Of a stretch of 64,000 bases of DNA, positions 1 through 64,000 are shown piece after piece; the first letter of the stretch is position 1, and each line of letters starts with the position of its first letter. This DNA comes from Candidatus Poribacteria bacterium (GTDB lineage: Bacteria; Poribacteria; WGA-4E; PCPOR2b). Where the stretch lies: contig OZ242326.1 of NCBI GenBank assembly GCA_965208325.1, positions 992,001 through 1,056,000 of the forward strand. Direction: 5' to 3'. The position numbers and the translations under genes are program-made. The notes beneath the pieces were generated by a model. The model did no database searches, was not told the DNA's origin, and saw only the letters and a list, made by a program, of their open reading frames with translations.

Positions 1-1638
1 GTGCTTATACCGCTGTCAAACTTCAATCTTTTAGTTTGGCTTGTGGCGGGGCTATTGGGCGCCTATCTTTTCAGTTGGCTGTCCGAAATCGGGCACACGG
101 CGCTTAGCTGCTGGCTAGGTTTCCGCGCGGCTGAGGACATCCGAGCTAAACTCTATCGTTGTTTGCAGTTCCTTCCCATTAGATTTTACGACAAACATAA
201 AGTGGGCGCACTGATATCTCGCATGACCAACGACGCAGATCGGTTGGAGGATTTTATCGCCTTTGAGGTTCCCTACGTCATTTCCAACGCGCTGTTGTTA
301 GTGGGTATTTTCTGCTTGCTGTTGTACAAGAACTGGGTGCTTACGCTCTATGTGTTGCTCCCCGTGCCGCCGATTGTTCTGGGGGGAATCTTCATGTGGA
401 ATCGTTTGACGCGTTTTTGGCGCCTTTGGTCCGCGAGGTGGGGGCGGTTCTCCTCGCACCTGAACGAGTCGATCACGGGAATTCGATTGGTGAAGGCTTT
501 CGCGCAGGAAGACCGTGAAAGCACTGTGTTTGACCGGCACAACGACGCACTGCGGCAGGTAAACGTTTCGGGCAATCGGGCATGGTTCGTTTTCTACACC
601 ATCACGAACTTTCTAATGAGTTTCGGCGCCTTCTTTGTCTGGTACTTTGGCGGGAAACAGGTTTTGGGGCAGGAGTTTAAACTCGGAGAATTGACCGCAT
701 TCATCAGTTTCCTCTGGATGCTTTATCAGCCGCTACGGTGGTTTGGCGACTCCTACAACTTCATGCTCCGCGCTTTTGCCGGCGCCGAGCGAATTTTTGA
801 GGTTATGGATGCGCCTTCTGAGCCGTTTGATAATCCGAATGCCAGAAACATACCAAAAATTAACGGGCGGATAACCTTCAAAGATGTCACGTTTGGTTAC
901 GATCCGGGCAAACCCGTCCTCAGAGACATCAATCTCGCGGTCGAACCGGGAGAAATGATAGGCTTAGTGGGGAAATCCGGCGTGGGCAAAAGCACGATGG
1001 TAAATCTGATATGCCGATTCTACGATGTGACTCATGGGACTTTGCAGGTTGATAACGAGGATGTCCGAAATGTCCGTATCGAGGATCTGCGGTCGCAAAT
1101 CGGCATAGTCCTACAGGAGCCATTTCTGTTCAACAGGACAATTGCGGAAAACATCCGGTACGGCAATCCGGAGGCATCATTTGACGAAGTCATGCGCGCC
1201 GCCATAGCTGCAGAAGCGCATGACTTTATCGTTGCTAAACCGGACGGATATGACACGATGGTCGGCGAGCGCGGGAACAAACTCTCCGGCGGCGAAGGGC
1301 AGCGTATCGCTATCGCAAGAGCCATCCTGCATAATCCAAAAATTTTGATACTCGACGAAGCAACGTCATCACTCGACACCGCAACAGAAAAGAAGATTCA
1401 GGCTGCTATTTCTAAGTTAATTGAAGGACGGACGACCTTTGCCATTGCACACCGGCTTTCAACCCTGCGGAACGCCAACCGGCTGGTTGTTCTAGACGAG
1501 GGAAAAATTGAAGAGATAGGCACGCACGCGGAATTGATGGGTCGTAAAGGGCTCTTCTACAATTTAGTCCAGACGCAAAAGGAAACATCGGCAGTCATGG
1601 CGGTCGGCGGCGGGAAAGATGATCCGGGCAGTGAATAG
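1..1638 (+). CDS. ABC exporter, fused permease/ATPase (probably 5'-truncated by the window edge)
   Basis: TM helices followed by Walker A GKSGVGKST, signature LSGGEGQR, Walker B ILILDE and H-loop AHRLST. Confidence 0.95.
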   Translation: MLIPLSNFNLLVWLVAGLLGAYLFSWLSEIGHTALSCWLGFRAAEDIRAKLYRCLQFLPIRFYDKHKVGALISRMTNDADRLEDFIAFEVPYVISNALLLVGIFCLLLYKNWVLTLYVLLPVPPIVLGGIFMWNRLTRFWRLWSARWGRFSSHLNESITGIRLVKAFAQEDRESTVFDRHNDALRQVNVSGNRAWFVFYTITNFLMSFGAFFVWYFGGKQVLGQEFKLGELTAFISFLWMLYQPLRWFGDSYNFMLRAFAGAERIFEVMDAPSEPFDNPNARNIPKINGRITFKDVTFGYDPGKPVLRDINLAVEPGEMIGLVGKSGVGKSTMVNLICRFYDVTHGTLQVDNEDVRNVRIEDLRSQIGIVLQEPFLFNRTIAENIRYGNPEASFDEVMRAAIAAEAHDFIVAKPDGYDTMVGERGNKLSGGEGQRIAIARAILHNPKILILDEATSSLDTATEKKIQAAISKLIEGRTTFAIAHRLSTLRNANRLVVLDEGKIEEIGTHAELMGRKGLFYNLVQTQKETSAVMAVGGGKDDPGSE

Positions 1639-1732
1639 AACTGCGTTCCTTAAAGCGGCATCAATCTTTGTAAACAAAGAAAATTTCACGATGGAATTTA
1701 TGCGATAACTGTTTTTTACTCCGGAGAAAACC

Positions 1733-2293
1733 ATGGATAATACCAAATCTTTAAGTGATGAAGACAAGGCTAAGGTGCAGCAACCAGTTACGCCGATTCA
1801 GACGCCGCCGCCGGAATGCGTCAATCCAAAGGACATACGATTGTTCCGAGACCCCCCGTGGAAACTGCGATTAACCATTGCGGGCGACCGTTCCTACCTC
1901 ATGGTCCGGGTCGTTCGCGCAGCGCCGCTATCTCAACCGTCACGGTATATCTGCTTCCTTGATGAAAAGAATGAGGTAATCTGGACTGTCGAAGACCCAA
2001 GCGTACTGGACGCGGACACTCGCCGTATCCTAGAGGAAGAACTCGACAAAAGGTATATGACGGCGGTCATTGAGGTAATTAACTCGCTCCGCAACGAATT
2101 CGGGGTGTCGTATTGGGACGTACAGACTAACCGAGGTAATCGGGAGTTTGTGGTACGGAATGTGTCCGAAAGCGCACAATGGGTTTCTGCACGCCGGTTA
2201 TTGCTTATTGATGTGGACGGCAACCGATACGAAATCCCGGATATCGACGTGCTCGACAAGCGGAGTTTTGGTCTGATAGACATGGTGATTTAG
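1733..2293 (+). CDS. DUF1854-like protein
   Basis: VVRAAPLS, YWDVQTNRG and IDVDGNRY motifs; GGAG RBS; this family is typically found next to such ABC exporters. Confidence 0.75.
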   Translation: MDNTKSLSDEDKAKVQQPVTPIQTPPPECVNPKDIRLFRDPPWKLRLTIAGDRSYLMVRVVRAAPLSQPSRYICFLDEKNEVIWTVEDPSVLDADTRRILEEELDKRYMTAVIEVINSLRNEFGVSYWDVQTNRGNREFVVRNVSESAQWVSARRLLLIDVDGNRYEIPDIDVLDKRSFGLIDMVI

Positions 2294-2454
2294 ATGGATA
2301 TAAACTCGATTGTAGGTTCATAGGAAATGCTGCTGCAGCCTCCCGAATCCGCAATTTAACCGGGCTGCTAACTTGGAGTTAGCAAAGGCCATTTTCACCG
2401 ATACAGAGTTATAGTAATTCCCAAACTGAATTGCATAGAAACGTTCTGAATTTA

Positions 2455-2483
2455 TTGCAATAAAAGTCCAGATGTGATAGAAT
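2455..2483 (+). promoter_or_regulatory. sigma70-type promoter of guaB
   Basis: TTGCAA-17bp-TAGAAT with TG extension. Confidence 0.55.
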
Positions 2484-2674
2484 ATCTATTTAATATTTTC
2501 TGGCGCCGATGTCATTTATAATCCCGTAATTTGGCGTAAGCAAATGCGCTATCCGTAATGAGGATCGATTGGCAAAGCGTCATGCACTCGTTTCCGATTG
2601 TGTATTTTGGGCGCCGCGGCGATTGACTAAACCCGCTTAGCCCTGCCCACCTAGGTACAAAGGAGGCGATTTCA

Positions 2675-4168
2675 GTGGATATGAAATTTTCGGAGTCGGT
2701 GTCTCCAAAATTTTCCAAAATGGGATTGACGTTTGATGATGTTTCATTAATTCCCGGCGAATCAAACGTACTTCCCAATGAAATTGACACATGCACACGA
2801 TTGACCCGCCATATACGCCTTAACATCCCTATCTGCAGCGCCGCCATGGACACGGTGACGGAAGCGGAACTTGCAATCGCTCTTGCGCGCGAGGGCGGCA
2901 TTGGGATGATCCACTTTAACTGTTCCATTGATGAGCAGGTCAAAGAAGTGGACAAAGTCAAACGATCGGAAAGCGGCATGATTGACGATCCTATCACGTT
3001 AACCCCCGACAAAACGGTTCGCGACGCCTTGGCGGTAGCCGCCCGCTACCGGATTGGCGGTGTTCCGATTGTGACGAAAGAAGGATTCCTCCTTGGCCTT
3101 ATCACGAACAGAGATTTGAAATACGAAACCGATTTAGATTTACCGGTGACTGCCTTGATGACCTCAAGCGACCAGCTCACCACCGCCTCACAGGGGGTAA
3201 CGCTCGAAAAGGCGAAGCAAATCTTACATCAAATTCGCAAGGAAAAATTACCGATTGTGGATGAGAATTTTCGCCTCTGCGGGTTGATTACGATTAAAGA
3301 TATAGACAAAGTTCAGAAATATCCAGCGGCTTGTAAAGATGAATCGGGGAAATTGAGAGTTGGGGCAGCCATCAGTCCGCATTGGGGATTGGATAAAGTC
3401 GGAATGCTGGTTGACGCAGGCGCGGATGTGCTGGATATTGATACAGCGCACGGTCATCATCACAATGTGATTCGTTCGACGCGTAGGATAAAGACGGAAT
3501 TTCCAGGCGTCGAGTTGATAGCCGGGAATGTAGTGACTGCCGACGCGACCAACCAACTGATTGATGCTGGCGCCGATGCGGTAAAAGTTGGCATGGGACC
3601 AGGTTCGATTTGTACGACTCGCGTAGTCTCCGGAATCGGTGTCCCACAGGTAACGGCGGTTTACGACTGCGCACGGGAGGCCGACAAAAACGGTATTCCG
3701 ATAATCGCTGACGGCGGCATCCGATATTCAGGCGATGTTGCGAAGGCAATAGGCGCAGGCGCTAGCTCGGTCATGATAGGCAGCCTTCTCGCCGGAACGG
3801 AGGAGAGCCCTGGCGAAACAGTTATCTATCAAGGGCGAACGTATAAAATCCACAGAGGTATGGGGTCGCTATCTGCCATGAAAGAACGCGGCGGCAGTGA
3901 GAGATACAGCCAAAAGAACCTCAGTCTATCGAATCTCATACCGGAAGGAATCGAAGGACGAGTTCCGTACAAGGGCAAGCTAGATGACTTTGTATATCAA
4001 TTGGTCGGCGGACTGCGTCTAGCAATGGGATATTGCGGTATACCCGACATCGAATCCCTTCGGAAGGAAAGCAAATTCATTCGGGTGACGGACAGCGGCT
4101 ACCGCGAAAGTCATCCACATGACATCGCCATCACGGAAGAGGCGCCCAACTATAGCGTGATGCCCTAA
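2675..4168 (+). CDS. guaB: IMP dehydrogenase with CBS pair
   Basis: [15 protein letters not shown], catalytic [31 protein letters not shown] before a GTG start. Confidence 0.98.
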
Positions 4169-4281
4169 TGACATTCTTTCGGAATAAACAAGCTATCAAC
4201 ACTAACCAATGGTGATGGGTTGAATTTGGAAGTCAATGGAAATACAAAACGCTTGTTCTCTTTCGCCGATAATAAATTGTT

Positions 4282-4465
4282 TCGTAGGGATTGGGTCCCC
4301 CAACCCTTTTTTCAAAATCAGACACGATTTCGGACTGCTGTAGGTTGTTTGATCAAAATCGACTCTACGTGTATGGTTGGGAGTTCTTTGTACGCGTTGG
4401 TCAATAGGCGAGGTGACCAGATTAACACTATCGTCCTCCCTATTCGGTCGGTTGATCCCCTACGA
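4282..4465. repeat. degenerate GTAG-REP/MITE-like element
   Basis: Terminal inverted repeats TCGTAGGGGA...TCCCCTACGA; subterminal CTATTCGGTCGGTTGATC resembles the tails of the 24-26 kb repeats. Confidence 0.45.
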
Positions 4466-4933
4466 TTACAGGCAACTTCACATAAATGTAAATGTCAACA
4501 CTGCCTAGTGTTATGAAACTTTCGATTGGCGGGAGAAATTCCAAATTCTTGACTACATAAATTTTATCGAGACAGATTTTAGCAGGTCGCTGACAATCTT
4601 TTAAACACGAAAATTCCACTATTAGAACCAAACAACACCCTGTGATTCTGGCAGGGTTCCTCCCCTTGCCCCCATCGGGAACCGAACCTTCCTATTTCTG
4701 GATGCAAAACAACTACATGCCGCGGCTAGCAAATTTATCCGAATGCCCCGTTATTCAATTCGCTCTAACCGCCGTGGACGCCACTCTGACCATTGATGCC
4801 AAATGCTTAAATTTACATGACAACTGTTGATGCAACAACTGACTAACGCGTCAACAAATCAGAAATGGCGCGTTTCTCAGCGTCATTTACAAAATTACTA
4901 ATACCAAAGATTTCAATCGCGTAGGATTATACT

Positions 4934-7813
4934 GTGGGGGACAAATTCCAACAAACGGAACAAACTCAGGGAATTTCGTTAAATTTTAATTCGGATTCCC
5001 TTCTTAATTTAACCGACAAAATTAAATCCAGCATTGAAGGACGCATGGATTGGGGAGATACTTTTGGCGTAGGGCTTAGCACCAAAAACAGCAAATACTT
5101 GCTGGTCTGGACCCCGAAAAAAACCTCAGAAGGGAAAATTCTGCCAGGATTTGATTCAGAGGACGGCAAACTTACACTTAAAATGAAGCCTCGGCCGGGA
5201 GCGTGGGTTTCCTGGATTGATGAAGCAAAAGTAGCCGAGGAGGCGGTCGATGACTACGACCGTGTTCGAAAAAGTGTACAGGAGCTCGAGCGGAATACAA
5301 GGCAGATGATTGATTTTGCTGATGGTGTTCTCAAAGACATTACTGTCTTGCATCTCGGCAAACCGCTCACGTTATCTGAACTAGCGCTTGAGATTTTGGA
5401 AGTCGAATTGACAATACCGACGACCATAAAAATTGGGGGTTATGTTTTATCGCAATCTCAGTCGCCAGACGCCGCTGCAGCCAATGTGATTATTCCCGAG
5501 CAGACGAACATCCATCGGATTCATATGAATGAGGATGCGTTGTTCGAGGCGATTGGAACGGATGGATATGACCAAGTTCTCGTGGTTTACCGCACGCATA
5601 TCAAGCGCTACCCAGACCTTCTTGACATCAACTACTGTTTAGCGCTAAATGAATATTTTGATGGTGGTTCGCCCCCGGAAGATATTGTATCAAATATTGA
5701 CCGTTCCAACTTAAAACAAAGTGAAAAGGAAATAGAGACCTTTCCTACGGCTGCCATCTACGATCCCTTGCAGCCTGATTCAGTTCAATTTGTTGCGATG
5801 ACTTTCAATGCTTCTTCCGAACAGATTCGCGAAACGATTACACAATGTTCGACGGAGATTGACAGTTATGTGTCGAAAGCCAATCAGCGGGCTTCCGAAG
5901 TCATGGCGAATTTTCAAGGACGAATTGATAGCCGAGTTCAAGCCCTTAGCCTTCGATCGAATCAGCGGGTCTACGAAAAAATCTGGGATGAGATTGCCAA
6001 CCACGAATTGCAGAATCGTATGGTTGAGTTGATAGATTTTTTCGGCGACTACTTTGGCGAAAAATTTGAACCGGATTTAGCTGCTGCCAAAAAAGATCAA
6101 CTGAAAACGAGCATTGATTCCATGATTCAGGATTGGCAACTTCAGGATTTAGGGCAAACTACGCTCAAGCAACTCATACTTACGAGCTACAAATTGGCAA
6201 ATCATGTGCTTGACCGCGCTACCGCAATGTTCTACGATCTGGCATTCGAAAAACACTTCATCCAACCGGGAAAGATTAAGCCCGTTAAATTACAGGTGCT
6301 AGAGGATGGCAAAGCACTAAACCGAGTACACCTGCCTGAATGGACAAAAAAAACAGTGCGGGATCGACTGCATCTGTTTGCCCTGAAACCGTCCGTCCAC
6401 CCGAACCAGATTGAAAGACTCCGAGCGTTATGGTTGGAATTTTTGGAGATAGCCAACTTTGCCAGCCGTAACAACCAGCAGTTCGATATCATCATGGAAC
6501 CATTGGTCGATATCCTGCTCTCACCAAAACCCTCCCGCAAGACTTCGGCAGATCGGCGAAGGTCGAGGGCGGTTCCTGCGCGGAGGAAGCCGGGTTTTGA
6601 GGGATTTGAGATTTCTGACGAGGAACTTTCGCGTGTACTTCGCCGCGTCAGAAGTAACTCGCAGCTAATTGAACGCTGGATTTTGAGTATGCCCGAACCA
6701 AATTACAAAAACCAACAACACCATGCAACGTTGTGGATGATTTTGACTGACGGTATTGTTCGAGAAATGCTTTACAGGAATTTTCAACCGACGTGCGATA
6801 TCAATTTGAGCCTTCCGATAGCGACAAAAAGGTTGGTCGATATTGTTCTTGGCGGACAAGTCGTCGTTTGCGATGAAAAAGATTTGAAACCGCTAAAACG
6901 CAATTTAGACCGCGCGCTATCCGAAAGAACGGGGCACGGACTACCGGAAATATCAACGCCTTCCACCCTTAAAATTCATAGTGACACATTGCTCTGCTTG
7001 CTGTACGAAAAACTCGCAGCGTACCGGGGACAATTGGAAAAACGGTTAGCTCAAACCACAAACGCAAAATCCGCGAGCAAAACAGCTAAATCGAAAAAAG
7101 GTCGAAAGAAGCAGCAATCTAAAACCGACACTGACACAGTAAATACCATCGAATCGGAAATTTCTAAAACAACCGAAATCATTACATTTCTGACCCCATA
7201 TACCGAGGCGGCGCAATCGTTGCTTCAAAACGCTGTTAACCCCAGATCACAGCATTTGAATCAGATTCGTCAACATCAAGTGCTGAATTTTGATTTGCAA
7301 GCGTTGCCGCCCATCGCGGAATCCTGGTTAGAAGACGTTAAGTCACTTGAAGATTATACAAACCTGCGCGCATTTCTGCTTGAAAATCAACTCCCCATTT
7401 CGACAACTGGGCGATTGTTAATGAATTTCAGGAGGAGTTTTGAAAACGCCCCGCCTATGGCGGCAGATTCTGTAGATGATTTTGATGTTGCATTAAATCT
7501 CATTCAAGAACTTAAATCGTTACAAGACACAGGATACGCCGGCGAAACATTCAGAAAGTTCAAGAATTACATCGCCGAGAAGTTATGGCGATGGGAATTA
7601 ACGCAAATTACAGGAGATAAATTGGCGGCGTTAATCAAGGAGAAAGTCTTGGTGTCAGTTATCTGTTACGAGAAGGACGTTGAAACACTACTAGAATATG
7701 CAGAACGGTACGAACAACTAGTAGAGGCGAAGTTTAACGACAAATTCAAGATGCATGAACAAGCGAAAATGCTAGAAGAAAAATTCATCGCGCTCGCTAA
7801 ATCGATTTTGTGA
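4934..7813 (+). CDS. hypothetical protein, 959 aa, apparently soluble and helical with basic patches
   Basis: Long uninterrupted ORF with AGGA upstream; no motif recognised. Confidence 0.85.
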   Translation: MGDKFQQTEQTQGISLNFNSDSLLNLTDKIKSSIEGRMDWGDTFGVGLSTKNSKYLLVWTPKKTSEGKILPGFDSEDGKLTLKMKPRPGAWVSWIDEAKVAEEAVDDYDRVRKSVQELERNTRQMIDFADGVLKDITVLHLGKPLTLSELALEILEVELTIPTTIKIGGYVLSQSQSPDAAAANVIIPEQTNIHRIHMNEDALFEAIGTDGYDQVLVVYRTHIKRYPDLLDINYCLALNEYFDGGSPPEDIVSNIDRSNLKQSEKEIETFPTAAIYDPLQPDSVQFVAMTFNASSEQIRETITQCSTEIDSYVSKANQRASEVMANFQGRIDSRVQALSLRSNQRVYEKIWDEIANHELQNRMVELIDFFGDYFGEKFEPDLAAAKKDQLKTSIDSMIQDWQLQDLGQTTLKQLILTSYKLANHVLDRATAMFYDLAFEKHFIQPGKIKPVKLQVLEDGKALNRVHLPEWTKKTVRDRLHLFALKPSVHPNQIERLRALWLEFLEIANFASRNNQQFDIIMEPLVDILLSPKPSRKTSADRRRSRAVPARRKPGFEGFEISDEELSRVLRRVRSNSQLIERWILSMPEPNYKNQQHHATLWMILTDGIVREMLYRNFQPTCDINLSLPIATKRLVDIVLGGQVVVCDEKDLKPLKRNLDRALSERTGHGLPEISTPSTLKIHSDTLLCLLYEKLAAYRGQLEKRLAQTTNAKSASKTAKSKKGRKKQQSKTDTDTVNTIESEISKTTEIITFLTPYTEAAQSLLQNAVNPRSQHLNQIRQHQVLNFDLQALPPIAESWLEDVKSLEDYTNLRAFLLENQLPISTTGRLLMNFRRSFENAPPMAADSVDDFDVALNLIQELKSLQDTGYAGETFRKFKNYIAEKLWRWELTQITGDKLAALIKEKVLVSVICYEKDVETLLEYAERYEQLVEAKFNDKFKMHEQAKMLEEKFIALAKSIL

Positions 7814-7826
7814 ATCAAACATTTAG

Positions 7827-8714
7827 ATGAAGGTTAGCATTATTGGGCAAGGCGATAATTTACTCCCTGTAACCTCGGCAATCTGTCGACTTGGCCTTGC
7901 GACTGAGGTTATGCTGATGGACGGGGATCAACGGGTGTCTTTAGCGGTTATTCAAGACTTTCGCGCGGCAGCCGCCAGCGTTGGATCTGACACTAAAATA
8001 CTTACGGCGAGCACCCATGCAGCGCTCGTAGGCTCCGAAATTGTCATCCTGCTGCCATCATTGTCTCGATTGGGTTGGACAAATGCTCAACGAAGTGCAA
8101 ATGCCGCCCTCGTTCGCCATTTTGCTCAGGGTATCAATCAACACGCCCCTGCAGCCAGAATAGTGGTTGCCATACCGCCAGCAGTTGCTATGGCTTATGT
8201 CATGTATCGAGAAATTGGCGCAGAGCCGAGCCAGGTGATTGGTGTTTGCGGCAAAATAGTGGATGCCAATCTGAATGGGCGGATTGCCGATAAACTTGGC
8301 GTCTCCGTCCGCGACATTACGGCGTTAGCAATTGGCGACGACCACACCGTTATCCCGCTTACCCAATATTGTTGTGTGAACGGAATTCCTGTAGATCAAC
8401 TTTTAAACACGGGACAGATTCGCGAGGTTACCGAAGTTGTAAATGATGGGCGCAATCAGGCACCGGTTATTCACCCATACAACCTGTCTTCGTGGCTTGC
8501 AAAAATTGTGACGGCGATTGCTGTCGATAAGAAAAGGATTTTGACGGTAAGTTCGTTGATTAAAGTAGGCGCATCGGAGGTTTACCTCAATGTTCCGACA
8601 AAAATTGGAAGGCGCGGCGCTGAGGAAACTGTTCAACTAAACTTAACAGAATCCCAACGGGAACGGTTCGCAAAATTAGTTGCGCGAAGCATATCAGAAC
8701 AGCAACGCTTCTAG
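7827..8714 (+). CDS. malate/lactate dehydrogenase-fold protein, catalytically degenerate
   Basis: MKVSIIG start, IADKLGVSVRDI, VNGIPV, DKKRIL and NVPTKIGRRG match the LDH-like MDH scaffold; catalytic motifs are altered. Confidence 0.8.
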   Translation: MKVSIIGQGDNLLPVTSAICRLGLATEVMLMDGDQRVSLAVIQDFRAAAASVGSDTKILTASTHAALVGSEIVILLPSLSRLGWTNAQRSANAALVRHFAQGINQHAPAARIVVAIPPAVAMAYVMYREIGAEPSQVIGVCGKIVDANLNGRIADKLGVSVRDITALAIGDDHTVIPLTQYCCVNGIPVDQLLNTGQIREVTEVVNDGRNQAPVIHPYNLSSWLAKIVTAIAVDKKRILTVSSLIKVGASEVYLNVPTKIGRRGAEETVQLNLTESQRERFAKLVARSISEQQRF

Positions 8715-8786
8715 GAGAAACTGAGTTTACCACGCCATTGGGAAGCGGCGGTGAAATTGAGTTTTTCCGTATGAAACGGACGATTC

Positions 8787-9902
8787 ATGAGAGAAATACA
8801 TCGAAAAATTCCTGAATTGATTAAAGCAGAAGAAATTGGCGCTTACTGTACAGTTGTGGAATCGAAAGGCTCTACGCCGCAAAAGCCCGGCTCGAAGCTG
8901 CTAATTTTGCCTGATTTACAGAATATCGGAACGCTGGGCGGCGGTTGTGTAGAAGCCGAAGCGCGGCGGCAGGCGATTGGGTTGATGCAAGGCGGCATCC
9001 CGCGTCTGCTAGATTTCCGGCTAGACAGCGACTATGGTTGGGACGACGGGCTGATTTGCGGCGGGAACATGAAAATTTTCATTGATTTGCCCCAGAGTAA
9101 CGATGATGCTTTCATGTTTACGCGTTTGGAAGATTTAATTGGCGAGAAAGTTCCCCATGTTTTCGCTACGGTTGTGAAGAGTGAGGTTAACGATATAAAA
9201 GCCGGTATGAAAATGATTGCCGCATCCAATGGCGATTGCATCGGCTCTTTGGGAGACTCCACTCTGGAATCCGCTATGCAACGTGAATCAGCGGAAGTGC
9301 TCGCGGAAAACTCGCCGCGAATTTTTCGCTGGAATTCAGGTGATGTCTGGGTTTTCATGGATCCGGTGCAACCCCGCCCAACACTGCTCATCGCCGGAGC
9401 CGGGCATGTCGGGCAAGCGCTGTGCCATCTCGGGGACTGGCTCGACTTTGATATTGTAATCGTTGATGACCGCCCGGATTTTGCGTCGAAGGAACGCTTG
9501 CCTGAAGCCGACCAGATTGTAATCGGCGATATCGCGGACGAATTGCGGAAATTCCCTATTGATAATATGACCTACGCCGTAATTGTCACCCGCGGGCATC
9601 GGCACGACGAGGAGGCGCTTTACAGCGTGGTGGAGTCCGACGCCTGTTATGTTGGATTAATTGGCAGCCGTAGGAAGATAAAACTGATTTACGATGATTT
9701 GCTTGCGCTCGGCGTCTCCAAAGAGAGGTTGGCTCGTGTCTACGCCCCGATTGGATTGGATATCAATTCCAAGACGGTGCCAGAGATTGCCGTGAGTATT
9801 GCGGCTCAATTGATTCAAATTCGGAACAATATCAGAAAAGATGTTCGCTTCGATTCACAACCGGCACGTATGCCCACCGTTAAAGTAAGCGATAGCACCT
9901 AA
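8787..9902 (+). CDS. xdhC: XdhC/CoxI family molybdoenzyme maturation factor
   Basis: GSTPQKPG, GTLGGGCVE, GLICGG, GAGHVG, TRGHRHD, APIGLDI and PEIAVSI motifs. Confidence 0.92.
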   Translation: MREIHRKIPELIKAEEIGAYCTVVESKGSTPQKPGSKLLILPDLQNIGTLGGGCVEAEARRQAIGLMQGGIPRLLDFRLDSDYGWDDGLICGGNMKIFIDLPQSNDDAFMFTRLEDLIGEKVPHVFATVVKSEVNDIKAGMKMIAASNGDCIGSLGDSTLESAMQRESAEVLAENSPRIFRWNSGDVWVFMDPVQPRPTLLIAGAGHVGQALCHLGDWLDFDIVIVDDRPDFASKERLPEADQIVIGDIADELRKFPIDNMTYAVIVTRGHRHDEEALYSVVESDACYVGLIGSRRKIKLIYDDLLALGVSKERLARVYAPIGLDINSKTVPEIAVSIAAQLIQIRNNIRKDVRFDSQPARMPTVKVSDST

Positions 9903-9999
9903 AAATGCAGCGCTGTTAGGTGAGGCGCCGCTAGTTTTAAGTCAAAAAATCCTAATCGCACTTTAAATAGGAATATACCTGAGTTTCGGCACCAGAATT

Positions 10000-10341
10000 A
10001 TGCTGACTGTTCAATTAGATTCCGACAAAACCCATACAAAGAACGAAGTCATCGAAATCGTAATGCAATCCCTGAATTTCGTTAGGGAACAATCTACTCA
10101 AAAAACCCTTCAGTATTCTTCCTCCGATGTTTATTGGGTTTTGAAGAACCTGCTCAATTATATAAATAGGCGAGTAGATGGAGAATTTGTCCTGAAACGC
10201 CTCAAAAAGGGTGCTTGGGGAATCGAATATACTGATGCAAGCATTGCGAAGCGCAAAGCAGATGAACGCCACAAAAAAGAGCTCCGCAGAACTGCCGACT
10301 ACATTCAGCAGATGACCAGCGACCGCCCGTCTCGGGGGTGA
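10000..10341 (+). CDS. hypothetical protein
   Basis: 113-aa ORF filling an intergenic gap with plausible composition; no motif. Confidence 0.5.
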   Translation: MLTVQLDSDKTHTKNEVIEIVMQSLNFVREQSTQKTLQYSSSDVYWVLKNLLNYINRRVDGEFVLKRLKKGAWGIEYTDASIAKRKADERHKKELRRTADYIQQMTSDRPSRG

Positions 10342-10458
10342 CACGCCGGGAAGCCGTTGTTGGATTCCTTCATTGACGGTTCTGGAAGGGTATACAATTG
10401 ATGAGCGTAGCAAAAATTACCATTCCCGGATCATCGGGTTGGCTTCCATCACACAATA

Positions 10459-11328
10459 TCATGACAGCAGCCGATAAAGCGCCGCAGCTATTCCATAGAT
10501 AATACCCGCTAGAACTGTTCCGGCAATTGTATCGACGGCGTAATGGAATCTTCCGTACACGGTTGCGATAACCAGTCCAACGCAGAACGGACACAAGATG
10601 ATAAAGGCGAGCGTGTCATACCGCATCGCATAGAGTAATACAACTACGGCAATGGCAGAATGCGAACTGGGGAAGGCGGTGCCTTTAGATGAACCCATCG
10701 AAAGGATAATATGTGTGAGCCTATGTAAAAAGCCTTTGGCAAGCTGTCCGCCAATCTTCTCAAACACGTAGCGCGGTCCGGCGACCGGCAGGAAAATATA
10801 ACAGATGAGGCACACATTGAAAGCAAGACACTCGGCAAAGACAACCTCACGGAATGCACCAATTCTACCTTGGAAATAAAGGACCGCCGGGAGTGATAGT
10901 ACGATTGCATAGTAACTAAAATAACACAGATGCAGCACCTCCGAGAGTGCTATCATTGGAAGATGTTTGCTCATAAACATGCTAGGTTGCCCCTTAAAAA
11001 GCCGATTCTCCCACCGAATTACCGCATCATCAAAGTATCCCCTGCGTATCATTTGAGTGAGCGGCGAGACTCCCCAGTAAAAAGCCGGTATTGTGGCGAG
11101 GGGATACCATTCACGCAGGAAACGAAACAAAAGCGGCAACGATTCACTTATTAAACTGACCCACAGAACGGCAATAACTAGGGTGACATGGGCAAGAAGA
11201 TAGAGATACCACCGCACTAAATTTTTGCGACGGAAGACAATCAATACACTTGTCAACCCCAAGTAGGCGATGATAACCCAGTCGGCGGGAAGAAGGGTTG
11301 CAGACAGTCGTATAATGATTCGGTCCAT
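10459..11328 (-). CDS. PAP2-family (AUR1-like) membrane phosphatase/phosphotransferase
   Basis: Multiple TM helices; PVAGPRY, AFPSSH and TVYGRFHYAVD motifs. Confidence 0.9.
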   Translation of the reverse strand: MDRIIIRLSATLLPADWVIIAYLGLTSVLIVFRRKNLVRWYLYLLAHVTLVIAVLWVSLISESLPLLFRFLREWYPLATIPAFYWGVSPLTQMIRRGYFDDAVIRWENRLFKGQPSMFMSKHLPMIALSEVLHLCYFSYYAIVLSLPAVLYFQGRIGAFREVVFAECLAFNVCLICYIFLPVAGPRYVFEKIGGQLAKGFLHRLTHIILSMGSSKGTAFPSSHSAIAVVVLLYAMRYDTLAFIILCPFCVGLVIATVYGRFHYAVDTIAGTVLAGIIYGIAAALYRLLS

Positions 11329-11424
11329 GGGTTCAGGTCAGCGAGAATAATGCGGAAGAATTACATTTACAACTGGTTACACACTTGAATCACCAATCGC
11401 AATCTTAGTAGCAATAAAAGCAAT

Positions 11425-11453
11425 ATCTTACTTTCGCGCGCAAAGCGTGTCAA
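11425..11453 (-). promoter_or_regulatory. sigma70-type promoter of the PAP2 gene
   Basis: TTGACA-17bp-TAAGAT on the minus strand. Confidence 0.5.
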
Positions 11454-11502
11454 GCGGAAAAAAGGCAGATTAGCCCTTCTAAATGCTGACGCCGGGCGGG
11501 TT

Positions 11503-11829
11503 ATGGCACCTGAAAACACCGATCTCCCACTGATCCTTGACGAAATTCCGCAATCCGACCAGCGAGACCTCCTCAAGAAGGTCGCGACGCAGGTTGTAAA
11601 GCGCCGGTTAACCGCGCCGGCGATTTTGTTTCTTGAGATGTGCAAACCACTGAACTTTCTTGGAAGTCAAATACTTATCGCACTGAATCCATTTGTACAA
11701 ACCATTTTCAAAACGACCGAATACCAGAAATTTGCATTGATCATTGAGAAAGATGCCAACGTTGAGCTGCTGATTCGATTAATTGAAGAGTTAGATCTGG
11801 AGGAGCAAAAAAATGCCGAATCACTCTAA
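11503..11829 (+). CDS. hypothetical protein coupled to the GlmL-like gene
   Basis: PAILFLEMCKPLNFLGSQ segment; overlaps the next start codon. Confidence 0.75.
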   Translation: MAPENTDLPLILDEIPQSDQRDLLKKVATQVVKRRLTAPAILFLEMCKPLNFLGSQILIALNPFVQTIFKTTEYQKFALIIEKDANVELLIRLIEELDLEEQKNAESL

Positions 11830-13633
11830 CGGGATGCGTTCGATCCTCGCCACAGATTGCGGCAGCACCACCACAAAAGCAATCCTAATTGAAAAACGGG
11901 GCGATGAATATCATCTTGTCGTGCGCGGTGAAGCGCCCACGACGGTCGAAGCACCGGTTGAGGATGTCACAGCCGGCGTAATCAACTCAATTACAGAGGT
12001 TGAGGAACTCGCCGGACGAAAGCTCCTAAACGACGGACAGCTCATAAAACCCCAGCACGAAGATGTTGGCGTTGACCTGTATATTTCGACCAGCAGCGCT
12101 GGAGGCGGGCTACAGATGATGGTTGCGGGCGTAGTGCTAAACCTCACCGCGGAGAGCGCGGAACGAGCTGCGCTAGGCGCCGGGGCGATTGTCATGGACA
12201 CGATTGCTTCTAACGACAAGCGATTGCCGCACGAACGGATTGAGCGCATCCGTCATCTCCGTCCGGACATGCTTCTGCTTTCAGGCGGTGTTGACGGCGG
12301 TACCACGTCGCATGTCGCGGAGTTAGCGGAGATTATCGCCGCTGCCAGCCCCAAACCGCGTCTAGGGTTGGACTACAAACTTCCCGTCATCTTTGCAGGA
12401 AACAAAAATGCGCATGACCTCGTCCGCGAAAGGCTTGGAGACGAAATGGCGCTTGAGGTTGTCGATAATCTACGCCCCGTGCTCGAGCGTGAGAATCTGA
12501 TGCCGACCCGCCTGAAGATTCAGAGCCAGTTCCTGGAGCACGTCATGGCGCATGCGCCAGGTTATAAAAAATTGATTTCATGGACAGACGAGCCAATTAT
12601 GCCAACGCCTGGCGCTGTGGGGGCAATCATTCAGACTATCGCGGAGCAGCGGGGCATCCAAGTCGTGGGCGTGGATATCGGCGGCGCTACCACAGACGTG
12701 TTTTCCGTATTTAAAAACCAACATAACGAAGGCGTTTTCAACCGTACAGTGAGTGCTAATCTCGGGATGAGCTACAGCGTTTCCAATGTACTTGCGGAAG
12801 CCGGGATGGAGAATATTTTACGCTGGACGCCGTTTGAAATTGACGCGGGTGATTTAGGCAATCGCATCAAGAACAAAACCATTCGTCCAACAACAATCCC
12901 ACAAACACTCCAAGAGTTGATAATTGAACAAGCTATTGCGCGTGAAGCACTGCGGTTAGCCTTTGAACAACACAAACGCCTTGCCGTCGAATTGCGCGGC
13001 GTGCAGCAACAGCGCACAATTTCCGAAGCATTTTCGCAAACCGAAACGGGAGAAACGCTTGTGGATATGCTCTCGTTGGATTTAATTATCGGAAGCGGAG
13101 GCGTGCTTTCGCATGCACCGAGGCGTCATCAAGCGATGTTGATGATGATTGACGCATTCCAACCAGAAGGAATCACTCACCTCGCCGTTGACAGCATTTT
13201 CATGATGCCGCAGCTTGGCGTTTTGGCGCAAGTCAACACAGAGGCTGCTGGACAGGTTTTTGAGCGCGATTGCCTTGTCCACCTCGGGACTTGCATTGCA
13301 CCGGTTGGCAAAACGAAAAGAGGCGAATCTTGTGTGACAATCACCGCTAACCTGCCCGGCAGCGGTGATGTATCGGAAGCTGTACCGTTTGGCAATCTGC
13401 GCTTGTTTCCACTTAAAGCCGGGGAGAAAGCCAAGGTGGCGGTTCAACCGGAACGCAATTTTGATCTGGGTGCAGGGCGCGGCAATGCGGTCGAAGTTGA
13501 AGTTTCTGGCGGGATAGTTGGATTGGTTGTGGACACGCGCGGCCGCCCTTTGGACATCGCGACTGATTCGACGCAGCGTGTCGCCGACCTAAAGCGGTGG
13601 ACTCAAGCACTTGCGGTGTATCCTGAAACGTAA
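11813..13633 (+). CDS. GlmL/MutL (glutamate mutase L)-like ASKHA-fold protein
   Basis: TDCGSTTTK, SSAGGGL, GGVDGG, MPTP, VDIGGATTDVFS, RTVSANLGM and VDTRGRP motifs. Confidence 0.88.
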   Translation: MPNHSNGMRSILATDCGSTTTKAILIEKRGDEYHLVVRGEAPTTVEAPVEDVTAGVINSITEVEELAGRKLLNDGQLIKPQHEDVGVDLYISTSSAGGGLQMMVAGVVLNLTAESAERAALGAGAIVMDTIASNDKRLPHERIERIRHLRPDMLLLSGGVDGGTTSHVAELAEIIAAASPKPRLGLDYKLPVIFAGNKNAHDLVRERLGDEMALEVVDNLRPVLERENLMPTRLKIQSQFLEHVMAHAPGYKKLISWTDEPIMPTPGAVGAIIQTIAEQRGIQVVGVDIGGATTDVFSVFKNQHNEGVFNRTVSANLGMSYSVSNVLAEAGMENILRWTPFEIDAGDLGNRIKNKTIRPTTIPQTLQELIIEQAIAREALRLAFEQHKRLAVELRGVQQQRTISEAFSQTETGETLVDMLSLDLIIGSGGVLSHAPRRHQAMLMMIDAFQPEGITHLAVDSIFMMPQLGVLAQVNTEAAGQVFERDCLVHLGTCIAPVGKTKRGESCVTITANLPGSGDVSEAVPFGNLRLFPLKAGEKAKVAVQPERNFDLGAGRGNAVEVEVSGGIVGLVVDTRGRPLDIATDSTQRVADLKRWTQALAVYPET

Positions 13634-13771
13634 CAAATAGTTTTTAGTACACGCCCGCGGACTCTCTCATCTCTAAGGGTTCTGAATGAAATCAGAATCT
13701 CCCTTCGTTCAACTACGCTATCCTCTTTTGCAATTCGCGTCTACCATCGGGAATTTTGCCCAAAAATGCCT

Positions 13772-14962
13772 TCACGCCTCACGTGGTGCGAAGCATTTTC
13801 GATACAACGCAACAATCTCCTCCTGCGACGCTTGACGCGGGTTATTGCCCGGGCTTCCGCTAGCAATTGCATCTGATGCCATCCGTTCAACGACAGCGTC
13901 AAACTTATCCGGCGCTATACCAATTTCCCCTAGGCGCGGCATCTGAATGTCGTTAATCATGCGTTCAACCGCAGCAACGGCGCAATCCGCCTGACGCATT
14001 ACAGATAGACCTTCGACCGATTCCCCCATGGCGCGGGCGATATGGGCAAAGCGGTCAGGCGAACCCGCTAAGCTGTATTCCATGACATCAAGCAGCAGTA
14101 CGGCATTTGATAAACCGTGATGAATATGGAAATAAGCGCCGATTGGGCGGGACATCCCATGTACTAACGCGACGGAGGCGTTGCTGAACGCCATTCCGGC
14201 AACGGTGGCACCGATCATCATCTCCGTTCGCGCCACAATGTTGCCGCCGTCCGCCCATGCTTGACGAATTGAACCAGAAATTAGCCGAATCGCGTCCAGC
14301 GCTAGCGCATCAGTTATCGGTTGAGCACGTTTTGAAACGTAGGCTTCGATGGCATGCGTCAGCGCGTCAACGCCAACTGCTCTGGTCAAGTGAGGCGGCG
14401 TGGTCAGCGATAGCACCGGGTCCACAAGCGCGGCTTGCGCCAGCAAACATGGGCTGCTCAGCATCATTTTCACGTTGTTTTCCGTGTCGGTAATCACCGT
14501 GACCTTCGTGACTTCGCTGCCGGTACCTGCTGTCGTCGGGATGGCGATTAATGGCGCACCGGGATTCGGAATTTTGTCGACGCCCATATAATCAGCCAGC
14601 TCACCATCGTTGGTCAACTTCACCGCAATTGCTTTGCCGCAGTCGATTGCACTGCCGCCGCCGATGCTCACAATGAGGCCGCACCCGTCCGTACCATATT
14701 GCTTTAAGCCGTCATTGACGTTTTGCAGCGTAGGATCGGGGGTGACATCGGCAAAGAGCGAGGTGTCAACCCCGGAATGGTTAAGCTGTTTTACGACCTG
14801 ATCAACGTACCCGATTTTAACAATTCCCGGATCGGTAACAACCAATGCCCTGTTTGCTCCTAAACGCTTTGCCTGTTCGCCAACCCGCTTAGACGCATCA
14901 ATGCCGGTGATAATTGTAGGGGGTATGTTAAACGAAGAGACTGTCGATGTTAAATCGTCCAT
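13772..14962 (-). CDS. iron-containing alcohol dehydrogenase
   Basis: GGGSAID, PTTAGTGSE, DALTHAIE, VHGMS and HHGLSNA motifs. Confidence 0.95.
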   Translation of the reverse strand: MDDLTSTVSSFNIPPTIITGIDASKRVGEQAKRLGANRALVVTDPGIVKIGYVDQVVKQLNHSGVDTSLFADVTPDPTLQNVNDGLKQYGTDGCGLIVSIGGGSAIDCGKAIAVKLTNDGELADYMGVDKIPNPGAPLIAIPTTAGTGSEVTKVTVITDTENNVKMMLSSPCLLAQAALVDPVLSLTTPPHLTRAVGVDALTHAIEAYVSKRAQPITDALALDAIRLISGSIRQAWADGGNIVARTEMMIGATVAGMAFSNASVALVHGMSRPIGAYFHIHHGLSNAVLLLDVMEYSLAGSPDRFAHIARAMGESVEGLSVMRQADCAVAAVERMINDIQMPRLGEIGIAPDKFDAVVERMASDAIASGSPGNNPRQASQEEIVALYRKCFAPREA

Positions 14963-15047
14963 TCTTCTGTTCCGTTAATTCGAGCTGAACCGAATTGCAG
15001 GTTTATCAAGATTTTTGCGGCGCTTCAACGCTTGTACGGCAGTTCAT

Positions 15048-16616
15048 CTAATGCCGAAAATGCCGCACGCCTGTGAAAACCATTGCCATACTGTAGCGAT
15101 CTGCCGCCTCAATAACCGATGCATCTCCAGCAGAACCGCCGGGTTGAATAATCCCGCATACGCCCGCCTCGCCCGCTACTTCAATATTGTCTGGAAATGG
15201 GATATAGGCATCTGATGCAAGCAGTGCCGCTTTCGCCCTTTCTTCGCCAGCTTTCCTGACAGCGGTAATGCTTGCATCAACACGGCTCATCTGGCCAGCA
15301 CCGATGCCGACGGTCTTAGTTCCACGAGCAAGCACGATACTATTGGATTTGACGTGCTTACACGCCTTCCAGGCAAATAGTAAGGATTCAATCTCCGCTT
15401 CGGTCGGTTGGCGCTTCGTAACAACCTGTAAGGTGTTAGGCGTGGTCTCGTGCATATCCCGACTCTGGAGTAGCACGCCTCCGACGACGTTTCGAATCTG
15501 CTTAACCGCCGGATTATGAGATAATTCGTTCGTTTCCAAGATTCGGCGGTGTTTCACGCGAGAAAGCGTTTTCAACGCTCTGTCCGTGTAGCACGGTGCG
15601 ATGATTGCCTCGACTTTAATCCCGGCTCTTGCCGCTTCGCGAATCGCGTTTGCGGCTTCTAAATCAACTTCACGGTTAAGACCGATGACACATCCAAAGG
15701 CGGAGAGGCGATCGCAATCGAGGGCATCACTGAACGCGCCCGCCAAATTTGAGGCAGCCGCCAACCCGCACGGGTTGTTGTGCTTGATAATGGCGCAGGC
15801 AGGTTCGGTGAAATCCTTGACTATCTCAATTGCCGCTTCCAGATCGAGGATATTGTTGTACGAAAGTTCTTGGCCGCTAAGTTGGTTCGCCCAAGCGGCG
15901 CACGGTTCGGGCGAGGAATGCGCGCGATAGAAAGCCGCCGTTTGGTGGGGATTCTCGCCGTACCGGAGCGACTGGGCTTTTTCATAGCGAACGTCAAGAA
16001 TCTCGGGAAATTCTCCGTGCGATGACTCAAGGTTAGCCAGGTAACGAGATATAACCGCATCGTAATGAGCGGTATGGGCAAATGCAGCTTTTGCCAATCG
16101 AAACCGGGTTTCGTCTGATAGGCAACCATCGTTGGCTTCCAACTCCGCAACGGTGTCAGGATACTGGCTGGGATTGCTGAGCACAGCGACATCGCGGTAA
16201 TTTTTGGCTGCGGATCGGATCATTGTAGGACCGCCGATGTCGATGTTTTCAATCACTTCAGTAAGATCGATGCCTTTCTTCGCTATTGTTGCCTCAAACG
16301 GATATAGATTGCACACGACGAGATCAATCATCCCAATCCCGTGTTCCGTAGTCTGCGCGATGTGCTCAGGATTATCTCGAACAGCGAGCAACCCCGCGTG
16401 AATCCTCGGATGGAGGGTTTTCACACGCCCGTCTAACATTTCCGGAAAACCGGTGTGGCCGGAAACCTCGCGGATTCCAATTCCTAACTCCTGAAGGTGT
16501 TTGGCGGTGCCGCCCGTCGAAAGAATCTCCACACCCCTTTCGACTAGGGACTTTGCGAGACTATCGAGGCCTGCCTTGTCGTATACACTTACTAATGCAC
16601 GTCGGATATATTTCAT
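15048..16616 (-). CDS. purH: bifunctional AICAR transformylase/IMP cyclohydrolase
   Basis: ALVSVYDK, GRVKTLHP, IDIGGP, LRYGENPHQ, KHNNPCG, GQMSRV and C-terminal RHFRH. Confidence 0.98.
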   Translation of the reverse strand: MKYIRRALVSVYDKAGLDSLAKSLVERGVEILSTGGTAKHLQELGIGIREVSGHTGFPEMLDGRVKTLHPRIHAGLLAVRDNPEHIAQTTEHGIGMIDLVVCNLYPFEATIAKKGIDLTEVIENIDIGGPTMIRSAAKNYRDVAVLSNPSQYPDTVAELEANDGCLSDETRFRLAKAAFAHTAHYDAVISRYLANLESSHGEFPEILDVRYEKAQSLRYGENPHQTAAFYRAHSSPEPCAAWANQLSGQELSYNNILDLEAAIEIVKDFTEPACAIIKHNNPCGLAAASNLAGAFSDALDCDRLSAFGCVIGLNREVDLEAANAIREAARAGIKVEAIIAPCYTDRALKTLSRVKHRRILETNELSHNPAVKQIRNVVGGVLLQSRDMHETTPNTLQVVTKRQPTEAEIESLLFAWKACKHVKSNSIVLARGTKTVGIGAGQMSRVDASITAVRKAGEERAKAALLASDAYIPFPDNIEVAGEAGVCGIIQPGGSAGDASVIEAADRYSMAMVFTGVRHFRH

Positions 16617-16701
16617 TATGAATTTTGCCTTTTTTTCGGTACATGGGAAGCCGGCGTGGACATCAGCTACTCAAGCACCCTACTCTTCAGGATTTTTCGT
16701 T

Positions 16702-17469
16702 TCAGCGCTGAAGTGCGCGTACATGCTGCTGGACGGATTTCAACAAAAAGGTCTCCGCGTTGCCGCAGCTTAACACGCGAAAGCCCCGTTCCATGGCTTG
16801 GAGCGCGTCCTCGACAGTGCCTGCCGGACATCCTACAGCGATATCTTTCCGCGCCGCAGCAGCCAGCACCCTCTCGGATGCTTCAATAACTTTCGGGTGC
16901 GATGTCTGCCCCGTAACTCCCAACGAAGCAGCGAGATCGCTCTTTCCTATGCTCAGCACATCAATTCCTTCGACTTCTACAATTTCATCAATGTTTTCAA
17001 CGGCTTCGGCGTCCTCAATCATAGCGGCGACAACGATTTCATCGTTGATGCCCGCATAATAATCCTCCGTCGATACCGCACCGAACTTGATACTCCTGCC
17101 CGGACCAACACCGCGCTTCCCCTGCGGCGGGTAGAGCGCGCCATCGACAATCTGTTGTGCATCTTCCGCGCTACGGCAGTGCGGGACAAGTATTCCCATC
17201 GCCCCGAGGTCAAGCGCACGCATAATCATCGCCGCGTTATTTTCGTGAATACGGACGATTGGCGTAATCCCGACCGCATAGGCCGCCAAAATCATGCGCT
17301 CCATCTCCGTCCAGCCGATTGAACCGTGTTCGCCATCAATTCGGACATAATCTAAGCCGGCATAACCGAGTATTTCCACGATTCCCGGTTCAGGCAGCCG
17401 AGCCCCAACGCCGAAGACTGATGCGCCGCCTTTGAGTTTCCGTTTCATTGGATTCGGTCTGATGCGCAT
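16702..17469 (-). CDS. HpcH/HpaI aldolase family protein
   Basis: IDGEHG, ALDLGAMGILVP, YPPQGKRG, MIE and DLAASLG motifs. Confidence 0.92.
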   Translation of the reverse strand: MRIRPNPMKRKLKGGASVFGVGARLPEPGIVEILGYAGLDYVRIDGEHGSIGWTEMERMILAAYAVGITPIVRIHENNAAMIMRALDLGAMGILVPHCRSAEDAQQIVDGALYPPQGKRGVGPGRSIKFGAVSTEDYYAGINDEIVVAAMIEDAEAVENIDEIVEVEGIDVLSIGKSDLAASLGVTGQTSHPKVIEASERVLAAAARKDIAVGCPAGTVEDALQAMERGFRVLSCGNAETFLLKSVQQHVRALQR

Positions 17470-17540
17470 GTCCTATTCTCCACGTATAACATTCCGCCAC
17501 ATGATAATGACAATTTCAGAACATTTAGAATTCCACAGGC

Positions 17541-17569
17541 ATTATAGCATTGAATACCGCACCGGTCAA
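17541..17569 (-). promoter_or_regulatory. sigma70-type promoter upstream of aldolase-purH-adh
   Basis: TTGACC-17bp-TATAAT with TG extension. Confidence 0.6.
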
Positions 17570-17686
17570 GATCGACTTTCAATGCGGCAACCTTCCCTCT
17601 TCAGATTCATTACAATTCGAGTTTTATAGATGACTATCGGGATTTTCCCACGGTTCGCGCGCGAGGAAATGCGCCCATCTTTCTAC

Positions 17687-17716
17687 TTGACGTCCTATGT
17701 ATTCGGTTGATAAAAT
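17687..17716 (+). promoter_or_regulatory. divergent sigma70-type promoter
   Basis: TTGACG-18bp-TAAAAT with TG extension. Confidence 0.45.
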
Positions 17717-17778
17717 CATATATTGATTCGAACTTAAATGACGGCGGCGGGAATATTTTGAATGGGAGGAAGATTTGT

Positions 17779-18510
17779 ATGTCGAAACAAAATTGGCAAA
17801 CTTTAGCCAAAGAATTAAAGCGGGAACTCGGCTTGAAACACGTTGCCATCGCGATTACGTTTTCTCAGGATGCGCCGAGTAATGCGGCGCAATACGAAGG
17901 AGAGATGCCAAATCCTTCAGCCGATGGGAGGACGGGGAAGGTCCCAGCCGGGTGCGTATTCTGGACAGCGGCTACCGAGAAGACCTTTACGACTGAGCCT
18001 GAGGACCACTACAATTGCAGCGTCGGAAGTGTCACGCATGGATTGAAAACGCTGGAAGATGTCATGGATAATGAAGATGTTCAGGGGCTCGTCGGATCCG
18101 GATGGGTATCACCGGAAGAAGCAATGCAACTTCCATTTGTAAAACAGCGGTACAACCACATCACGTACGGTCCCCTGGGCGACACTACTGTCGATCCCGA
18201 CGTGATACTCTTGCGGATCAACGCTTTTCAGGCGATGGTGATTCATGATGCGTTCAGTGACGTAGAAATCGTGAACAAACCGCAATGCCACATCATTCCA
18301 ATCGCTAAGGAGCAAAACAGACTCGCCATGAGTACGGGCTGCATCTTGAGCCGGGTTCGAACGGGTATGCCGCCAGACGAGATGACGTGCACTATTCCGG
18401 CGCGGCAGTTGGAAGCAATTCTTGAAAAGTTAAAGGTTCGGCGGGAAGCGAATGCGGCGGCTTCCGCTTATGCAAACCAAGACGGTCGGCGTTTTGCTGA
18501 CCTCGCTTAA
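17779..18510 (+). CDS. DUF169 family protein
   Basis: GGAGG RBS; Cys pattern AGCVFW, NCSVG, PQC, GCILSR; YGPL..DPDVI. Confidence 0.8.
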   Translation: MSKQNWQTLAKELKRELGLKHVAIAITFSQDAPSNAAQYEGEMPNPSADGRTGKVPAGCVFWTAATEKTFTTEPEDHYNCSVGSVTHGLKTLEDVMDNEDVQGLVGSGWVSPEEAMQLPFVKQRYNHITYGPLGDTTVDPDVILLRINAFQAMVIHDAFSDVEIVNKPQCHIIPIAKEQNRLAMSTGCILSRVRTGMPPDEMTCTIPARQLEAILEKLKVRREANAAASAYANQDGRRFADLA

Positions 18511-18836
18511 GCTTCGGTTAATCCGGACTTGACGATAAGAACTCACACAATTTGCGCGCTTGGTCTCTTTTGAGCTTCGCCATATTAGAATCTTTCGTCT
18601 AAAAACCAACGCAATTTTATGGTGTCTGCCAGAGAACGTATCGCGGTGATAGCCGGTGTTTGCATCGGCGGTAGCAATTTCCTTACCGGAGCCTGATTGG
18701 GGGGCAGCGAGGAAGAAAGCATCAAAACTTGTGCAACATCCTGACTGTAGCGAGTTTTGCCGTGGTACCGACGCTACCGCAGCCGGTAAGGTTTCCCAAT
18801 CTCGCCGGTTCGGACAAGTGCCGTATATGCCGTTTC

Positions 18837-19652
18837 TTAAGAACGCCGCGCGTATTGTGGAAACAGTTCGTCATGAATGTCGCTGCACTGCCGGAGATGG
18901 ATTTGCCGATTCGCGTCGGCAGTGTCAACTATCGTGGGATAGAACATCCCCGCGCCCGTCTCAACTTTATACCCGCCCGGTGAATGGACGCTCAAGTAAC
19001 GATGGAGCGTCTCTAAATCCCGTTTGGTTTTACAATGTTGTGTGCAATTCATGGTGAACATCCGACGCCGAGTACCACCGCCAAATGATGCGTGATAGGT
19101 ATCGTGATTGAATATCACGACATCACCGGGTGTATTTTCCAGCGCAACACTCGTTGGGAAGCCGCACGGCGGTATACCGTACAGTGATTCCGAATGGTTC
19201 GGGTCAATCTTTTCTGCTCTAACAAAGTGTGCCGGGTTTTGGCTGCCAGGAATGATGCGTAAGCATCCCGTACCTTCAGTCAGCGGATCAAGATAAATCG
19301 CCAGCTTGCAAGCGAAGAGCCGCCCCCAATTTCCGTCCGGATGCCAACCGGTGTTTCCGGTGTAATAGTTCCCGTCACCGCCTGCGAAGTTAAAATCTTC
19401 CCCGAGTACGCCGCCGATTAGCCCTTTGATTCGTGCATCATCCAGCAGGGCACAGAGCCGAGGACGATGTTCCATCGGACCGCCGAACATTGTACGGCTT
19501 GAACCATCGTGGTCTTTACCGCCGCCGAATTGCTGAATGGTTATCTCAAATTCTTCCGTAATCCAATCCATCTCGCACGGCGAAAACATACCCGGTATGG
19601 CGAGATAACCGAATGTATTGAAGAAATTCACCTGATGTGCTGTTAGTTTCAT
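18837..19652 (-). CDS. PhyH-family Fe(II)/2-oxoglutarate dioxygenase
   Basis: FFNTFGYL, WHPD, GCLRIIPGS and PGDVVIFNHDTYHAS motifs. Confidence 0.9.
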   Translation of the reverse strand: MKLTAHQVNFFNTFGYLAIPGMFSPCEMDWITEEFEITIQQFGGGKDHDGSSRTMFGGPMEHRPRLCALLDDARIKGLIGGVLGEDFNFAGGDGNYYTGNTGWHPDGNWGRLFACKLAIYLDPLTEGTGCLRIIPGSQNPAHFVRAEKIDPNHSESLYGIPPCGFPTSVALENTPGDVVIFNHDTYHASFGGGTRRRMFTMNCTQHCKTKRDLETLHRYLSVHSPGGYKVETGAGMFYPTIVDTADANRQIHLRQCSDIHDELFPQYARRS

Positions 19653-19755
19653 TGTGGGGCTTTCGGCGTGATAGTACGGAATTTCGGTTATAGAGAAGAA
19701 TTGATTTTCTTCTCCTCACATCTCAAGCAAAGGTGATGGTCGAAACACAGAGTTC

Positions 19756-20556
19756 TCATGACCCGCGCGCATCAATCAACGCCCGCACGCGAACGGGGTC
19801 GATTTCGTTCGTTGTCACACCGTCGCGTTTAATTGAAGTGCCGACGATGACGCCATCCGCGCACTGCAGGGTCTCAGCAAGGTTGTCGGCAGCGACGCCG
19901 CTTCCGGCGAATACTTTCCCTTGCGGAACAGCATCTTTTACGGTTTTCAATCGCTTGAGGTCGGTGCGCTCGCCTGTTCCCGCTCCAGTCACGATTAGTG
20001 CATCAGCAAGTCCGCGATAATAAGTATCTTGGGCAACTGATGCAAGGTCGAATTGTCCAATCGGCGCAGCGTGCTTGACAGCCACATCGGCGAAAATCTT
20101 GACATCGCTACCAAGGACGGATCGATAGCGCACGGTTTCATAAGCCTTCCCTTGCAGAAGGCCCTGATCGGTGAGCATTACGCCGGTGTGCACGTTGATG
20201 CGGATAAAATCTGCGTTCGCCGCTGCCGCAATAGCTAATGCGGATTTTGCGTCATTACGCAATACGTTTACCCCAATGGGGGTCTTGGGAAAACGTTCTC
20301 GATGTTCGTTGACGATGATTGCCATAGCCGCTACGGTGTGCGCCTCTACGCAATCCGGGAAAAAAGGCGCATCGCCATAGTTTTCTACGATAACGCCGTC
20401 GATGCCGTTGTCAATCAGCGCTTCAGCGTCCGCCAACGCCCGCGCACGAACCTCATTTAATGGAGATGCTTGTCTCGGACTGCCTAGCAGCGGGAGCAGA
20501 TGGACAACACCGACGATTGGTTTGGCACAGCTAAAGACGCAGTTGATTCCTTGCAT
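19756..20556 (-). CDS. BtpA/SgcQ family TIM-barrel protein
   Basis: GVVHLLPL, VENYGDAP, GVNVLRN, DVAVKH, VTGAGTG and GSGV motifs. Confidence 0.92.
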   Translation of the reverse strand: MQGINCVFSCAKPIVGVVHLLPLLGSPRQASPLNEVRARALADAEALIDNGIDGVIVENYGDAPFFPDCVEAHTVAAMAIIVNEHRERFPKTPIGVNVLRNDAKSALAIAAAANADFIRINVHTGVMLTDQGLLQGKAYETVRYRSVLGSDVKIFADVAVKHAAPIGQFDLASVAQDTYYRGLADALIVTGAGTGERTDLKRLKTVKDAVPQGKVFAGSGVAADNLAETLQCADGVIVGTSIKRDGVTTNEIDPVRVRALIDARGS

Positions 20557-20690
20557 TGATGTTGATTGCGACCGAGGTTTCTATGATTGGCGGTTTCAAC
20601 CTCAATGGGGAGCTAATGCCCGCATCAATACAATTGTATTCCCAATTGACGTTGTGAAACGAACACCCATTGTATGTCGAACTTTAGACC

Positions 20691-21542
20691 TCAACTCGAT
20701 TCCGGAAAATCCCAGATTTGAAGTGCGGTTTTTCCCAAAATCCATTCCATATCCTCTGGTGCGAAAAAGTCCATTTCGTCTCGTACGACAGACAATGTTT
20801 GCGGATACGCAGCGGCATTCAGACAGACCGGCCAATCCGTCCCCCACATAATCCGCTGCGCACCATACGTGTGGTACACCTTCTTTACCATATCGTGCGT
20901 ATCAGCCCAAGGATAAGCGGTCTCCGATAACCACCAGGTGTGACTAATTTTGACGTATACATTTGGGAACACTGCTAGATTGAGCAGGAGCTGCAAATGA
21001 TCCGGCTGATCGATGGCGCAGTCCGCCATGTGATCGATTACCATGTTTAGGCGACTGTGGCGTTCTAGTAATTTTGCCAATTCCGGCAAACGATCGGGGG
21101 CAGCATTTTCGGCGCCGTGCTTTTTTGTGACAAGCAACATCGGAACACCCAGTTCTTCAGCGCGGCCAAAGATTCTACGCGTCAACTCGCCGCCGTACCA
21201 AGCGCCCGCCGCGCCTGCGGCAGGACTCAACCGCACGCCGTGAAAGCCGTGTTTCTCCGTCCAATAACTGAGGTGATCCGGCGCGTCAGGGTCTTCGGGA
21301 TTAACACGACACACGCCCATGAATTTATCCGGATAGGTTTCCACCGCATGTGCGGTATAGGTGTTGTCCCAACGATAGTGAATTGACTGTACCAGTACGG
21401 TCTTCTCCACACCGTTCGCCGCCATCAACTCCAACAACATCTCCGGTGTCGCGTCATGGTTAGGGGGAACGGCGGTCTCCGGCGCCCACGGAAATCGGGG
21501 ATCGTTTTTCCAAACGTGAACGTGTGGATCGATAATTCGCAT
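20691..21542 (-). CDS. amidohydrolase_2 family protein (sugar lactonase-like)
   Basis: IIDPHVHVW, VIDHM, NVYVKIS and MWGTDWPV motifs. Confidence 0.92.
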   Translation of the reverse strand: MRIIDPHVHVWKNDPRFPWAPETAVPPNHDATPEMLLELMAANGVEKTVLVQSIHYRWDNTYTAHAVETYPDKFMGVCRVNPEDPDAPDHLSYWTEKHGFHGVRLSPAAGAAGAWYGGELTRRIFGRAEELGVPMLLVTKKHGAENAAPDRLPELAKLLERHSRLNMVIDHMADCAIDQPDHLQLLLNLAVFPNVYVKISHTWWLSETAYPWADTHDMVKKVYHTYGAQRIMWGTDWPVCLNAAAYPQTLSVVRDEMDFFAPEDMEWILGKTALQIWDFPESS

Positions 21543-21668
21543 ATTTGATTACCCATTAATGTGCCGCATTTTCCGATACAAATCGCAAGCTAGAAAATAC
21601 AACAATGGCGTGAGTTTCGGCGGGGTGATTCGAGACTTAAGGCATTTATTTTAGCGCCAACGACTCTG

Positions 21669-21860
21669 CTAACACGCCAAAAAGAGAATGGAGAACAATA
21701 CCTCGAGTAGACACCCCATGCGCCGATCGGCGGTCTTGTTGTTAGTGCCTGTCCCTGAATCGCACGCTGTATCTCCGCACTCTATTGAACAGTGATATTG
21801 CGTGCCGTGTTCGGGTTCAAACTGTGTCTGGCAAATCGGACATACCCTGAGATTACTCAT
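21669..21860 (-). CDS. small Cys-rich hypothetical protein
   Basis: CPIC...HCSIEC zinc-finger-like pattern and hydrophobic C-terminus; short, could be spurious. Confidence 0.35.
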   Translation of the reverse strand: MSNLRVCPICQTQFEPEHGTQYHCSIECGDTACDSGTGTNNKTADRRMGCLLEVLFSILFLAC

Positions 21861-21928
21861 TTTCCACCCCTTTTCCAATAGCGCCCGCATACGCGACTCT
21901 TGTCGGGCCAATGAGGACATGCCACGGT

Positions 21929-22645
21929 CTAGTAAAGAAAGGATTCTGGCTGATAGCCGGATGGCTCGAGCACCACAATGACTGCCCTGCCGTCTGCGGA
22001 TTTCGGAATCGGAAATGTTACGGTGTGATGCCGGACATAAAATATCGGGTTACGTTGATGGCGCCTAATAAACTCGCTAGCCGAAACCATGTTCCCCTTG
22101 ACCGGCGGCAGGTAGTAGTGCATGGGGAAAATCCACTTCGGTTTCAGAATATCAAGCATCGGCTCAAGTTCGTGGAGTTTAAGCGTGAGCCGTTCGCCTA
22201 CGATGGCAAGCAGTACATCACACCGGCCGATGAAGGGGGCAAGCTGATCCGCATCAAGCTCGTAACCGAGGTCGCCCATATGCAAGAACCAATTCCCGCC
22301 GGCTTTGAAGGCGTACAAGGCATTATCGTCTGCGCCCTCCGGATGATCCTCCGCTTCGGCGGCTTTGACCGTGATGAGAGGCTCGCCGTTGATTACTGCG
22401 TTGTCTCGGCCTTCAGCTACAGCCAGCGCATCAATTACGCGCGGGTTTCCCTCAACGAGCTCAACGTAGGAGTGCCCCCTATCCGTGAGCGAACTCGCAA
22501 TAATTGTGTCCGCCTTAAGCCGGAAATCGTCATCGCCGGGCAGCCCGAGCGCGGAGGGCGTGTAGGGATCCATGGCAATAGCGGGTTTGCCGTCCTGCCA
22601 GAGCCGAAAGCAGGCAAGCCCTACCCATTCAAGCGAAACGGACAT
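21929..22645 (-). CDS. MBL-fold metallo-hydrolase (Lactamase_B_3-like), variant metal motif
   Basis: AAGGAG RBS; WVGLACFRL, MDPY, HMGDLG and PMHY motifs. Confidence 0.85.
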   Translation of the reverse strand: MSVSLEWVGLACFRLWQDGKPAIAMDPYTPSALGLPGDDDFRLKADTIIASSLTDRGHSYVELVEGNPRVIDALAVAEGRDNAVINGEPLITVKAAEAEDHPEGADDNALYAFKAGGNWFLHMGDLGYELDADQLAPFIGRCDVLLAIVGERLTLKLHELEPMLDILKPKWIFPMHYYLPPVKGNMVSASEFIRRHQRNPIFYVRHHTVTFPIPKSADGRAVIVVLEPSGYQPESFLY

Positions 22646-22659
22646 CAACCACGCTCCTT

Positions 22660-23661
22660 TTATTCCTCTCCGAGCCCGCCCGCCCGTTCCATGCCAGCAA
22701 TCTCCCACCACTTCGCGCCGGGCGACTTCTCGAGTACGATTGGCTTGAGAAAATCCACCGATTTCCGCAACCCTTCATCAAGGTCGAAATATTCGGATTC
22801 CATCTCGACCGAAAGCACGTGGTCATAACCGATGAAGCGGAGGGTTGTGGCAAATTCGCGCCATTCTAGCTCGGAGTGCCCCCATCCAACCAGAGTGTAT
22901 GTCCAGGAACGATCCGCCGGTTGTTCAGGGGTGCTAGAGTCTGTGTTTCCCCGCAGCCGCGCGTTGTGCGGGTGGAAGGTAACGTCTTTTACGTGGACGT
23001 GCTGAACGAGTGGACCGAGAAAGCGCGCGGCTTCGATTGGGTCAATGCCCTGATACCACAAATGCGAAATATCAAAGTTGCAAGCAACAACATCACCGAT
23101 TTCATCGTGCAACCGCTTCACGGCGACAGGGTTGTGGATCATATCGCCGCCATGCATCTCAAAACACAGCGTGACGCCGTGATCGGCAGCAATCTTCCCG
23201 TGTTCACGCCAGTAAGGGAGCAACCGCTTTTCCCACTGCCATTCAAGGGTGTCTCGCAGGAAGGGCCACTCGGCGAAGGTCACCCAATTTGGGGCGGTAT
23301 CGCCTTCGGCGCCTTCAGGCAGCCCTGCCAACAGCGTCATCCGCCTAATTCCGGCTGCCTCCATAAATTTCCAAGACTCGCGAAGTTCCTGCGAATACTT
23401 ATCGGCGACCGCCTTATTCGGCATGAGCGGCGCACCGTGCGCTCCCATAGCGCTGATTTCGAGTCCATACCGAGCATAGGTGTCATGCCAGCGATCAATT
23501 TCACCTTTGTCTGCGAGGAGTTTCTGCGGATCACAGTATTTCCTCGCCCAAAGCCCCGCGATTCCAACCTCTATCGCCTGAAACCCTAGGTCTTGCGCAT
23601 ACCGCAGACCATCCTCAAAATCTAAATGCATCAAGTTCTGTGAAATCACTCCGAGTTTCAT
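22660..23661 (-). CDS. sugar phosphate isomerase/epimerase (xylose-isomerase-like TIM barrel)
   Basis: CFEMH, NFDISHLWYQGIDP, HVHVKD and LSVEME motifs. Confidence 0.92.
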   Translation of the reverse strand: MKLGVISQNLMHLDFEDGLRYAQDLGFQAIEVGIAGLWARKYCDPQKLLADKGEIDRWHDTYARYGLEISAMGAHGAPLMPNKAVADKYSQELRESWKFMEAAGIRRMTLLAGLPEGAEGDTAPNWVTFAEWPFLRDTLEWQWEKRLLPYWREHGKIAADHGVTLCFEMHGGDMIHNPVAVKRLHDEIGDVVACNFDISHLWYQGIDPIEAARFLGPLVQHVHVKDVTFHPHNARLRGNTDSSTPEQPADRSWTYTLVGWGHSELEWREFATTLRFIGYDHVLSVEMESEYFDLDEGLRKSVDFLKPIVLEKSPGAKWWEIAGMERAGGLGEE

Positions 23662-24212
23662 GTAAATCTCCTTCGTTTCTTACCTCAGTATCATAGGAAC
23701 TGCGCACAATCCAATCTATTTTTACTGCATCGATTTGGCAGTTTTCAATCGTGTCCTCAATCTGCAAGCTATGTCCTCGGGGACACTTACTTATTTCGGA
23801 AAAATTTTGATTAATTTTCGCTGCTCCGATTGCTTCTGAAACGAGCCAAACACTAGCTTCGCGGTATGTCTTGAGCTTGTCTAAATAAGTCGGGAACCAT
23901 GGGTCCAAAAGTGACCTTTTGTGTCCTATAATCGGAGTTTAAAATTTCCTGGTTTCACTTCGTGGCAGGTTTGAAGACTTCATGTGATTTTGAATAGTTA
24001 ATGGCGGCTCGTGATTGTAATGCGCGGCACCGGCTGCACTGCTTGTAGTGTAACAGATCGATTGCAGACTGTCAACCGTTCATTTCCACCGCGTTACTAA
24101 ATCGGGTTGGGTAAAGCGGAATTGGGGAAACGCAAGCAATGGAATACAATCTAGCACCCGTAGGAGGGAATTCCAATTCCCGAAATGTCGCTAAGCGATC
24201 TTGAAAAAGTAT

Positions 24213-24450
24213 TTGTAGGTTGGGTAGAGCGGCTAATACCAAAACCGTTCTGATTGCATCAAACGTTCAGGACGCAAAGCACCCCGCATTGAAAATTATG
24301 TGCAGCGAAACCCAACGCTTTTCTGCCGTCTATAGATTTCAAAAGCGTTGGGTTTCGCTTCGCGCTGCCAATGCTTGAACGCAGTCAACACATCAAACTT
24401 ATGCATCATAATCCACATGTTTCAACATTCCCGCTCTACCCAACCTACAA
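24213..24450. repeat. REP/REPIN-like element, copy A
   Basis: Perfect 20-bp TIR TTGTAGGTTGGGTAGAGCGG plus a 19-bp inner inverted repeat (24304-24322/24341-24359). Confidence 0.9.
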
Positions 24451-24770
24451 GAGCTGCGCCTTCGCTATTCGGTCAGTTGATCACTCCCTATTCAGTCGCT
24501 TGATCTTTCACTATTCGCTGGGTTAATCGCTTGTCAGGCGGCCTGAATGGCATTCGCCGTGGTGTCCGTTATTGGCGTGAATTTCCTCCCAGATTTCTGC
24601 AAACTGAACATGGTCAACTTGTGCATTGCAAGAAAACGACTCTCATGCATTGCAAAACGGCACAAACTCTGATAAAATAGCTCTGATAAAATAGGTACAT
24701 GACGATACGGAATTTGAACCGGTATTGAATTTAAAGTCATGTTTTCAACACCGAAGGAGTGTGCCATACT

Positions 24771-25016
24771 ATGAAAGTGGTGGAGTATATTGCAGAAATA
24801 CTGCCCAACGGTTCTCTGGCATTGCCCGACGACATCCGCAAGGAATTGGGATCTCAAAAGCACGTCAAGGTCAGGTTGACTGTGAAAACCCCTTCAACAC
24901 CTAATCTTCAGAAGGGTTGGCAAATTTTCAGAAACCTTGGAAAAGATGCTGTTGATGGGAAACTATCCAACACTTCCAAAAAGCATGATGAATACCTTTA
25001 CGGCGTTCGGAAATGA
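24771..25016 (+). CDS. putative type II antitoxin
   Basis: AAGGAG RBS; NGSLALPDDIRKEL and C-terminal HDEYLYG; ATGA overlap with a PIN-like start. Confidence 0.6.
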   Translation: MKVVEYIAEILPNGSLALPDDIRKELGSQKHVKVRLTVKTPSTPNLQKGWQIFRNLGKDAVDGKLSNTSKKHDEYLYGVRK

Positions 25017-25123
25017 GAGAAATCTTTGGAGATACCAGCTTTTTCCTACCCTTATCCTACCCGATACTACCCCAGCCCAAACGTCGCACTTTGCCGACGT
25101 GCAGTGTTTGTAGGTTGGGTTGA
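25013..25123 (+). pseudogene. truncated VapC/PIN toxin remnant
   Basis: MREIFGDTSFF resembles PIN beta-1 (hhhDTS); the frame then runs into repeat DNA and stops after 36 codons. Confidence 0.55.
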
Positions 25124-26283
25124 TTTCGCGGCGAGATGCAACCAATACAACCTCCCCTAACCCCTCCTTGGTAAGGACGGAAATAAAAACAAAAATCCTC
25201 CCCCTTATTAAGGGGGAGTTAGAGGGGGTCGTAAATATATCGGCGGGAATCGGAATCGCCTCCTACCAATATTCAACCCCCCGTAGGATCAATCGCCGAG
25301 TCGCGGCACCCTTTGTTCGTTTATTTCCTTCAGCAATACCTGTGTGTTTTTAGGTTGGGTAGAACGCGCATTACCAAATCCGTTCCGATAGCATTAACCA
25401 TTCAGGACGCGAAAAACCAGACATTGCCAATTAGGTGCAGCGAAACCCAACGCTTTTCTGCTGTCTAGAGATTTCAAAAGCGTTGGGTTTCGCTTCGCGC
25501 TGCCAATGCTTGAACGCAATTAACACACCAACGTTATGCCTTATTATCCACATGTTTCAACAATCCCGCTCTACCCAACCTACAAGAGCTACGCCTTCGC
25601 TATTCGGTCAGTTGATCCCTTGTCAGAGTGAGCATGTTAGACATGCGATTTTTCTTGACCTACCCCAATGACAGCCTAACGGTACTTGAAGAAACCGAGT
25701 TTTGGGGAAAAAACTCGGTTTCTGACATTTACACCCCACCCCAAACGTGCCACTTCTGCCGACGCGCAGTTATTTGTAGATTGGGTTGATTTAGCGGCGA
25801 GATCCAACCAATACAACCTCCCCTAACCCCTCCTTGGTAAGGAGGGGAATAAAAACAAAAATCCTCCCCCTTATTAAGGGGGAGTTAGAGGGGGTCGTAG
25901 ATATATCGGCGGGAATCGGAATCGCCTCCTACCAATATTCAACCCCCCGTAGGATCAATCGCCGAGTCGCGGCACCCTTTGTTCGTTTATTTCCTTCAGC
26001 AATACCTGTGTGTTTTTAGTTGGGTAGAGCGGCTAATACCAAAACCGTTCTGATTGCATTAAACGTTCAGGACGCAAAGCACCCCGCATTGCAAATTACG
26101 TGCAGTGAAACCCAACGCTTTTCTGCTGTCTAGAGATTTCAAAAGCGTTGGGTTTCGCTACCTACTACTAATTCTTGCACGCTATCAACACACCAACCTT
26201 ATTCCTCACAATCCACATGTTTCACCAATCCCGCTCTACCCAACCTACAAGAGCTACGCCTTCGCTATTCCGTCAGTTGATCC
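25076..26283. repeat. imperfect tandem duplication (period about 660 bp) of a composite repeat block
   Basis: About 25076-25620 aligns with about 25740-26283; each unit holds a CCCCT-hairpin element and a REPIN-like copy (B 25351-25585, C 26017-26250). Confidence 0.9.
25690..25723. repeat. GAAACCGAGTTTT hairpin repeat
   Basis: Palindrome whose reverse complement recurs at 56421-56453. Confidence 0.75.
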
Positions 26284-26612
26284 TCCTTGGTAGGATCGGG
26301 AATGAATATGGAATGGAGCGAAAAAGATTAATCGGGGTGTGAGTGGGCCGTGGGACTGGAATAAAAAATTATCGCGCTTCCTATTCCGTCGCTGGAAATT
26401 TCGCTTTTCACGCAATTGATTGCTCAATCCATCTGACAAAAACTACACACATGTCGCCCCTCTGGGGCTATTTCAAGCATTATCTTCGCCTACTATACAC
26501 CTGTCGCGCCGCTGGCGCTTATGGCGGCGAACGAATAGTTAGCCGAGATTGAAAGCACGCAAACCTTCAATTTTTGCTTCTCGCTTTTCGTGAATCAGCC
26601 GGTGGGTAGGAA

Positions 26613-27038
26613 TTACTGGCGTGGGGGGCGGCGGAGCGATTTGGGACGTCCGAGGATCTCGGACAGGATTATGCCTTGTCGCACGGTCTGTGACGACAGG
26701 GAAATTCCGGCGATTGTGTCTACTTGCGGCACCCGCGCGCCGGCAGCGCTGTCCACGTCGCTCGGACGGATTTCAGACTCGTCCGGAGCAACCACATCGT
26801 GGGATGGTGTTTCCTGCGGCTTGGGCGGCGGTTCTTCGGACTGCATCACAGGCGGCGCGGGTTGAACTTCTTCCTCCATGGGATCGAGGTTACCCCAAGG
26901 CGGCAGAAAAACGCCATCTTCTTCTTCCTCAAGCGAGAGGTCCGGGTCTGACCGTTGCCGATTTTGCCTTCGCGCCGCACTCACCAGGGCTATCACGATG
27001 AATATGATCACTGGAATAAGTTGGATTAATTCATCCAT
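26613..27038 (-). CDS. membrane-anchored acidic hypothetical protein, last gene of the floA operon
   Basis: N-terminal TM helix, low-complexity middle, C-terminal RQGIILSEILGRPKS as seen downstream of floA; GAGG RBS. Confidence 0.75.
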   Translation of the reverse strand: MDELIQLIPVIIFIVIALVSAARRQNRQRSDPDLSLEEEEDGVFLPPWGNLDPMEEEVQPAPPVMQSEEPPPKPQETPSHDVVAPDESEIRPSDVDSAAGARVPQVDTIAGISLSSQTVRQGIILSEILGRPKSLRRPPRQ

Positions 27039-27054
27039 TGACGATTTCCTCGTT

Positions 27055-27085
27055 TAATGCGTAATGCGTAATGCGTAATGCGTAA
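27055..27085. repeat. heptamer tandem repeat (TAATGCG)x4
   Basis: Directly visible upstream of the RBS of 26613..27038. Confidence 0.85.
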
Positions 27086-27249
27086 GGCTTTGATTAGGTC
27101 GACAAAACTCTACACATCGGCACTTAATCTTAAGGCCATCAAAAAATTGGGCTGAACCGCCCAAAGACTATCGCCTTCAGTGGGGATTTAGCGGGTTCCA
27201 CAATCGTTCGGTTGACTTGGCACGCCAAAATGTCAACACGCCTCGGGCT

Positions 27250-28275
27250 TTACGAAACTCCCAGTGAATGGGATGACCGCGTCGTGTCACGTTCACTGCC
27301 AGGAACGGCGATGGATTGGCGCATCTCCGTATCCGCAATGATGTTTCGGAGATTGTAGTAATCCATAACATTCATCCGGCTAGACGTGAATGCGTCCGCA
27401 ATACCACGAGGCACTTCGGCTTCAGCCTCAATGAGTCCGACTGTCATCTCTTCGACGAGGGCTTTATTTTCTTCCTCTTCCGCCTGCGCTCTGGCACGCC
27501 GCTCTTCGGCTTTAGCCCGAGCAATCTTTAATTCCGCCTGTGCTTGGTCCGTCTGCAATTTCGCCCCGACATTTTCGCCGACATTTATGTCCGCGATGTC
27601 GATGGACAAAATCTCGAAAGCGGTGCCGGCTGATAACCCTTTTTCGAGGACTGTTTCTGAAATTCGTACGGGATTTTCCAAGACCTGCTTATGGCTGGTT
27701 GCCGATCCGATTGTCGTGATGATGCCCTCACCGACCCTGGCAATAATTGTCTCTTCCCCCGCACCGCCAACAAGCCGATCGATATTTGCTCTGACCGTCA
27801 CCCTCGCCTTGACAACGAGTTGAATACCATCACGCGCAACCGCGGTGATGCCAAGCCTATCGTCTCCTTTTGCAGGGATATCAATGATCTCCGGTGTGAC
27901 GCTTACCTGCACGGCTTGCAGCACATCCCGTCCAGCAAGGTCGATAGCGGCTGCCCGCGCAAAGCCAAGGGTGATGTTAGCTTTATCCGCGGCGATGAGT
28001 GCGGCAACCACGCTTGCGACGTTCCCGCCTGCGAGGTAATGTGCTTCGAGATTATCGAGCGAGAGGTTTAGTCCGGCTTTCGTCGCATTTATTTGCGGGT
28101 CAATTATGCCTTTTGGCGGCACGCGACGCAACCGCATAGCGATTAACGAAAAGATTCCAACGCGGACGTTTGCGGCGATGGCAGTAATCCATAATCGGAC
28201 AGGGATGAAGGAAATCAGAAAAATGAAACCAATGACTACAATAACAGCTAGAAGGATAATTGGCAAGGTCAGCAT
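27250..28275 (-). CDS. floA: flotillin-like protein FloA (YqfA family), paralogue 2
   Basis: [46 protein letters not shown] and [14 protein letters not shown] motifs. Confidence 0.95.
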
Positions 28276-28295
28276 TTGTAAAGTCTCCTATAAAT

Positions 28296-29198
28296 TTACG
28301 ATGTTAAGTTTCCTTCTCTGAATGCTGCGGCGACAGCGCGAGGGACGGACGCTTCGGCTTCTACGACTCTTGCACGCCTATCTTGGACATTCGCGGTCAT
28401 CTCTTGCTTACGCGCGACCGCCATAGCACGGCGCTCCTCGGCTTTCGCTTGGGCAACAACCAGATCGGCTTCAGCCTGCTCTGCCTGCAGTTCCGCACCA
28501 ATATTTTTTCCAACGTTTACATCGGCGATATCAATAGAAAGAATTTCATATGCGGTGCCCGCGTCTAGCCCGCGGTCGAGTACGGTTTTGGAAATAATAT
28601 CGGGGTTTTCGAGGACATCTTCGTAGGTTTCTGATGCGCCGATTGCGCTGATAATGCCCTCACCGACGCGCGCGAGAATTGTCTCTTCACCCGCGCCGCC
28701 AACGAGGCGGTTAATGTTTGCCCTGACGGTGATCCGAACGGTAGCAATGAGTTCAACTCCGTCGAGAGCAACCGCACTGATCCTAGTAGTTGTGATGACG
28801 CGCGGATTTACACTCACCTGCACAGCATCAAGCACATCGCGCCCGGCTAAATCTATGGCTGCAGCGCGTTGAAAATTAAGGTCGATCTTTGCTTTATCTG
28901 CGGCAATTAATGCATTAACCACTCGCAAAACGTTTCCGCCCGCGAGATAGTGCGCCTCCAAATCAGGGGTAACGACTGTCAATCCTGCTTTTGTCGCGCT
29001 AACCTGACCGTTGACAATTACATTGGGGTTCACGCGGCGCAACCGCATCCCCACCAGATCGCTGACGATGCGAATTCGCACACCCGCCGCCCGCGCGGCG
29101 ATCCAAAGTCCAACAGGCACAAAGTAAAAAAAGATGAATAAAAAAAACAGTATTACTACGGCGATAATTGCGATAGGCAATTGTCCCAATTCTTCCAT
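28296..29198 (-). CDS. floA: flotillin-like protein FloA, paralogue 1 (shorter C-terminus)
   Basis: Same FloA motifs; AGGAG RBS. Confidence 0.93.
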
Positions 29199-29332
29199 GT
29201 CAAATCTCCTTACAATTAACAACAGCGCTACTTCGTACAGGATTTAACGACTCAAATCCGGAATACTCACGCTGTGTTTGCGGACTTGATAACTCACACG
29301 CAGATTAGATTGCCAAAGCATACTCACATCCA

Positions 29333-29815
29333 TCACAAATTTCGGACGACAACTCGATTGCTCTCAACGACAATTACTTCCACTTCTGCATCGGTTTCAA
29401 TGAATTCCCCGCTGGTTACAACATCTACTCTGTGACCGTCAATTAACGCTGCGCCGGCTGGCCTTAGCGGGGTAATTGCGCGACCGGATTTTCCCACCAA
29501 ATTTACCAGACTTTCAGACGGCGCTTGGAAACCGTCTGCGCTCTTTTCGGCAGCGTCAAGAATAAAGGTCTTGCCGAGTCTGGTGCGAGGGGCAAGCCAC
29601 AGCCCCAAAATGGCAATTGGAATAGTCACGATGACGACGCCGCCAGCGTACATCAATGCAGTTTCCCAGCCAGCGGACAACCACACACTCGCCACACCAA
29701 TGGAAATTAATACAATTCCCGGTATACCTGCGGCGCCAAAACCGGGGAGCAAGATAATTTCAATGAATACCAACAATAGACCTAAACCGATGAGGAAAAT
29801 GGGCAACCAAGACAT
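29333..29815 (-). CDS. short NfeD family protein
   Basis: EIILLPGFG, TM helices and OB-fold LRPAG...VDVVTSGEFI. Confidence 0.9.
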   Translation of the reverse strand: MSWLPIFLIGLGLLLVFIEIILLPGFGAAGIPGIVLISIGVASVWLSAGWETALMYAGGVVIVTIPIAILGLWLAPRTRLGKTFILDAAEKSADGFQAPSESLVNLVGKSGRAITPLRPAGAALIDGHRVDVVTSGEFIETDAEVEVIVVESNRVVVRNL

Positions 29816-29991
29816 GGGAATTATTAGGGCTTAATGTAATGAGTTTAGGGCTTAAGCAATTGAACGCTCAAGGCATTGAATTAAGTACGCTCAATGTTTC
29901 GCCGCTTGCGTACAATACTTTGAATCTTGATGTCAGCATTCAGGCGTGGGTTACGGCATACGGCGCATGCCTACGACTATGATTTCTGATA

Positions 29992-31521
29992 TCAGGTACT
30001 GTCTATTCCTTCAACGAATATTTTGGAACCTTCAACATCAACAATCTTTACGGACGCTTCCGCATCAACAAAATCTCCCACCGTTACAACATCGAGCCGT
30101 TTGTCTCCCAGTCGCACGGTTCCAGACGGACGCAGCGGCGTGAGGGCAGTTGCGGTTTTACCGAGATAGCTCTGAAAATCTTCCCTTGACGCGGAATGAT
30201 ATCCGAGTTCCGAGTCCATGGCTGTTTCCAATACAAAACGGTTCCAAGTACGAGTCTTGGGCAAGACGTAAGCCAGAATTATGGAGAATCCGAATGTCAT
30301 TATAACTGACACAGAAAGCCAGAGGATTGCATCCTCAAACTCGTAAGCATTTTTGAATATATATAAGACGCTGCCGAACATGAAAGCGATGCCTGCGATG
30401 CCTGCGACGCCAAACCCCGGTATGACAAAAATTTCTAACAACAATAATCCAATGCCGAGGACAAATGCGGTTGCAGCCCATTCCGCTTCAATTTGAAGAA
30501 GCATATGACCACCGAAAAACAGACCGATACAAAGCAGTCCAAGTACGCCGGGGACGCCGAACCCAGGCGTCCGAAATTCTACAAATAGCCCAAGTGCTCC
30601 TAAAGAAAGCAGGATTGAACTCGCCCAAGGACTCGTGAGAAAGAAAACAACCCTATCTGCCAGCGTCACGGAGACTTCTTCGATGATGCTTTCTTTGAGT
30701 GATTTAATTACTTTCACGTTTTCGGCACCGAGTTCTGTCTGTTTCTGTAAAATCGTTTCTTGAGTCAACGCCAGGCTGGTTCCGTTTATGTCGACTATCT
30801 TGTACAACGCCAACAGTTCTTTAATGGACTCTGCTTGTGCATCAGCCAAGTCGTACCGCGATGCTTCCTCCGCGGTGAGTGTCAACAGTTCACCGTCATC
30901 ACCGCCAGCCACGATTACTTCCAACTGCTCTCCCGCGGCTTTTCTTTCGTCATACTTGTCAGGTCTAATTGCCTCAATTTCTCCATTTTCCCCGCGGACG
31001 AGATAAAGCCGCTTATCTACCATTGCAGCAGCGACACCTGTATTCCTGCCTTGACGTTCCGCTGTTGATTTAATGGTTCCCCGGATGTACGAAACCGCCT
31101 TCTCACCGAGCGCCTCCCCTTGAATCGTAACCGGTGCAGCGTCGCCGATTGTTCCCCCGGATGTAATTACAATCTGGTCACATGCTAGTGAAATGAGCGC
31201 TCCCGCCGAGATTGCCTGTCGATTCACATACGCGATTGTTGGAATCATAGTTTCCTGAATTGAGCGGACGATTTCAACAGCCGCATCAACACGGCCGCCG
31301 GGGGTGTCAATATCGAAAATAATCGCATCTGCATTGACTTTTTCGCTCTCTCGGATGCCGTTATTGATGTAGACGCTTAAACCCCTGCCAATTTCAGTGC
31401 GTATACTGATGATGTAGACATACGCGTCGTCGTCTAAGGCAATTAGCGCGGAAATTGACAACAAACCTCCCAACATGATGAGAATGTAGGCGGCAATCCG
31501 CATTTTTCGCTTAGTTATCAT
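29992..31521 (-). CDS. nfeD: long NfeD/YqeZ membrane-bound ClpP-class serine protease
   Basis: DTPGG, AISAG (Ser), GEK, TM block PGFG and LRPSG OB fold; AGGTG RBS. Confidence 0.92.
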   Translation of the reverse strand: MITKRKMRIAAYILIMLGGLLSISALIALDDDAYVYIISIRTEIGRGLSVYINNGIRESEKVNADAIIFDIDTPGGRVDAAVEIVRSIQETMIPTIAYVNRQAISAGALISLACDQIVITSGGTIGDAAPVTIQGEALGEKAVSYIRGTIKSTAERQGRNTGVAAAMVDKRLYLVRGENGEIEAIRPDKYDERKAAGEQLEVIVAGGDDGELLTLTAEEASRYDLADAQAESIKELLALYKIVDINGTSLALTQETILQKQTELGAENVKVIKSLKESIIEEVSVTLADRVVFFLTSPWASSILLSLGALGLFVEFRTPGFGVPGVLGLLCIGLFFGGHMLLQIEAEWAATAFVLGIGLLLLEIFVIPGFGVAGIAGIAFMFGSVLYIFKNAYEFEDAILWLSVSVIMTFGFSIILAYVLPKTRTWNRFVLETAMDSELGYHSASREDFQSYLGKTATALTPLRPSGTVRLGDKRLDVVTVGDFVDAEASVKIVDVEGSKIFVEGIDST

Positions 31522-31547
31522 ATCTAGCACCTGCTTTCCCCGATAGT

Positions 31548-31576
31548 ATTATATCTTTGGTGCGTGATGTTGTCAA
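31548..31576 (-). promoter_or_regulatory. consensus sigma70 promoter of the nfeD-floA operon
   Basis: Perfect TTGACA-17bp-TATAAT on the minus strand. Confidence 0.8.
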
Positions 31577-31854
31577 GCGTTTTGAGATGCGAACTTCTCA
31601 GAATTCATACCAATTGCTCCGCATATTCCGACCGGATGACCCGGCTCAAACAGGAAACACCACCGCCTTTAAATTCACGGGAGTTTTTTTGGTTATAGCG
31701 GACGATGTGTGTTATAATTAGCGTGTGCCGTTAGCGCCATTTTTTAAAACAATACCGAATTGCCCAATGTACAGCATGGCAGTACATCTTAAGGGTTATT
31801 CTCCGCACTAAAGGGTTAACGCCCAATGTCTACAATACAGGAGTTGCCGCTGAT

Positions 31855-34800
31855 ATGTCTATTCCGAAAATCTCCGTGAGCAATCCAGTTTTAGCGAACC
31901 TCCTCATGGTTACCATTATCCTGTTTGGCGTATATTCATGGATTGTTCTTCCGAGAGATTTAACCCCTGAAATCTCATTTCGAATTGCCACTGTCACGAC
32001 CTTCTATCCTGGCGCCTCTTCAGAAGAGGTTGAAAAACTTGTCACTGCGCCGATTGAAGAAGCAATTGAAGAGGGTGTGAATAATATTGACCTTATGTTG
32101 TCCGTTTCATCGGAAGCGCGGTCGGTCATCTCAGTTCAATTTGAGGAGATTAGCGACCGCGATTTCGACAAACAGTTTCAGAATCTCCGTACCTCGGTCG
32201 ACAGGGTCAATGATCTCCCAAATGAAATTCCAGATGAACCTCAGGTTGTGTCACTCGACACGTCAACCGGTTTTCCGATGCTGACTATCGCTGTGGGCGG
32301 CAATATTTCAGAGAATGAGATGAAACAGATTGCCGAAAACCTGAAGGACGACATTTTGGAAATCGAAAATATTTCCACAGTCCGTCTGGTGGGTTTACGA
32401 GAAAGAGAAATATGGGTTGAAGCGGATCCGGATAGACTCAGAGCGCATAATCTTCCAATTAACGAGGTAATCAATGCGTTGAAAACCCACAATCTAAACG
32501 TCCCTGCAGGAACGTTGGAAATTGGCGCATCCGAGTATTTAGTTCGTACCATGGGAGAGTTTGGAAACTTAGAGGAGATTGAAGATACTATCATTCGCGT
32601 CCGCGGCACAGGGACACCATTGCGCGTGCGGGATATTGCCAAGGTCTCCGACACTTATGAGAAACCGCGAACGCTTTCGCATATCAACGGCGCGCCATCC
32701 ATCAGCTTGACCATCCAAAAGAAAACAGAGGGCAACACTATCAGGCTGGTCAAGCAGATTCGCGAGCTTGTCGAGAAACGAAAACGCGATATTCCGGAGC
32801 GGGCAGAAATCTCCGTGGTGAATGATTACTCTGTCGTTTTGAGCGAACGGCTCGGTATTCTACAAAACAACGCTGTCTTTGGAATTATCCTTGTTGTTAT
32901 TTTACTCTTCCTGTTTATGGGATGGCGTAACGCGATGTTTGCAGCGTTGGGAATCCCGGTTGCGTTCATGGCGACATTTTTCTTTATGCAGGCGACAGGA
33001 TATATACTCAGCGGGGTTGCGTTATTCGGTTTAATTCTCGTGGTTGGGATTGTTGTGGACGACGCTATCGTAGTCATTGAAAATGTGTTCCGCCATATTC
33101 AGCAAGGCAAGTCTCCCAAAGAAGCGGCAGTGGCTGGCGCGGAAGAGGTAGGCTGGCCAGTCCTGTCAGCCAGCTTAACTACGATTGCCGCGTTTGGGCC
33201 GCTTATGTTCATGTCGGGCGTTTCGGGCCAGTTCATGCGTGTTGTCCCTATCGTGGCTATTTTGGTGATACTTGCATCACTGCTAGAGGTTTTCATGATT
33301 TTACCTGCTCACATCTCTGAATGGGGAAAACCACAAAGCCGGCATGAGCGGCGGCATGTATGGTTTGATAAGGTGCGCAGAGGTTATTTGAAAATATTAA
33401 AGCCGATGATTCGATGGCGGTATATCGTGTTCTCCGGCGTTCTGGTCTTCGGCGCGATCGTCTGTGTCACAGCATTTCTATTACTGGATAGGGAGCTCTT
33501 TCCCGGCGAGGATTTTTCACAATTTTACATTAAGGCAGAAATGCCAACCTCTTTCGGATTGACGGAAACGTCTGCAGTGTTGACAAAAATCGAGGAAATT
33601 GCAATGTCCCTCCCGGCGCATGAGCGGGTCGCTGTAATATCCAATATCGGTATGCTCACTCCAACGTCCGGCATGGATAGCACCACCTTGCGGTCAAATG
33701 CCGGCGAGGTTCTGGTAGAGCTTGTGCCGAAAGACCAGCGCGATCGGAGCGTGGACGAGATTATCGCATCCCTGCGTGAAAAGGCCCTTGCAATTGGCGG
33801 CGTTGAAAAGCTGCTATTTGACAAATTGCAAGGCGGTCCGCCGCAAGGCCAAGATGTTGAAGTGAAGGTAAAAGGAGAACACTTTGGCCCCTTACAGAGG
33901 ATTGCAGGATTGCTCAAGGATGAACTCCGCAAGATGGATGGCGTTTACGACATACGAGATGATTTCCTCACAGGCAAAGCTGAACTTCAAGTACGAATCA
34001 ATGAGGAAAAAGCACATCAATACGGGTTGAATGTATTCCAAATCGCGTACACGATGCGCAACGCCCTCGAAGGGAACATCACTACCACGTATCGAGATGC
34101 GGACGAATCGATTGATGTGGTTGTGAAGTACGATCAGGGCAGCCTACAGACAATTTCAGATCTCCAAGAACTGCTAATCGCATCCCCGAACGGCACTATT
34201 GTACCGTTAAAGGATGTGGCGGAGGTGCAAGAGAATCAAGGATATATGGAAATCCGGCGTTTCGAAAACGAACGCGCTATTACCGTGTATGCCAGAGTGG
34301 AAAAAGAAAAGATTTCTGCCGTTGAAGCCAACCAAGCACTGATACAAGCTTTCGGCAACGTCGGGTCAATGTTTCCCGGCTATCGGCTTGACTTTCGCGG
34401 TGTGTTCGACCAAATAAATGAATCATTCGCTGAACTTGTAAAACTGTTTGTGGTCGGGCTATTGATAATCTATGTGATTTTAGGCACACAGTTCAAATCG
34501 TTCCTTCAACCGATTATCATTCTCTTTGCGGTTCCGTTCGGAATTATCGGCGCTATGGTTGGATTATTAGCGGTCGGATCGACGTTGAGCATGATTGCTA
34601 TGTTCGGAATTGTCGCGCTCGCAGGTATCGTGATCAATGATTCCATCGTATTGATAGACTTCATCAATAGATACCGCGACCGCGGCTACAACAAGTGGCG
34701 CGCTATCCTAAAAGCCGGAAGCATTCGTTTAAGGCCGATTATCTTAACCTCTGTTACAACTGTCTTTGGTTTGATTCCGATGGCGACCGGGCTTGGGGGA

Positions 34801-34998
34801 AAGTCTCCGATCTGGATGCCGTTAGCGAGCACAATCATTTTTGGACTTTCCGCCGCAACGCTATTGACGTTATTTGTTATGCCGCCGTTATACGCGATAA
34901 TAGCCGATTTGCGCGGGGTGTTTATTAGGCGTGAGCGCCGAGAATCTGTGAGTGAGGTTGAGGAATTTCCCGATGCCGCAGTACCCGCAGATGATTGA
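31855..34998 (+). CDS. RND (AcrB/AcrD/AcrF family) transporter permease
   Basis: YPGASSEEVE, VVDDAIVVIEN and RLRPIILTS motifs; 12-TM two-repeat layout. Confidence 0.96.
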   Translation: MSIPKISVSNPVLANLLMVTIILFGVYSWIVLPRDLTPEISFRIATVTTFYPGASSEEVEKLVTAPIEEAIEEGVNNIDLMLSVSSEARSVISVQFEEISDRDFDKQFQNLRTSVDRVNDLPNEIPDEPQVVSLDTSTGFPMLTIAVGGNISENEMKQIAENLKDDILEIENISTVRLVGLREREIWVEADPDRLRAHNLPINEVINALKTHNLNVPAGTLEIGASEYLVRTMGEFGNLEEIEDTIIRVRGTGTPLRVRDIAKVSDTYEKPRTLSHINGAPSISLTIQKKTEGNTIRLVKQIRELVEKRKRDIPERAEISVVNDYSVVLSERLGILQNNAVFGIILVVILLFLFMGWRNAMFAALGIPVAFMATFFFMQATGYILSGVALFGLILVVGIVVDDAIVVIENVFRHIQQGKSPKEAAVAGAEEVGWPVLSASLTTIAAFGPLMFMSGVSGQFMRVVPIVAILVILASLLEVFMILPAHISEWGKPQSRHERRHVWFDKVRRGYLKILKPMIRWRYIVFSGVLVFGAIVCVTAFLLLDRELFPGEDFSQFYIKAEMPTSFGLTETSAVLTKIEEIAMSLPAHERVAVISNIGMLTPTSGMDSTTLRSNAGEVLVELVPKDQRDRSVDEIIASLREKALAIGGVEKLLFDKLQGGPPQGQDVEVKVKGEHFGPLQRIAGLLKDELRKMDGVYDIRDDFLTGKAELQVRINEEKAHQYGLNVFQIAYTMRNALEGNITTTYRDADESIDVVVKYDQGSLQTISDLQELLIASPNGTIVPLKDVAEVQENQGYMEIRRFENERAITVYARVEKEKISAVEANQALIQAFGNVGSMFPGYRLDFRGVFDQINESFAELVKLFVVGLLIIYVILGTQFKSFLQPIIILFAVPFGIIGAMVGLLAVGSTLSMIAMFGIVALAGIVINDSIVLIDFINRYRDRGYNKWRAILKAGSIRLRPIILTSVTTVFGLIPMATGLGGKSPIWMPLASTIIFGLSAATLLTLFVMPPLYAIIADLRGVFIRRERRESVSEVEEFPDAAVPADD

Positions 34999-35094
34999 AA
35001 AGTGAACCTTGGTGTGTCGGTTGAAAGCCGAATATCATTAGGACGTACGCAGATTTAGGTTGAGACGGTGTATTTCGATGGTTCATCAATGATG

Positions 35095-35150
35095 CGGGGC
35101 AAGATGCCCCGCCTACAGTGGGTGTAGCGGGGACAGGATGACCCGTCTAG
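35095..35150. repeat. REP-like double hairpin
   Basis: GCGGGGCAAGATGCCCCGC-CTAC...GTAG-CGGGGACAGGATGACCCG. Confidence 0.5.
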
Positions 35151-35151
35151 A

Positions 35152-36183
35152 ATGGTGCGTAAGTCCTATTCACTTAAAACCGCTAAAGAAAACAGACGGA
35201 AATTGTTTGAACGGCAAGTTGCAATTGACGCTGTCCTGCAGGCAATTCAATTATGTCAGCGTGTGCAAACCGAAATGGTAGATACCGATTCGGTTGGCAA
35301 GTCTGATGGGAGTCCTGTAACCGTTGCGGACTTTGGCTCACAGGCGACAATTTGCCGGGTTATAAGGGACAGGTTTCCAGAAGACGTTATCGTCGCAGAA
35401 GAGGATGCCCAAGCATTGCGGGAAGATTCGACGCTACTTGACCGCGTAGCGTCTTTCGTCTCGCAACAGGGAGAAGATACATCGCTTCAAGCTGTCTGCG
35501 ATTGGATAGACCGGGGGCGGGGGAAAATCGGCCAGCGCTTCTGGACGTTGGATCCAATCGATGGAACGAAAGGATTTCTACGGGGGGATCAATACGCCAT
35601 CGCACTGGCATTGATTGTCAATGGAGTGGTGCAGCTTGGTGTATTGGGTTGTCCGAATCTCCGGCAAAAATGGAAAACGGCGGGAGGAGAACGCGGATGC
35701 CTCTTTGCGGCTGAAAGAGGCAATGGAACGCACATGCTTTCACTGGATGGCCGTTTCAAAGAACCGGTTCGCGTTTCTCACACCGTGCACCGCCTTGCAG
35801 AGAGTTTGGAATCAGCGCATGGAGACCGCGCTGCCAATGCATCCATTGCCCGCAATCTCAAGTTTACCGAACCTCCAATTCGGGTTGATAGCCAGGCAAA
35901 ATATGGTCTAATCGCACGCGGAGAGGCATCGGTGTATATCCGCCTTCCACATCCGATAACGCCCGACAGACATGAATGCATATGGGATCATGCGGCTGGA
36001 CTGATAGTAGTGGAGGAAGCAGGCGGAATGGTAAGCGATGCAGACGGGAAGCGGCTGGATTTCCTTCAAGGGCGGCGGTTTACCGCCAACCGCGGGATTG
36101 TGGCAACTAACGGCGTAATGCACCCTCATGTGCTTGAAGGCGTTCGGCTGCATTCAAATGCTGGCAGCGGACCGCCTTCTTGA
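35152..36183 (+). CDS. 3'(2'),5'-bisphosphate nucleotidase, HAL2/SAL type
   Basis: SPVTVADF, LDPIDGTKGFLRGDQYA, DSQAKY and IWDHAAG motifs; start codon uncertain. Confidence 0.92.
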   Translation: MVRKSYSLKTAKENRRKLFERQVAIDAVLQAIQLCQRVQTEMVDTDSVGKSDGSPVTVADFGSQATICRVIRDRFPEDVIVAEEDAQALREDSTLLDRVASFVSQQGEDTSLQAVCDWIDRGRGKIGQRFWTLDPIDGTKGFLRGDQYAIALALIVNGVVQLGVLGCPNLRQKWKTAGGERGCLFAAERGNGTHMLSLDGRFKEPVRVSHTVHRLAESLESAHGDRAANASIARNLKFTEPPIRVDSQAKYGLIARGEASVYIRLPHPITPDRHECIWDHAAGLIVVEEAGGMVSDADGKRLDFLQGRRFTANRGIVATNGVMHPHVLEGVRLHSNAGSGPPS

Positions 36184-36241
36184 AAATGCAATCATAAATT
36201 CAAGAGATTGGACGTAGCTCAGGACATTTTTTCCGCCGCAA

Positions 36242-36940
36242 TCACGATTCCAACCGCGTTTGCCTTAACAGACCGTAACCTTCCATAATTTGCGTGCAGT
36301 TGTTCTCACCGATGATGTCGGCGCCGGCTTCAAGCATTGCGAGTGCCTTCTCGGTCGTCGCAATGTGGCCGCCCGCAGCCTTGACTCCGAAATCTGGCCC
36401 AACAGTATCTCGGAGGATGCGAACGTGGTCTAGTGTGCACCCGCCGCGCCAGCCGGTCGAAGTCTTCACGAAATCAGCTCCCGATTCTTTTACTAGCTTG
36501 GCTGCAGCGACGATCTCCGCTGTAGAGAGCATTGTGGTCTCAACGATGAACTTAACCTCTGCATCTGAATTCGCTTGCCGAGCGGCATTGACCATCGCCC
36601 TCAACTCTCGCCGAACGTAATCGAGATTGCCCGCGCGCAGTGCAGGATAGTTAATCATGCAGTCAATACTGTCCGCGCCCTTTTCCACCATCATCTTGGC
36701 TTCCAGAACCTTCACTTCAGGGGGTGAAAATCCACTGGGGAACGCCACGATTCCCACGATGGGGATACCGCTGCCTTGCATTTCACGCTTTACCACATCC
36801 ATCATATACCAAGTCGCGCACATGGCTCGCAAGCCGTATTTTTTGGCTTCACTACAGCGCAAAATCCAACCCTCTTCTAATTCTTCGGCTTCTCTGCACC
36901 CGAGTTCCAGCGATTTCGCTAGTTGTTCTTTAGAAATCAT
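36242..36940 (-). CDS. deoC: deoxyribose-phosphate aldolase family protein (divergent)
   Basis: VAFPSG, KFIVET, Schiff-base FVKTSTG and GVKAAGG motifs. Confidence 0.8.
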   Translation of the reverse strand: MISKEQLAKSLELGCREAEELEEGWILRCSEAKKYGLRAMCATWYMMDVVKREMQGSGIPIVGIVAFPSGFSPPEVKVLEAKMMVEKGADSIDCMINYPALRAGNLDYVRRELRAMVNAARQANSDAEVKFIVETTMLSTAEIVAAAKLVKESGADFVKTSTGWRGGCTLDHVRILRDTVGPDFGVKAAGGHIATTEKALAMLEAGADIIGENNCTQIMEGYGLLRQTRLES

Positions 36941-37215
36941 TTGGTTTTCCTTCCAATTCTCTTGAGATACGGCAAGTTTTTTCGCAATTTCTATTTACCT
37001 GCCGCCCTGCTAGGGCTATGCGATTGGTTAATGCCGTTTTCTATACACATGTCCCTACACTACAGCGGGCAATCCGGTGACAAATAAGCGAGTGAACAGC
37101 ATGTGCTATCGGGAGGCGCAAGGCATACAAGTCCAGTCATTGCGAATTGGCCGATGCCAATAGCGTTTGCAATATTGACGTCACCACAATGCCAATACGC
37201 CGCAATTATCGACGG

Positions 37216-38736
37216 TCATTGGTGCGGCCAAATCGGTTCCATGTCCCATGCGTCAAGCGAAACGAGTTTCGCTGAGCCGCCCCGAGCAAAAAACGCGACA
37301 TTCACGCAGTCAAACTGGGAAGGGTATATGCGTTTCGCCAAGCAACTCCGATCGTTGGCAAATACTTCGATCACCGACCGATCAAGAAAAATTCGAAGCC
37401 GAAGCGGTTCGTTGTCACCAAGTTCTAAGGGTGCCGCTTGTTCCTCAAAATCTACGACATCCGGGTTTTGGCTTGAACGGCTGACATCAACCTTAATCCG
37501 GCGCTCGGTAACCGAGAAGCTCACGAGGGTCTGCTCTGCGCTATCTGAAGAATACCGAAACGCAAAACCGCACTCATGCGCCGAGAGCGCTTCAATCACG
37601 GCGCTAATCTCAAGAACGTCGTTGCCGATGCCTTCAAGGCCAATTTCCTCGCCGGGAGGGACAACTATCTCGGACACGCGGCGGTGACGCCGCCGCAGCT
37701 TATCAATCTCGGCGATCGGCTCCATTCTCAACGCGCCGCTGCCGGTCAAGGACAGAACCCGAGGAATAGCCATGATGCCGCACCATCCAGAGGCTTTTTG
37801 AACCGAGAATTGCCGTCCTTCGCCAATCCACGAAAACAGTATACGCCGCCCGTCCGGAGCCTCCAGCGTGGCGGGAGCTAGGTAGTTACCAGATTCCATC
37901 GTGACGCCAATTGTGGGATTGTGGTTGAGGCGGCTGTGTTGCTCCGGGTGAAACTTCTTCTCCGAGGGCGAATATGTACCGAGGTAGTATTGCGCGCCGT
38001 GCTTGTGGCTGGAGAAAACGAGCATGTGCTTGTCTCCAATTGAGAAAAAGTCAGGGACGGCGCAATCCTCATCGACTTCGGTCCAACTCCGTTTGCTCTC
38101 ATAAAACTCGTGCTGATATTCCCAGTTGATGAAATCCGTGGACGTAAGTAGAAAAGCCGTGTCACCACGTTCGGTACGCCCACCGCAGATTAGATGCCAA
38201 AGATTTCCAAATTTCCAAACGCATGGGTCGAAAGGTCTCCATGGCGACCCCGCGGGCGGGGGCGGAATAATAGGGTTGCCCTCGAATTTTTCCCAATGGA
38301 CGAGCGACAAATCTGCCGGGTGACCGCGGGCAATACATATTCCAGCCGGATTGCCGTAGTAAACCGCGGTCGGCACACCATCAACAATCACAATTGGCCC
38401 GCTCCAGCAACCATCTCTATCCGGCCCGCCGGGCGTCGGCGAAAGTGCTACCGGCAGATCCGTCCAATGGACGAGGTCTTCGCTCATAGCATGCCCCCAA
38501 TGCATATTGGAATCTTCTACTTCGTAGGGGTTGTTCTGATAGAATAGGTGGTACTTCCCCTGCCAGTAGAGGGGGCCGTTAGGGTCTTTGAGGAGGTTGG
38601 CTGGCGCGGCATAATGATAGAGCGGCCGATAGGGATCGGCCGCAAGCCGCACCCGAGCACTCTTCACAGCCGCCGGAAGATTTAGTGGTGCGACCGATTG
38701 GACGAGCATGTCTTTGGACATATCGCCGTTGCTCAT
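37216..38736 (-). CDS. glycoside hydrolase family 32-like protein with non-canonical motifs
   Basis: RPLYH, DPNG, YHLFYQ, HWGHAMSEDLVHW, CWSG and DRSVIEVF motifs; GAGGTG RBS at the 38736 start (alternative start 38844). Confidence 0.9.
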   Translation of the reverse strand: MSNGDMSKDMLVQSVAPLNLPAAVKSARVRLAADPYRPLYHYAAPANLLKDPNGPLYWQGKYHLFYQNNPYEVEDSNMHWGHAMSEDLVHWTDLPVALSPTPGGPDRDGCWSGPIVIVDGVPTAVYYGNPAGICIARGHPADLSLVHWEKFEGNPIIPPPPAGSPWRPFDPCVWKFGNLWHLICGGRTERGDTAFLLTSTDFINWEYQHEFYESKRSWTEVDEDCAVPDFFSIGDKHMLVFSSHKHGAQYYLGTYSPSEKKFHPEQHSRLNHNPTIGVTMESGNYLAPATLEAPDGRRILFSWIGEGRQFSVQKASGWCGIMAIPRVLSLTGSGALRMEPIAEIDKLRRRHRRVSEIVVPPGEEIGLEGIGNDVLEISAVIEALSAHECGFAFRYSSDSAEQTLVSFSVTERRIKVDVSRSSQNPDVVDFEEQAAPLELGDNEPLRLRIFLDRSVIEVFANDRSCLAKRIYPSQFDCVNVAFFARGGSAKLVSLDAWDMEPIWPHQ

Positions 38737-39351
38737 TTTGCACCTCGTGTCTATTTGATTAATGCTATAAGCACCCAATCCGATGAGCACCAGACGCGCC
38801 GATAACAGTGTGCAGAATAGCCGTTTTATACAGAACCCCCTCATTTTTCTGCCACCTTCGGTTTGAATCAGCTAGTCCAACTATGCGAAGCAAGATACAC
38901 AATTGGTAACACTCAAACGATTTACGTTTCCCTCTAGATTGCGTAGATTCGGCGTATTTACGGTTGAAGCGCTTTAGCCTCCACATGATTCTATGAGCGG
39001 GTTCTAGAATAGCCGACATTATAACACGATTGCGGGAGATTAAACAGATAATTTGCAGTAAGCCTAACGGCGAGGACTCCCCGTCCATTGACTAATACGG
39101 GTTGAATCAATTATTGATTGTTAGGTCGAGATTTATAGCGATTTATGTTCGACACGAAACGTCAATCTTGAAAAACTAAGTACAGCAATTCTAAATCGTT
39201 TCTGAATTGTGAACAAAAGGTTGCGAGACCCAATGCCTACGTAAAACCATGCATCTTCGTGTTGCTCTTAAACCCTCTATTGCAGTGAAATGTCAAAAAA
39301 AAACTAGAATCCGTGGCATTTTATTTACAATATTCTCTCAATGTATAGTAT

Positions 39352-39372
39352 AATATTGCGGGGTGCAATATT
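39352..39372. promoter_or_regulatory. palindromic operator candidate overlapping a TATAAT box
   Basis: AATATTGC-N5-GCAATATT; TATAAT at 39349-39354. Confidence 0.45.
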
Positions 39373-39525
39373 GTGCGCCGTATAGACTATATGAAGAATT
39401 GGGCGTAGTTTCAAGAGATTCCGCAATTTTGCAAACCTTTAGTCACAAGATTCGCGCATCTAGCTTCGCTTAGTTGGGTATGCTGATTCAAACCGAAGGT
39501 GTCATAAAAACGAAAGGGGTTCTGT

Positions 39526-40353
39526 ATGAAAAGGCTATTCGGCACACTGTTATCGGTGAGTCTGGTGCTCATTGGGTTGAGTGCATACAGCATCGATCAG
39601 AATAACATCCTCGTCCATTGGTCATTCGACGAACTTGATGGCGAGATATTCAAAGACGAATCGGGCAATGGCCATGATGGAAGACTTGACGGCGACGGCG
39701 CAGTCGTCGAAGGGAGAATTAACAACGCTGTCCATCTGACCGGCGGTTACGTCACTTTGGCTTCGGGTATAGGCAATGTTGTTGAGTCCGTGGGTGCAAC
39801 CGGTGAAATCTCTATGGAGGCGTCGATTTACTTGAGCGCCCATGACGCTTGGGATTCGGTAATTTCAATTGGGGAAGGCGATGAAAATGGTCCGCTAGAG
39901 GGAAACAGAGCAATCATTTTCCGAATGATGGTCTCCCCTGATCTCACGCCATACTGGAACATAGGTTATCGAGCAGACCACAACTTCCCAGATTTCGTGT
40001 TCGACCTGGACACATGGTATCACTACGTCATTACGGGCGATAGCGTAACCAGCAAAATTTACATTAACGGCGAGCTAATCGTTGATGACCCACATGCCAA
40101 CCACAATGTACCGGCGGACTTCGCATTCGCGACGTATACAGATGTGTTCATGTTTGTTGGAGCGGGCGAAGCACCACACGTCTGGAGGTTTGAAGACGCA
40201 ATTGTTGATGAGGTTGCAATCTACAATAAGGTGCTCTCCGAAGGCGAAATCAACGATTTGATGGCGAACGGGATTCCCGGGGTCCTCACCTCAGTTGATG
40301 CACAGGACAAATTAGCCGCACGCTGGGGCGAAATTAAAGCGCAGCACGAATAG
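39526..40353 (+). CDS. secreted LamG-like jellyroll protein with C-terminal WGxIK motif
   Basis: Signal peptide; HWSFDE, DESGNGHDG, WYHY, IYING and VDEVAIYNKVLS motifs. Confidence 0.92.
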   Translation: MKRLFGTLLSVSLVLIGLSAYSIDQNNILVHWSFDELDGEIFKDESGNGHDGRLDGDGAVVEGRINNAVHLTGGYVTLASGIGNVVESVGATGEISMEASIYLSAHDAWDSVISIGEGDENGPLEGNRAIIFRMMVSPDLTPYWNIGYRADHNFPDFVFDLDTWYHYVITGDSVTSKIYINGELIVDDPHANHNVPADFAFATYTDVFMFVGAGEAPHVWRFEDAIVDEVAIYNKVLSEGEINDLMANGIPGVLTSVDAQDKLAARWGEIKAQHE

Positions 40354-40400
40354 AACCTCAGCGATGGATATTTACATTTATAATTACTAGTAACATTTTT

Positions 40401-40433
40401 ATTGTAGGGGCGTAGTCGTTTTGCCCCTACAAT
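40401..40433 (+). terminator. GTAG-REP hairpin, possible terminator after a LamG gene
   Basis: ATTGTAGGGGC...GCCCCTACAAT; paralogue at 42685-42717 has compensatory base changes. Confidence 0.55.
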
Positions 40434-40498
40434 ACCTTTATCATCGGTCATTACCGATGTAAATGCCAAAAATTCCCGCTAATTCGTACGAGAGTGCC

Positions 40499-41296
40499 AT
40501 GAATACATATGACTGCGAACCTACCTTGACCGACACACAGGTACTGGAGTTCTGCAAGCAGGGCTTCTTGATGTTGGAGGGCGTTGTACCCGATGAAATC
40601 AACCGGCAGGCGTTTGAATTCTTGGCGGAGCACACCGAGCACGGATGTTCTGTCGGCAGCATAGACGGGGTTATTGAGAACGTGCTGCTAAACCCGCAAG
40701 CCACAGGCGCGATACGGTCTCTCTTAGGCAAGAACTTCACCTATCCTGCGGACCTGTACGGTCCTGGAAATCAGATAAAGTGTCCAAAGCCGGCAGGGCC
40801 GTGGCACATAGACGGCGGCGCCGTGTTTGGTCCCCATCTGGACTGTCTGCAGGTTTTCTACATCCCGCAGGATACGCCGCTAGAACTGGGACCGACGGAG
40901 GTGTTGCCCGGATCCCATTTCCTCATTGCTGACGGTATTCCTTCCATGGCGCACTACGGCAGTATCCGGGGGGCAGTCCCCACAGCGGGACCGGCAGGCT
41001 CCATTTTTCTCACCGCCTATCCCATTTGGCACCGCCGCGGGGCATCCACGGCAAAGGGCGTCCGCAATTTGCTGAAGTATTCTTATAAACGCACCGTTCC
41101 GCCGGAACGAGACTGGATTCGAGAACCGAACTTCGTGCCCCGGCGCGCCAAAGATGCACCGCCGCGGCAAAAATTTCATCGAGAACACCAACGAGCCATC
41201 TATGATGCTGCCGAGATGTTCTACTGGCTTTGCGGTATGCACAGTGAATATCATACGACCAGCGGAAATAATTTTCCGGTTCACCATTCTAGTTGA
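40499..41296 (+). CDS. PhyH-family dioxygenase (CEPTL subfamily)
   Basis: WHIDG, GPTEVLPGSH and AGSI..WHRR motifs. Confidence 0.88.
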   Translation: MNTYDCEPTLTDTQVLEFCKQGFLMLEGVVPDEINRQAFEFLAEHTEHGCSVGSIDGVIENVLLNPQATGAIRSLLGKNFTYPADLYGPGNQIKCPKPAGPWHIDGGAVFGPHLDCLQVFYIPQDTPLELGPTEVLPGSHFLIADGIPSMAHYGSIRGAVPTAGPAGSIFLTAYPIWHRRGASTAKGVRNLLKYSYKRTVPPERDWIREPNFVPRRAKDAPPRQKFHREHQRAIYDAAEMFYWLCGMHSEYHTTSGNNFPVHHSS

Positions 41297-41363
41297 GTCT
41301 AACTTTTCGTCTGCTAATACGGAGAAGGCTATGCCAAGCGGCCGCCGTTGAGTTCACATTGAT

Positions 41364-41728
41364 ACGTTGCGGCGGCGGCTTGAGCACAACGCTTCCGTAA
41401 AATTCCTTTCCTCTCAATCAAGACGCTGATACTATTTGCAGTGAGTATCAACAATCCTACCAACCGTCGTAAGTTGAACCCAAGGCTTGTAAGGCGACAC
41501 TATTAGCTATCAGGATTATTTCCAAAGAGAAATTCACGCAGGCATTAAGAGATAACTTGTGTGAGACTCATCCAACCAAAACAATCTTGACGATTTTGCA
41601 ATCCATTGAGTCAGCCCTGCAATGGAAGGCATAACGATGTACGCCCAGCGTGCAAGGGTTTACCCCCGCGGGCGTAGTTTTCATGTTCGCGGGAATAATT
41701 CTCGCGGAACAAAGCCGCGCCGAATTAG
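41364..41728 (+). repeat. decayed duplicate of the leader and signal-peptide region of 43036..43821
   Basis: Collinear with 42762-43126; both end in CAAAGCCGCGCCGAATTAG. Confidence 0.8.
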
Positions 41729-41800
41729 TTTTCAGTAATGACTAAAGACGATTCAGGTGCGGCAATTGGTTGTTTAAATAAAAGTAAAGGAGTGCTAACA

Positions 41801-42637
41801 ATGTCTAAGAACATGTTGAAATGGCTGATCGGCGCACTGGTTTCGACGGGCTTGGTATTCGCCGGGCCGAGTGCTCATAGCATCGACGAGAACAACATCC
41901 TTGTTCACTGGTCATTTGACGAACTCGACAATGAGATGTTCAAGGATGAAACGGGCAACGGTTACGATGCAGAACTGGTTGACCCAGGCGAACTTGTCGA
42001 AGGAAAGTTCAACCAAGCTGTCCACCTGCCCGGCGGCTTTGTGAAGCTAGCGCCAAGCGACGTTGTTCAGAGTGTCGGCGATACGGGGGAAATTACCATG
42101 GAGGCGTGGGTATTCTTCAACGAACTCCCGCCGGCACAGTGGGATGGAGTTATCTCGGATAGCACCGCCCAATTTCGGATTATGGTGCAAGCTCCCGACC
42201 ACAACCCGTACTGGAACGTCGGAAATCGCGCAGACAAAAGCGATAAGGCTTTCAAGTTCAAAAAGAACCGGTGGTATCACTATGTCGCGCTAGGAGATAC
42301 CAAAAACAGTAAAGTTTACATTGACGGGGAGCTCGTGGCTGAAGCGGCCCAACCGGCGAACCTTGATAAGAATTTGCCCAAACCGCCGGACGTCGACAAA
42401 CCCTTCCAGATGCCGAAGCTCAAACAGGTGTCAATCTTCGTCGGTGCCGGCGAGGCTGAACATGTTTGGAGGATTGACGACGCAATTATTGATGAAGTCG
42501 CAATCTACAACAAAGCACTCACCGAAGAGGAGATTAACGATTTGACGGAACGAGGGCTTGGCGAAGTTCTCCGCTCGGTCAATCCGCAAGGGAAGTTAGC
42601 CTCCCGCTGGGGAGAAATAAAGATGAAACGCCATTAG
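41801..42637 (+). CDS. secreted LamG-like protein, close paralogue of 39526..40353
   Basis: AAGGAG RBS; signal peptide; NNILVHWSFDELD, VGAGEA.HVWR and DEVAIYNK shared with the paralogue. Confidence 0.92.
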   Translation: MSKNMLKWLIGALVSTGLVFAGPSAHSIDENNILVHWSFDELDNEMFKDETGNGYDAELVDPGELVEGKFNQAVHLPGGFVKLAPSDVVQSVGDTGEITMEAWVFFNELPPAQWDGVISDSTAQFRIMVQAPDHNPYWNVGNRADKSDKAFKFKKNRWYHYVALGDTKNSKVYIDGELVAEAAQPANLDKNLPKPPDVDKPFQMPKLKQVSIFVGAGEAEHVWRIDDAIIDEVAIYNKALTEEEINDLTERGLGEVLRSVNPQGKLASRWGEIKMKRH

Positions 42638-43035
42638 AACCTCAGCAATTGATATTTGCGTTTATGGCGGTTAACCATTCATTGATTGCAGGGGCGAAGA
42701 CGTTTCGCCCCTGCAATGGTTTATCTTTGGTCAATCGGGCGCCAGTTTAGTTTGCATGGAGACGTTGCCGCGCAAGCTTGAGTAGAACGCTTCCGTAAAT
42801 GTCCTTTCCTCTCAATTGTGACACTGAAACTATGCACAGTGAGTATCAACGAACCTACCATTCGCCGTAAGTTTAGCACAAGGCTTTTAAGGGCTTCATG
42901 GTCGACTATTGGGGCCATTCCAGGCAGAAATTCGCACAGGCATGAAGATGGAACTTGTGTGAGATTTATCCAACCAACACATTCTTAACGATTTTATGTC
43001 CCACTGAATCAACCCTACATTGGGAGGCAAAAAAG

Positions 43036-43821
43036 ATGAGAGCCCCAGTCTCAATATTAATCGTAGCGGTAGTTGCTTTCAAATTCTTGGGACTTATTGT
43101 CGCAGGACAAAGCCGCGCCGAATTAGATATCAATTCCGTTAAAGGAGGGTGGCTGCTTGATGAGGGCGCGGGGGAGGAGGCCACGGATGCTTCCCGCCAT
43201 CGGAACGTTGGGTCACTCAAGAACCGTCCGCAATGGGTGGAGGGTAAGTACGGCAAGGCTTTGATGTTTGATGGCGACGGCGCCCATGTTGAAATTCCCC
43301 ATGAGAAGAGTTTGGATGTAAAAGATGAATTTTCAATTGTATTCTGGATGACATCAAATCTAATTCCACCCGGTGGAACGACCAGAGCACTGGTCACTAA
43401 AAATAAATGGGAAGTGGCCATTGACAATGGGACAATACGGTTTTTCCTCAATCCAAAAAATGAGGTTTGTTGTGAAAGACTGTGGGGAATTACGGCGCTA
43501 AATGTAGACACGTGGTATCATGTGGCATGCACTTATAACAATAAACACATGATAATGTATATTGACGGCGTTTTTGACGGTTCTCGTGAAGCATCAGGAG
43601 ACATAAGCAGCACGCAGGACATACATATCGGCCACGACGTTGACCTGCATGGAGCTGGCGGATTTTTCGATGTCATCTTAGATGAAGTAATCCTCTTTGA
43701 TGTTGCGATTACCGAAGATGATGTAAACAGCCTCATGAATGATAGCGCCGCGCTGCTACTCCCAGTTTCGCCCTCCGGCAAACTCGCGACCGCATGGGGA
43801 CGAATAAAGAACCAAGAATAG
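43036..43821 (+). CDS. secreted LamG-like protein
   Basis: GGAGG RBS; signal peptide; WLLDEG, GKYGKALMFDG, WYHVACTY and LDEVILFD motifs. Confidence 0.92.
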   Translation: MRAPVSILIVAVVAFKFLGLIVAGQSRAELDINSVKGGWLLDEGAGEEATDASRHRNVGSLKNRPQWVEGKYGKALMFDGDGAHVEIPHEKSLDVKDEFSIVFWMTSNLIPPGGTTRALVTKNKWEVAIDNGTIRFFLNPKNEVCCERLWGITALNVDTWYHVACTYNNKHMIMYIDGVFDGSREASGDISSTQDIHIGHDVDLHGAGGFFDVILDEVILFDVAITEDDVNSLMNDSAALLLPVSPSGKLATAWGRIKNQE

Positions 43822-43913
43822 TTCCGCCTGCCCGGCGGCTTCGTCAAACTGCCTCCAAGCGACGTGTTATGCTGCGTGCAAAAAGGACAGGTATACATTT
43901 AGGGATACACAGA

Positions 43914-45368
43914 ATGAAGCCCGGCAAACAACAGGTTGAACGGTGGATTTTGAATCGCCGCATGGCTCAAATTGCCCTGCTGACCATCATATTCTTCATT
44001 GAAATCTGCCTTTTGAATGCTCAACAAAACCGCGTCCGCGACTCTTCTCCTCTACTTGTTCATGGCGAAATTGAATCGCAACAATCAACAGCCGCATTGC
44101 AGAAGCACCTCGATGCGGCTAATCTGTATGCGAAACAAAACGATTTCTCAAAAGCCATTGAAAAGCTCCACAAAATGCTGGAGATAGACCCGCAATGCAT
44201 TGAGGCGCACATTCAGCTTGGAATTCTCCACTCCAAAATAGGAAATCTAGACGACGCGCTTCAATCATATACACAGGTGGTGAAACTCAGGCCGGATTCT
44301 TACTCTGCCCACTACAATTTGGGAGTTATTCTCGCACGGAGAGGGTTGTTTGAAAAAGCCGAGACGCAATACCGGCACGCCATACAACTAGACGCAAATC
44401 AGCCCCTGCCGCATTACCAACTCGGTTTTGTGCTTGCCCAACAGGGCAAATATGGGGAAGCGCTTCCTAAATTCAAGAAAGCAGTTGCGCTTGCTCCCAA
44501 TGCAAGCGCCCACTATCAACTCGCCAATACATATTTTCGATTAGGAAACCGCGATGAAGGTGAGCGGCAATTAAAAAAATATAGGGGCATTCAGGCAAAA
44601 CAATATTTCGACAAAGCAGAACAGTCTTTCAAAAGCGGAAATGTGCAGGAAGCCATTAAATCATACCAAAGGGCACTTGACACGGATGTTGAATTTGCCC
44701 CGGCATTTGCGAGACTCGGCGCAATCGCGCTTCAACAGGATGAATTGGAGGACGCGATTCGACATTACCGTGCATACCTAAAGTTAAAACCGGAATCGGT
44801 GCAAGCCCGGCAGACGTTGGCTTCCGCGGCTCTGAAAATAAAGGACTTTGTAACGGCGGCAGAAGAATTTGAACAGGTCATTGCCAGAAATCCTACAGAA
44901 GCTTATCCGTTTTATGGTCTCGGCGCCGCCTATTTGGGAAGTTCTCAATTGGAAAATGCGGAAAAACACTTGCAAAAAGCGCTAGAAATAGAACCGGATT
45001 TTGCAGAGGCTTATTACCAACTCGGCTGGGTGTATCGGGAACGCGGCCAAATCGAAGATGCGATTGAATCCTTTAAGCGTTCAATTGCGAATCGACCGAA
45101 TTTGGCGCCGGCATGCAATACGCTCGCATGGTATTATGTCGAACAAGAGCAGCATTTAGATGATGCTGTGACACTTGCGAAAAGAGCCGTTGAATCTAAT
45201 CCGATTGCGCCTTATTGGGATACACTCGCGCTTGCGCTGTATAAAAATCGAAGATACAAGGAAGCGTCTGAGGCAATTGGCAAAGCGCTCGCGCTGCAAC
45301 CTGCCCATCCGGAATATGCGGCACACCAGAAATTAATTAGGAATGGTATTATCGAGCAGAACAGATGA
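43914..45368 (+). CDS. tetratricopeptide repeat protein (signal/TM N-terminus; start uncertain)
   Basis: Many TPRs (AHYNLG, AYYQLG, A...P). Confidence 0.92.
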   Translation: MKPGKQQVERWILNRRMAQIALLTIIFFIEICLLNAQQNRVRDSSPLLVHGEIESQQSTAALQKHLDAANLYAKQNDFSKAIEKLHKMLEIDPQCIEAHIQLGILHSKIGNLDDALQSYTQVVKLRPDSYSAHYNLGVILARRGLFEKAETQYRHAIQLDANQPLPHYQLGFVLAQQGKYGEALPKFKKAVALAPNASAHYQLANTYFRLGNRDEGERQLKKYRGIQAKQYFDKAEQSFKSGNVQEAIKSYQRALDTDVEFAPAFARLGAIALQQDELEDAIRHYRAYLKLKPESVQARQTLASAALKIKDFVTAAEEFEQVIARNPTEAYPFYGLGAAYLGSSQLENAEKHLQKALEIEPDFAEAYYQLGWVYRERGQIEDAIESFKRSIANRPNLAPACNTLAWYYVEQEQHLDDAVTLAKRAVESNPIAPYWDTLALALYKNRRYKEASEAIGKALALQPAHPEYAAHQKLIRNGIIEQNR

Positions 45369-47037
45369 AAATATCCCTCAGCAATCGGTATCGGAGAGCG
45401 TCCATTTCATAGTCCTCGCCATTTGGCTTTGTACTTGCCAAATCCTCAACGCACAGACACCAATTTTCACAGATGTGACAATTGAAGCCGGAATTGAATT
45501 CCAACATACGGACGGTAGAAGCGGAAGGTATTATCTGCTCGAAGAGTTAGGTTCCGGTGCGGCATTTTTTGATTACGATAACGACGACGACCTAGATATC
45601 TATTTTGTGAACGGCACATATCTTCCCGGCGCCCACGCCGAGAGGCAACCAACAAATGCCCTTTACCGCAACAACGGAGATGGTACGTTTACGGATGTGA
45701 CGAACCTTAGCGGCGTCGGCGACACCGGTTATGGGGTTGGCTGTTGCGTCGGAGATTTCGACAATGACGGCTATCTGGACATATATGTAACAAACTTCGG
45801 GAAAAACGTCCTCTACCGCAATAACGGACACGGCACCTTTTCTGATGTTACAGACGCGGCTAATGTTGGGGACGGGCGTTGGGGGGCGAGTTGCGCCTTC
45901 GCCGATTATGATAAAGACGGCGACCTCGATTTGTACGCGGCTAATTACGTCGAGTTTAATGTTGACGAAAATAAGGTTTGTCACCGCGGCGGGGTACGCA
46001 CCTACTGTCCGCCGCAAGCCTTTGAAGGCGTAGCCGACGTCCTTTACCGCAATAACGGGGACGGCAGCTTTTCCGAGGTTACCAAAGAAGCGGGTGTTTT
46101 CAACCCGCGCGGCAGAGGGCTTGGGGTCGTGTGGGGAGATTACGACAACGACGGATATCTCGACCTTTATGTAGCAAACGATACCAATGAAAACTACCTA
46201 TACCGCAATGACGGCGGCGGCAGCTTTTCGGATGCAGCCTTTTTTGCAGGTTGCGCGTTGAGCGAACACGGCAAGATGGAAAGTGGTATGGGCGTGGACT
46301 TTGGGGATTACGATAACGACGGTTTTTTGGATATCGCCGTTACCAACTTTCAAAACGAAGTGGCTACGCTGTACCGAAACAACGGAAACGGATTTTTTAC
46401 GGACGTTTCATACCCCTCCGGCACGGGGGAAAAGACCTTGCCGTCTTTAGGTTGGAGCGTGTGTTTTTTTGACTACGACAACGATGCGGACAAGGACTTA
46501 TTCATCGCCAACGGGCATGTTTACGACAATGTTGAACTGTTTGACCCATCGACGGCGTTCGCGCAAACCAATCACCTTTTTGAGAATTTGGGGAACGGGA
46601 GTTTTGAAGAAGTTACAGACCAAATCGGCACCGATTTTTCCCGCAAAACACCGAGCCGCGGTGCCGTGTTTGGGGATTACGACAACGACGGTGATATTGA
46701 TATACTCGTCACAAACAGCAATACAAAGCCGCAGCTCCTCAGAAATGACGGCGGCAATCGCAATAATTGGATAAAGGTGCGTGCCATCGGCACGGCGAGC
46801 AACCGCGCGGGCATTGGAGCCCGGATCAAAGTTGCCACCGGCGGCCTGGTTCAGATGGCGGAGGTGAAAAGCGGTTCCGGCTACCTTGGGCAAAACGAAA
46901 TCGCTCTGCATTTCGGGTTGGGGGATTTCGCCATTATTGATAAAATCATCGTCATCTTTCCAAGCGGAAGTGTACGCGAGGTTGAGGCGGTCGCAGCCAA
47001 TCAGGTTATTGAGATTCAAGAGCCCCGGAAGAGATGA
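45343..47037 (+). CDS. CRTAC1/ASPIC-UnbV family FG-GAP repeat protein
   Basis: Repeated D-Y/F-DND-G-x-LD and LYRNNGDGTF; C-terminal GSGYLGQ..LHFGLG. Confidence 0.93.
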   Translation: MVLSSRTDENIPQQSVSESVHFIVLAIWLCTCQILNAQTPIFTDVTIEAGIEFQHTDGRSGRYYLLEELGSGAAFFDYDNDDDLDIYFVNGTYLPGAHAERQPTNALYRNNGDGTFTDVTNLSGVGDTGYGVGCCVGDFDNDGYLDIYVTNFGKNVLYRNNGHGTFSDVTDAANVGDGRWGASCAFADYDKDGDLDLYAANYVEFNVDENKVCHRGGVRTYCPPQAFEGVADVLYRNNGDGSFSEVTKEAGVFNPRGRGLGVVWGDYDNDGYLDLYVANDTNENYLYRNDGGGSFSDAAFFAGCALSEHGKMESGMGVDFGDYDNDGFLDIAVTNFQNEVATLYRNNGNGFFTDVSYPSGTGEKTLPSLGWSVCFFDYDNDADKDLFIANGHVYDNVELFDPSTAFAQTNHLFENLGNGSFEEVTDQIGTDFSRKTPSRGAVFGDYDNDGDIDILVTNSNTKPQLLRNDGGNRNNWIKVRAIGTASNRAGIGARIKVATGGLVQMAEVKSGSGYLGQNEIALHFGLGDFAIIDKIIVIFPSGSVREVEAVAANQVIEIQEPRKR

Positions 47038-47110
47038 TGTACCGCCAACTTTTTTTTCCATTCAACTACACAGATGGAAGTGGAAAAAATAGAGCCGCGT
47101 GCGATTTCTG

Positions 47111-47139
47111 TTGACGAGGGTGTGGAAACTGGGTAAAAT
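47111..47139 (+). promoter_or_regulatory. sigma70-type promoter
   Basis: TTGACG-17bp-TAAAAT. Confidence 0.5.
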
Positions 47140-47195
47140 ATTTTGCAATTTTAATCGAGTAGATTTGGGCTTTCACTGGATTAAACGTACTATGT

Positions 47196-47304
47196 AAATC
47201 ACCCCCTTTACAAGGAGGAGTTAATCATATTAATCCTCCCCCTTTACAAGGGGGAGTTAATCACATTAATCCTCCCCCCTTACCAAGGGGGAGTTAGAGG
47301 GGGT
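47196..47304. repeat. three tandem ~36-bp hairpin units (CTCCCCCTT-N3-AAGGGGGAG)
   Basis: Directly visible; same family at 25197, 25863 and related to 51818, 52988. Confidence 0.8.
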
Positions 47305-47385
47305 GCAGTTCAGCTTCTAAAAGCTAGGAATAACTGATCGTGACGAAAAAAATATATCCAACAGACCGCAACAAGGAGTAGTGCC

Positions 47386-48351
47386 ATGAAATACGATAAA
47401 GAAAAAAGAACATTTGACTGCGAACCGACCTTGACAGACTCACAGGTGCTCGAATTTTGCCGGAACGGATACCTGATTTTGGACGCCGTTGTTCCGGATG
47501 AAGTCAATCAACTCTCCTGTGATTACTTGGATGGGAAACTGCCCGCGAACCCCATCTACATTCCGGAAGGATTGACATTTGAGGACCTAGAGAGTTTCCG
47601 CACAACCGGCGAGCCCTCCGGAATCATGCTTGAAGAATGGTTCATTGAGCACGTCCTCCTCAATCCGCAACTCGCAGGCGCATTGCGCTCGCTGCTTGGA
47701 AAGAATGTCGGTCTGCCGGCGATTATTAGCCACCACCGGGCAGAATGCCCGGCGGGTCCGCAGGGCTGGCATCACGATGCCGATTGCGTCTTTGGGCCCG
47801 AAGTCAACTTTGTCGAGGTTTTCTATTATCCGCAAGATACGCCTCGAGAACTCGGTCCCACCGAAGTTATCCCCGGCTCCCATATCCGCCGTGTCCGGGT
47901 TGAAGCCGGGAAAGAAGAATTACGGGAGGTTCCGCGGACGCCGCCGCACTTTGTCGTTTGGGAACCCACCAAGGTCGTAACCGATGCACCTGCCGGGTCG
48001 ATTATTATCCACCACCAAAGCGTCATGCACCGCAAAGGCCCTTCCACGGTGAAGGGGCTGCGCCGTATGCTTAAACATAACTACTGGCGCACCGTCCCGC
48101 CAGAAAGAGATTGGATTATCGAGCCGGACTTCGACTTTCAAACAGCCGATTATTGGGGACACGGAGTCGCCAAATATATTGCGCACATGTTCTATTGGCT
48201 GTGCGGGAAAGGGGACGATTTCCGCATAATGGGCGGCCAAGCTTGGCCTTGGCACAACCGAAACCAAATCGGTAAATCTTACGGATATGGGTTGACCGAA
48301 GGCTATCGCCCCAACTGGCGAAATAATAACGTTGATGATTACGCAGCTTAA
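47386..48351 (+). CDS. PhyH-family dioxygenase (CEPTL subfamily)
   Basis: AAGGAG RBS; WHHD, GPTEVIPGSH and MHRK motifs. Confidence 0.88.
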   Translation: MKYDKEKRTFDCEPTLTDSQVLEFCRNGYLILDAVVPDEVNQLSCDYLDGKLPANPIYIPEGLTFEDLESFRTTGEPSGIMLEEWFIEHVLLNPQLAGALRSLLGKNVGLPAIISHHRAECPAGPQGWHHDADCVFGPEVNFVEVFYYPQDTPRELGPTEVIPGSHIRRVRVEAGKEELREVPRTPPHFVVWEPTKVVTDAPAGSIIIHHQSVMHRKGPSTVKGLRRMLKHNYWRTVPPERDWIIEPDFDFQTADYWGHGVAKYIAHMFYWLCGKGDDFRIMGGQAWPWHNRNQIGKSYGYGLTEGYRPNWRNNNVDDYAA

Positions 48352-48455
48352 TCGAGCTCACGGTAAATCAGATACTACACTGTCAAGAATGTCAGAAATT
48401 TCGCTTTTCATATCCATCCTTAATCGTCTCCACAGAAGAAAGACGGGGTCTATAC

Positions 48456-49286
48456 ATGTCGAGGGTTTTGTTTTCAATGCTCGTCCTTGTCCTGATGTCG
48501 GGCTGGATATCGGGAATAACACCGGTTTCCCAAGCCAAGGTGATAGGTGCTTGGCTCTTCAATGAAGGGAAAGGCAATGTTGCCAAGGATTCCACCGGTA
48601 ACGGGTTTGACCTGGAGGTCGTCAAAGGGAAGTGGCTTGAAGGTGGAGGTTCATTTGATGGAGCCTTGGGATTTAGTATGGCAACGTATGCTTGGATCGA
48701 GGTCAAAAAGAAAGACGCAGAGTTTAACCTTGATAAAGGAGAATTCACGATTATAACGAGGGGATACCTAACAGGATTGAGCTCGTGTTGTGCAGGGATT
48801 CCCCGTTGGGAGGCACTCAGCGGAGACTTTGACCGTGCAGGCTGGCTCATACATCCGGATACAGGAGCACCCGACTATGTGTTTAGTTGGTGGTATAATG
48901 ATGGAGGCTGGACCAAAGCTGGAAGTTCAGGTGCACTAAGGTTTAAAGCGGAGTGGCATCAGTTTGCCGTGACTTTTGATACAAAGAGGATACTGATGTA
49001 TCTTGACGGCGAAGAGATAGCTGACTTCCCAGCGAACCGTGGACCAACCCCCTTTGAAGACGGTGGAACACTCACTTTCTCCCGCGACCGCTGTTGTGTC
49101 CCGCCCCGGATGTTCACCGGCGCCATCGATGAAAGCCTTATAGCGGATGAAGCCTTCTCAGCAGCCGTAATTGCAGAATCAGCGAAGAAAGGACTTCAAA
49201 ATACAGCCGCGTTCAGACAGGTGTTCACCGTCGATGAGCGCGGTAAGTTAGCCACGACCTGGAGCCGATTGAAAACCCTATACTAA
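48456..49286 (+). CDS. secreted LamG-like protein
   Basis: Signal peptide; WLFNEGKG, DSTGNG, WHQFAVTFD, MYLDG and GAIDE motifs. Confidence 0.9.
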   Translation: MSRVLFSMLVLVLMSGWISGITPVSQAKVIGAWLFNEGKGNVAKDSTGNGFDLEVVKGKWLEGGGSFDGALGFSMATYAWIEVKKKDAEFNLDKGEFTIITRGYLTGLSSCCAGIPRWEALSGDFDRAGWLIHPDTGAPDYVFSWWYNDGGWTKAGSSGALRFKAEWHQFAVTFDTKRILMYLDGEEIADFPANRGPTPFEDGGTLTFSRDRCCVPPRMFTGAIDESLIADEAFSAAVIAESAKKGLQNTAAFRQVFTVDERGKLATTWSRLKTLY

Positions 49287-49432
49287 TCTGTGATACGAGG
49301 TTTAATTCCTGTTGCGATGGATGTAGGAGTAAAACCCCTGCCCCCGAATATCGTAGGACGACGTATTACGCATCACCGAACCCAATTTTCGAAGAACATA
49401 AACCATGTCTATAGAAATGGAGATAAATCGCG

Positions 49433-50293
49433 ATGACAGCTATGAAAACAGCCAATTGTGAACCCACGTTAAATGACCACGATGTCTGGGCATTTTGCAA
49501 AAAGGGGTACCATGTGTTAGAGGGTGTTGTCAGCGACGAGATAAACACGAAAGTGCTTGAATTCCTTGACGCCCACGAGGGGTTGGGCGGGCAGCTGATC
49601 AATGAGGAGTGGTTTGTTGAAAACGTCTTTCTCAATCCTCAAGCCGCGGGCGCAGTGCGTTCATTGCTCGGCAAGGACTTCGGTCTGCCAATCGGAATGG
49701 GCAATCATCGAGTCGTTTGCCCCAATCGAAGTCAGGGATGGCATCACGACGGAGCGGCGTTGGTGGGTCCAGAGTTGAATCACCTGCAGGTGTTTTACTA
49801 TCCGCAAGACTGCCCGGAGGAAATGGGACCGACCGGATTGGTGCCCGGCTCGCACTTTCTGCGCGCCCTTCAAAGCTGGATGAGCCACTACGGCGCCATT
49901 AGTAAAGAGGTCAAGACATCAGCCCCGGCCGGTTCGATTTTCATAACCGCCTATCCGATATGGCATCGCCGCTCTAAATCGACCGCGACTGGGATTCGCA
50001 ATATGCTGAAATACTGCTATTGGCGAAGTACGCCCCCACGGCACGATTGGATAGCCGAACCGAATTTCAACCCAATGACAGCAGACTTCCCCGACGCGAC
50101 CGACTCACCTCGCCAACAGTGCCAGTCTTGGTATGAAGTCGGCGAGATGTATTACTGGCTGCGCGGAGAACTGGACACGTTTTATGGAATCATGGGCGGC
50201 GAAGGCTGGCCGCACGGCTATCCCGTAGGGTGGAAACCTGAAGGGTTCCGCCGTTTTACAAAAGAGGCTGCAAACGCGCCCGCGCCACGGTGA
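49433..50293 (+). CDS. PhyH-family dioxygenase (CEPTL subfamily)
   Basis: WHHDG, GPTGLVPGSH and WHRR motifs. Confidence 0.88.
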   Translation: MTAMKTANCEPTLNDHDVWAFCKKGYHVLEGVVSDEINTKVLEFLDAHEGLGGQLINEEWFVENVFLNPQAAGAVRSLLGKDFGLPIGMGNHRVVCPNRSQGWHHDGAALVGPELNHLQVFYYPQDCPEEMGPTGLVPGSHFLRALQSWMSHYGAISKEVKTSAPAGSIFITAYPIWHRRSKSTATGIRNMLKYCYWRSTPPRHDWIAEPNFNPMTADFPDATDSPRQQCQSWYEVGEMYYWLRGELDTFYGIMGGEGWPHGYPVGWKPEGFRRFTKEAANAPAPR

Positions 50294-50318
50294 ACCGCGG
50301 CAAACGGCTTATACTGTG

Positions 50319-51641
50319 TCACTCTTCCGCGATGCAGTAGAGGTATTTCTCGCCGCGCAAGAAAATTTCGCTGCCAACGAGGGCAGCCGATGCGCTGAAA
50401 CTGTCGTCCAAACGATTCTGCGCCAAAACGCTTGGGTTATCATCGTGGCTAATCACCAGCGTTGTGCCGACTCGGTCGGTGATGTAGATTCGGTTCGCAG
50501 CAGCCACGGGTGAGGCGTAAATATCGCGCAGTCCGCCCAATCGAAAAGGTCCGCCTTTGTCCTCACCGGTAGTGGTATCCACCCGCGACAGTATCCCTTG
50601 ATAGTGGCGCAGAAAATACAACGAGTTCCCATATAGCAGGGGAGACGGCACGTACGGCGTGCCGCGTTTGCGGCGCCACAGCACGCGGTCGGTTTCAGTG
50701 ATGTCGCCCTTCGCACCGTCTAGCCGGATAGCCAGCAGCGCGCGTTTGTCGTAGCTGCTGCCGGCGTAAACCATCCCGTCCGCCGCCACCGGCGACGCCA
50801 CGATGTTTGCCGACAATCCCCCGCACTCCCAGATGACCGCACCGGTAGTTAAATCGTAACCGCGCACCCGGTGCGTACCGCTAATGATGACCTGCGGTTT
50901 GCCTGCATGTTCGACTACGATTGGCGTCGCCCACGACGTGACCTCGTCTCTCGCTGCACTCCAGCGCTGCTTCCCGCTGCGTTTGTCGTACGCGGCGACA
51001 AATGACTGGCCTTCATGATCCCAGTTGACAACTAGTATGTCGCCGTATAGCGCAGGTGAACTACCCTCCCCGTGCCCGTGCTTGGTCTGCATCTCACCGA
51101 GATCCTTCTCCCACTGCGGCTTCCCGTCTACGTCGAAGCAATAAAGCCCTCGCGACCCGAAAAATGCGTACACCCGCTCCCCATCGGTCACGGGGGAGTT
51201 GGACGCTAGGCTTGCGGTAAAATGCCCCATTTCGTGCGGCAATCCTTGGCGAACCGTACGTTCCCAGAGAATCGTCCCATCGCGCCGATTAACGGCGATA
51301 ACGAGGTATTTGTATCGGTGTGTCACCGGTAGATTGTCATGAGCGCCAGGTGCATCGCTATATTTGGGTTGCAAAGCCTCACCGTAAGGCGCTGCTGCGG
51401 TCACGAAAACCTTGTCCCCCCAGACGATTGGCGAAGAATGTCCGCCCCCCGGCAGTTCAATTTTCCACCGAACATTCTTGCCCTCGCTCCATTCTACCGG
51501 CGGATCGGCATGCGGTGCGACCCCAGTAGCCAAGGGACCCCGCCACTGGTGCCAAAAATGAGCCGTATCCGTGCCGTTAGCGCCCGTCATCGGGCGCCCC
51601 AGCAGCCAGAATACCGTAAGGATAAATACAAATCGTTTCAT
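50319..51641 (-). CDS. exported PQQ-like (BamB-type) beta-propeller protein
   Basis: Signal peptide; WHQWRGP, HSSPIVWG, SWATP and YASP repeats. Confidence 0.9.
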   Translation of the reverse strand: MKRFVFILTVFWLLGRPMTGANGTDTAHFWHQWRGPLATGVAPHADPPVEWSEGKNVRWKIELPGGGHSSPIVWGDKVFVTAAAPYGEALQPKYSDAPGAHDNLPVTHRYKYLVIAVNRRDGTILWERTVRQGLPHEMGHFTASLASNSPVTDGERVYAFFGSRGLYCFDVDGKPQWEKDLGEMQTKHGHGEGSSPALYGDILVVNWDHEGQSFVAAYDKRSGKQRWSAARDEVTSWATPIVVEHAGKPQVIISGTHRVRGYDLTTGAVIWECGGLSANIVASPVAADGMVYAGSSYDKRALLAIRLDGAKGDITETDRVLWRRKRGTPYVPSPLLYGNSLYFLRHYQGILSRVDTTTGEDKGGPFRLGGLRDIYASPVAAANRIYITDRVGTTLVISHDDNPSVLAQNRLDDSFSASAALVGSEIFLRGEKYLYCIAEE

Positions 51642-52134
51642 TATTTCTTCAATGTGAAAATCTCGTCTTACTCAAGCGGCGTGGACATGTGAGCCGCCCG
51701 TTTATTTATTTATAGGCATTTTCTTTGAATATGTGCAGGTGCGGAATACCCCTTGATAAGGCTTACTATTACTCACATCTTTATGAGCGAGCTAGAAACA
51801 GCGCTTAACCCGCCATACAACCTCCCCTAACCCCTCCTTTGTAAGGAGGGGGATGATTATTGTAATGAACCAACAAGGCGTCTTCACTGTGGGAGAGGCA
51901 TCCCTGCCTCGATTATCGGGCGAAAATTCTCCCTTACACAGTCTGGCTCTATGGGGATTTCTGAACCTGTGCGTAACAGCAAGCTGACAAGGGGGCTGAG
52001 CATCCTTTGCGATCTCCGTAGGTTTGAACGGTTACGTGTAATACCTGTTTGTGATTACTTATGTGCGAAACATTCAATGGTAACAATGCGCGCAAAGGGA
52101 TGAAGAGGGCGGTGAGGAAACTATTCGAAGGCGT

Positions 52135-52926
52135 TTAAGCCAACGCCCTGAGGCAATCGTCGTTTAGCGGACTCAACGGCGTAAAGTCGCGGTTGTTGTG
52201 ATGCCAAGCGCGTTCGGTGCCGGTGCACGCGTTGCTGACGGCGTTGTAGTTCAGGTACATGATCGCCCGCCGCCACGGCGAGACATTGTTCGCCGAGCCG
52301 TGCAGCAGGTTGCAGTGGACGAATGCCACAGATCCTGCGGATCCTACCAGTGCGTCAATACCGTTTTCGTCAGCGTATTGTTTCATTGTGTCTTGATCGA
52401 TGTGGTACAGGGAATAGCCGCTCCCCTTTGCGTCCACGTGCAGGCTTGAGTCCAGCGTACCGAGGCGGTGCGTACCCGGCACAACGAGGAGAGGCGACTT
52501 GGCAGCCGTGCAATCGTCGATAAACACCGATGCCATGATGCAGCGCGGTTCTTGCATGCCGTCGATGACTTTCCACGGCGGGTAATCCTGATGCCAGTCC
52601 CAGGAAGATCCCTTGCCGAGTCCGTACTTCGGGTTGATACGGCTCTGATGAAGATACACGTCATCTTTAAGTATTTGGCGCACCGGGTTCAGTATGCGCG
52701 GCAGCAGCGAAAGGCGCCGGAATGGTTCCGAATACACGTGCGCCCCAAAGACTAGCTTCGCTGCGTCCGAATCATCATTCTCACGCACCACCTCCGGTCC
52801 TCGCCGATTAAGAATCTCCGGCATGGCTTCCTGAAGAGTCTTCACCTCGTTCTCGCCCAGCAATCCCGGAAAGAACAGGTAACCCTGCTCCTCAAACTCC
52901 GCAATCTGCGCATCGCTAAGTTGCAT
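52135..52926 (-). CDS. PhyH-family dioxygenase related to ectoine/proline hydroxylases
   Basis: VYLHQSRINPK, WDWHQD and LHGSANNVSPW motifs; lacks the strict EctD signature. Confidence 0.88.
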   Translation of the reverse strand: MQLSDAQIAEFEEQGYLFFPGLLGENEVKTLQEAMPEILNRRGPEVVRENDDSDAAKLVFGAHVYSEPFRRLSLLPRILNPVRQILKDDVYLHQSRINPKYGLGKGSSWDWHQDYPPWKVIDGMQEPRCIMASVFIDDCTAAKSPLLVVPGTHRLGTLDSSLHVDAKGSGYSLYHIDQDTMKQYADENGIDALVGSAGSVAFVHCNLLHGSANNVSPWRRAIMYLNYNAVSNACTGTERAWHHNNRDFTPLSPLNDDCLRALA

Positions 52927-53041
52927 TAAACCCTTCCAAATCTCCGAAACTCGAAGCGAATTCCCTTAACCGTGTCTACAAGTGCTGCAACCTCGCCTAA
53001 GCCCTCCTTAGCAAGGATGGGAATGATTATTGGTAGTTCTT

Positions 53042-53143
53042 GTAGGTTGGGTTGAGCGGTGTTAACGAACCAACGCATGTACGCCGTGTGGGTCACAATT
53101 TTGGATTGCGTTCAATTCTTGAACTGATGAAGCGTAACCCAAC
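53042..53143 (+). repeat. left half of a REP-like element
   Basis: GTAGGTTGGGTTGAGCGG...AGCGTAACCCAAC, 102 nt as in copy A. Confidence 0.75.
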
Positions 53144-53238
53144 GTTTTTTGTTAATTGCGAAATGCATAATTGACCGGTAGCCGCAGTATACGAAAAGTT
53201 TTCCCATTTATGGACAATCAATTTATTTTTGCATCGTT

Positions 53239-53607
53239 TTAGCCTTCTTGAACAACAACTCCCGCTGACTTTAACTTTTTCGTTACAAGCGCGTAAAGGC
53301 TCATACCTGCTTCCGCAGCTTCATTTGACAATGAAGTGTAAAGTTGCGCATCAACCGGAATGTTAACAGTTCCCTCATACCCATCCCGAGATGGCGTTTT
53401 TGGCAATGTTTCATTGTGTTTCCGATAACTCTCTTTAACCCCTCTCCAAGCCAAGGCGAGCTCTTGCACGGCCTTCTCTGGTGTGTCTGAAAATGCGGAC
53501 ACATTGGGCATTTCAACCAAATGTGCCAAATAATCTCCATCTTCGTCAAGGAAAACGTTGACCGCAAATCCATCAAACATATCTTTACTCAATTTTCGTC
53601 TCCTCAT
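53239..53607 (-). CDS. hicB: HicB family antitoxin (TTG at 53592 after GAGGAG is a likely alternative start)
   Basis: DGDYLAH..EMPNVSAFSDTPEKA and an RHH-like C-terminus. Confidence 0.88.
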   Translation of the reverse strand: MRRRKLSKDMFDGFAVNVFLDEDGDYLAHLVEMPNVSAFSDTPEKAVQELALAWRGVKESYRKHNETLPKTPSRDGYEGTVNIPVDAQLYTSLSNEAAEAGMSLYALVTKKLKSAGVVVQEG

Positions 53608-53827
53608 AATATTGTTTAAGGAATTTCTTTACTTGATACCCTTTCGCTCGTGCCCTTTTTGACTGGATTGGCAGACGATAGCCCCGTGGGGAATACCAGA
53701 TGCGATGGCTGCCAGTCTGATGGTCAAAGGTCCACCCACATTGCGAAAGCAAAGTTTCAAATTCACGAAAGCGAACGCTATTTGGATTATTCCTCGCCTT
53801 TGCTAATAGCCTATCTATTCTCCGCAT
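53585..53827 (-). CDS. hicA: HicA family mRNA interferase toxin
   Basis: VRFREFETLL..CGW, GSHRIW and AKGYQVK motifs. Confidence 0.9.
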   Translation of the reverse strand: MRRIDRLLAKARNNPNSVRFREFETLLSQCGWTFDHQTGSHRIWYSPRGYRLPIQSKRARAKGYQVKKFLKQYYEETKIE

Positions 53828-54013
53828 AAATACATGAACATCTCCGTGCACTAAAAATCTGCACTCGCATCATCTCATTTTATCACTAGTCGATCAACGG
53901 AGCGAATGACAAAGATGACAGTTATTCCAGAATTCCAAGATGTCTAAATCTGATCGAACCAAAGCACAAATGTCAAATCTAACCGATGCAAATTCAAGAT
54001 AGGACAAAAACGT

Positions 54014-54116
54014 GTTGGGATTTTCTAAGATTAGGGGAAATCGCAAATCGAATTGTCCCCCAACATAGAATTGTAATGCTGGACATTTTTCATTGATTCC
54101 GTTTAACCCAACCTAC
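54014..54116 (-). repeat. right half of a REP-like element
   Basis: GTTGGG...CCGTTTAACCCAACCTAC; 16/18 inverted match to 53042-53059. Confidence 0.7.
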
Positions 54117-54199
54117 GAACGTTTGAGTTCGCGCACATTCTACAGCCATATCTCCTGTGCCGCGTGCAGATTGAAAAATCTCAGACATCTTGTACCGTG

Positions 54200-54769
54200 T
54201 TATAACCTACCCAGCAGCTCCTGTTTCTTGGATTCAAACTCGCCTTCGGTGAGGATGCCTTCGCCTTTCAATGCGGCGAGTTGCCGAATTTGCTCGAGAA
54301 CATCAACGTCGTCATCGGCGCCGGTAATTGCCGGCGGCGTCTCCTCATCCGGTTTCGTGCCAAACACCCCGGCTCGTGAAAGCGCCCATACACACCCGAC
54401 CAACAACCCCACCAGCAATACCTTCATGTGCAAAGCGTGCACGGGGGGCCACGAAGACGAGGAGTATGTAACTTGTAACGGGAGTGAATCTTGAATTACG
54501 AATTCAGGTCCGCTTCCATAAACCAAAACGAGGCAAACCAAAAGCCCCGCCAAGGTCGGCACGACAAAAGCAATGCGTACCTCCCTGCGTTCGATTGCCC
54601 AGCAAACCCCAACACACAGACCAAACAGCACCCCGCCCCAAAGCCAAACATCATTCGACTCGGGATTGTAGCTGCCGTTTATCGATAAAAACAATGACAC
54701 GCCTATCGCAAACCCAACGCAGCATACAAGTACCTTCAGGACTGCTACTGCCAGCTTTCCAAATTCCAT
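54200..54769 (-). CDS. 4-TM membrane protein with C-terminal SHOCT domain
   Basis: LEQIRQLAALKGEGILTEGEFESKKQELL; AGGAGG RBS. Confidence 0.88.
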   Translation of the reverse strand: MEFGKLAVAVLKVLVCCVGFAIGVSLFLSINGSYNPESNDVWLWGGVLFGLCVGVCWAIERREVRIAFVVPTLAGLLVCLVLVYGSGPEFVIQDSLPLQVTYSSSSWPPVHALHMKVLLVGLLVGCVWALSRAGVFGTKPDEETPPAITGADDDVDVLEQIRQLAALKGEGILTEGEFESKKQELLGRL

Positions 54770-54898
54770 CTTAATCTGTCCTCCTAACTGTTAAATGGAA
54801 AAACCAATGCATTAGCCCCGACAATCTTGCGTGTTTCAACATCTCGTCATAAATGCGCTAGATTTCGGGGTCGAAGGCCGTACTTCCGCTGTAATAAC

Positions 54899-55417
54899 CT
54901 AAAGTCTACCCAACAACTCGTGTTTCTTAGATTCAAACTCTTCGTCGGATAGAATGCCATCGTTTTTCAACTCCCCGAGTTCCCGTATCTGTTCGATGAC
55001 ATCGACTCCGGAGACTCCGGATGCTTCATGCGGGGCAGCCTCATCCTGTTTCGGCGCGAATGCCCCGAATCGTGAGAGCGCCCATACGCCCGCAATCGCC
55101 AACGCCAGAATTAATAACAGCGGTATGTCCGCAGGGCTCCAGCGGGGCGGACTATCTTCGTAGCTTGACAAAACCACCCAAAAGGCTAACAATCCCACTA
55201 GCAGCGGCATAATGAACGCAATCCGCATTTCTACGCGTCCGCTTGCCCAACATATCCCAACACACAGTCCAATCAATACGCCTCCCAAACCCCATAATAA
55301 ATACAACTCATGATCGGGATACGAACTTAACGACCAAATCAGCATTCCAGCAAACCCGAATCCAACAATACACGTGATTACCTTCGTGATGCCTAATGCA
55401 ACTCGACCAGTACTCAT
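54899..55417 (-). CDS. 4-TM membrane protein with SHOCT domain (tandem paralogue)
   Basis: IEQIRELGELKNDGILSDEEFESKKHELL; AGGAGG RBS. Confidence 0.88.
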   Translation of the reverse strand: MSTGRVALGITKVITCIVGFGFAGMLIWSLSSYPDHELYLLWGLGGVLIGLCVGICWASGRVEMRIAFIMPLLVGLLAFWVVLSSYEDSPPRWSPADIPLLLILALAIAGVWALSRFGAFAPKQDEAAPHEASGVSGVDVIEQIRELGELKNDGILSDEEFESKKHELLGRL

Positions 55418-55574
55418 AGTATTTCTCCTCCTTACAGTAACGGATTGAGGTTAAAAGCGCTGTGTCTACGGTCATTCAACTGCTTACTGACTTACCACCA
55501 AACTCTGTCTCACTGATTGAAATTCCTGTACGGAAGGGTTAAACGTGCTTGGGAATTACCGACATTGCTGGAAG

Positions 55575-56387
55575 TCAGTAGTCGACAACGCTGCAAAATT
55601 GAAAAAGCTCACGTGCGCGCTCCGATAGCCCGTCGTATGTCTCCGGCGGCACCTTTATCGGGCCGCCGATACTCATCCACCACAACGTATAGCAGACCAC
55701 AATTTCGGGACGCGGCGAATCGGAAGTGTTTGGGGTTCCTCGATGCAATATGCGGGGATCTTGTATCCACATCGTACCTTTTTTCACATTCAGCCGCTGC
55801 GCGGACGGAAAATTCCCTTGCGTCAACACCTCATCGTACCGCCCTTCTAGGTCGGGATTCGCGAGATACTGCGATGAAGGCAGCACCTCAATACTGCCGT
55901 TCTCCTCGGAAGTGTCCACGAGCGGGAACTTAACGCCTATTGACGGACACGTGTCAAGCCCGACATGCGGGATTTCTTTTGCAAGTTCGACGTCTCTATG
56001 CCAAGGCTGAAACTCGCTGCCCGGATACGGGTTGTTGGAGTGAAAACACTTGATGTAAAAATCGTCTCTGTCCCAATAACGCCGGAGGAATTCCAGTATA
56101 ACCGGGTTCTCGTACACCTCCGGGTCCGCGAACGGCGGCACCCACGGGATGGTTAGTGTGTAACGGTTGACCATCTGTTGGCGCCCATACCCGGTACGCA
56201 GCTCGCCCCACTCTTTGGGCGCGATACCGTCTTCCCGCGTTCTGACGTGTTCAAGCATCGGCAGAAACGCTTCTCGGACGCGGTCTACCGTCGCGGCGGA
56301 CAATACATCCTCAATCACCGCGAAGCCGTTTATCCTGAACTCGGATACTTTAAGATCTAAATCTACGTCTTCACATCTTACAGTCAT
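55575..56387 (-). CDS. PhyH-family dioxygenase
   Basis: GGAGG RBS; QPWHRD, ENGSIEVLP and LHRGTPN..PRP motifs. Confidence 0.88.
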   Translation of the reverse strand: MTVRCEDVDLDLKVSEFRINGFAVIEDVLSAATVDRVREAFLPMLEHVRTREDGIAPKEWGELRTGYGRQQMVNRYTLTIPWVPPFADPEVYENPVILEFLRRYWDRDDFYIKCFHSNNPYPGSEFQPWHRDVELAKEIPHVGLDTCPSIGVKFPLVDTSEENGSIEVLPSSQYLANPDLEGRYDEVLTQGNFPSAQRLNVKKGTMWIQDPRILHRGTPNTSDSPRPEIVVCYTLWWMSIGGPIKVPPETYDGLSERARELFQFCSVVDY

Positions 56388-56722
56388 GAATCCTCCGCCG
56401 GTCAACGGAAAAACTGTTTTGAAACCGAGTTTTTTCCCCAAAACTCGGTTTCTCAAAACTTACAAAAAGCCGTCAATCGCATTGTGACCCTGGCTTTAGA
56501 AACCAAGTAGGTTTTCAAAACGCGGTTGCTCCGCCATGCGATGCAGGTATAGGCAAAGATTAAAGCATAACACGTGCAAACTTGATTTTATCATAGCACA
56601 TTTCCACCCGTCCAGAAAAACAGGAAATCGATTCCGCATTTCTATGTGCCGATCGAGCGGTTTGTGCTATCATACCGGTTGTGCTAAATTCAGAATTCAA
56701 CCTGAGAAAAGGAGAATTAGAT

Positions 56723-56932
56723 ATGCGGCACGAAAAATGGAGTTGCCCCAAATGCAGCAACAATGAATTCGAGACAGATGTATTTCAAGCAACAGGCGGT
56801 GCATTCGCCAAGGTGTTCGATGTCCAAAACAAGAAGTTTACTACCGTGTCATGTACGCAATGCCAATACACTGAAATCTACAAAGCGGATACATCCCGCC
56901 TCGACAACATCTTCGATTTCTTCACCGGTTAA
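56723..56932 (+). CDS. small zinc-ribbon protein (DUF2082-like)
   Basis: AAGGAG RBS; CPKC...ATGG..KVFDVQN...CTQCQYTEIY. Confidence 0.85.
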   Translation: MRHEKWSCPKCSNNEFETDVFQATGGAFAKVFDVQNKKFTTVSCTQCQYTEIYKADTSRLDNIFDFFTG

Positions 56933-57145
56933 GCGTGTGCCGAGGACTGGTGTAAAGAAATCTTTGGATTGGTACAGCTAAACCAATATTCTTTATTCAT
57001 GCCACCGGTTCGATTTCGTGACCGAACCGGTATTCATCCAGTCCGCGGGCGTGCCTGGAAATGTACGTACCAATTCATGTGTAAATTGGAAACGGTTACA
57101 GCTACCGCAGCCGCATTTCGGTGTTATATCTGCCCCTCAAAGTCG

Positions 57146-57200
57146 AAATGTCCGATAATTAACCTTATCGGACGTTTTAACCCCCGAAAACGTCCGATAA
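57146..57200. promoter_or_regulatory. putative tyrosine-recombinase crossover site plus accessory box
   Basis: ATGTCCGATAA-TTAACC-TTATCGGACGT (57148-57175) and a direct copy AAACGTCCGATAA (57188-57200). Confidence 0.75.
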
Positions 57201-57397
57201 GTGGAAACGTTCTCCGAAAAAGTTCGTTTTTTAAGTCACAGTTGTCGTCGGGTCAGCGGGCGAAACCGCAAAACCGATTCGCCGGCAACCCCGATGTAGA
57301 CTGACTTTCCAGCCATTTTTCAAATTCCAATATACTACGGCGGGAATACTGTAGAATTACTGCTTTGAAAAAACACGTCCGATAAGGAGAACACAAA

Positions 57398-58300
57398 TTG
57401 AACGACAATTTACAAGACTACCGAGACTATCTGTACGATTTAGACAAGTCCGAGAAGACAATTCAAGCCTACATGACGGATTTGCGTTCATTTTCGCACT
57501 GGTTCGAGACAGAGACGGGAGAATCGATTGACCCGGAGAACATCACACCGCTAGATGTAATCGACTACCGCAAAGATATGCTCGATCAGGGCAGAAAACC
57601 GTCAACCATTAACCGCCGCTTAATCAGCATCTCCAGCTTCTGCCAGTGGGCGCGCGAAAACGACCTGATACCCAATAACCCGGTTGAAGGTGTTCGACCC
57701 GTGGCTGAGGAGCCGCTTGGCCCCGCCGCGCTAGAACGTAAGCAACAACTCGCGTTGATCAGGACGGTTCGGAGATCAGGAAATATTCGGGATCTGGCGA
57801 TTATCACGACCTTGTTACACACCGGTATACGCGTAAACGAACTCTGTAACCTTCACGTTTCTGATATTATTATATCTGAGAATAGCAATATGATTACAGT
57901 CCGCCAAGGCAAAGGTACGAAGCGGCGGACAATCCCGTTAAACCCAACTGTTGTCCGCATTTTAAAGGACTATTTGGAGTCACAAAACGGCAAGGGTACT
58001 CGGACCACTGCGACACAGCTCGAGGCGTCTGAGTTCCTGTTTTACGGACAGAAACGAACGCCGCTGACCGACCGCGGCGTACGTTATATTATCAAAAAAT
58101 ATGCGTATATTGCAAAAATAGAGCATGTATCACCGCATTCGCTTAGACATACCTGTGCTAAGAACCTTATTGATGCTGGACAGCCTATCGATAGAGTCGC
58201 AACAATTCTCGGACATTCAAGTGTTAACACAACCAAAATTTATACAATGCCTACAGAACGAGATTTACAAAAGACTATGGACAGCATTGCGTGGGAGTAA
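57398..58300 (+). CDS. tyrosine recombinase (XerC/TnpI-like) with N-terminal SAM-like domain
   Basis: Intact catalytic set: TGIRVNE, GKG.KRR, HSLRH, LGHSS, TTKIY; AAGGAG RBS before a TTG start. Confidence 0.95.
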   Translation: MNDNLQDYRDYLYDLDKSEKTIQAYMTDLRSFSHWFETETGESIDPENITPLDVIDYRKDMLDQGRKPSTINRRLISISSFCQWARENDLIPNNPVEGVRPVAEEPLGPAALERKQQLALIRTVRRSGNIRDLAIITTLLHTGIRVNELCNLHVSDIIISENSNMITVRQGKGTKRRTIPLNPTVVRILKDYLESQNGKGTRTTATQLEASEFLFYGQKRTPLTDRGVRYIIKKYAYIAKIEHVSPHSLRHTCAKNLIDAGQPIDRVATILGHSSVNTTKIYTMPTERDLQKTMDSIAWE

Positions 58301-58385
58301 TATTCCAAATTATAGTACGTTCCTATTATTTGGAATTACAAATTCTTTAACTGTAAATGTTTATTATATTCCTTTCGAATTATTA

Positions 58386-58415
58386 TTGACATGATGTATC
58401 CCTGCATGTTATTAT
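58386..58415 (+). promoter_or_regulatory. sigma70-type promoter
   Basis: TTGACA-18bp-TATTAT with TG extension in an AT-rich spacer. Confidence 0.5.
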
Positions 58416-58503
58416 TTTTGTATTGTAGCAATTAGCGCCGTCTTAAATCACATATTTAGTGATTTCACTCATTCAACTTTCGGAAATAGCATAAATCCAG
58501 AGG

Positions 58504-58899
58504 ATGCATATGAAAGAATATCGACAGGCAAAAAACTCACTAAAGAAACAGGTAAGCCTATTGTTACCGATTGAAGTTTACGAAGGTGCCAAACGCGATT
58601 CGCAACGATACAATAGGTCGATGGCATACCACATAGTTGAAACGCTTCGTTTAACCTATAGCAAATCGATCGAAGAAATACTAGCGGAAAAAGAAGCGGC
58701 TGCCCAACAGAGAATCCTGCATGAGCTGAAGGAAAGGGCGGCTGCCGCGGGTAAATCTGAGGAGTTAATTCAGGCGATAGAAACGGTGTTCAACCGATTT
58801 GCCCAAGTCAAAACGTCAAATGACTTTACCGAAGATTTTCAAAACGACATTATGACCTTCGCAGCGATGATGCTAGAAGGAGAAACTGTTACACAGTAG
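58504..58899 (+). CDS. hypothetical protein with Arc-like ribbon-helix-helix N-terminus
   Basis: KKQVSLLLPIEVYEGAKRDSQRYNRSMAYHIVETL fits the Arc/RHH pattern. Confidence 0.65.
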   Translation: MHMKEYRQAKNSLKKQVSLLLPIEVYEGAKRDSQRYNRSMAYHIVETLRLTYSKSIEEILAEKEAAAQQRILHELKERAAAAGKSEELIQAIETVFNRFAQVKTSNDFTEDFQNDIMTFAAMMLEGETVTQ

Positions 58900-59363
58900 C
58901 GAAATTGTCGGGAGACATGCGCTGCGTACTGCTTGAGCTATCCGCTTAACCTTCTCCATGATTCTAACGGGAAGCTAGAAGGAACGATATAAGCACTCCC
59001 GCTCTCCAAAGAGACGCTGGCAAATGGAACATTTCATCCACCCCCTGTCGAATGGGAGCTAGAGGGATCGAAATTAACACCCTGCCCTTATTACGGCAAA
59101 AAGATAACTCGCCGGTGGTGAAACTCATTCTAATATCCTGAATCTGACTGTGACGCGTGTGCTACACCTTTGTATCACTGCTACAACAGTTCTCTCCTGC
59201 ATAACCTCACCCACTACTAGAAATAGCCCGATAATTAAAGAGATTTGGCGTTGGCATCTAAATTGCTTTTTACCAAGCAATAGAAATCTCCGCTCCGAAG
59301 CGTTGCGGAGCAATCCTACCTTAAAGTAATTCCATTTCCCAATTGAGTACGGAGGTAAGTCTG

Positions 59364-61310
59364 ATGAGCGTTCGCCCCATTTCTCGACCGAAGGTTGTTT
59401 ACATCCGTTTCGTTACCAGGATCGCTACGGCGGTGCTGCTATTCATCCCGTGTTCGGTACAAGCGATTAATTTCGCCGACAAAATCGTGTATGTTTCCGA
59501 CCTCGGCGTAACACCCGATATGTTTCTAGTTGAAGGATTGGACGGCAATCCGACTCAACTCACGCGCAATATGTTCGTAAGTTCGCCCACAATTTCACCT
59601 GACGGTGCTGAGGTCGCCTTTGTGTCCAGTCCACCGGGAGGACAATCGGATATTTTCAAATTGCACATCGCAGCCGATCGAGTTGAAAAACTGACGGGCA
59701 ATGCCGAATGGGATGCCAGATTCACCGATCTCGATTGGTCGCCCGATGGACAACAAATCCTCTTTATCACGTCAATAGGTGCACAAGGCGGCGATCAAAC
59801 ATACCTTAGCGTAGTGAATATGAACACTCACGACATACGGCATATTCTTCAACCGGACCTACCGACTCGTATTTCGAATCCCAGTTGGTCGCCCGATGGC
59901 CGGCGCATTATATTTAGCCAAGAAGATGAGGGGCGTCTTCACGACAGGCTATTTATTACTGACGACAAGGGGAACAACGTCATCGAGGTAAGGCAAAGAG
60001 AACTCGAATTCTTGACCGATGCGTCGTCTGTTCACGTCAATACAATCCCTGCATGGTCGCCGAGTCAGCGCGAAATTGCCTACGTCACGTTAATTGAAAT
60101 CAACCGCACTGCGCCCAATCCGATTCAAATTTATTCGATGAACCTGGCTGATGGCAGCGCTGCGGCGTTAACATCTGAAAAAACGATGCACAGTATACCG
60201 CTGGCTTGGAGTCCGGATGGGTTGAAATTTCTGTTCGCCGCTTTACCATTCGATCAAGAAGCTGAATCGAATGACATCTATGTCATGGACGCCAATGGAA
60301 AAAATATGACAAATTTGACGCAGTCGCCGGAACATGAAGGAACTGCACACTGGTCGCCTGACGGAAGCGAGATTGTCTACGCGAGATTAACCGAAGAGCG
60401 TAATAGCACAATCTTCGTGATGAATGAGACCGGTAAAAATCCACAGCAATTGACGTTTGAACTCGGATTAAATGCAGCTCCATTCTGGTCTCCGGATGGG
60501 GAAAAAATCGTCTTCCTATCAGATCGTGACGGCGCGAGGCAAATCTATACGATGGACCGCGACGGCGAAAACGTCCAACAAATCACGGAAATCCAACGCG
60601 AATTCGTCGGGGCGCCGGCTTGGTCGCCGGATGGCAAATGGATAGCATTCGCGTCTGGCGATAAAGACAGTTGGGGGCTTTATCGCATCGACCCACAAGG
60701 CCTCAAGGAAACGCCCATTTTACGTTCGAAAGTGAATCAACTTGATGGTCGGGCTATGTTCCGCCCTGCGTGGTCGCCCGATAGTCAGAACCTCATTTAT
60801 GTCGACCCTGAAGCAAACGATAATGTCGGTCTAATGCGAATTCAAACTGAAGGAGGCTTGCCAACCCAGTTAAACACTGACGGAATAGAATTCTGGTGGA
60901 GCCCTGTTTGGTCGCCGGACGGAAACAGCCTCCTCTTCAGTGCGCAAAGGAATGAAGACGGCCCTTTCTTTGCCGATCAAATGCTTGCGCTATACTTGAC
61001 CAACCCCAATACTTCGGTACAAAGGGAGATTTTTCTTAGGGGCATTGACCACTTAGATTTTAAATCAGAATGGAATTTTCGCCGGTTAGTGTGGGCGCCA
61101 GACCGCTCACATCTCTTGTTGTCAATCGAGCGGAAACGGGTAGGCACTCAACAGGAAAATAGGCTATATCTGATTGATACCATGAATGAAAACGCCAGCT
61201 TATGGATGAAAGACGCGGGCGATGCGGATTGGGTCAAGCCGGGCTATGTGTATGCCGTGAACCCCAGCGGAAAACGGATTTCAACATGGGCTGAACTGAA
61301 AAAACGCTAG
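59364..61310 (+). CDS. exported TolB-like PD40-repeat beta-propeller protein
   Basis: GGAGGT RBS; signal peptide; repeated WSPDG. Confidence 0.92.
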   Translation: MSVRPISRPKVVYIRFVTRIATAVLLFIPCSVQAINFADKIVYVSDLGVTPDMFLVEGLDGNPTQLTRNMFVSSPTISPDGAEVAFVSSPPGGQSDIFKLHIAADRVEKLTGNAEWDARFTDLDWSPDGQQILFITSIGAQGGDQTYLSVVNMNTHDIRHILQPDLPTRISNPSWSPDGRRIIFSQEDEGRLHDRLFITDDKGNNVIEVRQRELEFLTDASSVHVNTIPAWSPSQREIAYVTLIEINRTAPNPIQIYSMNLADGSAAALTSEKTMHSIPLAWSPDGLKFLFAALPFDQEAESNDIYVMDANGKNMTNLTQSPEHEGTAHWSPDGSEIVYARLTEERNSTIFVMNETGKNPQQLTFELGLNAAPFWSPDGEKIVFLSDRDGARQIYTMDRDGENVQQITEIQREFVGAPAWSPDGKWIAFASGDKDSWGLYRIDPQGLKETPILRSKVNQLDGRAMFRPAWSPDSQNLIYVDPEANDNVGLMRIQTEGGLPTQLNTDGIEFWWSPVWSPDGNSLLFSAQRNEDGPFFADQMLALYLTNPNTSVQREIFLRGIDHLDFKSEWNFRRLVWAPDRSHLLLSIERKRVGTQQENRLYLIDTMNENASLWMKDAGDADWVKPGYVYAVNPSGKRISTWAELKKR

Positions 61311-61384
61311 CGCCTTGATGATTCATGCAATCAGACTCCACTAAGGAGAACAGAGTTCCCAATCAAATCCCAGGAGGACGACAA

Positions 61385-62167
61385 ATGAGATTGAATCTGT
61401 TTTGCATCGTATCGCTCTGTCTTATGAGTTTGATACTGAGTTGCGGCGATGACGAAGACGAACCGTCAATAGACGTTGTTATGTCGCCGACTGAGAGTCT
61501 TAAAGTTGAGGCAGGCGTTCCGGACGAGGACAACATTGCGGTACCTGATCCTGTGGAGGAACATGTCCAAAATCCAGATTTAGTCGAGGAAATTGTGCCC
61601 CCAGAGGCAGAGGTGCTGGAACCCGATGTAGAACCAATCCAGGATGCAATCGATGGCGTATTGGAACGCTTGCGGGAGGGTTACGAAAAGGAAGATATTG
61701 ACCTGTATCTGAGTGCGTTCTGGATTGATGGATTCCGATACACCTCCGATATGGCAACCCCCCACGATCGATTCGACGATGTAATCTTTGATGAACTCAA
61801 GACCGAAGGCGAATCTGCGGGTAGGGTGTTTGCACGTTTCCAGGATATTAGATTGCATATATTCTCTCCTGCTCAGATCGTTAGGGCGGCCCCCGCACGA
61901 ATCGAAGCCGTGACGCATTATCGTGTCCAAGCGTTTGCGAATGATGGCCACGCTTTAGAAGGCGGATTTCTGGCATGGTATGCCGAAGGAGATGCGCGTT
62001 TTACCTTTGAATTCCGTGAGGAGGAGTGGCGGATTACCAATTGGCTAGATGACGCATTTGACGTGCAAGAGATGCTTGTATTCAACGAAGGCATCAAGCT
62101 TGAAGTTGCAGTCAATCCCATTGATAAGTTGGCGTCAACGTGGGGACGCATCAAGACAGCGTTTTAA
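61385..62167 (+). CDS. lipoprotein with acidic linker and NTF2/SnoaL-like domain
   Basis: AGGAGG RBS; lipobox LILS-C; GYEKEDIDLY..F...WRITNW. Confidence 0.8.
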   Translation: MRLNLFCIVSLCLMSLILSCGDDEDEPSIDVVMSPTESLKVEAGVPDEDNIAVPDPVEEHVQNPDLVEEIVPPEAEVLEPDVEPIQDAIDGVLERLREGYEKEDIDLYLSAFWIDGFRYTSDMATPHDRFDDVIFDELKTEGESAGRVFARFQDIRLHIFSPAQIVRAAPARIEAVTHYRVQAFANDGHALEGGFLAWYAEGDARFTFEFREEEWRITNWLDDAFDVQEMLVFNEGIKLEVAVNPIDKLASTWGRIKTAF

Positions 62168-62180
62168 GGGGTATACGGTT

Positions 62181-63938
62181 ATGAGACATTGCCTTGTGAT
62201 TGCGATAGGTATTGCGTTCGCGGCATGGGTCGCTAGTGCGGAAGAGCAGATTTTGTTTGAATCGAACAGACATGGCAACGATGAGATTTACAGGCATTTT
62301 CCCGGCGTCAGGACTCAGAGACTTACATTCGATGAGGGCGGTGATTATTATCCGGCGTTGTCGCCCGATGGGAAAAAGATGGCGTATGTCCCGAGAATCG
62401 GGGGGATTCTCGAAATCGCCGTCCTTGACTTCAGGTCTGGCAAACGCCAGCAATTAACTTTTTCACCCTTGCACAAGAGCAATCTCCACCCAACCTGGTC
62501 GCCGGACGGAAGTCGAATCGCTTACGCTTCAGATGCAGATGGCGATTTCGATATTTATTTCATGGATGAAAACGGACAAAACGCGACAAATTTGACCGAC
62601 GATTCGCCTCTGCACGAAAACTCACCCCATTGGTCACCGGTGAGCGAGAAAATTGTATTTGTCTCTTATCCAGATGGATGGGTCGCGGAAGATGTCAATC
62701 TACTTGATGTGCGGACCGGCGATCGGCGAAGACTCACGTCTTCGATCAACCCAGTAGCTTATCCACGTTGGTCGCCGAACGGTTCTCAGATTGCCTATTT
62801 TTCGACGAAGCCGTTTGAACCCCCGCTGTCGACTTCAGAGATTTGGCGCGCAAAGGCGGATGGTACGGATGCGGAGCCGTTAGTGACTGACGGCGGCGGC
62901 AATAGGAGTCCCAGATACTCTCCAGACGGAAAGTGGATTGCATTTGAATCTTATCGGGACTTTAACACCGACATTTACGCATTGAATCTAGAATCACGGG
63001 AGGTTATCCGTTTAACGACCCACCTCGGGGACGACTCATACCCCAGTTGGTCTCCCGACGGAGAACGGTTCGCCTTCGTTTCCAGCCGAGACGGCAACCC
63101 GGACATCTTCACCATGACCGTCAATGGACAGCAGATAACCAATCTGACAAAAAACGGCCTGTCTGAATACCACCCCACCTGGTCCCCTGACGGAGAAAAA
63201 ATCGCGTTCACGCGGTGGATGGGGGACGACAGCTCCAGGATTTACATTATAGATAGCAATGGCGAGAATGAAGTCGAGTTAGCCGCTTTGCCCGCCAACA
63301 ACGATTTTCCCGCGTGGTCCCCGCTAGGTAACAAAATCGCCTTTGTGAATCGTCCGGAACGAGGAGAGCGAAAGTCTCTGGTTTATATAGTTGACCCAAA
63401 CGGGAAAAACCTACAAGCGATTCACAAAAACCAGGACAAACGGATTAGGCAGATGGCGTGGTCCGGTGATGGGACTCAGATTATTTTCAGTCCTATCCGC
63501 AGTCCAATCACCGCTGTCAACACGGTGACCCTTGAAGTTCACACCGTTGATATACCGGTGCACTCGCCAAATTCTCCCGATTGGTCACCTGACGGTCAAG
63601 ACATTACTTTTACGGCGTTTCCTCCGCCAATTGTAAGCTTTGACGCGGGCCACGGCGTCTTCATCATCGATCAGGACGGGAACGCCGTTCGAACTATTAT
63701 TGTGGACACACATCCATTAGACGCCGAAGGACTTGCTTGGTCGCCCGACGGGAAGGAGATGCTCTTGGGTCAGCATGGAGGGTTATACACACTGGACTTG
63801 GTTAGCGAAACCGTTTCGTTGTTCCTCGAATTCGCTAGCAACCCCAATTGGCAGAATCCGACTCAACCTCGGTCAGTGTCTCCTCGAAATAAACTGAATA
63901 CGACATGGGGCGATATGAAAACGGGCGCAGGACGTTGA
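62181..63938 (+). CDS. exported TolB-like PD40-repeat beta-propeller protein
   Basis: Signal peptide ending ASA; repeated PxWSPDG and F.S.RDGN.DI. Confidence 0.92.
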   Translation: MRHCLVIAIGIAFAAWVASAEEQILFESNRHGNDEIYRHFPGVRTQRLTFDEGGDYYPALSPDGKKMAYVPRIGGILEIAVLDFRSGKRQQLTFSPLHKSNLHPTWSPDGSRIAYASDADGDFDIYFMDENGQNATNLTDDSPLHENSPHWSPVSEKIVFVSYPDGWVAEDVNLLDVRTGDRRRLTSSINPVAYPRWSPNGSQIAYFSTKPFEPPLSTSEIWRAKADGTDAEPLVTDGGGNRSPRYSPDGKWIAFESYRDFNTDIYALNLESREVIRLTTHLGDDSYPSWSPDGERFAFVSSRDGNPDIFTMTVNGQQITNLTKNGLSEYHPTWSPDGEKIAFTRWMGDDSSRIYIIDSNGENEVELAALPANNDFPAWSPLGNKIAFVNRPERGERKSLVYIVDPNGKNLQAIHKNQDKRIRQMAWSGDGTQIIFSPIRSPITAVNTVTLEVHTVDIPVHSPNSPDWSPDGQDITFTAFPPPIVSFDAGHGVFIIDQDGNAVRTIIVDTHPLDAEGLAWSPDGKEMLLGQHGGLYTLDLVSETVSLFLEFASNPNWQNPTQPRSVSPRNKLNTTWGDMKTGAGR

Positions 63939-64000
63939 TATGATACGCATGGCACAATTTTCAGTACTCTAGCCTCATCGGAAAACTAATTTTCTACATG

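Follow-up and report, generated by a model that had tools for sequence, protein, structure and literature searches.

The window analysed here is a stretch of 64,000 nucleotides from the genome of a Candidatus Poribacteria bacterium (contig OZ242326.1, positions 992,001 to 1,056,000), a sponge-symbiont-type organism with about 125 small exported binding proteins that share a C-terminal peptide. Seven of these proteins are encoded in the window (Table 1). All seven C-termini are present in the open reading frames as the initial annotation had written them, and the seven starts are in-frame ATG codons. The four LamG-like proteins and two propellers that it proposed were borne out by profile matches (Laminin_G_3, E 6e-13 to 4e-20; PD40, E 1e-46 and 3e-62), while the NTF2-like fold given to protein 6 is left as a weak lead from ESM Atlas clusters (scores 0.78-0.83), Pfam having no match in 61325-62167. 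This protein has an I-L-S-C lipobox-like site visible in its sequence. For protein 5 the TolB models scored below their own cut-offs. Two further tagged paralogues are found just past the window end, ending at genome positions 1057830 and 1059973. The first gene lies in a region (39436-40385) covered by RNA-library contigs that are 95-99% alike (three runs of one study).

Table 1. Tagged genes of the window and their C-terminal tags (positions within the window; each tag runs from its V to the stop codon)
Feature	Position	Strand	Evidence or remark
LamG-type exported protein 1, 275 aa, tagged	39526..40353	+	Laminin_G_3 E 1.4e-13
Tag of protein 1, 19 aa	40294..40353	+	ORF
LamG-type exported protein 2, tagged	41801..42637	+	Laminin_G_3 E 7.3e-17
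Tag of protein 2, 19 aa	42578..42637	+	ORF, tag profile
LamG-type exported protein 3, 261 aa, tagged	43036..43821	+	Laminin_G_3 E 4.4e-20; AlphaFold2 model
Tag of protein 3, 18 aa	43765..43821	+	ORF, AlphaFold2
LamG-type exported protein 4, tagged	48456..49286	+	Laminin_G_3 E 6e-13
Tag of protein 4, 18 aa	49230..49286	+	S for the usual G/A after W
PD40/TolB-like propeller protein 5, tagged	59364..61310	+	PD40 E 1.2e-46
Tag of protein 5, 17 aa	61257..61310	+	ORF
Probable lipoprotein 6, tagged	61385..62167	+	no Pfam or NCBIfam family
Tag of protein 6, 18 aa	62111..62167	+	ORF
PD40/TolB-like propeller protein 7, tagged	62181..63938	+	PD40 E 2.6e-62
Tag of protein 7, 20 aa	63876..63938	+	ORF, tag profile

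The tag forms a self-contained unit about 20 residues long with the consensus [A/S]-V-x-P-x-x-K-[L]-x-T-T-W-[G/A]-x-[L/I/V/M]-K; behind it comes an overhang of 1-14 polar and often basic residues. In the 4.71-Mb genome we ran a profile made from 109 seed tails on the 28,642 stop-to-stop frames of at least 60 aa. It found 127 frames at 10 bits or more, exactly seven of them in the window, and in all 127 the motif lies no more than 15 residues from the stop. Internal matches stayed below 10 bits throughout the 28,642 frames, the top internal score being 8.0, so the strictly C-terminal position held. A DNA pattern for the motif that carried no stop information gave the same picture when run over 185,579 public species genomes: it matched in at least 141 places, and in 141/141 of the matches listed a stop codon follows 1-12 codons downstream. 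Among the best 150 of 541 matches in a library of 1.84 billion proteins, the core was at most 15 aa from the end in 141. The tryptophan is present in all 127 genome tails, K+4 in 124, V in 122, K-5 in 111 and P in 101. The most frequent overhang length is 3 residues, both in the genome (48/127) and among the pattern matches listed (72/141). The tag of protein 7 (41.4 bits) was among the top scorers of the phylum search.

Our data show that selection acts on the peptide and not on the DNA. Every synonymous codon is in use at the conserved residues, and between orthologues 74-95% identical the core is kept and the overhang varies. The tag core of protein 1 differs from its RNA-library relatives by three bases, two of them synonymous and one at a variable position. 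The tag genes use the three stop codons just as other genes of this genome do. The tails do fall into families, with specific flavours for the LamG and the PD40 carriers.

Tag genes make up 124 of the 3,698 called genes (about 3%) and include most members of the two largest paralogue families. There are 74 LamG and 35 PD40 carriers, plus about ten small unrelated families. The minor groups include 3keto-disac_hyd, Cohesin, DUF3108-like and Temptin_C proteins and several without a Pfam family, and the carriers compared without their tail sequence fall into 15 unlinked groups. The tag is thus independent of fold, and the three folds initially counted became at least ten unrelated groups genome-wide. 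Signal-peptide-like N-termini, which had been expected to accompany the tag, were found in 120/124 called tail genes vs 1542/3574 others. The test, a crude one based on hydrophobicity, has a high background: 27-43% of other genes pass it. Two cohesin proteins of the genome are tagged. One of them, of 349 aa, has just a single cohesin between its signal peptide and the tag; it is encoded directly after a dockerin and CTD gene and looks like a small anchoring scaffoldin. We counted it as anchor-like context for a docking or anchoring role.

We have also examined whether the tag belongs to the fold of its carrier, as a strand of the LamG domain for instance. In the AlphaFold2 model of protein 3 (mean pLDDT 85.6) the fold ends at residue 221 and is followed by a helix (227-241), and the tag forms a loop (242-249) and a helix (250-259) at pLDDT 56-60. 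In the one version modelled together with a type IX secretion (T9SS) C-terminal domain (CTD) it was coil with pLDDT below 50. In both models, one LamG carrier and one CTD-linked version, the confidence is low, and in protein 3 the tag follows the LamG domain; an integral strand or helix of the carrier fold was rejected.

The tag is basic and not amphipathic. Counted from K-5 onwards, the tails have a mean net charge of +2.7, and 83% of them reach at least +2; arginine is the commonest overhang residue (85/558). The mean helical hydrophobic moment was 0.28 vs 0.30 for the proteome, with a mean hydrophobicity of 0.01 in this scale-based test; on this moment we rejected an amphipathic-helix anchor of the kind found in PBP5/6, MinD or FtsA. 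Beyond the motif no hydrophobic run exceeds 4 residues, so a transmembrane helix is absent, in agreement with the initial annotation. The last residue is F, Y or W in only 12/127 tails and the carriers have soluble LamG or propeller folds, which argues against the beta-signal of outer membrane proteins.

All 81 sampled Poribacteria genomes (17/17 genera, 8 families) carry the tag, mostly in about 100 or more copies per genome. In the DNA pattern scan of the 185,579 species genomes every named match among those listed was from Poribacteria, so that, as far as seen, the tag appears to be restricted to this phylum, in line with the lineage-specific character initially suggested. No entry of Pfam, NCBIfam or the PDB covers it, the curated families gave no match, 25 tails scanned alone with E up to 10 had no NCBIfam model in common, and our literature search found no description of it. 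The tryptophan-docking repeat of PQQ propellers is an 11-residue A-x-D/N-x-x-T-G-K/E-x-x-W in each blade. In a comparison of this kind, the first half of the tag could be aligned weakly (3.5-4.6 bits per repeat) with the repeated blade motif found in designed 'Bagel' propellers and in the cell-surface protein that is their parent (8prj, 8prs, 8pra). The alignment stops before the W, and the K-to-W spacing differs.

Judged by sequence, the tag matches none of the described sorting signals, although it resembles several. Like the LPXTG/sortase, PEP-CTERM/exosortase and GlyGly-CTERM/rhombosortase signals it is a short C-terminal motif on many unrelated exported proteins, confined to one lineage and repeated dozens to hundreds of times in each genome. 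However, a tripartite signal was rejected, as there is no transmembrane helix after the motif and the overhang has 1-14 residues. The NCBIfam sorting-domain models did not match the tag in the window proteins or the 25 tails, and no sorting enzyme family was enriched within two gene positions of the tag genes. With the dockerin-cohesin pairs of cellulosomes it shares the principle of many proteins with one small C-terminal module for a shared scaffold, and the genome does have real cohesin scaffoldins and dockerins. But the tag is a quarter of the dockerin length and there was no Dockerin_1 (PF00404) match in the tag proteins; the 11 matches of this family fall on 10 other proteins, all with a CTD, and these are ordinary partners of the cohesins of the genome. 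Processing peptidases cut C-terminal extensions from pre-D1 (CtpA) and PBP3 (Prc), and the C-terminal lysine of Braun lipoprotein is linked to peptidoglycan. These also have a conserved site, a short variable extension and a lysine near the end. They are single substrates, whereas here a portable tag is found on more than 100 proteins, and its lysine, unlike that of Braun lipoprotein, is not terminal.

A further comparison is with the type A CTD of the T9SS (TIGR04183 / PF18962; PorU-PorV-SprA, in Bacteroidota). Both are fold-independent and C-terminal on Sec-exported proteins, and the genome itself has CTDs (56 matches, 51 over the cut-off; true CTDs score 19-38 bits) together with PorU-, PorV- and SprA-like genes. 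The PorU-like proteins are two giants of 2092 and 2116 aa with Propeptide_C25, Peptidase_C25 and CTD. The ten PorV-like matches and the SprA-like 2196-aa frame are all below cut-off, and GldM gave no match here nor in any control genome. Two secretins are also encoded. Yet the tag has about 20 residues and the CTD is a beta-sandwich of 70-100, the 127 tag carriers have no CTD, and TIGR04183, PF18962 and PF13860 had no match on the 7 window proteins, 19 representatives and 25 tails (E up to 10), so the tag is not itself a CTD.

What links both elements is their position, a connection that the initial annotation had missed. In some proteins the tag directly adjoins the CTD. Sixteen CTD proteins of this genome carry the tag spacing (V0, P2, T8, T9, L/F instead of W at 10, G11, I13, K14), ending 3 residues before the CTD, a gap equal to the modal overhang of the free tails. 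They belong to one closely related cassette (motif and CTD 80-99% conserved) and therefore are not 16 independent observations. The L/F form is found in 40/81 genomes, and the full W form with 3 residues and a CTD in 5/81, on several different carriers. Since the element lies directly before CTDs at this gap, its site of action seems to be the mature C-terminus. The copies linked to CTDs in this genome lack W and K-5, and the element may be relaxed, and thus non-functional, when not terminal.

We consider that the best explanation, with a probability of about one half, is that the tag is a recognition tag for docking or anchoring, bound by one shared partner of the Poribacteria cell envelope. 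The module would act at the mature C-terminus of Sec-exported proteins, where the partner would bind a flexible peptide that is positively charged and has a single, invariant tryptophan; T9SS cargo with the same element would expose it after CTD removal. The carriers are small, mostly non-catalytic binding proteins (median 276 aa, vs 827 aa for CTD carriers), and binding would keep over 100 of them, different lectin-like proteins and propellers, in a common place. We infer that the partner reads the tag and that the outcome is retention or anchoring. By analogy with the CTD-linked forms, and given the two secretins, the common place would most likely be the outer face of the cell; the tail-only proteins carry no signal known to take them across the outer membrane and may stay in the periplasm. 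Our search among genes within two positions of the tail genes found no partner. The only families over-represented there were cytoplasmic PhyH-like dioxygenases and others of catabolism.

As the main rival we consider a sortase-type signal for cleavage and attachment, in which a PorU-like C25 peptidase would cut after K+4, discard the overhang or the CTD and perhaps attach the freshly cut end to a glycolipid of the surface. PorU is known to cleave CTDs in T9SS systems and, in Porphyromonas, to carry out such an attachment. A conserved motif before an unconserved overhang has the layout of a leaving group, and the motif stands 3 residues upstream of domains of the kind that PorU removes. Besides the two giant C25 and CTD proteins of this genome, C25 peptidases of 1,700-2,250 aa are present in 81/81 phylum genomes, and some enzymes of this family are Lys-specific (gingipain Kgp). 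We nevertheless regard this reading as rather improbable. The motif is absent from 40/56 CTD matches, so it is not needed for CTD removal, and PorU-type enzymes act at the cell surface, to which the tail-only proteins have no known route. C25 peptidases and T9SS parts are moreover widespread in phyla where the tag was not seen, so that their co-occurrence does not discriminate.

The positive charge, and arginine as the commonest overhang residue, would also fit a reading with no protein receptor, in which the lysines, arginines and single tryptophan bind directly to a membrane surface or an anionic polymer of the envelope (LPS core, peptidoglycan, phospholipid head groups). Tryptophan, invariant in the tails, favours membrane interfaces, and L/F takes its position in copies ahead of a CTD, which may itself provide a covalent anchor. 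However, charge alone would not account for the near-invariant V, P, T-T and G/A at fixed spacing, and the strict C-terminal location is left unexplained. Because the hydrophobic moment is about that of the proteome and the net charge is +2.7, with hydrophobicity close to zero, a specific reader is more likely than a lipid, and we take polymer binding to be unlikely. It is highly improbable that the tag is a functionless scar or a structural cap, either a leftover linker of lost T9SS CTDs or the last element of the fold. The free tails do end where CTDs start, at the same 3-residue spacing, and the LamG and PD40 flavours fit inheritance through gene duplication. Against this stand the conservation of the peptide with free synonymous variation across 8 families and more than ten unrelated carriers, its predicted place outside the fold, and the ordinary stop-codon usage.

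The docking or anchoring tag could represent a new class of address for bacterial proteins, one without a membrane helix and without a folded domain. As a more speculative proposal, which we put forward with considerable doubt, it would define a new form of display. A 15-residue peptide, evolutionarily tied to T9SS domain junctions, would be read by a phylum-specific receptor or a Lys-directed C25 'sortase', and each cell would thereby cover itself in over 100 different modules of lectin-like or propeller type (a 'lectinosome'). It would do so next to a cohesin-dockerin scaffold exported by the T9SS, probably for capture of sponge matrix glycans or host interaction. With the link to T9SS domain junctions, the search for the machinery has a definite starting point, and from the tag as a simple sequence feature a large 'tagged exoproteome' could be predicted in metagenomes. 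As a short and portable peptide it is also a possible tool for display or pull-down experiments. Whatever reads the tag would be central to envelope building and host contact in these dominant, uncultured sponge symbionts.

The seven reading frames and C-terminal sequences of the initial annotation were recovered identically, and Pfam agreed with its four LamG-like and two propeller carriers (Laminin_G_3 in four, PD40 in two). Its description of the carrier of the third fold as NTF2-like should be read as a weak lead only (ESM Atlas clusters at 0.78-0.83), with no Pfam family matching this protein. We have analyzed the single contig of 4,707,648 bp that contains the window with a profile built from 109 seed tails, run unfiltered on the 28,642 stop-to-stop frames with a length of 60 aa or more, which add up to 3.53 million residues. 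There were 145 matches, 127 of them at 10 bits or more, and seven of these 127 are the ones in the window. The strictly C-terminal position claimed for the tail holds over the whole genome: all 127 end at 15 residues or less from the stop, and across the frames no internal match reached 10 bits, the best one scoring 8.0. The 127 include one false positive, a Na:Ala symporter, and three short fragments of 64-105 residues, while weaker tails without the first lysine were found on three more LamG paralogues. A loose regular expression, K-x(4,5)-W-x(3)-K, gave 132 terminal but also 144 internal chance matches, so that the profile alone separates signal from noise.

Taking the tryptophan as position 0, the 127 tails have A or S at -11, V at -10 (122/127), P at -8 (101/127), K at -5 (111), L at -4 (72), T at -2 (66) and at -1 (69), W without exception, G or A at +1 (84 and 35, respectively), L, I, V or M at +3 (123) and K at +4 (124, with R in the remaining three). 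After the motif there is an Arg-rich overhang of 1-14 residues, most often three (48/127), and the final residue is aromatic in only 12 tails. Hydrophobic runs in the overhang are never longer than four residues, in keeping with the proposed absence of a TM helix. At the conserved residues the full set of synonymous codons is in use, and the stop codons of the tag genes follow the usage of the rest of the genome. This indicates conservation of the peptide and not of copied DNA.

When the last 28 residues were stripped and the 127 carriers were grouped by BLAST single linkage, they split into 74 LamG proteins, 35 PD40 propellers, one group of four, two pairs and ten singletons, which bears out the fold independence of the tail. 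Pfam searches with 19 representatives added 3keto-disac_hyd (DUF1080), Cohesin, DUF3108-like and Temptin_C domains, several representatives having no family. In a crude call of 3,698 genes, 124 of them tag genes, LamG ranks first in size among the paralogue families, with 72 of its 78 members tagged, and the propellers come second, with 35 of 73. For 84 of the 124 the immediate neighbor is also a tag gene. The co-occurrence with export signals was confirmed with a crude hydrophobicity test of high background, that detected a signal-peptide-like N-terminus in 120/124 tag genes versus 1542/3574 of the others. If only the first start codon was considered, the figures were 98/124 and 975/3574. Even with such a test, the predicted signal-peptide-like N-termini are clearly enriched among tag genes.

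We have searched for the tag in other genomes. The tail profile found matches in 81 of 81 sampled Poribacteria genomes, belonging to 17 of 17 genera and 8 families, mostly about 100 or more per genome, with a scoring cap at 104, and 18 in the lowest case. A 45-base degenerate DNA pattern of the motif, which carries no stop-codon information, found at least 141 stretches in one genome per species of 185,579 species. Among the 80 matches listed, 73 are Candidatus or uncultured Poribacteria records and seven fall in four MAGs named 'uncultured bacterium', with no other named taxa; these four MAGs contain 74-150 tags each. In all 141 matches to the pattern a stop appears 1-12 codons downstream, again with a mode of three (72/141). 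Against 1.84 billion representative proteins there were 541 matches at E up to 0.001. Among the best 150 the core lies 15 residues or less from the end in 141 and 16-36 residues from it in five, and in the other four the match is confined to the profile outside the tail. A word-indexed protein search, too insensitive for counting tags, gave 34 matches with the tail profile, two of them NCBI-named and both Candidatus Poribacteria. Searched alone at E up to 10, 25 tails had no common Pfam or NCBIfam model, and no NCBIfam sorting-signal model matched the seven window proteins at E up to 0.1. We found no published description of the tag in searches of openly accessible full texts on Poribacteria. 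The tag is real, large and phylum-wide, it was not found in curated libraries or in print and, for each known C-terminal signal that could be tested, it lacks the defining features.

The structural predictions place the tag outside the folded domains. In the AlphaFold2 model of one LamG carrier of the window (43036-43818; 53-row alignment, mean pLDDT 85.6) the LamG fold extends to residue 221 and is followed by an extra helix (227-241), while the tag is predicted as a loop (242-249) and a short helix (250-259) with pLDDT of 56-60, so the possibility of an integral LamG strand was not supported for this protein. A word-indexed search with the whole LamG protein found only nine relatives, and the alignment behind the model is therefore formed mainly by own-genome LamG paralogues (40 of 74). 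In the PDB the sole recurring match was weak, at 3.5-4.6 bits per repeat, to designed 'Bagel' propellers (8prj, 8prs, 8pra) and their parent cell-surface protein. It sets the first half of the tag, A-V-x-P-x-G-K-L, on the blade motif and stops before the tryptophan. This match is no evidence of homology, although it hints that the tag could be a strand-turn-strand or beta-hairpin, as opposed to the low-confidence helix of AlphaFold. An amphipathic-helix anchor was also considered and discarded, the helical hydrophobic moment of the tail being at background (0.28 versus a proteome median of 0.30) and its mean hydrophobicity about 0.

A related element was found next to the C-terminal domain (CTD; TIGR04183/PF18962) of type IX secretion (T9SS). 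The genome has 56 matches to TIGR04183, 51 of them over the cut-off. In 16 proteins (14 with WD40 repeats and 2 other carriers) the CTD is abutted by V-x-P-x(4)-[I/L/V]-T-T-[L/F]-G-x-I-K, which keeps the spacing of the free tag but has L or F instead of W and has lost the first K; the tail profile gave these copies just 7.2-7.5 bits. The distance from the end of the element to the stop is 96 residues in the 11 copies caught by a strict expression. All 16 share one close CTD subtype, and motif and CTD are 80-99% conserved, the WD40 part much less, so they represent one cassette and not independent cases. The 40 remaining CTD matches do not have the element. In 40 of the 81 Poribacteria genomes and 7 of the 17 genera we found the L/F form with three residues between it and the CTD start, versus no matches for a reversed control pattern. 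Besides, the full W form with three residues and a CTD occurs as one copy each in 5 of the 81 genomes, the two most distant families included, on carriers that include a WD40 protein and one that looks subtilisin-like by eye. The spacer of three residues has the length of the most common overhang in free tails. In a model of the C-terminal 150 residues of one WD40-CTD protein, pLDDT was above 90 for the CTD and the element was coil (residues 45-65 below 50); in these models the tag is predicted neither as an integral strand nor packed on the CTD. Known T9SS systems cut off the CTD. As judged from these sequences, the element is tolerated internally only before a domain that such systems remove, what fits a function at the mature C-terminus.

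CTD-carrier frames have a median of 827 aa versus 276 aa for the tag carriers, and no CTD was found on LamG family members. In two scaffoldin-like giants, nine and five Cohesin modules, respectively, alternate with Big_1 domains, and both proteins have a CTD at their end. The ten Dockerin_1 proteins, encoded at other places of the genome, all have a CTD as well. This looks like a cohesin-dockerin assembly that would be exported by a type-IX-like route, and a full-text literature search gave no paper on such an assembly in Poribacteria. A signal peptide, one cohesin and the tag make up two further proteins, each of 349 aa. The one located after a dockerin and CTD gene looks like a small anchoring scaffoldin with its cargo and, by likeness to anchoring scaffoldins, circumstantially suggests that the tag may be the anchoring end. 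Cohesin was set aside as a candidate tag receptor, given that ten ordinary dockerin proteins are available as partners for the cohesins and that two cohesin proteins are tagged themselves.

The neighborhood of the tag genes has a catabolic flavor. Two PhyH-like dioxygenase families have 14 of 31 members (1.95 expected) and 9 of 29 members (1.89 expected) no more than two genes away from a tag gene, values reached by at most one of 500 circular shifts for both families. Enrichment was weaker for several catabolic families; PhyH-like, TIM-barrel, SDR, PQQ and SUMF1-like families were all found near tag genes. In the window, PhyH-like genes alternate with tagged LamG genes. The pattern points to catabolic units, recurring along the genome, in which LamG-tag genes are combined with PhyH genes. 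A heterogeneous TPR family of 37 members (by single linkage, including the TPR gene of the window), considered as receptor candidates, was found near tag genes 8 times versus 2.4 expected (p about 0.01).

Other features of the window deserve mention. One sponge metatranscriptome study provided, in three runs, RNA-library contigs of 95-99% likeness that extend over 39436-40385 and thus include the first LamG gene. In the tag core they have three base differences, two synonymous and one at a variable position. Such contigs cover the tag genes of a relative, and their presence is not proof of transcription. Comparing the first 30 residues, the start of the long GH32-like ORF closely resembles the signal peptide of the divergent first LamG gene, which may reflect duplication of the 5' end or an ORF that was called too long. 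A tandem pair of paralogous membrane proteins has in common a conserved acidic C-terminal peptide, SHOCT-like when judged by eye, whose end is identical in the two. An ORF that by eye looks tyrosine recombinase-like is located between the LamG/PhyH and the propeller blocks.

Coordinates of the features discussed (G000, positions on the whole genome; L055, L070, L275 and L276, other stretches of the same genome)
Feature	Location in stretch	G000	Remarks
GH32-like gene	window 37216-38844 (-)
LamG gene 1, tagged	window 39526-40353 (+)
PhyH-like dioxygenase genes	window 40463-41296, 47386-48351, 49433-50293		cytoplasmic
PhyH-like dioxygenase genes	window 52135-52926 (-), 55575-56456 (-)		cytoplasmic
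Tandem membrane proteins	window 54200-54769 (-), 54899-55417 (-)		189 and 172 aa
Tyrosine recombinase-like ORF	window 57398-58300 (+)		300 aa
Third-fold carrier	window 61325-62167
Scaffoldin-like giant, 3060 aa	L070:2461-11643	2316461-2325643
Scaffoldin-like giant, 2415 aa	L070:12201-19448	2326201-2333448
Dockerin and CTD gene, 605-aa frame		dockerin 3482907-3483047	before cohesin-tag gene
349-aa cohesin-tag protein	L055 (G000 3482419-3485766)	cohesin 3483919-3484266	directly after dockerin and CTD gene
Second 349-aa cohesin-tag protein		1623007-1624056	paralogue
PorU-like giant, 2092 aa	L275:620-6898	about 4021620-4027898
PorU-like giant, 2116 aa	L276:427-6777	about 3715227-3721577
SprA-like 2196-aa frame		about 3089390-3095956	match below cut-off

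Several explanations can be considered for such a tail. In a sortase-type signal, PorU-like C25 enzymes would cut after the invariant lysine and the overhang would be the leaving group. C25 peptidases are present in all 81 Poribacteria genomes, and this genome has two PorU-like giants, both composed of Propeptide_C25 and Peptidase_C25, a CTD and some 900 residues that match no known family. The rest of the candidate machinery amounts to ten PorV-like matches, all below cut-off, the SprA-like frame and two secretins; the search for GldM was uninformative, no control genome having given a match. Nothing suggestive was seen on either side of the PorU-like and the SprA-like genes, and no protease, transpeptidase or channel family is prominent within two positions of tag genes genome-wide. 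In passages of Kamke et al. (2014; PMC3909097), WD40 proteins of Poribacteria with the TIGR04183 domain are noted and Por structural genes are given as not found. We regard processing of this kind as unlikely. Direct binding of the tag to anionic envelope polymers, for which the charge of the tail (mean net +2.7, and +2 or more in 83%) has to be weighed together with a motif that is conserved well beyond its basic residues, seems a little less probable still.

That the tag is a functionless scar or a structural cap appears very improbable. The codon usage described speaks against it, and so does a tag modelled apart from the LamG fold. A complex prediction for a PD40 and a LamG carrier (tail-tail, tail-propeller and tail-LamG) scored 0.00 without controls and says nothing either way about binding.

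The explanation that we prefer, with a probability of about one half, is that the tag acts as a recognition peptide. It would be exposed at the mature C-terminus and bound by one putative shared partner in the envelope. Many small binding proteins of Poribacteria would thereby be kept in one shared place, which is probably the cell surface.
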